Source: Haloferax volcanii DS2 | GTDB taxonomy: Archaea > Halobacteriota > Halobacteria > Halobacteriales > Haloferacaceae | Assembly (NCBI RefSeq): GCF_000025685.1 | Contig: NC_013966.1 | Location: 120,001 to 152,000 of the forward strand | Reading direction: 5' to 3' | DNA: 32,000 bases | Shown here: positions 1 through 32,000 of the stretch, one piece after another | Numbering within the stretch: position 1 is the stretch's first letter | Layout of the letters: each line of letters begins with the position of its first letter | Made by a program: the position numbers and the translations under genes | The notes under the pieces: generated by a model | Databases searched by the model: none | What the model saw: the letters and a program-made list of their open reading frames with translations, nothing else | Told to the model about the DNA's origin: nothing

Positions 1-400
1 GCCAAAGCGGCATCAATAGCACCGAGAGCAGCACCGTCGAAACAGCGCCGACGACAACTGCGAGGACAACGGCTCCACGGAGCGTCCTTGGGTACTCGGT
101 GAGTGGTTCCCATTGGACGGCGGCGACGTACATCACTGCGAGTGCGACGCCGTGGAACTGGTGAATCACCCATCCAGCGAGCAGGTCTGGCCCGGGGAGG
201 CCGTACATCATCGGCAGGGCGAGCGCGATTAAGGGTTTGGGGTTCCCGTACTGCATCATCAGGCCAAGCGGGACGCTCCCGAGGAACCCGCCGACAGCCG
301 CGGCAATCCATGCGAGGGCGGGAACTGCTCTGAGTCGAGTGGCGAGTACCTGTGCGTAGCCACGGCCGAGATCAGCCGTAGCCTTCGTCGTACTGGTCAT
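1..400 (-). CDS. Hypothetical multi-pass membrane protein (5' end in window, 3' end runs off the left edge)
   Basis: ATG at 400-398. Own translation: MTSTTKATADLGRGYAQVLATRLRAVPALAWIAAAVGGFLGSVPLGLMMQYGNPKPLIALALPMMYGLPGPDLLAGWVIHQFHGVALAVMYVAA..., strongly hydrophobic. It is absent from the ORF track, probably because no stop lies in the window. The antisense ORF 103..333 is an Arg-rich artefact. Confidence 0.5.
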   Translation of the reverse strand, partial: MTSTTKATADLGRGYAQVLATRLRAVPALAWIAAAVGGFLGSVPLGLMMQYGNPKPLIALALPMMYGLPGPDLLAGWVIHQFHGVALAVMYVAAVQWEPLTEYPRTLRGAVVLAVVVGAVSTVLLSVLLMPLW

Positions 401-604
401 CAATCATAGTCCGAGTGGAGATTCCCTATCAGCGCTGCCTCACTCCGAGAGGCTCGTTTATTATCTTCCAGAGAGTCCAAGCTATGGAATCACTGACCCT
501 GGAACTCGCAGTCAAAGGCAGAAACCGCCAACGGGCAATCGGTGGGTTCGTGCGAGATACACGCTCGACATGCAGCACATCCTCAACAAACGATCAGCGG
601 CTGA

Positions 605-620
605 GGGTTTCAACAGAGCC
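605..620. repeat. Solo copy of the MITE terminal repeat (gggtttcaacagagcc)
   Basis: Matches the right terminus ggatttcaacagagcc of the 125-bp MITEs at 9223-9347 and 9837-9961. The preceding ~25 nt (cagcggctgagg) also resemble the MITE interior (caacgctgaagg). No convincing left end was found. Confidence 0.3.
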
Positions 621-701
621 CACTAGACTTAGATCGTCGATTTTACCCGCCGACAAAACTGGTGGTGAACTGTGAGTCCAGTATAGAGTTGGAGTCGTTC
701 A

Positions 702-1349
702 TCAACCGAATGCGTACATTCCCCCTAAGCGGCTCCCAATATACAGACGCCGGTTAACGACAGCTGGCGACCCTGTGATCTCAGTACCGGTGTCGAATGA
801 CCACATCAGCTTGCCTGTCCGTGCATGGAGTTCGTATACGTACCCGTCGTAGCCGCCGAAATACACACGATTTTGGACAACAGCAGGCGACGAGACAATT
901 CCTTGAATCGGGTGGTCACCAACGCTGAAGGCCCATTGTTCTTCACCAGTCGCTCGATCAAGTGCAAGTAGTTGGTTGTTGGTAGACCCGAGATAGATGA
1001 GCCGATCAGAGATCGCTGGTGAGTTGGTAATTGTCCCGACATAGACACGCCAACGTTCTGTTCCATCTGCTGCGTCGTAGGTCGCGAGATACGGCCAGCC
1101 ACCAACATACACAATCCCATCGACGAGGACAATGTGTCGTGGAGAGTATGGAACAGGATGAGACCACTCGACCACGCCAGTTGCTGCGTTGAGCCGAGAG
1201 ATCCGTGAATTAGATCCCCCGAAGAAAATACCCCCATCACTCATCGCAAGTGATGTGATTCCAAAGCCGGTGTCGAGACTCCAGATAGCAGCCCCATCGG
1301 CTGCTGAAACCGCGTGAATAACTCCATCCGCGTCACTGAAATACACCAC
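702..1349 (-). CDS. PQQ-like beta-propeller repeat protein, N-terminally truncated fragment
   Basis: Repeated motifs of the type G.vyvGs.dg.lyAldaatGe..W are typical of PQQ/WD-like propeller blades. The same frame stays open and repeat-like (EHIFYAFDSTTGSERWRYDAGAILNHDSVVADG) up to a stop at 1449-1451, with no ATG and no signal peptide. Confidence 0.7.
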   Translation of the reverse strand: MVYFSDADGVIHAVSAADGAAIWSLDTGFGITSLAMSDGGIFFGGSNSRISRLNAATGVVEWSHPVPYSPRHIVLVDGIVYVGGWPYLATYDAADGTERWRVYVGTITNSPAISDRLIYLGSTNNQLLALDRATGEEQWAFSVGDHPIQGIVSSPAVVQNRVYFGGYDGYVYELHARTGKLMWSFDTGTEITGSPAVVNRRLYIGSRLGGMYAFG

Positions 1350-1462
1350 CCCATCAGCAACAACTGAATCATGATTAAGTATCGCACCAGCATCGTAGCG
1401 CCAGCGTTCACTGCCAGTGGTGCTATCGAATGCATAGAAGATATGCTCCTAATCGCCAATAT

Positions 1463-2860
1463 CAGTACTTCACAAAGCCGTTTAGTTAGAAGGTCTGCTT
1501 GCAGAAGGTGTGTCTAAAACCCAGCAAGCAGACGATGAAATCCACGAGGACCAGCTCCTTAACTTCCTCGTCAACTCTCTTGACGAGGAAGTTGCTCTCT
1601 CACTCGCTGAAAACGCTGAACTCGATGCTGAAGACATCTACGAGGTCCTCGTCGGCGCCTGCGCCGACGGGACCTCGGTCTCAACGCTCTGTGAGAGAAG
1701 CGAAGATGCACCCCACGAAAACTCCGTTCTCTACCATCTCCGCACTAAATTCGATCTAGAAACGCTCGAACAGGTTGGCAACATGCTCCTCCAGAAAGAC
1801 GTTCTCGACGTCCTTCCCCAGCAGGTGGAGGTCTGCGCAGACCTCCACCTGCGGCCCTACTATGGTGACGAAGACGACACGGACGGCCTGTATCACTCAC
1901 AAGCGAAGCGTGGAACCACCGCGTTCCACGCCTACGCGACGCTGTACGCACGCGTGAAGAACAAACGCTACACGCTGGCGGTGCGCCGTCTCGAAGACGG
2001 CGACACCGCCAGCAGTGTCCTCGCAGAGTTCCTCGGTATTCTCGACGGCCTTGACCTCGGTGTCAAGGCCGTCTATCTTGACCGCGAATTCTACGACAGC
2101 AAGTGTTTGACGCTGCTTCAGGCGCACAACCACGCCTACGTCATGCCGATCGTCCGCTGGGGACAATCAATCAAGCAAGAACTCTCGGAAGGCTGGAGTC
2201 GCGTGATTCAGCACAGTCTGACGGCGAGACTCGACGGTCACAGCTGGACCGTCGAGTTCCCCGTCTACATTGACTGTACCTACCAGAACGGACGGTACGA
2301 CGAACATGGCGTGGCGCGTCACGGCTACGCCGCTGACGCGCCGTTCATCGACTCACCACGAGACGCTCGATACCACTACGCGAAACGCTTCGGTATCGAG
2401 GCGAGCTATCGACTCTCTGAACAAAGTATCGCGACGACCTCGACACAAAATCCGGTTGTACGGCTGCTGTACGTCGTGGTGAGCTTGCTGTTACAGAACG
2501 TGTGGCGGTATCTGCACTGGGAGTACGTGGCGACGCCCCGCCGAGGCGGGCGTCGCCTCTGGCAGTGGCCATTCAAGGAGTTCATCAACATGATCCGACG
2601 GGCAGCGTGGACGGCCCTCGCGACGCGTCGGGCCGTCCCCGCGAACCGGCCACCGGACGACCGGTTCCACCGGTAACTCCCGACCGGGCTAGCCAACGGT
2701 GGGAGTGGCGACGCTGTCGCGTCGGCGGCAGCCGCCGCCGACAGCGACGGCTCTCCGCCGATCCGTCCATGATTCTCTCGTCGAAACCGCCAGTCCAACC
2801 GCTCCGCCACAGAACTCAGGCTTCAGAAACAGCTAGCCGAGGATGCTTTGTGAGGTACTG
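1463..2860 (+). mobile_element. ISH-type insertion sequence, copy 1 (ISH3-family / IS4-superfamily, ISH51/ISH27-like; family name from memory)
   Basis: Imperfect terminal inverted repeats: cagtacttcacaaagc (1463-) and gctttgtgaggtactg (-2860). 1398 bp with a single transposase ORF. A near-identical second copy lies at 29250-30650. Confidence 0.85.
1510..2676 (+). CDS. DDE transposase of IS copy 1
   Basis: 388-aa ORF with a GTG start. It is nearly identical to the ORF at 29273..30466 (about 8 aa differences). The layout is typical of a haloarchaeal ISH transposase. Confidence 0.85.
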   Translation: MSKTQQADDEIHEDQLLNFLVNSLDEEVALSLAENAELDAEDIYEVLVGACADGTSVSTLCERSEDAPHENSVLYHLRTKFDLETLEQVGNMLLQKDVLDVLPQQVEVCADLHLRPYYGDEDDTDGLYHSQAKRGTTAFHAYATLYARVKNKRYTLAVRRLEDGDTASSVLAEFLGILDGLDLGVKAVYLDREFYDSKCLTLLQAHNHAYVMPIVRWGQSIKQELSEGWSRVIQHSLTARLDGHSWTVEFPVYIDCTYQNGRYDEHGVARHGYAADAPFIDSPRDARYHYAKRFGIEASYRLSEQSIATTSTQNPVVRLLYVVVSLLLQNVWRYLHWEYVATPRRGGRRLWQWPFKEFINMIRRAAWTALATRRAVPANRPPDDRFHR

Positions 2861-2882
2861 ATTCTAGTACAGCGATTCTTTC

Positions 2883-4166
2883 CTATTGTTCAAACGCCTC
2901 CTCCAACTTCTCATACATCCTCCTTCGCCGTGCCCTCCGTTCTTGTTCCCTCGACAAGTAATTCCGAAGCACAACCTCGGTCGACGAACTCCCCTGATCT
3001 TCAGCCACCCCTTCCAATCCCTCTAGAACCTCCCCAACAGCTTCCTGATACGCCGAGTACCAGAACCGTCGTCCCATCTTGGGCGTGGGCGTATCCCCGT
3101 CAACAACCACCTCAGCACGGTCAGCAAGTTGCTTGAATCGACGTCGAACCGTACTCACAGACACGTGGCCCGTCGACGACGACCGAGAGGGGAACAGATA
3201 CCCATTCCACGTCTCACGGTCAGAGAGAGCATCAATCCGATCAGCGACGACGTCAACCCCATACAGCAGCGTCACCTCTCCAGGGCCGTTCTTCCGCTCT
3301 CCATCATCGAACGACAGATGCGGGTCCTCAGCATCTAAGACCACCTGGTCGACGTGCAACGCGGCAACCTCGGAGGGTCGTAATCCCCAACTAGCAAGCG
3401 CAACCACGAGTAATTCCGCTTCAGGCGAGTCGACCTCACTGTAGATTCGACGGACCTGCGACGCCGATAACGCCTGTGGGTCTGGCTCGTTTGCTTCCCA
3501 GCCGAACTCTTCACCAGCTTCCGAGAGTGGATTGTACTTTGCGTACTTCCGGCGCTTCACGAAGGCATACCATGCCCTAGCGACGTGCAGGTACTCAAGT
3601 TTCGACCGGTCGGTCGATAGTACCTCGTCGAAGACGTCGAGGACAGCGAGACAACGCTCTATCTCTTGCGGTTGCTGGTCTAACTCAGACAGCGGTTCGA
3701 GCAACGCATCAGTCCCATGCAGCTCTCGATACGTTCGAACCCACTTCGCCAACCTCGTCCGATGGGTCTCGACGGTACTCTCTGCTCGTCCACCACGAGT
3801 CTCTATCGACGTGAGGTACGCGTCGAGTGCGTTCACCGTTGCCTCGTGGTCAACTTTCCACTCCCATTCGTCGGAATCCTCGTCTTCGAGGCCGACGACA
3901 TTGACGAAGAACTGTTTGGGCGTCAAATCGTGATGCTCGCGCAGTGCGTACGCGATGCCACTGTATCCGTGTTCGGTGAGCCAGTTGTACGTTGGAACGT
4001 CTCGATCCTCGTCGAACCCGTCACGATATCGCTTCGGTGCGATGTCTTGCCAGTAGACATCGACGAGTTCGTCGAGGTCCATACGCGACCAGTTGTAGCG
4101 ACGGCTACGCGTCTCTGGGTCCGTGGATTCGTCGTCTGGTTGCTGGCTGGTGGACTGCTTTGTCAT
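2883..4166 (-). CDS. Tyrosine recombinase / phage-type integrase
   Basis: 427 aa. The C-terminal catalytic region has WGLRPSE (Arg), GHVSVSTVRRRF (His-x-x-Arg), GRRFWYS and LRNYL (Tyr). It appears full length. The stop lies 22 bp from the IS copy 1 right end. Confidence 0.85.
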   Translation of the reverse strand: MTKQSTSQQPDDESTDPETRSRRYNWSRMDLDELVDVYWQDIAPKRYRDGFDEDRDVPTYNWLTEHGYSGIAYALREHHDLTPKQFFVNVVGLEDEDSDEWEWKVDHEATVNALDAYLTSIETRGGRAESTVETHRTRLAKWVRTYRELHGTDALLEPLSELDQQPQEIERCLAVLDVFDEVLSTDRSKLEYLHVARAWYAFVKRRKYAKYNPLSEAGEEFGWEANEPDPQALSASQVRRIYSEVDSPEAELLVVALASWGLRPSEVAALHVDQVVLDAEDPHLSFDDGERKNGPGEVTLLYGVDVVADRIDALSDRETWNGYLFPSRSSSTGHVSVSTVRRRFKQLADRAEVVVDGDTPTPKMGRRFWYSAYQEAVGEVLEGLEGVAEDQGSSSTEVVLRNYLSREQERRARRRRMYEKLEEAFEQ

Positions 4167-4231
4167 GCCGAGTTGCTGTCCGACCGACCGTTTGTCGTAT
4201 TTCGGGACGGTTTCGAGCCAGTGAATTTCAT
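4163..4231 (-). CDS. 22-codon leader ORF overlapping the integrase start (ATGA overlap)
   Basis: Own translation: MKFTGSKPSRNTTNGRSDSNSA*. The stop TGA shares 3 nt with the integrase ATG. A second 22-codon ORF sits in the same position relative to the integrase remnant at 8769-8837. Confidence 0.3.
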   Translation of the reverse strand: MKFTGSKPSRNTTNGRSDSNSA

Positions 4232-4284
4232 TGGTCTCTGCTGCTTTTCACAGCAAAATAATACTTTGGCTTGTGCGGGAGTGG
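4227..4284 (-). promoter_or_regulatory. Conserved integrase-upstream block (putative promoter and leader start)
   Basis: ttcattggtct (4227-4237) and taatactttggcttgtgcgggagtgg (4259-4284) recur as ttcattggtct (8833-8843) and taatactttggcttgtgcaggagtgg (8864-8889) with the same spacing (21 vs 20 nt). The A/T-rich AAAGTATTATTTT lies about 30 nt upstream of the leader ATG on the minus strand. Confidence 0.4.
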
Positions 4285-4757
4285 TCTTTCTAATATGCAG
4301 CGTCCGCAGACCAAGGTGGAACACTCGAAATCACCTCTCTCATTCTCAAGTGACGATCACACAGACCCACCAAATTCACGCGGTACTCCCGTTGAAAGTG
4401 TGCTGAACACTCGAAGTGACCCTTCGCTGTGAGGTGGTCGTTTGAGATAGTTGAAAAAACGGACTAGTTGAAACTCCCATCTCTTGACAGGAGTGGCGTG
4501 ACACATGCAGAGGGTGAGTTCAGCAGGTCAGATTGACAGGCCCGATAGTACAGCATGTAAGAAAACGTGATAAGCGAAGCACAGGTTATATATCACACGT
4601 ACCCTTCGTCAGGTGTATGGAGTCCACTTCCTACGTCAACTGCTGGCGTTGGCACGCGTCACGGGAAGTGGACAGTATCTCGGTATAGGGTCGGAAGGGC
4701 TTCACCCAACGATACCACCGCGATGCTCACTCGCTTCTTCGCTGTATCGTACTCCAA

Positions 4758-5963
4758 GTGACTACCTCGTCAACAACCCCAATGCCAGCAGAAGACAACT
4801 TCACCGTAACACCCTACGCCGTCAAAGGCGACATCAACTACGACCGGCTCCTCGACCGATTCGGAGCCGACCGACTCACTTCCGAACAGAAAACGCGGTT
4901 CCCCGACCCCAGCCACCCACTCGTCCGTCGAGACGTATTCTATGCCCAACGAGACGTAGACCCGTTCCTCGACGCCGCAAACGATGACAAACCCCATTCA
5001 ATCGTGACCGGACGTGGCCCCTCCGGGCCGATGCACATCGGCCACATCTTCCCCTTCTACTTTGCAAAGTATCTCCAAGAACAGACTGGCACACTCGTCT
5101 ACATACCATTCTCCGACGACGAGAAGTACTTCCTAAAGAACAAATCAATGGACGAAATCAGCGACTACACTCGCCAGAATCTCCGAGACCTCCTTGCCGT
5201 CGGCTTCGACCCTGACCGCACTCGCATCATCGTAGATACAGCAGATGCCGACGTGGTGTACCCACTTGCCACTGCCTTTGCAAAGGAAGTGACCCAATCA
5301 ACAGTAGATGCGACGTACGGAGAACCCGAGAATATCGGCCTGTCATTCTATCCTGCTGTCCAAGCAACCCATCTGCTCCTTCCACAACTTGTTGAAGGGC
5401 GTCACCCAACACTTGTTCCAATTGCAGTAGACCAAGACCCACACGTACGCGTCTGTCGTGACATTGCCGCGAAAAAACGGTACGACGTACGAAAGCCCGG
5501 GGCATTGCTTTCGAAATTCCTCCCGAGTCTCGAAGGGCCGGGAAAGATGAGTTCGTCTGACGACGCCCCGAGTATCCTCCTTTCGGACGACCGGGAAACG
5601 GTCACCGATAAAATCCGTACGTACGCGTTCTCAGGTGGACGGACGAGCATCGAAGAACATCGATCCAAAGGCGGGAATCCGGAGATTGATGTCCCCTTCC
5701 AATTGTTGTACTACTTCTTTGAGGAGAGCGACGAGAGGGTAGAACAACTCGCAGAGGAGTACCGTGAGGGATCTCTATTGAGTGGTGAACTCAAGGAATT
5801 CGCGGCAGAGCGTATCGCGGGTTTCCTTGAAGCTCATCAGGCGCGTCGGTCGGCACTCGGTTCGCTGGAGGAAGAATTGTCTGCATATCGACTGACTGAA
5901 ACCGAGCGGCAGGCTGCACGGAGACAGGCAGGGTATCCTGATAATGCACTGTCGCAACAGTAG
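4758..5963 (+). CDS. trpS: Tryptophanyl-tRNA synthetase (archaeal/eukaryotic type), extra copy in accessory DNA
   Basis: Class I signatures GPMHIGH (HIGH) and GKMSSS (KMSKS). The N-terminal VTPYAVKGDINYDRLLDRFGA and the stretch RRDVFYAQRDVD...TGRGPSGPMHIGH..PF...YLQ....LVYIPFSDDEKY align by eye with eukaryotic/archaeal TrpRS. GTG start at 4758; an alternative ATG lies at 4782. Confidence 0.85.
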   Translation: MTTSSTTPMPAEDNFTVTPYAVKGDINYDRLLDRFGADRLTSEQKTRFPDPSHPLVRRDVFYAQRDVDPFLDAANDDKPHSIVTGRGPSGPMHIGHIFPFYFAKYLQEQTGTLVYIPFSDDEKYFLKNKSMDEISDYTRQNLRDLLAVGFDPDRTRIIVDTADADVVYPLATAFAKEVTQSTVDATYGEPENIGLSFYPAVQATHLLLPQLVEGRHPTLVPIAVDQDPHVRVCRDIAAKKRYDVRKPGALLSKFLPSLEGPGKMSSSDDAPSILLSDDRETVTDKIRTYAFSGGRTSIEEHRSKGGNPEIDVPFQLLYYFFEESDERVEQLAEEYREGSLLSGELKEFAAERIAGFLEAHQARRSALGSLEEELSAYRLTETERQAARRQAGYPDNALSQQ

Positions 5964-6250
5964 GCGTCTCAATCGCCGCTTTGTCCCTGATTCGGCGTTA
6001 ATTAGACAGGGCTGTTCTTCCGCATAATCAGCCGAACAAATTGACCGACTTGCGCTCTGTATTCACCTATGGAAATTCTGCTGGCTCAACTAACCACCGC
6101 TAGCGATAAAGTTGTTCGCACGATTCCGTGTCTCTCGTTCTTCAACGGTGAAAAACCACTGGGCAACGTGGTGATTGAGACCTCCACAACCGATAGGCGG
6201 TCGGTACGAGTTCCGCGATAGCTGTCGCTCACGCTGGTTCCATCCGGCCA

Positions 6251-6279
6251 CTGAGGAACGCCGGACTGGCGTTCCTCAG
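6251..6279. repeat. Perfect hairpin (12-bp stem, 5-nt loop) just downstream of the IS110 transposase stop
   Basis: ctgaggaacgcc ggact ggcgttcctcag. Confidence 0.6.
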
Positions 6280-6289
6280 ATTCCCTTCC

Positions 6290-7288
6290 TCAGGCGCTCA
6301 CCCCCGGTGGATCGTAGACTTCCTCCCGGACGAGCATGTAGTACATCGAGACGAGCAGTTTTCGCGCCGTCGCAACGATTGCTTTTTTCGGGTTCATCCG
6401 ACGGTTCAACCGGTGGAAGAACCGGCTCAGATACTCGTCTTTACACGTGTACACTGCTGAGTATGCACTCTGAACCAAAATCCACCGCACCCGTCCTGAA
6501 CCACGTTTCGAGATACCACCCTCGATCCGCGAGTCGCCGGACTCGCGGATCGTCGGGTTCAGCCCCATGTAACTCACGACCTCCTTGTGGCTGTCGAACC
6601 GATCAACTTCTCCAAGTTCTGCGTAGATCAGCAACGCGGAGTAGTAACTGACTCCAGGAATCGTCATGAGCAGCTGGGTCTCCTTCAGAGACCCAGCGCG
6701 CTCCTCAATCGCAGCTTCCAGCTGTGTCATCTGCTCGGTCAGGGTCTCAACCACGTCAAGGTACGACTCCAACAACGCGTCCCACGGGGACGGGAGCGAG
6801 AGTTCCCGGAGGAACTCTCGTCCCTTCACGCTCAGTGGCTTCACCTCGCGGGTGATACCGTTGTCAGCGAGCAAGCCATGGATCTTGTTGGCGAACTTGG
6901 TGCGATCTTCGACCAATGTCTGTCGCCCGCGCACGAGTGCGCGGGCTTGCCTGATCTCGTCGGTGGGAACGTAACTCTGCGGAACGGAGTTGAGTCGAAG
7001 CAACCGCGCGAGTTCTTTGGCGTCGACGCGGTCGGTTTTCTTGTCGGAGTGAGCGATGAGCGTCAGTTTACCTGGATGAGCGACGGTTACGTCCAAGTAC
7101 TCCGCGAGCGTATCGTAGACGTGGTAGTAATTGCTGGTCGCCTCGATGACCGCACGAGAGCCAGCGTAGCGTCGAGCGAGATCGTCGAGGTTCGCGTTTT
7201 TGACGCGAACCTCTTCGACAATCTGGCCTTCGCTGTCGATTACTGCTACCTGTGCGTACCGTTTGTGTAAGTCGATTCCGAGGTACAT
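6290..7288 (-). CDS. IS110-family (DEDD) transposase
   Basis: 332 aa. The N-terminus MYLGIDLHKRYAQVAVID and the C-terminal LMTIPGVSYYSALLIYAELGEVDRF (helix-hairpin-helix-like) are classic IS110/IS116/IS902 features. Confidence 0.9.
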   Translation of the reverse strand: MYLGIDLHKRYAQVAVIDSEGQIVEEVRVKNANLDDLARRYAGSRAVIEATSNYYHVYDTLAEYLDVTVAHPGKLTLIAHSDKKTDRVDAKELARLLRLNSVPQSYVPTDEIRQARALVRGRQTLVEDRTKFANKIHGLLADNGITREVKPLSVKGREFLRELSLPSPWDALLESYLDVVETLTEQMTQLEAAIEERAGSLKETQLLMTIPGVSYYSALLIYAELGEVDRFDSHKEVVSYMGLNPTIRESGDSRIEGGISKRGSGRVRWILVQSAYSAVYTCKDEYLSRFFHRLNRRMNPKKAIVATARKLLVSMYYMLVREEVYDPPGVSA

Positions 7289-7349
7289 TGCTTGTTCCTC
7301 CGGGATAGGACGGCGGTGCGTGAATCAGAACTTCACCTATGCGGGCTTT

Positions 7350-7378
7350 CCCGGATGCCGCCAGGAGCGGCATCCGGG
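7350..7378. repeat. Perfect hairpin (12-bp stem, 5-nt loop) in the IS110 transposase upstream region
   Basis: cccggatgccgc cagga gcggcatccggg. Confidence 0.6.
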
Positions 7379-7678
7379 CTGTGACGCCCATAACTCGGCT
7401 TCTTTCGCACTCGGACCAGTCAGCACCACGTGCTCTGGGGCACGGAATACAGCTCGGTCTCTTGCGTCCCATGCTTGATTCACGCTCCGCAGGGATAGCA
7501 GAATTTCCATCAAGTCAGCACGGCCGCAGCAACCTCACTGAGTACTGTCAGAAGCGACGTGCAACAGACAGAGAACTTCTCTTTATCATTATATTGGGAT
7601 TGCCACCAGAGCAGTTTGTCATGACACGGATGGCTGGTCACAACAAATATATTCGTAGAGCGATTATCTCCGGTTACC

Positions 7679-7990
7679 ATGGCAACAAACAACGACAAAA
7701 TCCAGTTTAGGGGGGCTGACGAGAAGCGTGCAAGTCAACGCCTCAGTGAGATGCGTCTGGGAGGGATTAACATCAGTGAACTCGCTCGAGAGGGCCTCAA
7801 GGAGAAGCTTCGGGAAGTACTCTCGAATGAAGAGCGAGTCGAGTTACACCAACAGTACCTCGACGGAGAACTGGACGAAGGCGTTGCAGAGATCCTCATC
7901 GGCGATCTGCTCGAGGATATCGAACGAGAACGCGAGGCAGTCGGGAAGGCGGAGACGCTCAGTACCGATGGCGTCTTCCAGAACAAGTAA
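7679..7990 (+). CDS. Putative antitoxin (RHH-like N-terminus with a UPF0175-like C-terminal part)
   Basis: 103 aa. GINISELAREGLKEKL resembles a ribbon-helix-helix helix, and YLDGELDEGVAEILIG resembles the UPF0175 motif. The ORF ends 3 nt before the PIN-like ORF. Confidence 0.55.
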   Translation: MATNNDKIQFRGADEKRASQRLSEMRLGGINISELAREGLKEKLREVLSNEERVELHQQYLDGELDEGVAEILIGDLLEDIEREREAVGKAETLSTDGVFQNK

Positions 7991-7993
7991 CGA

Positions 7994-8602
7994 ATGGGCT
8001 CAGACGAGATACGGCACCCTGTTCTTGTAGATACTGACGCACTCATTTCTGTCGCAAATACATCTCTGTGGCCGAAGGTTGTAGGCAGCCTTAATCTGAC
8101 GACGACGAACGTCTGTATTCATGAGTTGAAGCGACACACCCGCGACAAGTCTGAATATGCGCCTGACGGAAGCCGTCAAAAGTGGATTCACGATGGGAGT
8201 GTAGCGGCACTCGAACCGTTTGAAGACACCTCAAACACGGCGTTTACCACAATCAATAGCGTTCCCCGGCCGCACGGACCAGACGCTGGAGAACAGTCGT
8301 TAGAACAAGAACTCGAACAGCACCCAGAAAGCTACACGTTCGTCGTTCTCATGGATCAGAGAGGTCGAGAATCGATAAACCGAGTCTTCGAGGAACGAGA
8401 CGAATACGGTGTCGCAGTCGCTCCCTCCTATCTGCTCTACTTACTCCACAAGAACGGCAACTGTTCGAAGCAGGAATTCTGTGAGGCGTGTGGAGAGCTT
8501 CTGGAGGGTGAGGGGTGGACAAGCTACAGTGCGATACAAGCGATTTGGCAGGAAATCCCGATTGACTGCAGTTCGTACTTAGATGGAAACCTATTGCCCT
8601 GA
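7994..8602 (+). CDS. PIN-like nuclease toxin (COG2405/DUF3368-type by motif), unusually long
   Basis: 202 aa. It has the N-terminal acidic strand VLVDTDALISV, then DAGEQSLEQE, VVLMDQRGRESI and YLLYLLHKNG. This order matches the D...GE(A)E...DD.kaR...GT.gvL pattern of DUF3368 PIN-like proteins (from memory). Confidence 0.55.
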   Translation: MGSDEIRHPVLVDTDALISVANTSLWPKVVGSLNLTTTNVCIHELKRHTRDKSEYAPDGSRQKWIHDGSVAALEPFEDTSNTAFTTINSVPRPHGPDAGEQSLEQELEQHPESYTFVVLMDQRGRESINRVFEERDEYGVAVAPSYLLYLLHKNGNCSKQEFCEACGELLEGEGWTSYSAIQAIWQEIPIDCSSYLDGNLLP

Positions 8603-8625
8603 CAAGCGTACCAGATGAATCGACG

Positions 8626-8772
8626 TCACTCACAACGCAGATCGACGCAGTGGACGACGCTGGCAAGTTCGTCGAGGCTCATCTGTGACCACTTGTAGCG
8701 TTTTTCTCTCGTCTCGTTCTCTGAAGACGTGTCTTCAGTCTCTAAACCCTGGGAGTCAACTTCCGAATTCAC
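8626..8772 (-). pseudogene. N-terminal remnant of a second, related tyrosine integrase
   Basis: Own translation: (GTG)NSEVDSQGLETEDTSSENETREKRYKWSQMSLDELASVVHCVDLRCE*. ETREKRYKWSQMSLDELASVV parallels ETRSRRYNWSRMDLDELVDVY of the intact integrase. Similarity is lost after about codon 40. Confidence 0.6.
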
Positions 8773-8889
8773 GCGTGCTCACCGGGGAGTAACCCGCTCG
8801 CTTCGTGTTGGAGTGGTTCTGAATATGAGATTTTCATTGGTCTACGACAATCTCCAATCTAGTTAATACTTTGGCTTGTGCAGGAGTGG
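8769..8889 (-). promoter_or_regulatory. Second copy of the integrase-upstream block, including a 22-codon leader ORF (8769-8837)
   Basis: Leader ORF MKISYSEPLQHEASGLLPGEHA*, whose stop overlaps the remnant GTG (GTGA). The conserved boxes at 8833-8843 and 8864-8889 match 4227-4237 and 4259-4284. Confidence 0.4.
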
Positions 8890-8982
8890 CAGATACACAA
8901 CCGCAATTAGTAAATGACGAACTGAGGCGGCAATATAACAGTAAATCACATATTGCTATACAAAATGTGGCGGGGATCTGGA

Positions 8983-9200
8983 CCACAGTTTCGGAGGATG
9001 GGTTCTGTTGCGTGCCTTATTTTCACGTCAATTGAGTTTGATTAGGCTCTCGTCTATCGGTTTTCGAATTTAGTATGGTGAGAGACTTTGGAAAGATTTT
9101 CTGAGTGATATGAAATACAAATCGACAGACTGCTCCTATTTCACAGCTACGAGCGAAGAATAGAAGGCACGCAACACTTCCATCCTCCGAGGTTGTGTGG
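8983..9200. mobile_element. MITE-like element (218 bp) with ~35-bp imperfect terminal inverted repeats
   Basis: Left arm ccacagtttcggaggatgggttctgttgcgtgcct (8983-9017); right arm aggcacgcaacacttccatcctccgaggttgtgtgg (9165-9200). The interior is AT-rich. ORF 9023..9277 inside and across it is probably spurious. Confidence 0.5.
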
Positions 9201-9222
9201 AACCCCACAGTTTCGGGGGAGG

Positions 9223-9347
9223 GGCTCTGTTGAAACCCCCTTTCCGTCTGGCGACTTGTTGAGAGACTAGTTTTCACTGTGACCCACGGAAACTAGCCAG
9301 AAAGAGCGCTCCCTCCAATGTCAACGCTGAAGGATTTCAACAGAGCC
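9223..9347 (+). mobile_element. 125-bp MITE, copy A
   Basis: Terminal inverted repeats ggctctgttgaaacc and ggatttcaacagagcc. It is near-identical over its full length to copy B at 9837-9961, with about 10 substitutions by eye. Confidence 0.7.
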
Positions 9348-9485
9348 GGAGGAGATTATTTTTGCGTTTTTCTAGGGCTTTTCGTGGTTCGGGCAGGCCA
9401 TATCGGTGTCGCATCAACTACCGCCCTCGGTGAGGATGGAGTATGGGCGTTAATTTTAATACAATTAACTGAGTGTCGTTATAAT

Positions 9486-9731
9486 ATGGATACCCCTCCA
9501 AGAGACTTCATGCTTGGGCGGTCTAGTGCATGGTCTAGTAAGTTTGAATTGTTGGCTGTTTCGCTACTTGGTCTTGCCATCTCTGCAGTATTATTAGGTT
9601 TTTTTGACATTGCCTCACCAAACTCAATTGTTAAACTGCTCTATTTCCTAATTACCTACTTGTCACTATTTAGCATATCCATATTTACTACATACTTCGT
9701 GGCATATCAATTCGGCATTGGACGTAAATGA
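9486..9731 (+). CDS. Small two-TM membrane protein (81 aa), hypothetical
   Basis: An internal ATG of ORF 9318..9731; the ORF-track start lies inside MITE A and is unlikely to be real. MDTPPRDFMLGRSSAWSSKFELLAVSLLGLAISAVLLGFF...LLYFLITYLSLFSISIFTTYFVAY shows two hydrophobic helices. Low-GC codon usage. Confidence 0.4.
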   Translation: MDTPPRDFMLGRSSAWSSKFELLAVSLLGLAISAVLLGFFDIASPNSIVKLLYFLITYLSLFSISIFTTYFVAYQFGIGRK

Positions 9732-9836
9732 TAAACATCGAATTGTTATAAGATTGTACATTTGGTACTGTCCAAGACCAGCAAATCCGTGTCGCGGGAT
9801 TCTGCTCGCGAATCGTTTCGAGACACTCGAAAATCT

Positions 9837-9961
9837 GGCTCTGTTGAAACCCTCTTTCCGTCTTGCGATTTGTTGCGAGACTAGTTTTTACTGTGATCCA
9901 CGGAAACTAGCCAGAAGGAGCGCTCTCTCCAATGTCAACGCTGAAGGATTTCAACAGAGCC
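9837..9961 (+). mobile_element. 125-bp MITE, copy B
   Basis: Same termini (ggctctgttgaaacc and ggatttcaacagagcc) and same orientation as copy A. Confidence 0.7.
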
Positions 9962-10086
9962 AAAATCTATTCTTTCGTCTGATTCTCTGGGAAGTTCACC
10001 ACGTTTTGACCGTTGAGTGCGTGAAATCTGACCGCTAGTTCGTCAATCAGAACCAGCAGTCGTTCAATATGCGGATGATCGACGTG

Positions 10087-10401
10087 TCACAGGCTGGTCG
10101 AATTGTCCCATAGTTGGGGATGTGACACGTCAAAAAACCGACGACGTATCACCGTCCCCACCGTCCATTCGAACATCGTCGTCAACTGTCCACCGTCATT
10201 TAGACGCGAGAGACGTCTCGGATGCAGAATCGAGTAGGATAACCCGAGGTTCCGCAAGACTGTACTGAAATCGTCCAGATGGTACTGGACGTTAAACTCC
10301 TCGTTGAGTAGATGTTGCATCTCCTGTGATTTCCACGACTGGCCATCGCGGAGGAGTTCGAGCAGTTGGTTGAGCTATTCTTCGGTAAGATACCAAGCCA
10401 T
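10087..10401 (-). pseudogene. IS630-family transposase remnant (in-frame stop, internal deletion, truncated)
   Basis: Own translation from the ATG at 10401: MAWYLTEE*LNQLLELLRDGQSWKSQEMQHLLNEEFNVQYHLDDFSTVLRNLGLSYSILHPRR... This is the HTH part typical of IS630 transposases. It then jumps to GTVIRRRFFDVSHPQLWDNS, which resembles the first-Asp region (g.FfDes.pq). Only about 100 codons remain. Confidence 0.5.
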
Positions 10402-10649
10402 ATCTGTCTCACGATCTTTGCTTATTGGTCACCTCTAACGCTCTAGCCCCAAACTTCTCTCAAGTACTATTGAGGCTGATATCGACGAGGATATTAGGGA
10501 TTTCACTCAGCAGATCGATACATTTCAGTACGACTCATTGAGATAGACCCAGAGACAGTGCAACGATACGTGGGCGTAGTCAACAAATCTGCACCCTCTT
10601 GGGGACAGCGACTTGCTTCGGCCACCAACTACATTTTAGCAAACATGAT

Positions 10650-10707
10650 GGCTTTGCCCGTGGAGCGGGAGTCTTCGACATGGAACATCGCCGATCTCCC
10701 GCTTCAC
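10650..10707 (+). repeat. Orphan fragment resembling the 5' end of the IS5-like element at 11889-11962
   Basis: ggctttgcccgt, gagcgggag and atctcccgcttcac parallel ggctttgaccgt, gaagcgggaaat and atctcccgcttcac. The 14-nt atctcccgcttcac is exact at 10694-10707 and 11949-11962. Confidence 0.35.
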
Positions 10708-10758
10708 CTTCTTACTACTCGAAACCGGCGCCGTGATTCACTAGAGCCCTCAAGTTAA

Positions 10759-11637
10759 TTAGATTGTATCCAGTGCAAGTACGTGGTTGCCGGCATCAAC
10801 GTCTACCTGATACATCTTACCCTTGTCCATTGTGGTCCAAGTTCCGCTCCCGAAGATAATCATCTGTGGCGCACAGTGACCTGCTCCACACAAGTCAAAG
10901 TCGTATGCCCCGAAAGTAAGGATATTTGAATCTTTGAGATGGTCCCAAGCGTACCCAGCAAGGGCACCAACGACTGCGCCCCCAAACGCTGTCGCAATAG
11001 CGCCAACTCCACTAAATGAACCTGCAATTAGTCCACTAGCTGTTCCAATGAGTCCCCCGATCGCTACTTTAGTTAAAGTATTGATATCGTCATAATACTC
11101 AACCGATGCACCAACAATTTGATGCCTACCATAACCAGAGTAGACATTACAACTCTGATTTTGATCTCCTTTGTAAACGCTAAACCGGCTGATTGTCTTG
11201 GCCACCCCGTCACTGACTTCCTCAATGAGGTCGTCCCACGCCGACTTCTCCTCGAAATTTTGGACACCAATTGTGTTGGTCTTTTCGACCGTATCCGTTT
11301 TAGTTCCGTAAACCTTCACCGATTCCACGCTCATCTCAACTCCCGATTCCGCGCTCATTTGGGATTGAGTCGCTTTTGCGTTTTCCTTTTTCACCGTTGC
11401 GACTAATTCACTTACCTCTCCCGTTTCTGTATTCTTGGCGCGTGCGAAACTGTAGACCGTATCATCGATAACAGCGTGTTTTTTATCCTCAAGTTCAATC
11501 GGAGCGGGATCTATCGAGGAATCAGAACTCTTTTCACTACCGTGTTTTTGAGCTGAAACGATTCCAGTCGTTGACGAAACGCCGATTGCTGTACCTGCAA
11601 TGCCGAGGAACTGGCGTCGATTAGGCTTTTTCACCAT
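10759..11637 (-). CDS. Tat-signal secreted protein with a glycine-zipper hydrophobic segment (function unknown; candidate halocin-like or membrane-active toxin)
   Basis: 292 aa. The twin-arginine motif NRRQFLGIAGTAIGV is followed by VSAQ. Residues 191-229 (VAIGGLIGTASGLIAGSFSGVGAIATAFGGAVVGALAGY, nt 10951-11067) form a run of GxxxG/AxxxG repeats. The C-terminal ~60 aa contain CGAGHC. The gene is clearly lower in G+C than the flanking high-GC genes. Confidence 0.75.
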   Translation of the reverse strand: MVKKPNRRQFLGIAGTAIGVSSTTGIVSAQKHGSEKSSDSSIDPAPIELEDKKHAVIDDTVYSFARAKNTETGEVSELVATVKKENAKATQSQMSAESGVEMSVESVKVYGTKTDTVEKTNTIGVQNFEEKSAWDDLIEEVSDGVAKTISRFSVYKGDQNQSCNVYSGYGRHQIVGASVEYYDDINTLTKVAIGGLIGTASGLIAGSFSGVGAIATAFGGAVVGALAGYAWDHLKDSNILTFGAYDFDLCGAGHCAPQMIIFGSGTWTTMDKGKMYQVDVDAGNHVLALDTI

Positions 11638-11939
11638 TACATTCCTAAATGTAATTGGTCTAACTTATACTCTTTGATTTGTTTTTCGTATGTCACTACT
11701 AGTTAGCACCTTCACCAGTTTCAACTGAACTTTGTAAACATGAATTGAGGTGAACGGCCGTACTGGGGCAAGCCTTGAACGAAGGGACTCTTCGCGTGGT
11801 TATTCCATCACAAAATGGACTCAACATCAGCATTCGACAGGCAATGATTTTTCAAACTGCTTGGCTTTGTGAATCACTATACGGCGTCGGCTTTGACCGT
11901 TAGAACTTGGAAGATGAAGCGGGAAATCGGCGATGATCT

Positions 11940-12671
11940 ATGTCGAAAATCTCCCGCTTCACGAAGAAAGCGGTCACGTTAGCTAAAAATGTTGTTGGTG
12001 GCCGAGGCGAAGTCGCCGCCCCCGAGGAGGGTGGCGGCTTCGCCGACTACGCTCTCCTGTCGCTACACTGTCTGCGGATTTACCTCGATGAGTCGTACTG
12101 CAACGCCCTCGATCTGCTGAGCGAAATGCCGCATATTTGTGGGGAGATCGGCCTCGCAGAGAGCGATCTCCCTGATCACTCAACGCTAGTTAAGGCGTTT
12201 AACAGGTTTCAGATGAAGGTCTGTCGAGTGCTGCTCCGACTCTCGTCGGAGCTGCACGACCTCTCGGGTCACGCCGCCATTGATGCCACCTTTTTCGACC
12301 GCGAAAACGCTAGCAAGCATTACTGCCGTCGCACGAATCACCGCGTTCAGACACTCAAAGCGACGGCTCTCGTCGATACAGAATCTCAAGCTGTTCTTGA
12401 TGTTCATTGTGCGACCGAGAAAACCCACGACATGCCCCCGAAGAGCGAGGGCCAATTCTCAACAGTTTGCGGATGTTCCTCGAAACGTGTCCGACGACGG
12501 GTGGCGACATTTAACTTAGTGAAGAAGTCGTCGAGTCGTGTTGTAGTTCTCACAGAGTCATTGCGGTCAGTTGTGAGGAGTCTGGTGAACGTCTTTTCGA
12601 ACACCCACTTCCGGATTCGGAGTAGTGTTTTAGGGATTACCCCAACACATTTCGGTTTTCGCTCGGCTTAG
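11940..12671 (+). pseudogene. Truncated or degenerate IS5/IS4-superfamily (ISH-type) DDE transposase
   Basis: The first ~170 aa look genuine (PDHSTLVKAFNRF..., GHAAIDATFFDRENASKHYCRRTNHRVQTLKATALVDTESQAVLDVHCATEKTHD, i.e. the first-Asp region). The remaining ~70 aa are low-complexity and unlike a transposase. The second Asp and the Glu region are missing. Confidence 0.6.
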
Positions 12672-13405
12672 AGCGCCAACTACCACAACCTCAGGGGATG
12701 GTTTGATGCGTGACGTTCAGTGATTGGTTGTGTGATCTAACACCGAAGCTAGTAGCAGACAAGTGCCACAGAACTGAGTAACACCCTTAGACTCGATAGA
12801 TACTCGGGAATAATTCTCTGATCGTATAGCTACCGAGACTTGGCATCTAATAATCAAGTCTGAGGTACAGTTACAACATTACTACCGTCATAGAATATGC
12901 GTGGTATAGTACAATATATAATATGTTGACACTTGGAACCAGGTCATATCTCCAAGACACAATTCTAATTTACTAACAATACTACCTAGTTGCTTAATTG
13001 ATAAATCCGTTCGGTCATGAGCGTAAATAACTGTATCACACAGTCAGGTCTCGTCACACCTCAGATATAATTGATAGAAAGAATCTTATTTACAATATAT
13101 TTGTACAGAGATCCCACTTATTTAGTTGTATGCCTCGATTACCCATAGGAAAAATCACATCATTTGACTAGTCTGTTATCGGACAACAATCACGGCACAA
13201 AGTCACTATCTACCAGATTATAGTACGCATATTATACAATATTGCTGGCTCAGAGTGTGACTGCAGTTTCATTGAACGCAATCTGATTCACCTAAGCCGT
13301 CACAAAAACCGATAATTGCACTAGTCAATCTAACCGCTGCTATCCGAATAAGCGCTGGTGCTGCTGTCCAATACATTCAATACATCTTAGTACATCTAAT
13401 ATACT
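12672..13405. other. ORF-free AT-rich tract (~730 bp)
   Basis: The six-frame track shows no ORF of 60 aa or more. Sampled 60-nt lines are roughly 35-40% G+C by hand count. Short motifs recur: tatagtac (12906, 13220) and tacaatat (12910, 13091, 13235). Confidence 0.6.
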
Positions 13406-13768
13406 ATGCCCATCAGCGCGGATCGCTTCGAGACCATTGACGACGGCAATGAAAACCCAAAACCGGGGACGAACGCCTACAAGCTCCTCTCGTTCTTAGC
13501 TCAGAATGCTGACCAAGCGTTCACCCAAAGCGAGATCGCCGAGCGGACGTCCGTCAAGCCCGGCTCGGTTGGTCCGACTCTCGTCAGGCTCAGAGAACGA
13601 GGTCGTGTCGAGCACCGGGGGACATACTGGCGCGTGAGTGACCACGTCTTGAGCCTTGACGCTGCAGCTAACCATGCTGCTGCTACAGCAGCGAGCCGTG
13701 AAGAAGAACCATTCGACTACGACGAGTGGCAAGAACACGCCGTTGACCCGCGACAACAGCGTGACTGA
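13406..13768 (+). CDS. Winged-helix (MarR/ArsR-like) DNA-binding protein, putative antitoxin
   Basis: 120 aa. NAYKLLSFLAQNADQAFTQSEIAERTSVKPGSVGPTLVRLRERGRVEHRGTYWRV is a typical wHTH. The 3' end overlaps the next ORF by 8 nt. Confidence 0.7.
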   Translation: MPISADRFETIDDGNENPKPGTNAYKLLSFLAQNADQAFTQSEIAERTSVKPGSVGPTLVRLRERGRVEHRGTYWRVSDHVLSLDAAANHAAATAASREEEPFDYDEWQEHAVDPRQQRD

Positions 13769-14105
13769 CACCAACCGCTTCCAGAAGGGCGACGTATTCT
13801 GGGCACCGGATCCATTTCGACGCGGGTCAAATCCACGCCTCTGGGTCGTTCTTGCTGCAGACTCGCTCCCGTATCCTGGCGAGGAGTATCTGGGTGCAGC
13901 TCTCACAACCAGTAATCTCCCGCGAAACTTCGAAGTTGGAGATGAGTGGGTGAGCGGCAAAGACCCGGCCAAGACCTCGTATTGCTCTCCATGGGTCGTC
14001 GCGACAATCAAACATGACACCGTTGTCAATCCACAAGGACAAGTGACCGAGTCATTCGCCGACGAAATGATTGTAGCGTGCAAGCAGTATCTCGGCCCCC
14101 AGTAG
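13761..14105 (+). CDS. MazF/PemK-like toxin
   Basis: GTG at 13761, in frame with ORF 13656..14105 and overlapping the upstream stop (gtgactga). KGDVFWAPDPFRRG..RLWVVLA...ALTTS...SYCSPWVVATIKHDTV...G.V is the PemK/MazF SH3-like pattern. 114 aa. Confidence 0.7.
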   Translation: MTDTNRFQKGDVFWAPDPFRRGSNPRLWVVLAADSLPYPGEEYLGAALTTSNLPRNFEVGDEWVSGKDPAKTSYCSPWVVATIKHDTVVNPQGQVTESFADEMIVACKQYLGPQ

Positions 14106-14122
14106 TCTGCCTAAGTGAACAT

Positions 14123-15070
14123 TCACCTACGTGCTTCACACAACGTCTGGTAGTGCGTCCGAATTGTTTGAGTTGAGGTATCACTCACGGCCGCAACACG
14201 CGCCTGCGTGAGCGGCCAGTCCCGCTCAGTCGCAGCAGTGTACACACACGCTGCCGCGACTGCATGCGGATTCGCACCCCGATGAGCCCACTCATCGCTC
14301 GATGTCTCAGCTAACGACCGTGCTCGTCGTCGAACCTGGTCTGTCACATCAAGCGCATCTGCCACTCGCGGAACGAACTCGGCCGGTGCAACTGGCTTCG
14401 CAGACAGCCCGAGTTCTATATTGAGTGCGTTATACGCTGACCGGACACGCGATTCAGCCACCCGTGCGAGCGGGATGAGTTCAGCGAGCGTCCGCGAAAG
14501 CCCCGCACATCGACAGGCGGCGTGGACGCTCGCAGCCGCGACTGCTTCAATCGATCGTCCGGGCAACAGATCCGCCTGCTGAGCAGACCGGAAACACCGG
14601 CATGCTTGGTCACGCAGGCTGTCTGGGAGGTCGAGCGCACCGATGAGTCGCCGGACTTCGTCCAAGCCATGCGCGAGTCGACGTTCACGACTCGACTGGT
14701 ACCGACTCCGACTGTGCTGGGTGCGAAGTCGGGAGAGTTGCTGTCGTCTTTCGCCCGGGATCGGTGTCCCGTTCGCGTCGACGTGTCGGCCGATATTGGT
14801 CGCGAGGCCGTGGTCGTGTCGGGTCGGCGTTCGTGGTGCACCTACTCGCTTGCGCTCCTTGCGCTCGAACGACCGCCATTCGGGACCGTGGTCGATGCCG
14901 TGCCCGTCGATGATGAGCCCACACGACTGGCACCGTCGCTCACCAGCGTCCGTAATGACCTGGCCGCCACACTCCGGACAGGAGGCGGGTCCACAGGATT
15001 TCCCGCACGATTCGTCGAACTGTCGCTCGTAGACATCTCGTGTCGCCATCTCGAACACCGCGCGACGCAA
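14123..15070 (-). CDS. tfb: Transcription initiation factor IIB (TFB) paralog
   Basis: N-terminal zinc ribbon CPECGGQVITDAGERRCQSCG, then the B-linker (GPEWRSF...RVGAP) and two cyclin-like repeats. TTG at 15070; the more likely start is the ATG at 15049 (MATRDVYERQF). Confidence 0.9.
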   Translation of the reverse strand: MRRAVFEMATRDVYERQFDESCGKSCGPASCPECGGQVITDAGERRCQSCGLIIDGHGIDHGPEWRSFERKERKRVGAPRTPTRHDHGLATNIGRHVDANGTPIPGERRQQLSRLRTQHSRSRYQSSRERRLAHGLDEVRRLIGALDLPDSLRDQACRCFRSAQQADLLPGRSIEAVAAASVHAACRCAGLSRTLAELIPLARVAESRVRSAYNALNIELGLSAKPVAPAEFVPRVADALDVTDQVRRRARSLAETSSDEWAHRGANPHAVAAACVYTAATERDWPLTQARVAAVSDTSTQTIRTHYQTLCEARR

Positions 15071-15073
15071 TTT

Positions 15074-15106
15074 GGTGCGCCCCGCACCCGTCAGGGGCCA
15101 AAAAAC
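15074..15106 (-). promoter_or_regulatory. T-run plus GC-hairpin motif, copy 1 (upstream of tfb)
   Basis: Minus strand: tgttttttggcccctgacgggtgcggggcgcac. It lies 3 nt upstream of the TTG and 24 nt upstream of the ATG of tfb. Confidence 0.55.
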
Positions 15107-15431
15107 ACGGTTGCTGTCTCGAACAAGCAGGCTTCTCTTGGGGGGTCGTTAAATGACTGAACCACAACACCAAACAGGCTAGCAAGTGGATTATCGTTGC
15201 AGGCTCGTCGTGTCACATAAGACGCGCCCTGTTCTGCAACGGGTGCGGAATCGCGTACCAAGCCATCCGCGCTCGCCCCTTGATAACTCCCTCGTGGGCC
15301 TCGTGCCCACCGAGTTTCGTACACTCGACACTCAAGTTATTGGATATCTGTGGGTTGCGAGTCGCGGACTGTGTTAGTCGGAATTGCTCACCAAGCGAAC
15401 AGTTAACTGAAGCAACATATAACTGTCTTGT

Positions 15432-15617
15432 ATGAGTAGCTCACCATGGACTGCGAACTTCGCGACTGAAAAAAGCAAATGTGCAGCCGACGTCCAACGC
15501 CTCCTCGAGAAGTACCCGCAGCCGGTCGTCTACGAAGTCATGAGTGAACTGCTCCGCCGAGAGATGCGCGAGCAGTTTGCTGGTGCGTACGCTGCGTCCC
15601 AGCAGTCCGACGACTGA
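15432..15617 (+). CDS. Small hypothetical protein (61 aa)
   Basis: ATG-initiated ORF with acidic, helical-looking composition. It is convergent with the SWIM gene. I recognise no motif. Confidence 0.4.
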   Translation: MSSSPWTANFATEKSKCAADVQRLLEKYPQPVVYEVMSELLRREMREQFAGAYAASQQSDD

Positions 15618-15651
15618 CGAGTACTGGTGCGTACGAAACTCTCACCAACGA

Positions 15652-16059
15652 CTACTCAGACAGGTCACGCCGCCCAGCGTCAACGCAGTTCCAGCACGGG
15701 AGGTCCTCAGATAGCGGTTCACACTCACAGGGCAGGTCCGTTGTGCCATCATCGCCGCTCAATGAGCTACCACCGTCTGTGACGACGCGCATCTGGACCG
15801 CAAGTTCGAGTATTCGTGGGCGAATCGCGACCGCAACCCGGTGTTTACACGGATCGTCACCGCTCGCATCGGCGGGACACGAACACGACTCGGGCACGCC
15901 GTCCTGAATTCGAACGCGGTACTCGTGCACGTCCGGATCGGTATAGCTCTCGTTGCGTACACGGACATCGCCGTCGAGGAGTTCGAATGCAAACGCCTCG
16001 TACTGCGCTCGCTTGAGGACGCGCGTAGGTGGATCGAACTCTGGTAGTACTGGAGTCAT
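15652..16059 (-). CDS. SWIM zinc-finger protein
   Basis: CSCPADASGDDPCKHRVAV fits the SWIM CxCx(n)CxH signature, and the C-terminal CECEP...CWNC is a second Cys cluster. I prefer the ATG at 16059 (MTPVLPEF), because the ORF-track start at 16098 lies inside the conserved hairpin motif. Confidence 0.7.
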   Translation of the reverse strand: MTPVLPEFDPPTRVLKRAQYEAFAFELLDGDVRVRNESYTDPDVHEYRVRIQDGVPESCSCPADASGDDPCKHRVAVAIRPRILELAVQMRVVTDGGSSLSGDDGTTDLPCECEPLSEDLPCWNCVDAGRRDLSE

Positions 16060-16075
16060 GGTAGCCAGCGCGCAA

Positions 16076-16105
16076 TGCGCGCACCCCTTCGGGCGCATGA
16101 AAAAC
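16076..16105 (-). promoter_or_regulatory. T-run plus GC-hairpin motif, copy 2 (upstream of the SWIM gene)
   Basis: Minus strand: gtttttcatgcgcccgaaggggtgcgcgca. It lies 16 nt upstream of the ATG at 16059. Confidence 0.55.
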
Positions 16106-16232
16106 TACGCTGTCGAACGGAGTGACAGGTGACACAGAATCAGGTCGGATTCTTTGTGCTGTCCTGTCTTGATTGTCCTGCAGTCAATACAGGTGCGACA
16201 CCGACTAGGGGAGTTGCGACTGAAAGACGTAT

Positions 16233-16844
16233 TCAGAGTTGGCAGGGTCGCCCGAGTTCTTGTTCGTACTGCGATTTAATTTGCTCGAACAGGTCTTGGC
16301 CGAGTTCTGTCCGGAAGCGAGGCGCGGCGGTAGCAAAGAACTCGTCCAAGTTCTCGAACTCGGCAAAGTGGTCGTTCGTCTCGGCCTCGTCGTACCGACC
16401 TTGGCGCTCGTACTTGAGCGCCTGGAGACAATTATCGATCAGATCCATGTCCTTGACGAACTGTGCTGTCGGGGTGTCACGGGCTTCGTACTCTTCCCAG
16501 AGCGTCAGCAGTTCGGTGTCCGCGAACGGTCCGACGAGATCGGTTACTGCGCTCCGTTCAGCTGCTTCCTTTTCGGACGTGGGGATGGTCTGGCGTCCGT
16601 CTTCCGCGCGGGTTGCGATATCGCCCGTTCGAGCTTCGCCGAGGTCGTGAATGAGTGCCATCGTCACTGCTTTCTGAGGGTCAACGTCTTCCTGCTCGGC
16701 ATAGAGCAGACACAGCGACGCTGTCCCCCACGTGTGGGCCGCGACCGATTCAGGCGAGTCAATATTCCGAAGCACCCATCCCGTCCGAAGTTCGTCCTTC
16801 AACTCGAACCATTCGAGCAAGGAGTCGAGTTCGTTGGTCATCAT
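16233..16844 (-). CDS. HD-domain phosphohydrolase (YfbR-like 5'-deoxynucleotidase type)
   Basis: 203 aa with ESVAAHTW (His), ALIHDLGEARTGDI (HD) and VKDMDLID (Asp). This spacing is typical of HD_3/YfbR-like proteins. Confidence 0.85.
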   Translation of the reverse strand: MMTNELDSLLEWFELKDELRTGWVLRNIDSPESVAAHTWGTASLCLLYAEQEDVDPQKAVTMALIHDLGEARTGDIATRAEDGRQTIPTSEKEAAERSAVTDLVGPFADTELLTLWEEYEARDTPTAQFVKDMDLIDNCLQALKYERQGRYDEAETNDHFAEFENLDEFFATAAPRFRTELGQDLFEQIKSQYEQELGRPCQL

Positions 16845-17065
16845 ATCGTGGAGAAGGGAAGTGGCCAGTTCAACTCATCGAGACTACTCCACCGGGGCAC
16901 CGACATTCAATCAATAAATCCCCAGAAACGGTGTGCCGAGCAATTCACCGCTGGACCTGCGAAAACATCACCCTGTGAAAAGTTCTATATACCCTGTTAC
17001 AGACAAAGCTACGTCTGATAAAGAGGTTCAACAGAGCAGCGACAACGAACCACAGATAAGAGATT

Positions 17066-18013
17066 TCAGACCGCGTCGAGTGTTGAGAGAATCTCTTCGG
17101 CCGTCCCGCTAACCCGACCCAGTCGCTCTTGCAGCACGTCTGTCTCCTCGCCCTGCCACGCCGCGAGATAGAACGCCGACCCCCTCGTATCTAAGCCGAG
17201 GTATCGACCAACGACGTACGCAACGGCCTCCGCTTCGACCTCGCGTTTCGCCCGCTCGGTTGCGTCAGTAATGTCGAAATGCAAAATCGCGTGGGCGTAC
17301 TCGTGGATGATCGTCGATGCGAGGTCTGCGCGATTCGGCCGATCCTTCACTTCCACGAGTGGGGTGAGATCCTGGACACTCCGCGACTGGCAGACGCCCT
17401 TCGCCTCCCCATGTCGCCACTCGTCGGGATCGACGATCCGGATGGTCACACCGAGGTCCGACGCGATGTTAGTGAGATCCTCGACGATCGTATCAGGATC
17501 ACCGGTCGCCGCTGTATCCAGCTCCGGGAGTGGCTCGCCCTCAGTCTGCGAAATGTCGAAGACTGGTGCTGGCTTGAAGCCCACGAGGCCCTCTGACCAT
17601 TCCTCGGGTGGTGTCTCGTCGTACTCACACTCGCTGTTGTCGTGATAGCTCGGTGCGTTCCCACACTCGGGGCATTGGGTCGTGATGATCGGCGCCCAAA
17701 TCCAGATCGCCGACTCGCCTTCCTGGACGTGTCGGTCGAACTCTGCTTGCCACGTCCGGTAGCCAGCAACCTTCGTCGCCGCAGGACACTGGAGGGTGAT
17801 GAGGAGTGTGTTGCGGTGGGAGTAGTCGTGGAACTGGCTCTGGACGTCCAGCCACGCTTGGAACTGCTCGCTCGCCCGAGCGTCGTCGACGTCGTCAGCG
17901 AGGTCAGCAAGCCACTGTTCGATCGTGCGATGCATTTCATCGTGTCGCGTGTCGGTCTCGTCGAACGACACCGACGGAGAACTCGTTGTTGCCATTGGTT
18001 TCAGTTCTAACAC
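17066..18013 (-). CDS. ArdC-like protein: N-terminal ssDNA-binding (DUF1738-type) domain plus C-terminal HExxH metalloprotease domain
   Basis: FHDYSHRNTLLITLQCPAATKVAGYRTWQAEFDRHVQEGESAIWIWAPI matches the ArdC-N pattern (YS..N.lLI..Q.p.At.vaG...W). IIHEYAHAILH is a zinc-protease motif. A CPECG...SEC zinc ribbon is inserted between the domains. GTG at 18013; an alternative ATG lies at 17995. Confidence 0.8.
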   Translation of the reverse strand: MLELKPMATTSSPSVSFDETDTRHDEMHRTIEQWLADLADDVDDARASEQFQAWLDVQSQFHDYSHRNTLLITLQCPAATKVAGYRTWQAEFDRHVQEGESAIWIWAPIITTQCPECGNAPSYHDNSECEYDETPPEEWSEGLVGFKPAPVFDISQTEGEPLPELDTAATGDPDTIVEDLTNIASDLGVTIRIVDPDEWRHGEAKGVCQSRSVQDLTPLVEVKDRPNRADLASTIIHEYAHAILHFDITDATERAKREVEAEAVAYVVGRYLGLDTRGSAFYLAAWQGEETDVLQERLGRVSGTAEEILSTLDAV

Positions 18014-18025
18014 GTCTCTCTAGGA

Positions 18026-18057
18026 CGCGCCGCACCCCTCTGGGGCGCACAAAAAAC
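18026..18057 (-). promoter_or_regulatory. T-run plus GC-hairpin motif, copy 3 (upstream of the ArdC-like gene)
   Basis: Minus strand: gttttttgtgcgccccagaggggtgcggcgcg. It lies 11 nt downstream of the previous gene's stop (18069) and 12 nt upstream of the GTG at 18013. Confidence 0.55.
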
Positions 18058-18068
18058 AGCGGGGCGAA

Positions 18069-18416
18069 CTACTGGTCGGTGTCCTCGCACTCGAGGCTCC
18101 GAAGGTACTGTCGACACTCGCCGAACAGGCCGCTTGCAGTCGATTCACCGGTTGTGAGGTGGCGAACCCACTCAATCGCCCAGCAGTACACGGGATCGGA
18201 CTCACCTGTGCCGTGGATGTACCACCAGCGAGCGGCTTTGAGCACAACGAGCGGATTCGTCGGCGGTTGTTCACTCAGAAGGTCCCACGAAATCGACTCG
18301 ATTTCATCGGGAACGTCGGCTCGGGTGAACTCCGAACGATGCACGAGGTCGAGGTCGACCGGAACCTGATCGATTGACACGTCTGACTCTGTTTGTTGGT
18401 GACTCATGGAAATCAC
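18069..18416 (-). CDS. Hypothetical protein (about 112-115 aa)
   Basis: An ORF in the same orientation and spacing as its neighbours, preceded by motif copy 4. GTG at 18416 or ATG at 18407. No recognisable domain. Confidence 0.55.
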   Translation of the reverse strand: MISMSHQQTESDVSIDQVPVDLDLVHRSEFTRADVPDEIESISWDLLSEQPPTNPLVVLKAARWWYIHGTGESDPVYCWAIEWVRHLTTGESTASGLFGECRQYLRSLECEDTDQ

Positions 18417-18436
18417 GTCACACGGACTGTGTCTTC

Positions 18437-18468
18437 AGCCCGCACCCATCTCGGGCGCAAAAAATCAC
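18437..18468 (-). promoter_or_regulatory. T-run plus GC-hairpin motif, copy 4
   Basis: Minus strand: gtgattttttgcgcccgagatgggtgcgggct. It lies 20 nt upstream of the GTG at 18416. Confidence 0.55.
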
Positions 18469-18505
18469 GACGGCGCGCTAGTACCGACGGGACTCTCGAC
18501 CGAGG

Positions 18506-18901
18506 CTATGCGAGATGCGATACCTCCTCGGGTTCGGAGTCGTCAGCGAACTCGTTGCGCTCGACTGGCGTCCAGTCTTCAGTCGTGGTTGGTGCCCACC
18601 AATCGACGTGGTAGTCACCCGGAGCACCGAGAATCTTAACTTGTGCTTCGTCGTCGGGAAGTGGCCGGCGAAGTTTCTCGTCGACGTGGAGATTCCACGT
18701 CGTCGTCGCGTCGAATGTGATGATGACCGCCTCATCGTAGCCACGCGACTCAGGCGCCTCACGGCACGTCACGCTGGTATTGCACTCTGTGCAGAACACT
18801 CCCTCAAACGGAATGTGCGTGAACGCTTCCGTGCCACACACCGGACACCACAAAAACTCGAACAGCGCCTCGTCGTGGCGGCACACACGCTCAAGACTCA
18901 T
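18506..18901 (-). CDS. Zinc-ribbon protein, hypothetical (131 aa)
   Basis: CPVCG...CTEC four-Cys ribbon near the N-terminus and an acidic C-terminus. ATG start. Confidence 0.6.
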   Translation of the reverse strand: MSLERVCRHDEALFEFLWCPVCGTEAFTHIPFEGVFCTECNTSVTCREAPESRGYDEAVIITFDATTTWNLHVDEKLRRPLPDDEAQVKILGAPGDYHVDWWAPTTTEDWTPVERNEFADDSEPEEVSHLA

Positions 18902-18984
18902 CAGATGCTCACCACCTTAGCGAGCATCGTGGGCAAGTGGTGGGGAAAACGAGACAACTCAGCTGCCAGCGTTGGAATCGACAT
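18901..18984 (-). CDS. 27-codon upstream ORF overlapping the start of 18506..18901 (TGATG)
   Basis: Own translation: MSIPTLAAELSRFPHHLPTMLAKVVSI*. It begins 6 nt downstream of motif copy 5. Very short, so speculative. Confidence 0.25.
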   Translation of the reverse strand: MSIPTLAAELSRFPHHLPTMLAKVVSI

Positions 18985-18990
18985 CTGTTA

Positions 18991-19026
18991 CTGCGCCTCC
19001 GCCCCTTCGGGCGGCGCAAAAACAAC
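18991..19026 (-). promoter_or_regulatory. T-run plus GC-hairpin motif, copy 5 (head of the leftward block)
   Basis: Minus strand: gttgtttttgcgccgcccgaaggggcggaggcgcag. Confidence 0.55.
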
Positions 19027-19121
19027 GCCGTAGTGTAGACCTGCTGAACGCTCAATAGTGCTGAATGAGACACATCAGAGGGGTTGCGAGCTCGTGAATA
19101 CAATCGTGGAAGTGGGAGGGT

Positions 19122-19277
19122 GAGAGTACGTTTCGTCTGTCTGCCACACTACGCTGGAAGGTACAAGAGGACGATAGAGAGAGTACATTTCGTCTGTCTT
19201 CCTCTAGTGACTGAGGAGTAGTGCTCCGATTTTAGCCCGGTTCGATACTCTATGAGAAGACAGACGAGACAAACGAA
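19122..19277. repeat. Iteron-like repeats: two direct copies and one inverted copy
   Basis: gagagtacgtttcgtctgtctgcc (19122-19145) and gagagtacatttcgtctgtcttcc (19179-19202) are 57 bp apart. The inverted copy is gaagacagacgagacaaacg (19258-19277); its reverse complement shares tcgtctgtcttc. Confidence 0.6.
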
Positions 19278-19323
19278 ACAAGGTTTTATTACGTAAACAC
19301 TCACACAACATGTTATGTCGGGG

Positions 19324-20767
19324 CCATGCGTTCTAGTTTAGCAGAGAATGCGGTCGCTGTTTGTTGATTAGATATCGTCGCAACTACCCGGTTGAAGAAC
19401 CCGGTGGATGATGTGTACTCACCACCGGACTCGGTAGTTGTTGACCGGATTCAAAGAGCGTTTCCCTCCGATGAGTTGCGCGAGCGCGCTCGCGCAACGA
19501 ATCTCATCGAGCGTGAGCGCAAGTTCGACATCGTTGCGCTGTTTTACACACTCACGTTTGGCTTCGCTGCTGGCTCAGACCGCTCTTTGCAGGCGTTTCT
19601 CGACCGCTACGTCGAGATGGCTGACTGCGATGAGCTCTCCTACGCGGCGTTTCACGACTGGTTCGAACCGGGGTTCGTTGCACTCCTCCGAGAGATTCTC
19701 GATGACGCCATCGAGAATCTCGATACCGGACGAACCGACTTGAACGGACGTCTCGAACGATTTCGAGACGTCCTCATTGCCGACGCGACCATCGTTTCGA
19801 TGTACCAGGACGCCGCTGATGTCTACGCAGCAACTGGCAAGGATCAAGCTGAACTGAAGCTCCACCTCACAGAGTCACTCTCGACGGGCCTTCCAACGCG
19901 ATTCCGCACAACCGACGGAACAACTCACGAACGGAGTCAGCTACCCACCGGTGAGTGGGTAGCTGACGCCCTCATCTTGCTTGATTTAGGCTTCTACGAC
20001 TTCTGGTTGTTCGACCGAATCGACCAGAACGGCGGGTGGTTCGTCTCCCGGGTGAAGGACAACGCGAACTTCGAGATCGTCGAAGAACTGCGAACGTGGC
20101 GAGGCAACAGCATTCCGCTGGAAGGAGAGTCGCTGCAGGCCGTCCTTGAGGACCTGCAGCGACAGGAAATCGACGTCCGCATCACGCTTTCATTCGAGCG
20201 CAAACGAGGGTCGGGCGCCAGCGCGACCCGGTCGTTCCGATTGGTCGGCCTGCGTAACAAGGAGAGCGAAGAGTACCATCTGTATCTGACGAATCTGGCG
20301 AGAGAGGACTACAGCGCGCCCGATATCGCGCAGCTCTATCGGGCGCGCTGGGAGGTCGAACTGCTGTTCAAGGAGCTGAAGTCGCGGTTCGGCTTGGACG
20401 AGATCAAGACGACCGACGGCTACATCATCGAGGCGCTGATCATCATGGCCGCAATTTCGTTGATGATGAGTCGTGTAATCGTGGATGAGTTACGGTCGCT
20501 CGAGGCAAGACAGCGAGAGGGCGAAGCCGCCGCAGACGCCGACTCGTCGGCGTCGCGGCTCCCTCGGCGTCGCTGTTCGCTCGCCGTGGAACGCCACGGT
20601 CATCTGATCCAGTTGTATCTCATGATCGAGTTGGGCTACGAACTGCCGGATTTGGACGAGCTGTTGCTGTGGGCGTCACGAAATCCAAATCCACACAGAG
20701 ATCGGTTACGTGAGCAGGTTGAACGAGGTGAGTTCGGCTTTGATCGCTACTAAACTAGAACGCATGG
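19324..20767 (+). mobile_element. IS4-family insertion sequence (1444 bp)
   Basis: Perfect 18-bp terminal inverted repeats: ccatgcgttctagtttag (19324-19341) and ctaaactagaacgcatgg (20750-20767). One transposase ORF. No flanking direct repeat is visible (..gtcgggg / aactacg..). Confidence 0.85.
19392..20753 (+). CDS. IS4-family DDE transposase
   Basis: 453 aa. VLIADATIV (Asp1), LLDLGFYDF (Asp2) and YRARWEVELLFKELKS (the Y-x2-R-x3-E-x6-K signature of IS4). TTG start. Confidence 0.9.
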   Translation: MKNPVDDVYSPPDSVVVDRIQRAFPSDELRERARATNLIERERKFDIVALFYTLTFGFAAGSDRSLQAFLDRYVEMADCDELSYAAFHDWFEPGFVALLREILDDAIENLDTGRTDLNGRLERFRDVLIADATIVSMYQDAADVYAATGKDQAELKLHLTESLSTGLPTRFRTTDGTTHERSQLPTGEWVADALILLDLGFYDFWLFDRIDQNGGWFVSRVKDNANFEIVEELRTWRGNSIPLEGESLQAVLEDLQRQEIDVRITLSFERKRGSGASATRSFRLVGLRNKESEEYHLYLTNLAREDYSAPDIAQLYRARWEVELLFKELKSRFGLDEIKTTDGYIIEALIIMAAISLMMSRVIVDELRSLEARQREGEAAADADSSASRLPRRRCSLAVERHGHLIQLYLMIELGYELPDLDELLLWASRNPNPHRDRLREQVERGEFGFDRY

Positions 20768-20877
20768 AACTACGACCACTTGGCGAATCGACCCACGTTC
20801 CCGACGACGAGTTTTCCGGAAGGGGGGACGCTGGACGAGCAGAGCGAAAGGAAGGGTTCGGATCGTATCCTGATCGA

Positions 20878-21114
20878 ATGAGATCGATGCGGAGCGAATG
20901 TTCCTCGTGCTGTGCGTCGATTCCTGCGTACCGTACCAAGTGTCGGTTCTGCCTCTCAAATCATCTGGATGGGACCAGCGACGATAGTCGCACTCCGAAT
21001 ACAGAGGGGACGCGACTCCACGTCGTCCATCTGCTCGTCGAAACGTCGGCGACGTCGAAGCCGTCGCGTCGGGCCGTTTCAGTCGTCTTCGTCGGCTGTC
21101 GTCTCGGTCTCTAG
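20878..21114 (+). CDS. Small zinc-ribbon protein, possibly a remnant
   Basis: MRSMRSECSSCCASIPAYRTKCRFCLSNHL carries a CxxC...CxxC ribbon. The longer ORF-track version (20710-) starts inside the IS4 element. The 3' end overlaps the convergent ABC ATPase gene by 36 nt. Confidence 0.25.
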   Translation: MRSMRSECSSCCASIPAYRTKCRFCLSNHLDGTSDDSRTPNTEGTRLHVVHLLVETSATSKPSRRAVSVVFVGCRLGL

Positions 21115-22257
21115 GTCGGCTGAAACGGGGGACAGACCGTGGGCGAGTGCCTCGCCCGACGCCGTCTCAAAGAGGTGGACGTTCCCCCGGTCTATCACGA
21201 CTTCGACGTCCGTGTCTTCTCGAATCGTCGAGTCGGGGTCAACACTCATCAGCAGCTGGTCATCGGCTCTCGACTGGTCCATCGATGTACGGCGTTCGCC
21301 CAACAACATGTACGCGAATATCTCGTCGCCCATCGGTTCGAGAATATCGACACGCGTGGAGATGAGCGAAGAGGGGTCTTCCACTTCGACGCGCGTTCCG
21401 CCGGGATAGATATCTTCGGGACGAATCCCGACAGTCACCTCGTCGCCCACGTCCACAGCCTCGACAGACGCCGGATCGAACGCGAGCGAAAAGTACGCCG
21501 TCGAAAGCGAGTTTTCTGTGACCGTCGCCTCGGCGAAGTTCATCGACGGCGAGCCGATGAAGCCCGCGACGAACAGGTTCGCCGGCTCGTTGTAACAGAC
21601 GAGCGGCGGGTCGATCTGCTGGAGTTGTCCGGAGTCGAGGACGGCGATACGGTCCGAAAGCGTCATCGCTTCCTCTTGGTCGTGGGTGACGTAGATGATG
21701 GTCGTGTCCAGTTCCTTGTGCAGGCGTTGGAGTTCGGTCCGCATGTGGACCTTGAGCTTCGCGTCGAGGTTCGCCAGCGGCTCGTCCATGAGAAATACAT
21801 CGGGCTCACGGACGATGGCGCGGGCGATGGCGACGCGCTGTCGCTGCCCGCCGGACATCTCGTCGGGCATGCGTTCGAGCATGCCCTGCAACTGGACGAT
21901 TTCGGCGGCGCGCTCGACGCGGCGCTCGATTTCCTCCTTGGCGTAGTTGCGGAGGCGAAGCCCGAAAGAGATGTTGTCGTACACGTCCATGTGGGGAAAC
22001 AGCGCGATGTTCTGGAACACCATCGCCACCCCACGGTCCTTCGGTGGGAGGTTCGTTACCTTGCGGTCGCCGATGTGGATTTCGCCCTCACTCGGCTTCG
22101 TAAGTCCAGCGATGCTTTCCATCGTCGTCGACTTCCCACAACCCGACGGGCCGACAAAGCAGATGAATTCGCCGTGGTCGATGTCGAGGTTCATGTCATC
22201 TACCGCCGTTACGTCGTCGTAGTGCTTGCTTACGTGTTCGAGTCGTAGTCGTGCCAT
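21079..22257 (-). CDS. Sugar ABC transporter ATP-binding protein (MalK/UgpC-like)
   Basis: Walker A GPSGCGKST, signature LSGGQRQRVAIARA, Walker B VFLMDEPLANLD, plus a C-terminal MalK-type regulatory domain and an acidic tail. Confidence 0.9.
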   Translation of the reverse strand: MARLRLEHVSKHYDDVTAVDDMNLDIDHGEFICFVGPSGCGKSTTMESIAGLTKPSEGEIHIGDRKVTNLPPKDRGVAMVFQNIALFPHMDVYDNISFGLRLRNYAKEEIERRVERAAEIVQLQGMLERMPDEMSGGQRQRVAIARAIVREPDVFLMDEPLANLDAKLKVHMRTELQRLHKELDTTIIYVTHDQEEAMTLSDRIAVLDSGQLQQIDPPLVCYNEPANLFVAGFIGSPSMNFAEATVTENSLSTAYFSLAFDPASVEAVDVGDEVTVGIRPEDIYPGGTRVEVEDPSSLISTRVDILEPMGDEIFAYMLLGERRTSMDQSRADDQLLMSVDPDSTIREDTDVEVVIDRGNVHLFETASGEALAHGLSPVSADLETETTADEDD

Positions 22258-22259
22258 TG

Positions 22260-23258
22260 TTATTCTTTAAGTGCTCCTGCGGTTAGTCCGCTGACGATGC
22301 GTTCCTGTGCGATGATGACGAGGACGACGACCGGGATGACCCCGACAACACTCGCTGCGGCCATGAGGTTGTACTGCGTCGTGTACTGGGTCTGGTAGCT
22401 GAGAATCCCGCCGACGATTGGCGACCACTTGGACGCTTCGGGCGAAGTCGCCATAATCGAGCTGAAAAAGTACTCGTTGTAGACGCTGATGAACGTGAGG
22501 ACGCCCGCGGTCGCCACGCCGGGTGCTGAAAGCGGCACGATGACGCGGAATAGCGCGCCCAGTCGGGTCGTTCCCTCCACCCGCGCCGCGTCCTCCAACC
22601 CGTCGGGAATTTGCCCGTAGAAGGTCGTGAGGATAAATATCGACAGCGGCAGGAACAGCGCGCTGAACGGCATGACCATCGACCCCGGGGTGTTCAGCAG
22701 TCGGGGCGGTGTGAATAGCGGGACGCCTATGAAGGGAATCGTTATCGGAGCGTTACCGGCGAACGCCTGAAACAGCGGGATAACGAACGCCGCGGGCGGG
22801 AAGTAACTGATGGCGAGGATACCGAGCATCAACAGCGCGCGCCCGGGGAACTCGATTCGTCCGAACACGTAGCCTGCGAGGCTCGCGACGATGAGGACGA
22901 TAACTGTCGTCGTGGTGGCTAGCACGAAGCTATTCAGCACGTACAGGTGGAACGGGACCTGCTCGAAGACGGTAACGAACGCTGTCGGATTGAATCCCTT
23001 CGGAACGGGGAGCGGAAACGTACCGCTGACGCCGAACAGCTCGACAGTTGGGAGGAAACTCCCGGAAAGAAGATTCTCTTGTGGTGTCACCGCGAGGACG
23101 AGTAACCAGTAGAACGGGAACACTGTCGTGACCATGAAAAACGCCATCGCGACGTAGAACAACGCTCGGTACACGCGTCGTGGGTTGTGGATCGCATTCC
23201 GCGCCCACCGTGCGAGCGGCCCGGTGTCGTCTGACGTATCCTCGGTTTCGCTGGACAT
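22260..23258 (-). CDS. Sugar ABC transporter permease (MalG/UgpE-like)
   Basis: I prefer the ATG at 23258 (MSSETEDTSDD...FPFYWLLVLAV), which overlaps the upstream stop (TAATG). The EAA-loop-like DAARVEGTTRLGALFRVIVPL is present. The 517-aa ORF-track version runs out of frame through the neighbouring permease. Confidence 0.85.
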   Translation of the reverse strand: MSSETEDTSDDTGPLARWARNAIHNPRRVYRALFYVAMAFFMVTTVFPFYWLLVLAVTPQENLLSGSFLPTVELFGVSGTFPLPVPKGFNPTAFVTVFEQVPFHLYVLNSFVLATTTTVIVLIVASLAGYVFGRIEFPGRALLMLGILAISYFPPAAFVIPLFQAFAGNAPITIPFIGVPLFTPPRLLNTPGSMVMPFSALFLPLSIFILTTFYGQIPDGLEDAARVEGTTRLGALFRVIVPLSAPGVATAGVLTFISVYNEYFFSSIMATSPEASKWSPIVGGILSYQTQYTTQYNLMAAASVVGVIPVVVLVIIAQERIVSGLTAGALKE

Positions 23259-24250
23259 TATATCGCGTCCTCCCCCTGCCACAGGATGATTCCCATCACG
23301 ACGACGCCGATGATGGCCGCTGTCACGAACGCGATGGCGGCCGACGTCCCCTCGTGCGTGTTGAACGTCGAGACGACCATACAGGAGAGCGAGGGGACTA
23401 CGGTGCAGCTCGAGACAGTATCGATGATACCGTACACGCGCATCGCCTGCACCGAGCGGAATAACACCGCAACCCCGATGGTCGGCAGGATGAGCGGGAG
23501 CGTGATGTATCTGAACTGCTGCCACTTGCTCGCACCGGCGACGCGGGCCACGTCGTACAGGCTGCGATTGATGCTCTGGAGTCCGGCAAGGATGAGTAGT
23601 GCCATGAACGCGGAGGTCTTCCAGATGTCGGCGACGATAATGATGAACGTCGCGCTGACCGTGTCGTTCAGTGTGTTGGTCGGCGCCACTACCCCGAGGT
23701 CGGCGAGCATCGGCGTCGCGAACCCGACGCTCGAGTCGAACATTAAGAAGAACATCATCCCCTGGATGACGATTGGGACGGCCCACGGAATGATAATCGC
23801 CGCACGGACCCACCGTCGGCCGTAGAAGTCTTGATCTAAGACGAGCGCTTGCCCCAGTCCGATGAGGGTCTCGAACAATACGCTGGCCACGGCGAAGATG
23901 AGGGTGATTACGAGGGCGCTATCGAGGAGACTCGCGGCGTCGAACCCGGTCGGGAGGAACGTCGTCCCGCCGGGGAGGAACCGATTTTTCTCCCCGGTGA
24001 ACAGCGCGACGTAGTTGTCGAGACCAACGAAACGGACACTAGAGAGGTCGGTCGAGACGGCGTACAGTGACAGCTCGAACGTCCGCAAGAGCGGGTAGAT
24101 AGCCACGATACCGAGCAGGACGAATACCGGGGTCAACAGCAGGTACGCGTACTGCGTGTCGCTCAGGTTCTCCAGCCACCGCAAGAAGCCGACGACTGGT
24201 CCCGCCCGTCGTGACTCACGTGCCGGTTCTGCAGCCGTATCGGCGCTCAT
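23258..24250 (-). CDS. Sugar ABC transporter permease (MalF/UgpA-like)
   Basis: 330 aa and multi-TM, with the EAA-like loop YDVARVAGASKWQQFRYITLPLILP. Confidence 0.85.
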   Translation of the reverse strand: MSADTAAEPARESRRAGPVVGFLRWLENLSDTQYAYLLLTPVFVLLGIVAIYPLLRTFELSLYAVSTDLSSVRFVGLDNYVALFTGEKNRFLPGGTTFLPTGFDAASLLDSALVITLIFAVASVLFETLIGLGQALVLDQDFYGRRWVRAAIIIPWAVPIVIQGMMFFLMFDSSVGFATPMLADLGVVAPTNTLNDTVSATFIIIVADIWKTSAFMALLILAGLQSINRSLYDVARVAGASKWQQFRYITLPLILPTIGVAVLFRSVQAMRVYGIIDTVSSCTVVPSLSCMVVSTFNTHEGTSAAIAFVTAAIIGVVVMGIILWQGEDAI

Positions 24251-24313
24251 ACTATCCCTCCGAGAGGTGTGGGACTCATGGTTTGATCTGGTAAGTGTGG
24301 AGCTCTCCGCTCG

Positions 24314-25801
24314 TCAGTTGCTTCTCTCAGTCTCTTCGAGGCTGGACTGGAGCGTTGCCATCGCCTCGGACGAAGCCACCTCTTGTCCGACCGCGCGATT
24401 GGCCTGCTCCGCGATCTTGCTCGATTGGTTGTTCCAGACCGACGTAACTGGTCGAGCCATCGTGTTCTCACCGGCGACGCGGAGCGTGTCCATGTAGTCG
24501 CCGGCCGGTTCGAGCCCCGCAGCCGTCTCGGAGTTAAACAGGCTCGCCCGCGGAGGTAGCCACCCCTCGATCTCCAGAAGGAACAGCTGGAACTCCTCGC
24601 GCATCGACGCTTGGATGACCTGTGTGACAGCGTCGAGCTTCTGGCTGTTCGGGTTGACAGTGATGTGCCAGCCACCGAGTGCGGAGGTGGACCCACCGGT
24701 TCCGGGGAACTGCGCCTCGCTTTCAGGGACACCGTAGGGAAGCGGCATCGTCCCGAGGTCGTCACCGAACTCCGACGCTGCTTGGTTAATCGCGTACGGC
24801 CAGTTTCGGTGGAACACGGCGTTCCCGTCGACGAACGGTGCGAGCGAACTGTCTTCGATCCACCCGAGGATGTTCGTCGGTGTGAAGCCGCCGCCGTAGT
24901 CGCTGAATTGCCCGTCGAAGCTCTCGTCGTGGACGAATTTTCGCATCATATTCAACGAGTTGACTACCGGGTCCGAATCGACGGTGACGGGGCGTTCGCC
25001 GACGGGGCCGAAGAGGTTCTCCCGGCCACCGAAGTAGGCACCGCCCCACGAAGACAGCACCTCGTTGAAGGTACAACAGGCGGTGCCGACGTAGATATCC
25101 CACTGGGTGGTAAAGCCGTAATCGACGCCCGAGACCTCCTGTGCCTCGGCGGCGATGTTCGACCACCGCTTCCACGTCATCGGTTCGGTGGCCCAGTTCT
25201 CCTCAGTCGGATTGTAACCCGCCTCTTCGACGAGGTCTTTCCGGTACAACATCGTCGGGTAGTCGGGGTACAGCGGAACACCGAACAGGTCCCCGCTGGC
25301 GGGGTCGATGGCCGTCTCGGTGAATCCGCCGAAGTACTCGTTTTCGATGGTTGAAAGCGCGCTCTCGGGGAGGACCTCCGAGAGGTTAGCGAGCTGTCCC
25401 CGCTGGATGAAGATGTTCACCCAGCCGTTGTCCATCATGAACATATCCGGCGTCGTCTCTTGAGAGCTCAAGAGCCGGTTGTACGTCGCCCGACGCTTCC
25501 CGCTGTCCGGCTGGCCCGGCTGAAACTCGACGCGGATGTCGTCCGACAGCCCTCCTTTCTCGTGTAGCGCCGTGCGGAGCTGGTCCGCGTGGTCCTGTGC
25601 GACAGTCGCGTCAAAGCCCCAGACGACGGTTGTTCCGCCGCTTTCGGACTCACCGACCTGTGCACCGGTGTCGGAGCCGTTGCCAAACATACTCGCACAG
25701 CCGGAGAGGCCCGCTGTGGCCCCCGTCGCACCAGCAGCGGTGATAAACCGCCGTCGTGAGACGCTCTTCGTCGTCTTGCTCGTCTCTGGGTTCGTTGTCA
25801 T
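24314..25801 (-). CDS. ABC transporter substrate-binding lipoprotein (Tat signal plus lipobox)
   Basis: SRRRFITAAGATGATAGLSGC combines a twin-arginine signal with a lipobox Cys. At 495 aa it has the size and composition of a family-1 extracellular solute-binding protein. Confidence 0.85.
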   Translation of the reverse strand: MTTNPETSKTTKSVSRRRFITAAGATGATAGLSGCASMFGNGSDTGAQVGESESGGTTVVWGFDATVAQDHADQLRTALHEKGGLSDDIRVEFQPGQPDSGKRRATYNRLLSSQETTPDMFMMDNGWVNIFIQRGQLANLSEVLPESALSTIENEYFGGFTETAIDPASGDLFGVPLYPDYPTMLYRKDLVEEAGYNPTEENWATEPMTWKRWSNIAAEAQEVSGVDYGFTTQWDIYVGTACCTFNEVLSSWGGAYFGGRENLFGPVGERPVTVDSDPVVNSLNMMRKFVHDESFDGQFSDYGGGFTPTNILGWIEDSSLAPFVDGNAVFHRNWPYAINQAASEFGDDLGTMPLPYGVPESEAQFPGTGGSTSALGGWHITVNPNSQKLDAVTQVIQASMREEFQLFLLEIEGWLPPRASLFNSETAAGLEPAGDYMDTLRVAGENTMARPVTSVWNNQSSKIAEQANRAVGQEVASSEAMATLQSSLEETERSN

Positions 25802-25851
25802 CGTCCGAATTGTTCATCAAAATAGGGCCACTTATACTTTAGGGATTAGCT

Positions 25852-25865
25852 TTGTGATATCACAA
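25852..25865. promoter_or_regulatory. Perfect 14-bp palindrome in the divergent promoter (candidate TrmB-family operator)
   Basis: ttgtgatatcacaa lies between the binding-protein gene (start 25801, minus strand) and the glucoamylase gene (start 25899, plus strand). It is flanked by TATA-like cttatacttta (25831-25841) and aactttatct (25867-25876). Confidence 0.5.
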
Positions 25866-25898
25866 GAACTTTATCTGAACTCTGTGGCCAGTAGGTGT

Positions 25899-27908
25899 AT
25901 GGGACTCCGACGGTCACTCGACGATTACAAGCAGAACGAAGACGCGACCGACGTATTTCCGGGCGAACGGCGCACGCGGCGAGGCAGATTCAGCGGGTCG
26001 GACCAACGCCTCGTTCACGTTTCACCAGCCGGGTCGCTCCGAGACTACTCGTACCCACTTTCGGGATTCGGCGGCATCGTGTCCTCACGCTTCGGCGTCC
26101 GTGTCGGCGACGCCGTCGAGTGGTTCGATGCGCTCGACACAGGGAGCCAGACGTACCGAGCGGGTCGCTCGCTCGTCGAGACGACGCACCGTCTCGACGG
26201 ATTCGACGTGGTACAACGCGACGTTACTGACGGCCTCGCCCACACGACGGCGTTTGAGCTTGGCGACGGTGCACCCGAAGATATCGAACTGGCCGGGTTC
26301 GTCGAGATCAGCCCGGAGGGGCGAGATGGGCGCGTTGGGCAGCTCGTCCACGACGACGCCGTCGAGGTGTATCACAACCGAGAGCACGACTATCTCGGCA
26401 CCTCGACTGAGTTCGTGGAGTGTACGCCCCAAGTACTCGAGCGGTTCGACGAGATACTCGCCGCGGAATCGCGGTCGTTTCCGGAGTTCGGTGCGTCCGA
26501 AGAGTACGAGGAGAGTCGCCTCACCGGCGGTGTTGGAGTCCGCGTCGCTTTCGAGGATGGTGAGGCCAGTCTCGTCACCCTGCTGTCGGACATCGAAACG
26601 CAGTCGCGCTCGGATGCGCTCTCTGCGGTCGCGACCCGGACGCGACGACCCAACAGCGATTCAGCCTCGCTCCTCGCGACGGCCCGGCAGGCCGGACAGT
26701 ACCCCACGGTCACGGATCGGCTCGTCGCGACTGACCTTTCGGTCCTTGAGTTACTCTCCGCACCGACTGGGGCCCGAATTGCGGGGCCGGATTTCGACCC
26801 GTTCTACCAGTACTCCGGCGGCTATGGTTACACGTGGTTTCGAGACGACGGAGAAGTTTCGACGTTTCTCTTGGAAGCCGACGAATCACTCGGGTTCGAC
26901 GCAGCCGAGGCACACCGACAGAGCGCCGAGTTCTACTTGCGGACGCAGTTACCTGACGGCCGGTGGCCCCACCGAGTATGGCCGATGAACGGCCGGCTCG
27001 CGCCGGGTTGGGCGAACGGCCACATCGAGGGCACGGAAACGCAGTATCAAGCCGACCAGACTGCGAGCGTCCTCGTTTTCCTCGCCGAGTACCTCTCGGC
27101 ACACCGACAGTCGCTCCGAAACGTCACCGTCGAGGCCATCGAGAGCGCATTACAGTCGGGAGTCGATGGGCTCGACAGCTCGCTGGAAGACGATTGCTTT
27201 CCGACGGTATGCGAAAACGCGTGGGAGAATACGAATGGCCGTTTCACGCACACCGCCGCGAAGTTCGTTCAGGCCTACAGTACGATTGCGGCCGTCACGT
27301 GCGATGCAACTACCAGAGAGCGTGCAGCTACGCGGGCAACGCAGGTCTTCGACGCACTCGATATGGCGTGGGTCCCCGACGAGGGTATCTACGCGCTCCG
27401 ATTAGACGACGGGGACGGTGACTTGGACGACCGAGTCGACAGCACTACCTTCTCACTCGTCGACGCCTATCTCGCCTATCGGGACATCGAGGACATCGGC
27501 GACACGCGATTGCGGCGGCTCGAACGCCATCTCCACACCGCGTTCTCCAGGCTCTGGAAAGAGACCGACGACATCTCCGGACTCACGCGATTCGAGGACG
27601 ATACGTGGCGGCGGCGGGGGCAGGGAAGCGAGAAGGTTTGGACCGTCTCGACTGGCTGGGGTGCGTACGCGGCCGAGAAGTCGATTCGACTCTTCTCGTC
27701 GACCGACGAATACGACCCCGAGAAGTGGGCGGACCGGTTGTTCGACGAGATTGACCTTGATGGCAGTCTGTGCCTTCCATCGGGGTATCTCCCAGAGCAG
27801 TTCTTCGACACCGGCGCGCCGGACAGCGCGACGCCGTTGGGTTGGTCCCACGCTATTCGATTAGCCACGCACGCGTCCCGTGTCACCCGAGGTACTTGCA
27901 CCGAGTAG
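25899..27908 (+). CDS. Glycoside hydrolase family 15 (glucoamylase / glucodextranase-like)
   Basis: I prefer the ATG at 25899 (MGLRRSLDDY...); the ORF-track start at 25536 is antisense to the binding-protein gene. GYGYTWFRDDGEV (the WxRD motif), CENAWEN (acid/base Glu region) and LPEQFF...PLGWSHA (C-terminal catalytic region) are GH15-like. 669 aa. Confidence 0.85.
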   Translation: MGLRRSLDDYKQNEDATDVFPGERRTRRGRFSGSDQRLVHVSPAGSLRDYSYPLSGFGGIVSSRFGVRVGDAVEWFDALDTGSQTYRAGRSLVETTHRLDGFDVVQRDVTDGLAHTTAFELGDGAPEDIELAGFVEISPEGRDGRVGQLVHDDAVEVYHNREHDYLGTSTEFVECTPQVLERFDEILAAESRSFPEFGASEEYEESRLTGGVGVRVAFEDGEASLVTLLSDIETQSRSDALSAVATRTRRPNSDSASLLATARQAGQYPTVTDRLVATDLSVLELLSAPTGARIAGPDFDPFYQYSGGYGYTWFRDDGEVSTFLLEADESLGFDAAEAHRQSAEFYLRTQLPDGRWPHRVWPMNGRLAPGWANGHIEGTETQYQADQTASVLVFLAEYLSAHRQSLRNVTVEAIESALQSGVDGLDSSLEDDCFPTVCENAWENTNGRFTHTAAKFVQAYSTIAAVTCDATTRERAATRATQVFDALDMAWVPDEGIYALRLDDGDGDLDDRVDSTTFSLVDAYLAYRDIEDIGDTRLRRLERHLHTAFSRLWKETDDISGLTRFEDDTWRRRGQGSEKVWTVSTGWGAYAAEKSIRLFSSTDEYDPEKWADRLFDEIDLDGSLCLPSGYLPEQFFDTGAPDSATPLGWSHAIRLATHASRVTRGTCTE

Positions 27909-28001
27909 GGTTGTTACATTCAAACAGCGGAGTCCGAGGCGGTCATGCGTCGGACAACTCCCTACCTGTACTCTCATCTTTACTAAGATTTATCCCCCGC
28001 G

Positions 28002-29084
28002 TTGGCCGAACACTTGGGTATGGTTGAAGACGAGGTGGTGGACAGCCTCATGAGAATTGGGCTCTCGGACAAGGAGTCGCGAGCATACGTGACGATACTC
28101 CGTAACGGGGCGACGACAATCCGAGTCGTCTCTGAAGAGGCTGACATCTCTAAGAGTTACGCGTACGATATCGTCGGAAAACTCGAAGAGCGCAACCTCA
28201 TCGAAATCGACGATCACGTCCAACCGACGCAGTTGCGAGCGATTCCGCCCGCAGAGGGCATTGACAACCTCGTGTCCCAACTACAGACCGTCGAGTCCCA
28301 GTTAGAGGATCTGTTTGACTCCGAGAGCTACGAACAGCAGAAGTTCAGTATCATCAAATCTCGACGGACGATACTCGCTCAGCTCAACAAGCTGATCGAC
28401 GCCGCTGAATCGGAACTCGTTCTCGCACTTCCCGCATCGGTGCTTCCTCGGGTCGAAGACTCGCTCAGAGAGGCGCGGAGTCGGGGAGTATTTTGTATGC
28501 TTCTCGTCACGGAGTATGACGGCACGAGTTCGATCGACGATGCGACCGCGAGTATCATTCAGACGTGGAGCGCCCCGGCACCGGTGACGCTTACTGTTGA
28601 CCGGAGTGACGGTATCATCGCCTCGGCAGATGCGATACTGAATTCGAACTCCGATGAATATGCCATCTACCACGCTGAGGAGCACATCGTCTCTTCGTTG
28701 TTCGACTCGTTTATCGCGAACTACTGGCCGATGGGCGAGCAGGTGCATGTCGGGTCAAAAAGTCAACTGCCGGCGACGTTCACGAGTTTCCGCCACGCGG
28801 TGTTCGATGCGACGCTACATCTGATGGACGGAGCTGTCGTCACGGCCGAGATGGATATCCGTCCCACCCAGAGTAACGCGGCGTTCGAGACGACGACTGG
28901 GACGATCGTGGCGGTGAAACAGAGCCTCGTTCGGCCCTTCTCGAACGACTTCCCGACCCAGGAGTCGTTCGTCGTTGAGACACCTGACGACACGTTTACC
29001 GTCGGCGGCTCGAAGGCGTTTTTGGAGGATTTCGAGGCCCGGCGCGTCGTCTTTCGTTCGGTCAGCGACGCAAAACAGGGCTAG
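28002..29084 (+). CDS. TrmB-family sugar-sensing transcriptional regulator
   Basis: The N-terminal wHTH LMRIGLSDKESRAYVTILRNGATTIRVVSEEADISKSYAYDIVGKLEERNLIE is followed by a coiled-coil and a C-terminal TrmB-type sensing domain. TTG at 28002; the likelier start is the ATG at 28020. Confidence 0.8.
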   Translation: MAEHLGMVEDEVVDSLMRIGLSDKESRAYVTILRNGATTIRVVSEEADISKSYAYDIVGKLEERNLIEIDDHVQPTQLRAIPPAEGIDNLVSQLQTVESQLEDLFDSESYEQQKFSIIKSRRTILAQLNKLIDAAESELVLALPASVLPRVEDSLREARSRGVFCMLLVTEYDGTSSIDDATASIIQTWSAPAPVTLTVDRSDGIIASADAILNSNSDEYAIYHAEEHIVSSLFDSFIANYWPMGEQVHVGSKSQLPATFTSFRHAVFDATLHLMDGAVVTAEMDIRPTQSNAAFETTTGTIVAVKQSLVRPFSNDFPTQESFVVETPDDTFTVGGSKAFLEDFEARRVVFRSVSDAKQG

Positions 29085-29249
29085 ATTCCTGCTCTTTCTC
29101 ACCGACTAGTCGGAATGGACGGCCCCGCGTGGGACTCCTCTACGTTCCTCTCGGTTGGGTTGACCCGACCGCCTTCGATGTCACTCGATTAGCGGAACGT
29201 CCATTTTGTTCATCCGCGAACGGGGTGCGGACACGTTGATAATCAAACT

Positions 29250-30650
29250 CAGTACATCACAAAGCCTGTTAGTTGAGACGTCTGCTTGCTGAAGATGTGT
29301 CCAAGCAACCACAGCAAGCAGACGATGAAATCCACGAGGACCAGCTCCTTAACTTCCTCGTCAACTCTCTTGACGAGGAAGTTGCTCTCTCACTCGCTGA
29401 AAACGCTGAACTCGATGCTGAAGACATCTACGAGGTCCTCGTCGGCGCCTGCGCCGACGGGACCTCGGTCTCAACGCTCTGTGAGAGAAGCGAAGATGCA
29501 CCACACGAAAATTCGGTTCTCTACCATCTCCGCACCAAATTTGACCTTGAGACGCTCGAACAGGTTGGAAACACGCTCCTCCAGAAGGACATTCTCAACG
29601 TCCTTCCCCAGCAGGTGGAGGTCTGCGCAGACCTCCACCTGCGGCCCTACTACGGCGACGAAGACGATACAGACGGCCTGTATCACTCACAAGCGAAGCG
29701 TGGAACCACCGCGTTCCACGCGTACGCGACACTGTACGCACGCGTGAAGAACAAACGCTACACGCTGGCGGTGCGCCGTCTCGAAGACGGCGACACCGCC
29801 AGCAGTGTCCTCGCAGAGTTCCTCGGTATTCTCGACGGCCTTGACCTCGGTGTCAAGGCCGTCTATCTTGACCGCGAATTCTACGACAGCAAGTGTTTGA
29901 CGCTGCTTCAGGCGCACAACCACGCGTACGTCATGCCGATCGTCCGCTGGGGACGGACGATCAAGCGAGAACTCTCAGAAGGATGGAGTCGCGTGATTCA
30001 GCACAGTCTGACAGCGAAACTCGACGGTCACAGCTGGACCGTCGAGTTTCCCGTCTACATCGACTGTACCTACCAAAACGGACGGTACGACGAACATGGG
30101 GTGGCGCGTCACGGCTACGCCGCTGACGCGCCGTTCATCGACTCACCACGGGACGCTCGATACCACTACGCGAAACGCTTCGGTATCGAGGCAAGCTATC
30201 GACTCTCCGAGCAAAGTATCGCGACGACCTCGACACAAAATCCGGTCGTACGGCTGCTGTACGTCGTGGTGAGCTTGCTGTTACAGAACGTGTGGCGGTA
30301 TCTGCACTGGGAGTACGTGGCGACGCCCCGCCGAGGCGGGCGTCGCCTCTGGCAGTGGCCATTCAAGGAGTTCATCAACATGATCCGACGGGCAGCGTGG
30401 ACGGCCCTCGCGACGCGTCGGGCCGTCCCCGCGAACCGGCCACCGGACGACCGGTTCCACCGGTAACTCCCGACCGGGCTAGCCAACGGTGGGAGTGGCG
30501 ACGCTGTCGCGTCGGCGGCAGCCGCCGCCGACAGCGACAGCTCTCCGTCCGTTCGCCCAAGATTCTCTCGTCGAGACCGCCAGTGCAACCGCTCGGTCAC
30601 AGAACTCAGGCTTCAGAAACAGCTAGCCGAGGACGCTTTGTGAAGTACTG
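29250..30650 (+). mobile_element. ISH-type insertion sequence, copy 2 (same type and orientation as 1463-2860)
   Basis: Termini cagtacatcacaaagc and gctttgtgaagtactg. 1401 bp. It differs from copy 1 by scattered substitutions and a 3-bp length difference near the left end. Confidence 0.85.
29273..30466 (+). CDS. DDE transposase of IS copy 2
   Basis: 397-aa ORF from the TTG at 29273. The GTG at 29297 corresponds to the copy 1 start. About 8 aa substitutions relative to copy 1. Confidence 0.85.
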   Translation: MRRLLAEDVSKQPQQADDEIHEDQLLNFLVNSLDEEVALSLAENAELDAEDIYEVLVGACADGTSVSTLCERSEDAPHENSVLYHLRTKFDLETLEQVGNTLLQKDILNVLPQQVEVCADLHLRPYYGDEDDTDGLYHSQAKRGTTAFHAYATLYARVKNKRYTLAVRRLEDGDTASSVLAEFLGILDGLDLGVKAVYLDREFYDSKCLTLLQAHNHAYVMPIVRWGRTIKRELSEGWSRVIQHSLTAKLDGHSWTVEFPVYIDCTYQNGRYDEHGVARHGYAADAPFIDSPRDARYHYAKRFGIEASYRLSEQSIATTSTQNPVVRLLYVVVSLLLQNVWRYLHWEYVATPRRGGRRLWQWPFKEFINMIRRAAWTALATRRAVPANRPPDDRFHR

Positions 30651-30803
30651 ATATTTGAAGAGTTGTGTTTATTCGATATTATTATATGATATTCCAGACA
30701 GTCTGTATCGCCTAATTATCGGACGTGAATCCGCATTTGGCAGTAGTATGATATTTGAGGGAATCAGGGGCCACGGCAGGACGGACAGAGAGGCGAACAC
30801 TCG

Positions 30804-30950
30804 ATGACGAGGGGGGTCGGGATAACGCGACAGCGGGTGAGTACAGTCGTGTTGGCGTTGGTAACGGTGATGTCGCTCGTCGCGTGGGTACCGGTCGGCG
30901 CGGCGCTGACGATATCTGACCCGCCGTCACCGACGGCGACGAACGAGTGA
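30804..30950 (+). CDS. Small protein with an N-terminal signal or TM segment (48 aa), speculative
   Basis: Own translation: MTRGVGITRQRVSTVVLALVTVMSLVAWVPVGAALTISDPPSPTATNE*. It falls below the ORF-track cutoff. The antisense long ORFs here are Arg-rich artefacts. Confidence 0.25.
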   Translation: MTRGVGITRQRVSTVVLALVTVMSLVAWVPVGAALTISDPPSPTATNE

Positions 30951-31022
30951 GCGCGTCGGCGAGCGCGAACCCGAAACCGTTCCGAGTCAGGACGAGAAGA
31001 TAGTCCGAGAGAGAATCCGGCG

Positions 31023-31238
31023 TCAGCGCTTCTCGCTCGCGGCTTCGACCGACGCGAAGAAGCCGAAGTACGCGACGACGCCCGCACCCATACAGAGGTA
31101 GAACGCCCACTGCGGTCCGTCGAGAACGTCGAACAGGACCGAAACGACCGTCACCCACGCCAGGGCGAACAGCAGGTCGGTTAGCATCCCCGAGCGGTGT
31201 TCGCGCACGTGGGTGCGAATCGTCTCCGCGAGGCTCAT
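31023..31238 (-). CDS. Small two-TM membrane protein (71 aa)
   Basis: LLFALAWVTVVSVLFDVL and AFYLCMGAGVVAYFGFFA are hydrophobic helices. ATG start. Confidence 0.45.
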   Translation of the reverse strand: MSLAETIRTHVREHRSGMLTDLLFALAWVTVVSVLFDVLDGPQWAFYLCMGAGVVAYFGFFASVEAASEKR

Positions 31239-31327
31239 CGACAGGGCACCTCGCCGGGAGTCGCGGGCGACGTAGTCGTCGTCGCGCGGGTGGTGGCCGT
31301 TCTCGCGTGGGTCGCGTCGTACATCGG

Positions 31328-31816
31328 TTACGCGTCCGCTTCCGCTTCCGTTTCCGCTTTCTTTTCGTGGACGTCGACGACAAGCACCGGGAGCCGCGTC
31401 CGCCGGAGGACGCGTTCGGTCACGCTCCCGAGGACGACCCGGGAGAGACCGGAGCGACCGTGCGAGCCCATCACGACGAGGTCGATGTCGTTGTCCTCGA
31501 CGAACTTCCTGATGGCTCGCGCCGGTTCGCCCGGGACGACGTGTTCGCGGACGGCCAGTCCGTGTTCGGCGGCGGCGGCGGCGACGTAGCCCGTGGCCGC
31601 GTCGGCCGCGTCCTTCACTTCGGGCATGTCGTCGAGGTGGCCCTGCCGGATGCGGTCGACCTGCTCCGTTCCCAGCGAGTAGCTTGTGGCGTCGACGTCG
31701 ACGACGTACAGCGCGTGGACCGTCGCGCCGTACTTCGAGGCGAGGTCGACCGCCTGTTCGACGGCGTACTCCGCCGCGTCGCTTCCGTCAGTCGGAACGA
31801 GGATGTGTTCGTACAT
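31328..31816 (-). CDS. Universal stress protein (UspA family)
   Basis: MYEHILVPTDGSDAA...LVVMGSHGRSGLSRVVLGSVTERVLRRTRLPVLVV is the canonical Usp ATP-binding motif G-2x-G-9x-G(S/T). Confidence 0.85.
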   Translation of the reverse strand: MYEHILVPTDGSDAAEYAVEQAVDLASKYGATVHALYVVDVDATSYSLGTEQVDRIRQGHLDDMPEVKDAADAATGYVAAAAAEHGLAVREHVVPGEPARAIRKFVEDNDIDLVVMGSHGRSGLSRVVLGSVTERVLRRTRLPVLVVDVHEKKAETEAEADA

Positions 31817-31819
31817 TGG

Positions 31820-32000
31820 TTAATCGTCCGCGGGGGACTGGCCCCCGTCGGCGCTCATGACCACGTCTTCTGCGGACTGTTGCTGGCCCATCGGTTCGGG
31901 GCTGTGACACTGCCGGACCATCTTCTTGATTCGCTCGGGCGGTTCGTCAGTCGCCATCGAGACGGCGATGGTGACGACGAACACGAGCGGCGTGCCGACC
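31820..32000 (-). CDS. C-terminal end of a membrane (transporter-like) protein; the 5' part lies beyond the right edge
   Basis: Own translation: ...VGTPLVFVVTIAVSMATDEPPERIKKMVRQCHSPEPMGQQQSAEDVVMSADGGQSPADD*, with stop TAA at 31822-31820. It shows a hydrophobic helix followed by a cytoplasmic tail. Confidence 0.45.
   Translation of the reverse strand, partial: VGTPLVFVVTIAVSMATDEPPERIKKMVRQCHSPEPMGQQQSAEDVVMSADGGQSPADD

Follow-up and report, generated by a model that had tools for sequence, protein, structure and literature searches.

Two copies of the insertion sequence ISH51 lie in the same orientation on the replicon pHV4 of Haloferax volcanii DS2 and bracket about 26 kb of mixed genes, which raises the question of whether the copies and the DNA between them have moved as one unit. 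The window analysed here is the 32,000-nucleotide stretch pHV4:120,001-152,000. The original prediction read the lack of a direct repeat around either copy, together with four identical nucleotides just outside the two outer ends, as fitting a composite transposon or a recombination between the two ISs. The DS2 genome paper names ISH51, counts 22 copies on pHV4 and suggests that IS elements mediated a deletion in this replicon (PMC2841640). The two copies considered here probably inserted independently, rather than having moved together as the arms of one transposon. Each is at a rearrangement breakpoint of its own, which is ordinary for the IS-rich pHV4, and the outer atat match is a coincidence between two AT-rich half-sites.

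The coordinates and the shared orientation of the two copies were confirmed (Table 1). They are annotated members of ISH51 (ISH3 family; Hofman, Schalkwyk and Doolittle 1986, as cited in PMC2841640), and nothing substantial sets them apart from it: they are about 1.4 kb long, have 16-nt terminal inverted repeats (CAGTAC[T/A]TCACAAAGC) and encode one DDE transposase matching the NCBIfam ISH3-family model NF033541 (385 bits, cutoff 225), and dozens of diverged copies are found in the genome, concentrated on pHV4. They do differ in sequence subtype (1398 and 1401 bp), and neither has a target duplication of its own. Both 388-aa transposase reading frames are open, and the outer inverted repeats, at the left end of copy 1 and the right end of copy 2, match each other perfectly as reverse complements over 16 nt. 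To call the copies near-identical was generous, as they share 95.4% of their DNA sequence and differ by a 3-bp indel, while the estimate of about eight differing transposase residues was fair (9 of 386 aligned residues differ). In mutual similarity they rank 20th and 24th of 35. The closest relative of copy 1 is C1:2334983-2336380 (99.1%), that of copy 2 is C1:1648273-1649673 (98.2%), and both copies are mosaics of other ISH51 copies. Judged from these comparisons, copies 1 and 2 are not sisters.

Table 1. Features of the pHV4 window (window numbering).
Feature	Position	Strand	Remarks
PQQ beta-propeller gene, C-terminal remnant	702..1462	-	Pfam PQQ_2, E 2.6e-38; cut mid-ORF by copy 1
AATAT	1458..1462	+	5-bp target duplication (left half), from the insertion giving the left end of copy 1
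ISH51 copy 1	1463-2860	+	1398 bp, ISH3 family; transposase ORF 1510-2676
ATTCT	2861..2865	+	Another 5-bp target duplication (right half), right side of copy 1
Tyrosine recombinase (halo-type integrase)	2883..4166	-	Pfam Phage_integrase
Tryptophan--tRNA ligase paralog, plasmid-borne	4758..5963	+	NCBIfam NF008927, 584 bits
IS110-family element, complete, in cargo	6055..7522	-	Pfam DEDD_Tnp_IS110, Transposase_20; NF033542
Plasmid-backbone block	14123..18901	-	Pfam: TFB, SWIM, HD hydrolase, ArdC/IrrE-like, small ORF, DUF7567
IS4-type element, complete	19324..20767	+	NF033592, 277 bits; no target duplication
Sugar-utilisation cluster	20768..29249		Pfam: ABC ATPase, two permeases, binding protein, GH15 glucoamylase-like, TrmB regulator
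AAACT	29245..29249	+	Third 5-bp target duplication (left half), left side of copy 2
ISH51 copy 2	29250-30650	+	1401 bp; transposase ORF 29273/29300-30466
ATATT	30651..30655	+	Fourth 5-bp target duplication (right half), right side of copy 2
Right-flank locus	30656..32000	-	DUF8119 small protein, universal stress protein (USP), start of sodium/solute symporter; Pfam and L003/L004 annotation

The length of the target duplication was measured on the 36 full-length ISH51 copies of the DS2 genome, which also holds fragments; all have CAGTAC..GTACTG ends. A perfect 5-bp duplication of the form A-N-N-N-T surrounds 20 of the 36, so that 5 bp is the length in 20 of 20 intact cases, while a 4-bp duplication as originally proposed was found in none of the 36. 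The flanks keep a strict register, with A at -5 (35/36), T at -1 (36/36), A at +1 (35/36) and T at +5 (33/36), even where the two sides of a copy mismatch. The sole exception, GTGTT/GTGTT, co-varies at both ends, and this favours a true 5-bp duplication. An own target duplication is absent from copies 1 and 2 and from 14 other full-length copies, some of which differ at one or two of the five positions, e.g., AGACT/AGACC. This 5-bp A-N-N-N-T rule is among the useful results of the analysis, and it gives a simple way to judge any other ISH51 pair in the DS2 genome.

That neither copy has a direct repeat of its own was borne out (..gccaatat / attctag.. for copy 1 and ..atcaaact / atatttg.. for copy 2), as was the presence of atat at both 1459-1462 and 30651-30654. 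However, since the ISH51 duplication is 5 bp and the outer 5-mers are AATAT and ATATT, the outer atat is one base out of register. The suspicion that the letters at may belong to the element was perceptive, as position -1 is almost always T and position +1 almost always A. Among unrelated ISH51 pairs in the genome, a 4-nt outer match occurs in 4 of 1260 pairings (0.3%), close to the chance of 1 in 256 given at the outset, and the match is not meaningfully above chance. Being a priori rare, a match of 4 nt counts against the explanation preferred below.

All four flanks consist of a half-site in the correct register that continues into a different locus in relatives, and they represent four contexts: an interrupted PQQ-propeller gene, an integrase locus, the sugar cluster and a USP/acetate locus. 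At the left end of copy 1, the A at -5 and the T at -1 of AATAT fit the ISH51 register, and the uninterrupted sequence ..aatcgccAATATagacg.. is present as the empty site in the own paralog of the genome (C5:417324), in L001 and in L002; empty sites are found on H. gibbonsii pHG1 and pHGLR1 and in genomes G002 and G004. The empty site for the right end of copy 1, ..ctctaactaATTCTagtacagcg.., is present in H. alexandrinus pBNX82-1, that for the left end of copy 2, ..gatagtcAAACTccttcgtgagg.., in H. alexandrinus pBNX82-3, and that for its right end, ..gaaatagttATATTtgaagag.., in H. lucentense pSVX82-2 and H. alexandrinus pBNX82-2. In H. alexandrinus, a sister species, these blocks sit on three different plasmids. 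The junction at the right end of copy 1 occurs in eight independent Logan runs, and in the independent assembly GCA_018419995.1 the left junction of copy 2 is 100% identical and the right one is confirmed. With all four junctions present in independent data, the hybrid flanks are not an assembly artefact. The short-read contigs confirm the junctions, and as none of them spans a whole IS, the linkage of left and right flanks rests on the finished DS2 assembly.

The left flank is itself duplicated. A segment of 4.9 kb (-3413..1462 in window numbering) is a 98.7% identical inverted duplicate of C5:417324-422197 and stops exactly at 1462, while the intact PQQ gene in H. gibbonsii and in the own paralog runs past this break. 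The cargo is mosaic, as originally described, its 26 kb mixing an integrase, plasmid-like genes and a sugar-utilisation cluster, and its pieces lie on separate plasmids in relatives. The integrase locus is 87.5% identical at the DNA level to integrase loci on several Haloferax plasmids, and the IS110-family element is 99.9% identical to C5:16857-18324. The plasmid-backbone block is paralogous to C5:105150-109474 (90-92% identical) and is also found on H. gibbonsii, H. alexandrinus and H. lucentense plasmids. An IS5 fragment is also present. The IS4-type element, of which the genome has about 14 copies, is a third seam within the cargo; its flanks are ..tgtcgggg / aactacga.., and homology to H. 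alexandrinus begins exactly at its right end. The sugar-utilisation cluster also lies on H. alexandrinus pBNX82-3, at 98.1% identity and with no IS beside it. In relatives (L003, L004) the right-flank locus is followed by an acetate--CoA ligase gene.

A composite transposon, in which both ISH51 copies and the 26.4-kb cargo moved together by means of the outer ends and left a 4-bp atat duplication, agrees with several features of the locus. The copies have the same orientation, their transposase genes are intact, the outer repeats are perfect, and the outer 4-nt match is real and uncommon. Such a history is nevertheless refuted on the criteria given with the original prediction, and is extremely improbable: the duplication is 5 bp, not 4, and the outer 5-mers agree at only two of five positions. 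In relatives the left outer flank goes on as ..AATATagacg.. in the PQQ gene, the right one is preceded by ..tagttATATT.. from an MFS-transporter locus, and the rest of the PQQ gene does not lie beyond copy 2. The outer flanks joined to each other (..aatcgccaatat followed by ttgaagagttg.. or atatttgaag..), i.e., the empty site by which the original prediction could be judged, are contiguous in none of 20 other Haloferax genomes. The unit is found elsewhere in no record, the best plasmid coverage being 24% (of the first 25 kb). The other part of the prediction, IS-IS recombination, was right in general, although not in a form that would explain matching outer ends, as neither 5-bp pair matches. 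Such a form would be a single crossover, by homologous recombination, between a resident ISH51 and a circular molecule that carried the cargo together with one ISH51. The outcome would be two direct copies with hybrid flanks and no repeats of their own, as observed, and the plasmid-like genes of the cargo suit such a crossover. It also predicts true 5-bp repeats both outside and inside, whereas the flanks are AATAT/ATATT outside and ATTCT/AAACT inside with no duplication shared by either pair, the outer flanks come from unrelated loci, and a further IS, without a duplication, interrupts the cargo. We consider this crossover very improbable.

The best explanation, and quite a likely one, is that the two seams arose by ISH51 insertions followed by IS-IS recombination with loss of the intervening DNA. 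Four insertions would each have made a 5-bp duplication of their own, and homologous recombination between directly oriented pairs, on one replicon or in transient plasmid fusions, would then have removed the DNA between the paired copies and left one hybrid IS per seam. Copy 1 now joins the PQQ-propeller gene (target AATAT) to the integrase locus (target ATTCT), and copy 2 the sugar-utilisation cluster (target AAACT) to the USP/acetate-utilisation locus (target ATATT), neither pair having originally been neighbours. This takes no fewer than two separate events, to which the atat match is irrelevant. We infer the order of events, recombination rather than transposase-mediated deletion as their cause, and the loss of neighbouring DNA by deletion. 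No relative carries ISH51 at any of the four sites, no reciprocal junctions or parental copies were identified in the genome, and the neighbouring DNA that the empty sites predict is missing from it or not beside any IS end. As the parental arrangements are not observed in relatives, the history of four insertions and two deletions is reconstructed rather than seen. ISH51 recombination does occur elsewhere in the DS2 genome, as indicated by two inverted pairs with exactly reciprocal flanks (C1:1649673/1704636 and C2:4596/15144). Mosaicism, which is general in the ISH51 family (gene conversion), is consistent with a hybrid origin of copies 1 and 2 without being specific for it.

Seams of this kind might also be made by the transposase. 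A putative intramolecular transposition of ISH51 to a nearby target would delete or invert adjacent DNA, keeping one flank and acquiring a new one without a duplication. It would account for the hybrid flanks and the lost neighbours without a second IS copy per seam, ATTCT and ATATT, as the new flanks, agree with the target consensus, and one end of a deletion reported from laboratory evolution lies within a transposase gene of the ISH51 family. However, both copies are in A-N-N-N-T register on both sides, just as four ordinary insertions followed by recombination would leave them, and the family shows clear products of recombination, in the reciprocal inversions, as well as pervasive mosaicism, which makes the transposase route unlikely. 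Simple insertions whose own duplications decayed by point mutation, as the copies elsewhere with one or two mismatches could suggest, have a next to negligible probability. The pairs AATAT/ATTCT and AAACT/ATATT each differ at three of five positions, against an identity of 87-98% to relatives in the adjacent DNA, and the two sides of each copy are contiguous in no relative, so that the empty sites contradict such decay.

The pHV4 structure resembles a compound transposon but is without the footprint of movement as one. As in the bacterial compound transposons Tn5, Tn9, and Tn10, two copies of the same IS bracket a cargo, with intact outer ends and intact transposase genes. Unlike these, it has no direct repeat of the IS-specific length around the unit and no contiguous empty site, its outer flanks derive from loci unrelated to each other, no second copy was found at other locations or replicons, and the cargo is broken by other ISs. 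With perfect outer ends and open transposase genes, the ISH51 transposase might still move the block. That the 29.2-kb block, though it did not arrive as a unit, is a latent compound transposon by which the sugar cluster and the plasmid-backbone genes could move together is improbable; if true, it would be a rare documented archaeal case.

IS-linked instability and plasmid rearrangements have long been described in Halobacterium salinarum. The pHV4 locus is like such IS-mediated rearrangement of haloarchaeal replicons in that dispersed IS copies serve as portable homology, copies with hybrid flanks mark the seams between blocks, and inversions with reciprocal flanks are found in the same genome. 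The mechanism is the known one, and what is added is a description at the nucleotide level of three seams, i.e., copy 1, the IS4-type element and copy 2. These join blocks that lie on three or four separate H. alexandrinus plasmids, which speaks for pHV4 being a patchwork that recombination at IS copies has put together. The biology of the two-copy locus is ordinary and already known, and the result has little importance beyond correct annotation, as ISH51 and its abundance on pHV4 are established, and so is the IS-linked rearrangement of replicons in haloarchaea. For strain engineers, the two direct ISH51 copies are a substrate for the loss of 27.8 kb by homologous recombination, including the sugar-uptake and glucoamylase cluster.

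The window corresponds to pHV4:120,001-152,000 (C5 in the coordinates below), and the two insertion sequences that bracket the cargo are copies of ISH51, an abundant 1.4-kb element named in the DS2 genome paper, where 22 copies were assigned to pHV4 (PMC2841640). Both copies have the ends CAGTAC[T/A]TCACAAAGC ... GCTTTGTGA[G/A]GTACTG, and the transposase belongs to NCBIfam NF033541 (ISH3-family transposase; 385 bits, cutoff 225), while a Pfam search with the same protein gave no match. The coordinates and the shared + strand orientation of the original prediction are confirmed, as is its observation that neither copy has a direct repeat on its own flanks. It placed the difference between the transposases at about eight residues, and the alignment gives 377 of 386 identical. 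The copies are not a pair. Their DNA is 95.4% identical and differs by a 3-bp indel close to the left end, and when either copy is ranked against the 35 others by similarity, its counterpart comes 20th or 24th. The nearest relative of copy 1 is a chromosomal ISH51 (99.1%), and that of copy 2 a different chromosomal one (98.2%). When compared in windows of 200 nt, segments of each copy are identical to differing ISH51 copies; copy 1 resembles C1:2336380 (chromosome) to about position 600, C5:426200 (pHV4) over 600-1000 and a third group at its right end. This indicates extensive sequence exchange within the ISH51 family.

The target duplication length was measured on the flanks of the 36 full-length ISH51 copies in the DS2 genome. 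A perfect 5-bp direct repeat is found in 20 of them (AGACT, AGTCT, AGGAT, ATAAT, ATATT, AGATT, ATACT and others), while a repeat of 4 bp only was found at none of the 36. Target duplications of the ISH3 family are 4-5 bp according to ISfinder. Also when the 16 copies with non-matching sides are included, the flanking bases are nearly constant (A at -5 in 35 copies, T at -1 in 36, A at +1 in 35 and T at +5 in 33), so that the target can be written A-N-N-N-T and a half-site in 5-bp register can be recognised on either side of every copy. If the element were parsed instead as T-CAGTAC..GTACTG-A, duplicating 3 bp, most copies would look the same. The sole exception, GTGTT/GTGTT, speaks against this parsing, since positions -5 and +1 are altered together, and it makes a genuine 5-bp duplication likelier than one of 3 bp in which T and A are part of the element.

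Read as 5-mers, the flanks are AATAT (left) and ATTCT (right) for copy 1, and AAACT (left) and ATATT (right) for copy 2. The outer 5-mers, AATAT and ATATT, agree at two of five positions, and under the 3-bp parsing their cores (ATA and TAT) still do not match. The letters atat do stand outside both outer ends, as originally noted, but they are one base out of register with a duplication that is 5 bp in 20 copies. A 4-nt suffix/prefix match of this kind occurs in 4 of 1260 pairings of unrelated ISH51 copies (0.3%), and a 5-nt match in 5.4%, the latter because the target is so constrained. The outer match is a coincidental detail of an accurate observation.

Each of the four IS/flank borders has an empty counterpart in relatives. 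At junction 1, to the left of copy 1, lies the C-terminal part of a minus-strand PQQ beta-propeller gene. This gene is intact in H. gibbonsii pHG1 and pHGLR1, where the homology to the window ends exactly at 1462, and the empty site ..aatcgccAATATagacgactcc.. is found in these two plasmids, in two other Haloferax genomes and in a pHV4 paralog at C5:417324. Within DS2 the missing N-terminal part is present only in that paralog, and it is absent to the right of copy 2. For the right side of copy 1 (junction 2) the match in H. alexandrinus pBNX82-1 starts exactly at 2861, the empty site reads ..ctctaactaATTCTagtacagcg.., and helicase and nuclease genes lie beyond it. On H. alexandrinus pBNX82-3 the sugar cluster is 98.1% identical and without flanking IS; the match runs from 20767 to 29250 (junction 3, the left side of copy 2) and continues as ..gtcAAACTccttcgtgagg.. 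into BtpA/SgcQ and kinase genes. The empty site of junction 4, to the right of copy 2, is found in H. lucentense pSVX82-2 and H. alexandrinus pBNX82-2 as ..gaaatagttATATTtgaagag.., with an MFS transporter beyond. DS2 itself lacks the helicase, BtpA and MFS neighbours; a fuzzy search of its genome found none of the expected continuations of the four half-sites adjoining any ISH51 end, and no reciprocal partner of the four was found among all 36 copies.

A 4.9-kb inverted duplicate (window -3413..1462, C5:116587-121462, against C5:417324-422197; 98.7%) stops precisely at the left end of copy 1. It resumes past an inserted IS at 95.6% (C5:113009-114233 against C5:422201-423425). The window-side duplicate is nearer to H. 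gibbonsii pHGLR1, its partner to another Haloferax genome (G002), and the two may come from two related plasmids. At junction 4, a megablast match starting at 30632 was considered as a possible IS end at the same site in relatives and rejected as a fortuitous similarity. Just upstream of ATATT the empty sites of the relatives (L003:5001-5023 and L004:5001-5023) have gacacttttgaaatagtt, so similar to the last 19 nt of ISH51, gacgctttgtgaagtactg, that megablast carried the alignment into the IS; this may reflect chance, or a preference for insertion beside end-like sequence.

The feature search bears out the mosaic nature of the cargo, with integrase, plasmid-backbone genes, sugar cluster and further ISs (table), and coverage of the first 25 kb by any one plasmid record is at most 24%.

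Features of the two ISH51 copies and of the cargo between them
Feature	Position	Strand	Remarks
ISH51 copy 1	1463-2860	+	1398 bp; flanks ..cgccaatat / attctagta..
Tyrosine recombinase	cargo		
Tryptophan--tRNA ligase (TrpRS) paralog, plasmid-borne	4758-5963		NF008927, 584 bits; beside integrase
Complete IS110-type element	cargo		
Low-GC stretch	cargo		42-50% G+C; small repeats and IS5 fragment
Direct repeat pair in low-GC stretch	9223-9347 / 9837-9961		125 bp, 94% identical
Inverted repeats in low-GC stretch	10472-10592 / 12034-12155		~120 nt (74%), around 1.4-kb segment
ORF in 1.4-kb segment	10759-11637	-	Tat signal, glycine zipper
Plasmid-backbone block	14809-19026		TFB, SWIM, HD hydrolase, ArdC/IrrE-like, DUF7567
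Complete IS4-type element	19324-20767		~14 copies in genome; ends CCATGCGTTCTAGTTTAG..
Sugar cluster	right part of cargo		
ISH51 copy 2	29250-30650	+	1401 bp; flanks ..aatcaaact / atatttgaag..

The backbone block has a paralog in the same orientation 30 kb upstream (C5:105150-109474, 90-92% identical), which suggests a merger of more than one plasmid backbone in pHV4. The IS4-type element lacks a target duplication, while other copies of it show one of about 8-9 bp, and homology to H. alexandrinus starts exactly at its right end; it is a third seam, at the left of the sugar cluster. Genes similar to the TrpRS paralog are found on megaplasmids of several haloarchaea, and the repeats of the low-GC stretch resemble MITE-like elements or remnants of ISs.

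Mis-assembly across a 36-copy repeat is rejected on two grounds: each of the four junctions is seen again in independent data, and no re-pairing of the flanks in the genome gives a duplication partner for AATAT or AAACT. A Logan contig of SRR11888955 contains junction 1, and junction 2 was recovered from eight Logan runs. The NCBI draft GCA_018419995.1 contains junctions 3 and 4; there the sugar cluster is a separate 8.8-kb contig ending in IS sequence. These short-read contigs support each junction individually, and none spans a whole IS.

The structure is similar to that of a bacterial compound transposon, but it does not pass the footprint tests. Insertion of an IS-cargo-IS unit, and likewise a single integrative crossover between IS copies, predicts that the outer ends carry a true repeat and that the outer flanks are contiguous. 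The outer 5-mers form no such repeat, and the joined outer flanks gave no contiguous match in genomes of 20 other Haloferax species, where matches to the left flank end at the junction and those to the right flank are on other contigs. The proposed movement of the whole unit as a composite transposon and the empty site that it foresaw are therefore not upheld. Its alternative, IS-IS recombination, stands in so far as recombination between copies fits the data, but not as one integrative crossover.

The simplest history that fits is four insertions followed by recombination between copies. Four ordinary ISH51 insertions would have taken place at AATAT in the PQQ gene, ATTCT by the integrase, AAACT by trmB and ATATT by the USP locus, and recombination between directly oriented copies would then have removed the intervening DNA, so that a single hybrid IS remained at each seam. 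The main alternative is transposase-mediated adjacent deletion at ISH51 copies, and a laboratory-evolution preprint reports a deletion with one end in an ISH51-family transposase gene. Ordinary IS biology explains the whole finding. Earlier work has already described ISH51, its concentration on pHV4, and rearrangement linked to ISs (PMC2841640).

Recombination between ISH51 copies has left traces elsewhere in the genome. Two inverted pairs have exactly reciprocal half-sites, C1:1648273-1649673 (ATATT/ATACT) with C1:1704636-1706036 (ATACT/ATATT) and, on pHV1, C2:3196-4596 (ATTCT/ATACT) with C2:15144-16544 (ATACT/ATTCT), the pattern that homologous recombination leaves when it inverts the DNA between two copies; the implied inversions span about 55 kb (chromosome) and about 10.5 kb (pHV1). 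Reciprocal half-sites are also seen across replicons, between C4:169900-171300 on pHV3 (ATTCT/AGTCT) and C5:452645-454043 on pHV4 (AGTCT/ATTCT); this could reflect an exchange between both replicons, or chance, given the frequency of 5-mer matches among unrelated pairings.

Follow-up and report, generated by a model that had tools for sequence, protein, structure and literature searches.

The locus described here raises the question of what a secreted protein with a long, uncharged glycine-zipper segment does for Haloferax volcanii DS2, a strain that is mostly employed as a halocin-sensitive indicator. Few halocin genes have been identified so far, and for the best known of them, that of halocin H4, work with mutants has reportedly cast doubt on whether the gene accounts for the activity. 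The window, i.e., the whole stretch of DNA that was analyzed, comprises 32,000 nucleotides of plasmid pHV4. An initial annotation made from its sequence alone proposed that the ORF at 10759-11637 encodes a halocin-like toxin and took Tat export as a pointer to halocins. The latter argument carries little weight because most haloarchaeal secreted proteins are Tat-exported. As for the toxin itself, membership in a known halocin family did not hold up, whereas the idea of a secreted membrane-active antagonist gained support from the rarity of the gene, the solubility and induction of its product, and the presence of a partner gene.

The ORF matches ADE02190.1 (D4GQG3_HALVD) exactly and lies on the minus strand of replicon pHV4; the supplement of PMC12240190 equates D4GQG3 with HVO_A0133, and NCBI names the product "glycine zipper family protein". 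The gene and the parts of its product are as follows.

10759..11637, minus strand: HVO_A0133 (D4GQG3, ADE02190.1), 292-aa precursor with an ATG start (ORF listing and exact-sequence look-up)
11551..11637, minus strand: twin-arginine signal peptide, residues 1-29, without a lipobox (sequence, family alignment)
11068..11550, minus strand: N-terminal part of the beta-rich ectodomain, residues 30-190 (AF2 model and family alignment)
10951..11067, minus strand: glycine-zipper helical hairpin, residues 191-229, 39 aa (Pfam Gly-zipper_Omp at 193-231, AF2)
10762..10950, minus strand: C-terminal ectodomain part, residues 230-292, 63 residues (family alignment, AF2 strands 239-282)

The protein features read in the initial annotation, namely a twin-arginine signal, a 39-residue glycine-zipper segment, and a C-terminal domain with CGAGHC, were all recovered. 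The N-terminus, MVKKPNRRQFLGIAGTAIGVSSTTGIVSA/QK, has the layout of a Tat substrate: the canonical twin-arginine motif N-R-R-Q-F-L is followed by a hydrophobic stretch (h-region) and an AXA-type site, VSA29/Q30, at which the precursor is probably cleaved. The match of HVO_A0133 alone to Pfam TAT_signal is weak (E 2.3); two family members match the model at 7.8e-5, and RR motifs recur across the family alignment. Export itself is evident from supernatant proteomics (PMC11821415), and Tat is the route predicted from the conserved signal motif. Inspection of the precursor revealed no Cys in or directly after the signal peptide, the first being C163, in agreement with an AXA-type signal peptidase I site, and neither a lipid-anchor nor a C-terminal anchor motif.

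In the AF2 model, the N-terminal part of the ectodomain forms strands at 47-112 and 142-181, and the hairpin helices (190-207 and 220-233) are inserted between strands 172-181 and 239-251, so that the strands at 239-282 carry on those preceding the hairpin. The hairpin (VAIGG...ALAGY) consists of two helices of ~14-18 residues with GxxxG/AxxxG faces and zero charged residues. Its match to Pfam Gly-zipper_Omp (E 0.003, 17.9 bits) is below the curated cut-off of 25. When the family was compared with the glycine-zipper clan (PF13488, PF13441, and PF05433), Gly-zipper_YMGG and Gly-zipper_Omp were each matched by 5 of 20 members, with best E-values of 6.8e-8 and 1.8e-7, respectively. In the family alignment, residues 85-130 form a variable region, C163, H172, and G176 are near-invariant in a conserved block, and residues 230-292 contain an LKDSNILTF block, CGAGHC, and near-invariant K235, D236, D246, S264, G265, and H285.

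The family comprises 21 clusters among 1.84 billion (1.84e9) representatives. All clusters that could be placed are haloarchaeal (named genomes and plasmids, together with metagenome members that look haloarchaeal), and the genes are rare, sporadic, and located on megaplasmids or beside IS elements. The homologs are thus not widespread core envelope genes, and the distribution supports their being accessory genes. A genome scan for further loci yielded Halomicrobium katesii only. Family members were found neither in viral contigs nor in a first JGI metagenome scan, and a second, word-indexed profile protein search returned no further homologs, its candidates being mostly low-complexity.

The surroundings of HVO_A0133 are rich in mobile-element debris. 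The features that bear on the argument are listed below.

9223..9347, no strand: copy 1 of a MITE-like element, 125 nt long and bounded by terminal inverted repeats, on the upstream side of HVO_A0131A (repeat search)
9486..9731, plus strand: HVO_A0131A (A0A1C9J6T7), 81 aa, two TM helices, conserved partner and candidate immunity protein (exact look-up)
9837..9961, no strand: MITE-like element, copy 2, between HVO_A0131A and HVO_A0133 (repeat search, alignment)
10087..10320, minus strand: transposase-type winged-helix ORF fragment between the two genes (weak Pfam HTH_33, E 0.005)
10472..10741, minus strand: truncated and degenerate 5' end of an ISH28-like IS5 element, in inverted orientation (repeat search and pairwise alignment)
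11861..12671, plus strand: ISH28-like IS5-family element, left end and decayed transposase ORF 11940-12671 (megablast, Pfam)

The low GC content attributed to the gene was verified (0.465-0.48 across HVO_A0133 versus ~0.58-0.62 over most of the window), but it is not an island confined to the gene, as the tract extends over ~5 kb (8800-13600). The 20/22 inverted repeat described around the gene turned out to be larger, with 38 nt at 89% (10674-10711 versus 11910-11947) inside ~270 bp of inverted homology at ~75-80% identity (10472-10741 versus 11869-12155). On the right, megablast matches to "IS5-like element ISH28 family transposase" elements begin at 11861-11864, and ORF 11940-12671 gives a partial DDE_Tnp_1 match (E 5e-6). 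The inverted homology to this element therefore identifies the left flank as a degenerate, truncated copy of an ISH28-like 5' end, and the IS fragments suspected on both sides are accounted for. The left stump ends 17 bp past the HVO_A0133 stop codon and separates the zipper gene from HVO_A0131A, and the two IS "left ends" bracket 10742-11860, i.e., HVO_A0133 with 223 bp upstream. An active composite transposon was rejected, since the left copy is a ~270-bp diverged stump without an outer end.

The initial annotation saw no obvious immunity gene adjacent to HVO_A0133. The survey of homologs for small membrane genes that it suggested overturned this view: at each of the 15 loci that have an intact family gene and sufficient flanking sequence, a gene for a two-TM protein of 65-85 aa lies beside the family gene, and here it is the one at 9486-9731. 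The partner is 13-230 bp from the zipper gene at 14 of the 15 loci. At the H. volcanii locus, the spacing is 1,028 bp, and HVO_A0131A is displaced by ~1 kb of mobile-element debris consisting of the IS fragment, a MITE, and the transposase fragment. With a background of 0.069 such two-TM ORFs per kb, ~0.03 would be expected within +/-250 bp per locus; a neighbor at 15/15 loci cannot be incidental. HVO_A0131A shares 33% identity (E 4e-14) with the gene beside the Halomicrobium katesii zipper homolog, and the partners at loci L008 and L020 are 44% identical; thus, where the zipper proteins are closest (H. volcanii with H. katesii, L008 with L020), the partners are recognizably related too. Co-divergence across the loci is a trend only (Mantel rho 0.26, p 0.07). 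The layout is stable inside each clade: the two genes point toward or away from each other in the HVO_A0133 clade, and both run in the same direction in the longer clade.

Loss and duplication affect the two genes differently. In genomes of the Halomicrobium mukohataei type, an 892-bp deletion took away 226 codons of the zipper gene together with its promoter and left the small gene intact, and a second, independent 5' truncation of the zipper gene was found at L033, where an intact partner lies 43 bp downstream. None of the loci examined has a zipper gene without a partner. In two genomes the small gene occurs alone, and its chromosomal surroundings lack the zipper gene; these orphans are 58-63% identical homologs with dN/dS of ~0.3-0.4 versus HVO_A0131A. 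Between the two orphan genes themselves, dN/dS is uninformative, as substitutions are too few. L035 has a tandem of two partner paralogs, which are most similar to the partners of two different loci, and L007 has a fused duplicate of the partner. The asymmetry is based on small numbers (two remnant lineages, two orphans, one tandem pair, and one fused duplicate). Furthermore, one-way decay is also expected from target size because the zipper gene is ~4 times longer than its partner, and the Halomicrobium deletion must have occurred recently, its flanks being ~99% identical, so that survival of the small gene in those genomes tells little about selection. The linkage of the zipper gene with a two-TM gene and the remnant, orphan, and tandem-partner cases are new to this study.

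Published proteomic data bear on both proteins. HVO_A0133 was detected nearly complete, at 83% coverage from one single gel band, in culture supernatant cleared at 142,400 g and then at 265,100 g; the only strain that yielded this soluble form over-expressed a signal peptidase and foreign Tat substrates, and the vector-free control did not yield it (PMC11821415). In gels the protein was recovered from four bands, a pattern ascribed by the authors to heterogeneous processing (PMC11821415). In conditioned (high-density) medium, HVO_A0133 increased ~24-fold (log2FC +4.6, p 1.8e-7), whereas HVO_A0131A was detected at a constant level (log2FC -0.01) (PMC12240190 supplement). HVO_A0133 is also upregulated in late-log phase (PMC13464002). 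The literature searched ascribes no antagonistic activity to HVO_A0133.

Given the two-TM adjacency, the stable layout, the one-way decay, the orphans, and the duplication of the partner, we tentatively favor, at slightly below an even chance of being correct, the reading that HVO_A0133 and HVO_A0131A form an antagonism cassette, i.e., a toxin that is secreted via Tat, induced at high density, and able to insert into membranes, together with a cognate immunity protein located in the membrane. This reading is also supported by the soluble secreted state despite a hydrophobic hairpin, by the differing expression of the two proteins, with the zipper protein induced and the partner constant, and by the rare, plasmid- and IS-associated distribution, which suits a secreted membrane-active antagonist. 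Following Tat export and cleavage at VSA29/Q30, the beta-rich ectodomain would shield the uncharged 39-residue hairpin, and the protein would stay soluble because of this shielding. The variable N-terminal part may bind the envelope of a neighboring haloarchaeal cell, whereupon the hairpin would enter the cytoplasmic membrane and self-associate via its GxxxG faces into an ion-conducting pore, causing collapse of the membrane potential. The two-TM protein would bind the hairpin within the membrane and block oligomerization, and producers and cells carrying only the small gene would be protected because of this binding. It is possible, and somewhat more doubtful than the cassette itself, that the pair is the founding member of an unrecognized haloarchaeal toxin-immunity family characterized by quorum induction, solubility, a new fold, killing by a zipper hairpin, and orphan immunity genes.

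Glycine-zipper pore-forming effectors with dedicated immunity proteins are found in bacteria, as exemplified by Ssp6/Sip6 of a T6SS. For Tse4/Tsi4, the glycine zipper is essential for membrane depolarization, and immunity is conferred by a multipass membrane protein (PMC10434224); the motif is reported to be essential for depolarization by the T7SS effectors EsxX and TelE as well. Tse4, Ssp6, TelE, and EsxX share no homology with HVO_A0133 and are delivered by contact-dependent injection machines, unlike the simple Tat secretion proposed here for an archaeon, and the immunity protein TipE is soluble, unlike the two-TM HVO_A0131A. Another parallel is CdzC/CdzD-CdzI of Caulobacter crescentus: CdzC and CdzD are secreted glycine-zipper proteins strongly induced at high density, and CdzI, which can be likened to HVO_A0131A, is a small multi-TM immunity protein of the cytoplasmic membrane encoded at the same locus (PMC5380434). 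However, the Cdz proteins are ~85-aa peptides that are exported by a type I system and aggregate on the producer surface, and they have no sequence homology to HVO_A0133, a folded Tat substrate of 263 aa that has a beta-rich ectodomain and was detected in soluble form; its locus has one candidate toxin gene and lacks dedicated transporter genes.

If the cassette reading is correct, Archaea would have their first pore-forming toxin system of the glycine-zipper type, and their main model organism would offer a halocin that is accessible to genetics. The pore principle known from bacterial T1SS, T6SS, and T7SS toxins would then reach beyond Bacteria into a second domain and take in Tat as a third route of export. 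A density-induced pair in H. volcanii, the best genetic model among archaea, would tie the quorum-sensing response recently described for archaea to competition between cells, and a toxin role would account for a protein that recurs in secretome and quorum-sensing datasets. Even if the toxin idea is wrong, the strict pairing with a tiny membrane protein provides a handle on the function of both genes.

The common use of strain DS2 as a halocin-sensitive indicator counts against the toxin, and so does the fact that the Pfam glycine-zipper families are typified by non-toxin outer-membrane lipoproteins of bacteria such as SlyB, a protein with density or stress induction. We regard it as rather unlikely, although a serious competitor, that HVO_A0133 is harmless and belongs to the envelope of the cell that makes it, with the hairpin serving as a two-helix anchor in the membrane of that cell and the two-TM protein as a partner or assembly factor; such a protein may oligomerize like SlyB and stabilize or organize the membrane at high density. 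The SlyB clan (Gly-zipper_Omp, Gly-zipper_YMGG, and Rick_17kDa_Anti) shares with HVO_A0133 a two-helix GxxxG hairpin and a beta-rich domain, the family matches at 1e-7 to 1e-8 are the source of the NCBI name, and the nearest PDB sequences to the family profile are, at non-significant E-values, SlyB (0.41) and an OmpA-family protein (0.29). Insertion of the hairpin within one beta domain places both of its ends on the same side, as an anchor needs; the protein is abundant in ordinary cells, rods included (PMC13464002); and its induction at density recalls that of SlyB. Nevertheless, SlyB-clan proteins are bacterial outer-membrane lipoproteins with a lipobox, which HVO_A0133 lacks, their hairpin precedes the beta domain, and Foldseek with the HVO_A0133 model matched no solved fold, SlyB included, while phmmer against PDB sequences gave no match. 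Persistence of the protein in the 265,000 g supernatant (PMC11821415) is unexpected for an integral membrane protein and argues against the plain membrane anchor that the initial annotation had weighed. A partner that does not track the 24-fold induction would be odd in a stoichiometric complex, tandem paralogs and orphans are hard to fit with an assembly factor, and the sporadic plasmid-borne distribution is unsuited to a general envelope function. No partner gene is known for SlyB.

The near-invariant C163, H172, D236, D246, S264, and H285, which are conserved despite a mean column identity of ~29%, are superfluous to a pore and hint at an enzymatic or metal-binding ectodomain. An extracellular enzyme or a metal- or ligand-binding ectodomain that uses these residues and is tethered or regulated by the hairpin and the small protein would have a role in nutrient acquisition, signal processing, or surface exclusion during mating. 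In conditioned medium, the protein is induced along with siderophore genes and substrate-binding proteins (PMC12240190), which would suit this explanation, as would the name "complement resistance protein TraT" that PGAP gives to one homolog and the matches of two members to Pfam TraT at 2e-4. We nonetheless deem it improbable: the TraT matches are weak and likely caused by the glycine-zipper stretch, Pfam, NCBIfam, PDB sequence, and Foldseek searches revealed no enzyme or binding family, the CxxxxC pair is missing in several family members, and the obligatory two-TM neighbor and its duplication would be left unexplained.

The antagonism cassette was also compared with known halocins. The initial annotation's remark that the ORF resembles no remembered halocin was confirmed by profile and structure searches: Pfam and NCBIfam at E up to 10 gave only glycine-zipper, Tat-signal, and similarly weak matches and no halocin or bacteriocin family, and no solved fold was matched. 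HalH4, encoded on megaplasmid pHM300 of Haloferax mediterranei (L029 14111-15187), is likewise a Tat-exported haloarchaeal protein of ~300-360 aa, with an RR signal and an uncharged internal stretch of ~30-40 residues (FALARDGVTLALTALNPAMGSLALGATYFL), and is considered membrane-active (bioRxiv 10.64898/2026.07.27.741052). The resemblance is one of architecture only, as HalH4 is not homologous (hhalign against the family profile: probability 0.2%, E 0.27, 20 columns), lacks a glycine zipper, and neighbors a 135-aa lipoprotein-like gene, not a two-TM gene; tblastn against a plasmid collection including pHM300 left H. mediterranei unmatched at E <= 1e-3. ProC8, the precursor of halocin C8, is a Tat-exported protein of 283 aa with a Cys-containing C-terminal region, from which the immunity protein HalI and the peptide HalC8 are cut as parts of one polypeptide (bioRxiv 10.64898/2026.07.27.741052), whereas the candidate immunity protein of HVO_A0133 is encoded by a separate gene. 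That HVO_A0133 is such a single-gene precursor, with the C-terminal ~100 residues as toxin, the N-terminal part neutralizing it, and the small gene incidental, is highly improbable despite the similar size and export route and the four gel bands, given that 83% coverage in a single band places most of the mature chain together, that the strands on either side of the hairpin belong to one AF2 domain, that no HalC8-type family was matched (Pfam, NCBIfam, E up to 10), and that the neighbor is present at 15/15 loci.

The region upstream of the zipper gene was also inspected.

11638..11860, minus strand: HVO_A0133 upstream region (sequence)

Its first 145 nt (11638-11782) probably correspond to the published sRNA168 (HVO_A0133s; coordinates from PMC3956466) when a window-to-pHV4 offset of +120127 is applied; this offset was chosen because it brings two sRNA coordinates directly up against the boundaries of ORFs. 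The sRNA168 deletion strain described in PMC3956466 is likely to be missing the promoter of HVO_A0133. Shuffled sequences fold as well as the 145-nt leader (z -0.14), Rfam gave no RNA element over 9000-12200, and HVO_A0133 is not contained in the TSS and RNA-seq supplements examined. A TATA-like TATAAG lies at 11664-11669, ~-28 from the ATG. Of the two MITE-like elements around HVO_A0131A, copy 2 is 94% identical to copy 1 and is flanked by a 7-bp duplication, AAAATCT, and copies of the element occur on 19 haloarchaeal plasmids.

The window ORF at 10759–11637 exactly matches ADE02190.1 / D4GQG3_HALVD of Haloferax volcanii, which NCBI names 'glycine zipper family protein' and which is encoded on pHV4 (635,786 bp). 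Because a proteomics supplement pairs the two names ('HVO_A0133 [D4GQG3]'; PMC12240190), we assign D4GQG3 to the locus tag HVO_A0133. The protein had already been annotated and noted in passing as secreted, its function unassigned, and its existence is not new; what is new in this analysis is that the gene has an obligatory partner, a small gene for a protein with two transmembrane (TM) helices. The ORF, twin-arginine signal, 39-residue zipper and CGAGHC motif described in the initial annotation are all present in the sequence. CGAGHC lies within the final 63 residues, and the N-terminus has no lipobox cysteine.

10759–11637, reverse strand: HVO_A0133, 292 residues in the ORF listing
N-terminus of HVO_A0133: signal peptide MVKKPNRRQFLGIAGTAIGVSSTTGIVSA, with QK after the predicted cleavage point; canonical twin-arginine motif, hydrophobic core and AXA-type site, as read from the sequence
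10951–11067, reverse strand: uncharged glycine-zipper run VAIGGLIGTASGLIAGSFSGVGAIATAFGGAVVGALAGY, residues 191–229
11664–11669: TATA-like TATAAG, about 28 nt upstream of the HVO_A0133 ATG
9450–9463: AT-rich box at a comparable distance from the start of HVO_A0131A, the partner gene
From 11861–11864, where similarity to annotated elements begins: left end of an ISH28-like IS5 element, the right copy of an inverted homology (10472–10741 versus 11869–12155, ~75–80% identity)
Left copy of that homology, opposite orientation: IS stump of ~270 bp, ending 17 bp past the HVO_A0133 stop codon

The AlphaFold model of HVO_A0133 (pLDDT 71.8, pTM 0.70) is beta-rich and places the zipper, as a helical hairpin (residues 190–207 and 220–233), between strands 172–181 and 239–251; with such an insertion, the two ends of the hairpin would leave one domain on the same side. 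Foldseek found no similar solved or viral structure for this model, and in PDB sequence searches the only hits, to SlyB and an OmpA-family protein, covered just the zipper and were not significant. The family is small: an exhaustive phmmer search of 1.84 billion representatives (E <= 1e-3) recovered just 21 proteins, whose acidity and RR signals make them look haloarchaeal. With tblastn, further copies came to light on megaplasmids of Halomicrobium salinisoli, Haloferax lucentense, Haloferax alexandrinus and strain DL31. The aligned proteins vary in their N-terminal region and are conserved in two blocks, between which the zipper lies; C163, H172, G176, G220, K235, D236, D246, S264, G265 and H285 are near-invariant, a CxxxxC pair is retained in most members, and some members hit Gly-zipper models of Pfam with E-values of 1e-7 to 1e-8. 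Two independent metagenomic contigs (L034, 176–1066; L037, 2513–3403) share a zipper-gene variant whose aberrant C-terminus (...IVVAVSLFRVDRTPIVRSHR) replaces the conserved tail bearing the invariant His. The gene there is either a pseudogene with a frameshift or a variant, and 178 bp downstream the partner gene is intact.

The initial annotation saw no obvious immunity gene adjacent and set aside the ORF at 9486–9731 (forward strand), annotated as HVO_A0131A (A0A1C9J6T7). That ORF proved to be the conserved partner and is a candidate immunity gene. The Halomicrobium katesii homolog of HVO_A0133 is adjoined by an 84-aa two-TM gene with 33% identity to HVO_A0131A (E 4e-14), and the survey of homologs for small membrane genes that had been proposed found a partner in 15/15 retrieved loci whose family gene was intact and whose flanks were long enough. 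These partners are 65–85 aa long, with a short polar N-terminus and, by prediction, two TM helices; at the 14 loci outside the window, 13–230 bp separate them from the zipper gene. Such ORFs occur elsewhere in the same loci at 0.069 per kb, and therefore about 0.03 would be expected within +/-250 bp. By sequence, several subfamilies can be told apart among the partners. Pair orientation is uniform inside each zipper-protein clade and the partners of the two closest zipper pairs are clearly related. Across the whole set, co-divergence does not go beyond a trend (Mantel p 0.07). The window pair is convergent, like that of H. katesii, yet 1,028 bp apart; the gap contains the IS stump, a transposase fragment and a MITE-like element.

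The two genes are lost and gained unequally, as one would expect for a toxin-immunity module. A clean deletion of 892 bp, present in three genomes of the Halomicrobium mukohataei type, has taken the zipper promoter and first 226 codons, leaving the last 59 codons and an intact small gene. On a metagenomic contig (L033), a clade-B zipper gene has independently lost its 5' part, and its partner, 43 bp downstream, is intact. Two further contigs carry intact partner homologs beside ribosomal protein S10 (58–63% identity and dN/dS about 0.3–0.4, both against HVO_A0131A) with no zipper gene nearby, and no zipper gene without a partner was found among the loci examined. At one locus (L035), tandem partner paralogs (1425–1658 and 1807–2040) stand behind a single zipper gene; they are 45% identical mutually, and their closest counterparts (about 75%) are partners at two different loci. 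Both this tandem and a fused 2x2-TM duplicate at another locus (L007, 1131–1595) look like an immunity array. Caution is due in reading the losses in this way: the zipper gene offers mutation a target four times larger, and the deletion seen in Halomicrobium is recent.

HVO_A0133 was detected in culture supernatant with 83% coverage in a tat-fimbriae study (PMC11821415; also preprint), after two 142,400 g spins, concentration and a 265,100 g spin; its authors described it as confined to few haloarchaea and of unclear function. It was among the proteins most induced by conditioned medium (log2FC 4.60, p 1.8e-7; PMC12240190), and a follow-up study found it raised in late-log phase and called it highly abundant (PMC13464002). 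None of these studies gave it a function. HVO_A0131A is a real protein, found by mass spectrometry and expressed constitutively, its level being unchanged by conditioned medium (log2FC -0.01; PMC12240190).

The spacing of TATAAG would fit a leaderless HVO_A0133 mRNA. The reported sRNA168 (HVO_A0133s; pHV4 131765–131909, reverse strand; PMC3956466) maps to 11638–11782 (reverse) and sRNA362 (HVO_A0137s; pHV4 135199) to 15072–15213 (forward) with an offset of +120127, chosen because sRNA168 then abuts the HVO_A0133 start codon and sRNA362 falls two bases from the TFB ORF start at 15070. If this offset is right, sRNA168 is the 145 nt directly upstream of HVO_A0133, TATA-like box included; the published Delta sRNA168 therefore probably silences HVO_A0133, and this viable strain, which would then lack the promoter, would already be at hand for testing. 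Rfam matches nothing in the region, and its fold is not unusual. The TFB ORF itself is a plasmid-borne paralog (14123–15070, reverse; TFIIB E 4e-35) with no link seen to the zipper and partner genes; pHV4 carries extra TFB copies. Nearby, a MarR-like HTH gene (13406–13768), which the proteomics list gives as HVO_A0135, overlaps a 149-aa ORF (13656–14105).

We tentatively read HVO_A0133 and HVO_A0131A as a toxin-immunity pair, at slightly less than even odds. HVO_A0133 would be a folded, Tat-exported, density-induced soluble protein with a shielded glycine-zipper hairpin; it would bind a target on a neighbouring cell, whose membrane the hairpin would enter, and inserted hairpins may oligomerise into a pore, while the constitutive two-TM partner would neutralise the hairpin in the producer's own membrane. 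The export signal, the solubility outside cells, the induction, the steady partner level, the strict linkage and the losses and gains are observations; target binding, membrane insertion, pore formation and protection are inferred. The closest functional likeness would be to glycine-zipper toxins with a membrane immunity protein. Bacterial precedents are CdzC/D (PMC5380434), Tse4 (PMC10434224), TelE and EsxX; immunity to CdzC/D and to Tse4 is conferred by multipass membrane proteins, and high density induces Cdz (PMC5380434). Unlike these, HVO_A0133 has an archaeal host, a putative Tat route and a predicted new beta-rich carrier domain.

The chief rival, which we hold to be unlikely, is a SlyB-like envelope protein anchored by the hairpin and accompanied by a membrane partner. 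The solubility of HVO_A0133 outside cells weighs against this rival, though that observation comes solely from an over-expression background (PMC11821415); so do partner expression uncoupled from the zipper protein and the orphan and tandem partners. That the ectodomain is an enzyme or ligand-binding domain is improbable, and a ProC8-like self-contained precursor is very hard to credit.

HVO_A0133 stands outside every known halocin family. Halocin H4, taken from Haloferax mediterranei pHM300, has no homology to the zipper family (hhalign probability 0.2%), and Pfam and NCBIfam gave no HalC8-type profile match to HVO_A0133. Tat use is uninformative, since Tat is the route of most haloarchaeal secreted proteins. 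On pHM300 (L029), a 135-aa gene (15191–15598, reverse) with a Tat-lipoprotein-like N-terminus (MHRRTLIVSGLTAIATIVTGC) is convergent to halH4, ending 1 bp from its stop codon, and could encode a partner or immunity protein of halocin H4.

The inverted repeat and IS ends previously noted around HVO_A0133 are real, but the 20/22 repeat is only the core of the far longer inverted homology; the transposase ORF of the right-hand element is decayed. GC is indeed low across the gene (0.465–0.48), but the tract is not gene-sized, spanning about 8800–13600. A DUF8065-like ORF (7673–~7990) and a PIN_13 nuclease-like ORF (7994–8602), both forward, resemble a toxin-antitoxin pair. Counterparts of the two (52% and 39% identical) stand together 1.7–1.8 kb upstream of zipper homologs at another locus (L008) and on the plasmid of DL31 (L020), and this hints at a mobile island common to these loci. 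Within the window, GC falls lowest at 12801–13200 (0.36), just past the decayed IS5 element, where there is an 18-nt inverted repeat pair (12891–12908 / 13219–13236). HVO_A0131A is flanked by two 125-nt elements (9223–9347 and 9837–9961), 94% identical to each other, with 16–18-nt terminal inverted repeats (GGCTCTGTTGAAACC...GGATTTCAACAGAGCC) and, at the second copy, a 7-bp target duplication (AAAATCT). The element looks like an undescribed MITE, and 19 plasmids of haloarchaea, representing 10 genera, bear unannotated copies at 74–94% identity.

Follow-up and report, generated by a model that had tools for sequence, protein, structure and literature searches.

Why should five genes of one haloarchaeal gene block each be preceded by the same short element, a run of T followed by a GC-rich hairpin? 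The question is raised by a stretch of 32,000 nucleotides from Haloferax volcanii DS2 (the window), in which the motif occurs five times, each time on the minus strand and ahead of a gene. A sequence-only reading had placed them correctly, and their sequences were verified. The window carries a 5-kb remnant of the ArdC/TFB gene block known from T4SS-encoding haloarchaeal megaplasmids, a plasmid family that has TFIIB and ArdC-like genes among its core genes (PMC13532300). The gene block was not found in Halobacterium NRC-1; H. volcanii was also listed as lacking it, yet it is the source of the window. The genes concerned are:

14123..15049, minus strand: TFB (TFIIB) paralog gene, tfb (Pfam TFIIB 3.9e-35, Zn_Ribbon_TF 4.8e-11)
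15652..16059, minus strand: SWIM zinc-finger gene (Pfam SWIM 7.7e-07)
16233..16844, minus strand: HD-domain hydrolase gene, inside the block (Pfam HD_3 2.6e-34)
17066..17995, minus strand: ArdC-like/IrrE-type metallopeptidase gene (Pfam ArdcN 1.2e-04, Peptidase_M78 3.1e-04)
18069..18407, minus strand: 112-aa gene, no Pfam match
18506..18901, minus strand: DUF7567 zinc-ribbon gene (Pfam DUF7567 5.7e-69)
18901..18984, minus strand: 27-codon ORF, with its ATG 8 nt past the predicted transcription start site (TSS)

Homologues of the ArdC-like gene were found by tblastn on 1682 plasmids, the majority typed as conjugative or mobilizable, and the 112-aa gene is syntenic with ArdC in all related loci. 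The stop codon of the 27-codon ORF overlaps the DUF7567 start codon (TGATG), and its ATG is kept at the same offset in Haloferax orthologues. The HD gene is probably inserted cargo. It lacks the motif, as previously remarked, with no match to the covariance model described below and only an ordinary TTTATT box upstream, and it is missing between ArdC and SWIM in H. alexandrinus pBNX82-4.

The copies were scored with a covariance model (CM) seeded with 42 copies, 4 from the window and 38 from eight related loci, copy 5 being excluded. With filters off, the five window copies obtained at least 22.6 bits (individual scores below), including copy 5 although it was outside the seed, and the next match only 13.1 bits, which bears out the earlier statement that the window has no further copy. 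Three of the five copies (2, 3 and 5) also fit a loose pattern (T5, 0-6 nt, GCSSCC, 3-9 nt, GGSS), against 0.02 matches in shuffled sequences. The copies, with the T-run given as the T-box, are:

15073..15112, minus strand: copy 1, putative promoter of the tfb paralog, 31.2 bits; T-box 15105-15100, arm GCCCC 15098-15094, loop TGACGGGTGC 15093-15084, arm GGGGC 15083-15079; predicted TSS about 15077-15076; ATG 15049
16070..16109, minus strand: copy 2, putative promoter of the SWIM zinc-finger gene, 23.9 bits; T-box 16104-16100, arms ATGCGC 16098-16093 and GCGCAT 16080-16075, loop CCGAAGGGGTGC; predicted TSS about 16074; ATG 16059
18021..18060, minus strand: copy 3, putative promoter of the ArdC-like/IrrE gene, 36.8 bits; T-box 18056-18051, arms TGCGCC 18049-18044 and GGCGCG 18031-18026, loop CCAGAGGGGTGC; predicted TSS about 18025; ATG 17995
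18431..18470, minus strand: copy 4, putative promoter of the 112-aa gene, 31.6 bits; T-box 18464-18459, arms GCCCG 18456-18452 and CGGGC 18442-18438, loop AGATGGGTG; predicted TSS A18435; ATG 18407
18988..19027, minus strand: copy 5, putative promoter of the 27-codon ORF and the DUF7567 gene, 22.6 bits; T-box 19022-19018, arms GCGCC 19017-19013 and GGCGC 18997-18993, inner helix CCGCCC/GGGCGG; predicted TSS A18992; ATG 18984

The distance of 3-20 nt first given from motif to start codon had been counted to upstream GTG, TTG and ATG codons, one of which lies inside the motif; measured instead to the ATG starts given by the RefSeq annotation of the orthologues in H. gibbonsii, the gaps between hairpin and ATG are about 29, 15, 30, 30 and 8 nt for copies 1 to 5.

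The flanking arms vary from gene to gene yet stay Watson-Crick complementary (64 arm pairs, z = 13.9 against permutation), and this covariation is purely symmetric, with no strand bias. Orthologues of tfb also have the element upstream, with other arms (GTGCCCCT/AGGGGCAT and AGCCCCTC/GAGGGGCT); the Halobellus orthologue of copy 2 reads TTGCGC/GCGCAA, a compensatory change of the outer pair; ArdC orthologues of Haloarcula and Halogranum have TGCCCC/GGGGCA or GCCCCCG/CGGGGGC, and those of copy 4 GAGCCC/GGGCTC or CGGGCC/GGCTCG. In the family-wide helix, the paired arms lie further out and GGGTGC is in the loop. The consensus helix originally proposed, GCGCCC/GGGTGC with a G-T pair, does correspond to the minimum-free-energy fold of copies 2-4, but it is specific to Haloferax and is not the one conserved across the family. 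The argument that its G-U pair on the sense RNA favours an RNA-level role consequently fails, since GGGTGC is a loop in the family-wide helix and sense-strand G-T, when permitted inside that helix, adds no more to stem length than A-C, G-A or C-T do.

Across the family, the motif is a rigidly spaced unit of 31 bp: G-TTTTT(T), 3-5 nt, CCCC, n, GA, n, GGGTGC, GGGG and then an A-rich position. The CM matches align nearly gap-free, so that the spacing from box to GGGTGC is fixed. In orthologous copies T5-6 is swapped for TTTATC, TTTATT or TATTTAT, and a logo of 141 distinct copies displays no second AT-rich signal between -49 and the box, both of which support the initial suggestion that the T-run is a TATA-like element and that the GC element would fill the TATA-to-TSS interval. 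In archaeal promoters the TATA centre precedes the TSS by about 26-28 nt, and this geometry gains further support from an A-enriched position 27.5 nt past the box centre (position 36 of the logo, A/T = 0.70), from one gene class in which the ATG follows that position by about 5-9 nt, and from copies at putative promoters with no co-directional upstream gene, for example those of tfb. We infer that the T-box is the TATA box, that transcription would start 1-3 nt past the 3' arm, and that leaders would measure about 5-9 nt in that gene class and mostly 15-35 nt, with a peak at 25-29 nt, in the others.

The haloarchaeal promoter consensus is TTWT / CGAAA / -10 WW (PMC4983044). The motif resembles canonical haloarchaeal promoters in its T-rich box at TATA distance from an A-rich putative start and in a subset of genes with very short predicted leaders, but it lacks a CGAAA-type BRE, has a GC-rich GGGTGC-GGGG in place of the -10 WW, and its genes have predicted leaders of mostly 15-35 nt whereas 72% of H. 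volcanii mRNAs are leaderless (PMC4983044, PMC2151090). In the same logo no CGAAA-type element, the purine-rich BRE that directly precedes TATA, was found, positions -5 to +5 being G/C-rich with low information. The interval from -12 to -3, which corresponds to GGGTGC-GGGG, has an AT fraction of at most 0.17 at nine of ten positions, the exception being the conserved T of GGGTGC, and this GC-rich region of the motif has no AT-rich -10 'WW' element.

The distribution of the motif follows the block. In 824 kb of related DNA from 37 sources, the CM obtained 152 matches at E <= 0.1. Practically every one either sits on the strand of the gene block or immediately precedes a gene of the same orientation. 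Complete ArdC/TFB blocks have roughly 8-15 copies each, the conserved core preceding ArdC, tfb and 3-13 more genes per block; the motif is repeated before most block genes and nearly absent from the remaining plasmid. In a scan of the whole Halanaeroarchaeum plasmid pM27-SA2-01, the block yielded about 15 copies and the remaining 100 kb four or five family-like matches, while the T4SS operon had none. Of the 143 distinct copies, 129 are followed within 100 nt by an ORF that opens with ATG and has at least 50 codons; the commonest distances to the ATG are 25-29 nt, and another cluster falls at 5-9 nt. The signature recurs in many genera and seems undescribed.

With moderate confidence, based on these sequence comparisons, we interpret each copy as the core promoter of one gene in the 'establishment-type' ArdC/TFB block of widespread T4SS-encoding haloarchaeal megaplasmids, read by a plasmid factor. 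The T-box would serve as TATA box and the start would fall just beyond the 3' arm, while the conserved GC-rich interval, by replacing the usual AT-rich -10 'WW', would make these promoters depend on a plasmid-encoded factor and hence allow the block to be switched as one regulon. Plausibly, a plasmid regulator or the TFB paralog recognises the element, which may be its operator or binding site, the paralog being a candidate reader: TFB contacts were mapped in Pyrococcus at -16 to -20, -6 to -10 and -4 to -6 (PMC13502027), and these points fall on the motif's three conserved blocks. Alternatively, the factor could be a repressor that covers the stretch between TATA and TSS, a parallel being those bacterial conjugative plasmids in which establishment genes are briefly derepressed once the plasmid has been transferred. 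The archaeal repressors NrpR and MDR1 act in this manner, with a palindrome in the TATA-to-TSS interval that blocks RNAP recruitment, but the half-sites of such operators have conserved sequences, unlike the variable arms found here. The small proteins of the block had no Pfam DNA-binding domain and no repressor candidate emerged from them.

A precedent exists on the Bacillus plasmid p576, where an iterated motif in the promoters of ardC and other establishment genes is bound by an autoregulated repressor (PMC6294495). The likeness extends to the layout: a short conserved motif repeated at ardC (ardC576), at neighbouring establishment genes and at the regulatory gene forms one plasmid regulon, for which transient derepression after transfer was proposed (PMC6294495). 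Likewise, as in Reg576/ArdK-type control, one conserved sequence stands in several promoters of the haloarchaeal block, including that of a regulatory gene. The bacterial case differs by its sigma-type promoters and by a direct dual heptamer, TTATCCC, that is conserved in sequence and has no covarying palindrome; its repressor is an identified RHH protein, whereas the haloarchaeal motif has variable arms and a binding protein that is only putative (PMC6294495).

Besides the missing CGAAA-type BRE, three observations speak against the promoter/regulator model. By itself it gives no explanation for the complementarity of the arms, since a sequence-specific duplex-binding protein does not account for arms that vary while their pairing is kept. 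In genes with short leaders the 3' arm includes a GGAGG 6-11 nt ahead of the start codon, a placement that would be meaningful only in a transcribed arm. Moreover, related blocks harbor a separate operator-like element of conserved sequence, TTAACCAAC-N23-24-GTTGGTTAA, and the regulator's site may therefore be there rather than in the hairpin motif.

The retained complementarity would be accounted for if the element worked as an extruded hairpin, either as a cruciform extruded under supercoiling or as a hairpin on ssDNA that would arrive through a T4SS, and marked or activated the start site, allowing establishment genes to be expressed soon after the DNA enters. Such a structure-dependent promoter, comparable in archaea to the Frpo ssDNA promoters known from F-like plasmids or to the phage N4 hairpin promoters, appears unlikely to us. 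Watson-Crick covariation without strand bias is what a DNA structure would leave, the loop is conserved and asymmetric, the palindrome is centred at about -12 relative to the predicted TSS, one gene of the block is of the ArdC-like ssDNA-binding kind, and VirB4/VirD4-like ATPases are encoded on the plasmids, as is a primase, which closes the T4SS operon. However, the TATA-like box is 0-3 nt outside the stem in all copies, where in ssDNA it would be single-stranded and TBP cannot bind; the stems are short (5-9 bp), only copy 5 folds clearly better than shuffles (z = -3.5 as DNA, -4.0 as RNA) with the other four window copies no better, and conjugative ssDNA transfer of these plasmids is only presumed. 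The virion-RNAP promoters of phage N4 have a short hairpin near -12 with conserved bases and define the early promoters of the injected DNA, but they need their own single-subunit RNAP and, unlike the motif, have a 3-nt loop. ssDNA promoters are known from the leading regions of bacterial plasmids (PMC6294495), and Frpo shares with the motif a hairpin-forming DNA placed in a single orientation before early or anti-defence genes of a T4SS plasmid; it differs by a long hairpin that rebuilds -35 and -10 within the duplex (PMC9849209, PMC11541004). Were this reading true, these would be the first such promoters described for archaeal RNA polymerase. They would also correspond to the zygotically induced ssDNA promoters known from bacterial conjugative plasmids, and would speak indirectly for ssDNA transfer by these haloarchaeal megaplasmids. 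Transferred ssDNA is likewise the premise of a priming signal (ssi-like) for the plasmid primase, repeated for fast conversion of the block to duplex, to which we give the least credence. All copies share one orientation, and in related plasmids the last genes of the T4SS operon are those of a DNA primase and a primase-associated protein. Hairpins or templates containing GTG are recognised by AEP-type plasmid primases, RSF1010 RepB' and pRN1 ORF904 among them. The priming model leaves the fixed start-codon distance, the A-rich +1 and the TATA-like box variants unexplained, however, and presupposes a strand transfer that is hypothetical.

It is quite improbable that, in long transcripts, the U-run and hairpin serve to process or stabilise the RNA, to sequester an SD or, in the manner of nut/boxB, to signal antitermination. 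The genes are in tandem, with an upstream co-directional ORF ending within 300 nt of 117 of the 143 copies, the GGAGG has SD-like spacing in the short-leader class, and the GC stem with its purine-rich loop resembles boxB. Nevertheless, sense-strand G-U is not in excess over other mismatches, copies also stand at the promoters that open a block, which no transcript should reach from upstream, boxes of the TTTATC type do not form a run of U, and the rigid T-box spacing with an A-rich +1 fits the geometry of an initiation complex. Rfam gave no match at gathering threshold in the window. The earlier alternative of an oligo-T terminator of the preceding gene, in which the downstream GC-rich duplex merely reinforces pausing, is very unlikely as a main function since 47 of the 143 distinct copies have no T5 run; a secondary role of T5-6 versions, which may also end transcription of the preceding gene, is still conceivable because the box often lies 0-40 nt past the preceding stop codon. 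At least five consecutive T occur in 96 of the 143 copies, and, among the 117 copies that follow a co-directional ORF, 62 have their box at most 40 nt past its stop; archaeal RNAP terminates at T5-6 runs (PMC2253867). Against this stand the copies with no upstream gene, the lack of any copy behind the last gene in the blocks examined, and a conservation that reaches 25 nt beyond the T-run with a complementarity that terminators do not need. A terminator scan found no intrinsic-terminator-like site at the five motif positions because the order on the sense strand is T-run then hairpin, which reads hairpin then A-run on the other strand, whereas a bacterial-type intrinsic terminator has its U-run behind the GC-rich hairpin.

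An integron attC site was considered separately and rejected: the motif unit is about 22 bp and lacks core sites, whereas attC is an imperfect palindrome, 57-141 bp long, that marks cassette boundaries and has R''/R' core sites (RYYYAAC / GTTRRRY), and attC is also ruled out by a gene order that is syntenic across genera and by an HD insertion that is not bounded by the motif. The viral contigs searched contained no true motif copy. Halovirus HF2 differs from the motif by repeats of 29 or 58 bp with conserved sequence, for which a GC-rich TATA-to-TSS palindrome is not reported, and resembles it by a repeated intergenic sequence that carries an AT-rich promoter motif and keeps its position among relatives (PMC8707807).

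All five minus-strand sequences quoted in the sequence-only reading were found exactly in place when the minus strand between 14800 and 19300 was read and all T5+ runs of the window were listed. Each consists of a T-box and a conserved GC-rich palindrome, and together they precede tfb, the SWIM gene, the ArdC-like gene, a 112-aa gene and a 27-codon ORF followed by a DUF7567 gene. The 112-aa protein had no Pfam match, and Pfam assigned the other genes of this region as follows.

Genes assigned by Pfam
14123-15049, TFB paralog
15652-16059, SWIM zinc-finger protein
16233-16844 (-), HD hydrolase
17066-17995, ArdC-N/IrrE-type protein
18506-18901, DUF7567 zinc-ribbon protein

Motif copies in the window, all on the minus strand (TSS positions are geometry-based predictions only; arms are those of the family-wide helix)
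Copy 1, tfb: T-run start 15105, predicted TSS ~15077, ATG 15049 (-), arms GCCCC / GGGGC
Copy 2, SWIM gene: T-run start 16104, predicted TSS ~16074, ATG 16059 (-), arms ATGCGC / GCGCAT
Copy 3, ArdC-like gene: T-run start 18056, predicted TSS ~18025, ATG 17995 (-), arms TGCGCC / GGCGCG
Copy 4, 112-aa gene: T-run start 18464, predicted TSS ~18435, ATG 18407 (-), arms GCCCG / CGGGC
Copy 5, 27-codon ORF: T-run start 19022, predicted TSS ~18992, ATG 18984 (-), arms GCGCC / GGCGC

A loose pattern (T5, 0-6 nt, GCSSCC, 3-9 nt, GGSS) matched three of the five copies (2, 3 and 5), against 0.02 matches in dinucleotide-preserving shuffles. A covariance model (CM), R1, was seeded with 42 copies, four from the window and 38 from eight related loci, copy 5 being left outside the seed. 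In a scan of the complete window with its filters off, R1 scored the five copies at 36.8, 31.6, 31.2, 23.9 and 22.6 bits and everything else at 13.1 bits or less. The claims that the motif occurs nowhere else in the window and that the HD gene lacks it are thus confirmed, the latter gene having only an ordinary TTTATT box upstream. The HD gene is probably inserted cargo with its own TTTATT promoter, and it is missing between the ArdC and SWIM genes in the H. alexandrinus plasmid pBNX82-4. Rfam and tRNA scans of the window found nothing, and an intrinsic-terminator reading was discarded after a terminator-like scan gave no site at the motif.

The window DNA shares 89-91% identity with plasmids of Haloferax gibbonsii, H. 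alexandrinus and H. lucentense, and its ArdC region is ~70% identical to plasmids from more than 40 haloarchaeal genera, many of the related plasmids being of the MPF_T type in PLSDB. T4SS-encoding megaplasmids are common in Halobacteria, where a family of 133 relatives shares a core of Orc1/Cdc6, TFIIB, an ArdC-like protein and a VirB4/VirD4 T4SS cluster (2026 paper, PMC13532300); in reviews of these megaplasmids even the relaxase is unidentified (PMC12282955). In complete plasmids the ArdC and TFB genes lie within 20-25 co-directional, mostly uncharacterised genes beside orc1/cdc6. The block in the window is a 5-kb remnant, cut at a DDE transposase gene (19392-20753), with IS elements, an integrase and transporter genes around it. 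In a check for TSS data, the block was absent from H. volcanii and Halobacterium NRC-1, only the plasmids of strain R1 carrying it.

The motif precedes about 8-15 genes per block in plasmids of Haloarcula, Natrinema, Halanaeroarchaeum, Halobacterium, Halobellus, H. salinarum R1 and H. alexandrinus, and likewise lies upstream of syntenic genes in 26 further loci fetched via the ArdC protein. R1 retrieved 152 copies at E <= 0.1 in 824 kb from 37 sources, these E-values being rough owing to a short CM calibration. The scan of related plasmids proposed in the earlier reading placed essentially all copies on the block strand or directly upstream of a co-oriented gene, a non-block example being position 6389 of the related locus L005, just before a co-oriented gene starting at 6446. 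The complete 124-kb Halanaeroarchaeum plasmid holds ~15 copies in the block and 4-5 family-like matches in the other 100 kb, with no copy before its T4SS operon. When 2.9 million viral contigs were searched by pattern, five matches turned up, which we attribute to chance because all lack the T-box and score only 14-16 bits. Four copies crowded into 190 nt (9379-9565 in the related locus L012), with N bases between them, on the draft H. gibbonsii ATCC 33959 contig are probably an assembly artefact.

The R1 matches align nearly gap-free, and a logo was drawn from 141 distinct copies, numbered from the 5' end of the 40-nt match.

Logo of the motif
Positions 4-5, G / G(T)
Positions 6-10, TTTTT (T 72-91%)
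Positions 15-19, (G/C)CCCC
Positions 21-22, GA
Positions 24-29, GGGTGC (G 94-97% at 24, 25, 26 and 28)
Positions 30-33, GGG(G/C)
Position 36, A (A 44%, A+T 70%)

No further AT-rich position occurs in this logo from -49 to the box, and the T-box is the only AT-rich element upstream of motif genes. The proposal that the T-run is a TATA-like element is supported by orthologous copies that carry TTTATC, TTTATT, TATTTAT or TTTGTC in place of T5-6; these variants fit the haloarchaeal TATA consensus, TTWT (PMC4983044), and would not be tolerated by an oligo-U terminator. The proposal that the GC element fills the TATA-to-TSS interval also agrees with the geometry, since 27.5 nt from the centre of the box (positions 5-12) falls on the A-enriched position 36, the predicted TSS, just after the 3' arm. 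One class of genes has its ATG ~5-9 nt after position 36, with a box-to-ATG distance steady at 34-39 nt regardless of stem and loop lengths, which would be a very-short-leader geometry. For most other genes the start codon lies 15-35 nt past position 36 (peak at 25-29 nt), and a GGTGA Shine-Dalgarno (SD) sequence is seen at several of these longer-leader genes. An SD-like role for the GGGTG loop was rejected, as its spacing to the start codon is wrong and it lies upstream of the predicted TSS.

That the oligo-T acts solely as the terminator of the preceding gene is very unlikely. A co-directional ORF does end within 300 nt upstream of the box in 117 of 143 copies, with the box within 40 nt of its stop codon in 62 of the 117, and five to six T are enough for archaeal RNA polymerase in vitro (PMC2253867). 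However, 47 of the 143 distinct copies lack five consecutive T, good-stem copies stand at tfb promoters with no co-directional gene upstream, and the last gene of a block is never followed by a copy. Part of this earlier suggestion may survive, in that copies with T5-6 may also act as terminators in a secondary role. A priming signal is scarcely credible, and integron attC, oriT/nic and Xer/dif sites were ruled out by size, copy number and the variable arm sequence.

The helix originally described, GCGCCC/GGGTGC with a G-T pair, is indeed the minimum-energy fold of copies 2-4 (ViennaRNA), but it is not conserved outside Haloferax, and most family members cannot form it. The helix shared across the family is placed further out, with GGGTGC in the loop. 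Its arms vary from gene to gene: GCGCCGGC/GCCGGCGC, GAGCCTCC/GGAGGCTC, GTCGCCTC/GAGGCGAT, CCGGGC/GCCCGG, GTGCCCCT/AGGGGCAT, AGCCCCTC/GAGGGGCT and TCGCCCCG/CGGGGCGA were found at other genes, reversed polarity is also seen (GGGGCT/AGCCCC), and 128 distinct sequences hold 64 distinct arm pairs. Compensatory changes appear among orthologous promoters of ArdC (TGCGCC/GGCGCG vs TGCCCC/GGGGCA vs GCCCCCG/CGGGGGC), SWIM (ATGCGC/GCGCAT vs TTGCGC/GCGCAA) and 112-aa genes (GCCCG/CGGGC vs GAGCCC/GGGCTC).

The complementarity of the arms is real. When copies were picked by T-box and GGGTG alone, ignoring pairing, and their 3' halves were permuted among copies, the best Watson-Crick stem averaged 4.25 bp against 2.90 +/- 0.11 permuted, and stems of at least 5 bp occurred in 48% of copies against 14%. 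Among CM matches the mean stem was 5.70 against 4.46 +/- 0.09 (z = 13.9); since copies are related by descent, such z-scores overstate the number of independent events, and about 17 clearly different helices is a safer count. Fixed-register pair counting on MAFFT and CM alignments gave 61.6% of cells paired, a signal blurred because copies differ by 1 nt in register, and covariation scores above all 500 shuffles (0.270 vs 0.171 and 0.231 vs 0.160); the register-free permutation tests are the more informative. The effect amounts to about one base pair beyond what the shared CCCC...GGGG core gives. In the window, four of the five hairpins fold no better than shuffled sequence, and copy 5 is the only clear folder (z = -3.5 to -4.0).

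A G-T pair on the sense strand had been taken to favour a role in RNA, provided that the stem is transcribed. This argument fails, as the stems carry no strand-specific wobble signature: allowing internal mismatches gave mean stems of 5.91 bp for G-T, 5.80 for A-C (the G-T of the opposite strand), 6.04 for G-A and 5.92 for C-T (all z between 9.8 and 13.1, for copies related by descent), and internal G-T was absent from the family-like stems in a curated scan. The symmetric Watson-Crick helix suits a duplex-DNA palindrome, or a DNA hairpin on either strand, at least as well as RNA. The rigid T-box spacing, the predicted TSS past the 3' arm and the presence of the motif at the first promoters of blocks also weigh against an RNA-level element, which we consider improbable.

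In the class with the ATG 4-9 nt past the hairpin (for example 11928-11967, 15890-15929 and 342-381 in the related loci L004, L007 and L015, and also window copy 5), CCTCC occurs in the 5' arm and GGAGG or GAGG in the 3' arm, 6-11 nt ahead of the start codon, a pattern that resembles an SD-sequestering hairpin and may reflect shared descent, many of these genes being paralogues (N-terminus MSN...). The 27-codon ORF (18901-18984, minus strand) begins 8 nt past the TSS predicted for copy 5 and ends in a stop codon that overlaps the start of the DUF7567 gene (TGATG); the ATG offset is conserved in Haloferax orthologues, and in Halanaeroarchaeum the DUF7567 gene lacks a leader ORF and carries a motif copy of its own.

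The best-supported model, and probably the right one, is that the motif is a regulon promoter read by a plasmid factor. A dedicated core promoter would serve the plasmid regulon, its GC-rich interval standing where ordinary haloarchaeal promoters have an AT-rich -10 'WW' element (PMC4983044), and such a promoter should open poorly unless helped. Contacts of TFB known from recent cross-link mapping in Pyrococcus (PMC13502027) can be set beside the motif.

TFB contacts and motif blocks
TFB core domain, contacts -16 to -20: CCCC, -20 to -17
B-reader / B-linker on the transcribed strand, contacts -6 to -10: GGGTGC, -12 to -7
B-linker on the non-transcribed strand, contacts -4 to -6: GGGG, -6 to -3

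The plasmid family always has its own TFB paralog (PMC13532300), the promoter of the paralog gene itself carries the motif (copy 1), and some members also encode TBP; from these we infer, as a concrete hypothesis, that the paralog would read a paralog-specific extended core promoter. Within the same model, a repressor could instead occlude the TATA-to-TSS interval. A bacterial precedent is Reg576 of plasmid p576, which binds an iterated motif in promoters of ardC, other establishment genes and its own gene, and is proposed thereby to let these genes be expressed transiently after transfer (PMC6294495). A Pfam search of ten small block proteins for a regulator found no DNA-binding domain. Neither version explains why the arms vary with complementarity kept. 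A structure-dependent promoter, formed as a cruciform or ssDNA hairpin by analogy with Frpo or phage N4 promoters, accounts for exactly this, but must still explain the use of a TATA box outside the stem, and we regard it as rather unlikely.

Related blocks contain a second intergenic element, an inverted pair TTAACCAAC-N23-24-GTTGGTTAA in which the 9-bp half-sites are conserved and the spacer is not. It lies, for example, at 8725-8766, 16417-16458 and 3900-3940 in L004, 14863-14904 and 17755-17796 in L005, 23098-23139 in L006, 18368-18408 in L007 and 31364-31404 in the Halanaeroarchaeum plasmid (L036), often just upstream of, or abutting, a T-box promoter; as a pair it is absent from the window. 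This second element resembles a genuine protein operator, and in related blocks the regulator may bind there.

Literature searches by sequence strings, block DUF names and topic retrieved no description of the motif, and the plasmid-family paper (PMC13532300) does not mention a repeated intergenic motif. In concept the motif is related to operators iterated among establishment-gene promoters, to the ssDNA promoters found in leading regions and to the intergenic repeat promoters of halovirus HF2 (PMC8707807). It can be read as a promoter signature iterated through a mobile-element regulon, unusual in combining a conserved asymmetric core with a covarying palindrome inside an archaeal core promoter, which poses a mechanistic question beyond current archaeal initiation models. 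As a single easily recognised cis-element, it would mark the ArdC/TFB block as one regulon and offers a concrete target for asking whether plasmid TFB/TBP paralogs direct their own promoters. The 40-bp unit is tractable for Haloferax reporter and footprinting work, and can serve as an annotation marker for plasmid remnants such as that in the window.

Several other features accompany the block. Between the SWIM and tfb genes, on the opposite strand, a 61-aa ORF (15432-15617, plus strand) has no Pfam match, and a hypothetical protein is annotated at the equivalent place in H. gibbonsii and H. alexandrinus plasmids. On its tfb side the block adjoins a stretch (9000-14000) with a G+C of 0.45-0.50, against 0.55-0.65 elsewhere, many T-runs and a truncated DDE transposase ORF (11940-12671). 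Much of the window lies between two copies of a 1.4-kb repeat, probably an IS element (1462-2862 and 29249-30652; 95.6% identical), each with a ~390-aa ORF lacking a Pfam match. An unusual cargo pairing is that of a class I Trp/Tyr tRNA-synthetase-like gene (4758-5963, plus strand) with a neighbouring tyrosine-recombinase (phage integrase family) gene (2883-4166, minus strand). Genes for a DNA primase and a 'primase-associated protein' close the T4SS operon of the Halanaeroarchaeum plasmid (16897-19304 in L036), recalling the transferred primases of some bacterial conjugative plasmids, and the same gene pair recurs at the edge of the H. alexandrinus locus (1-2267 in L008).
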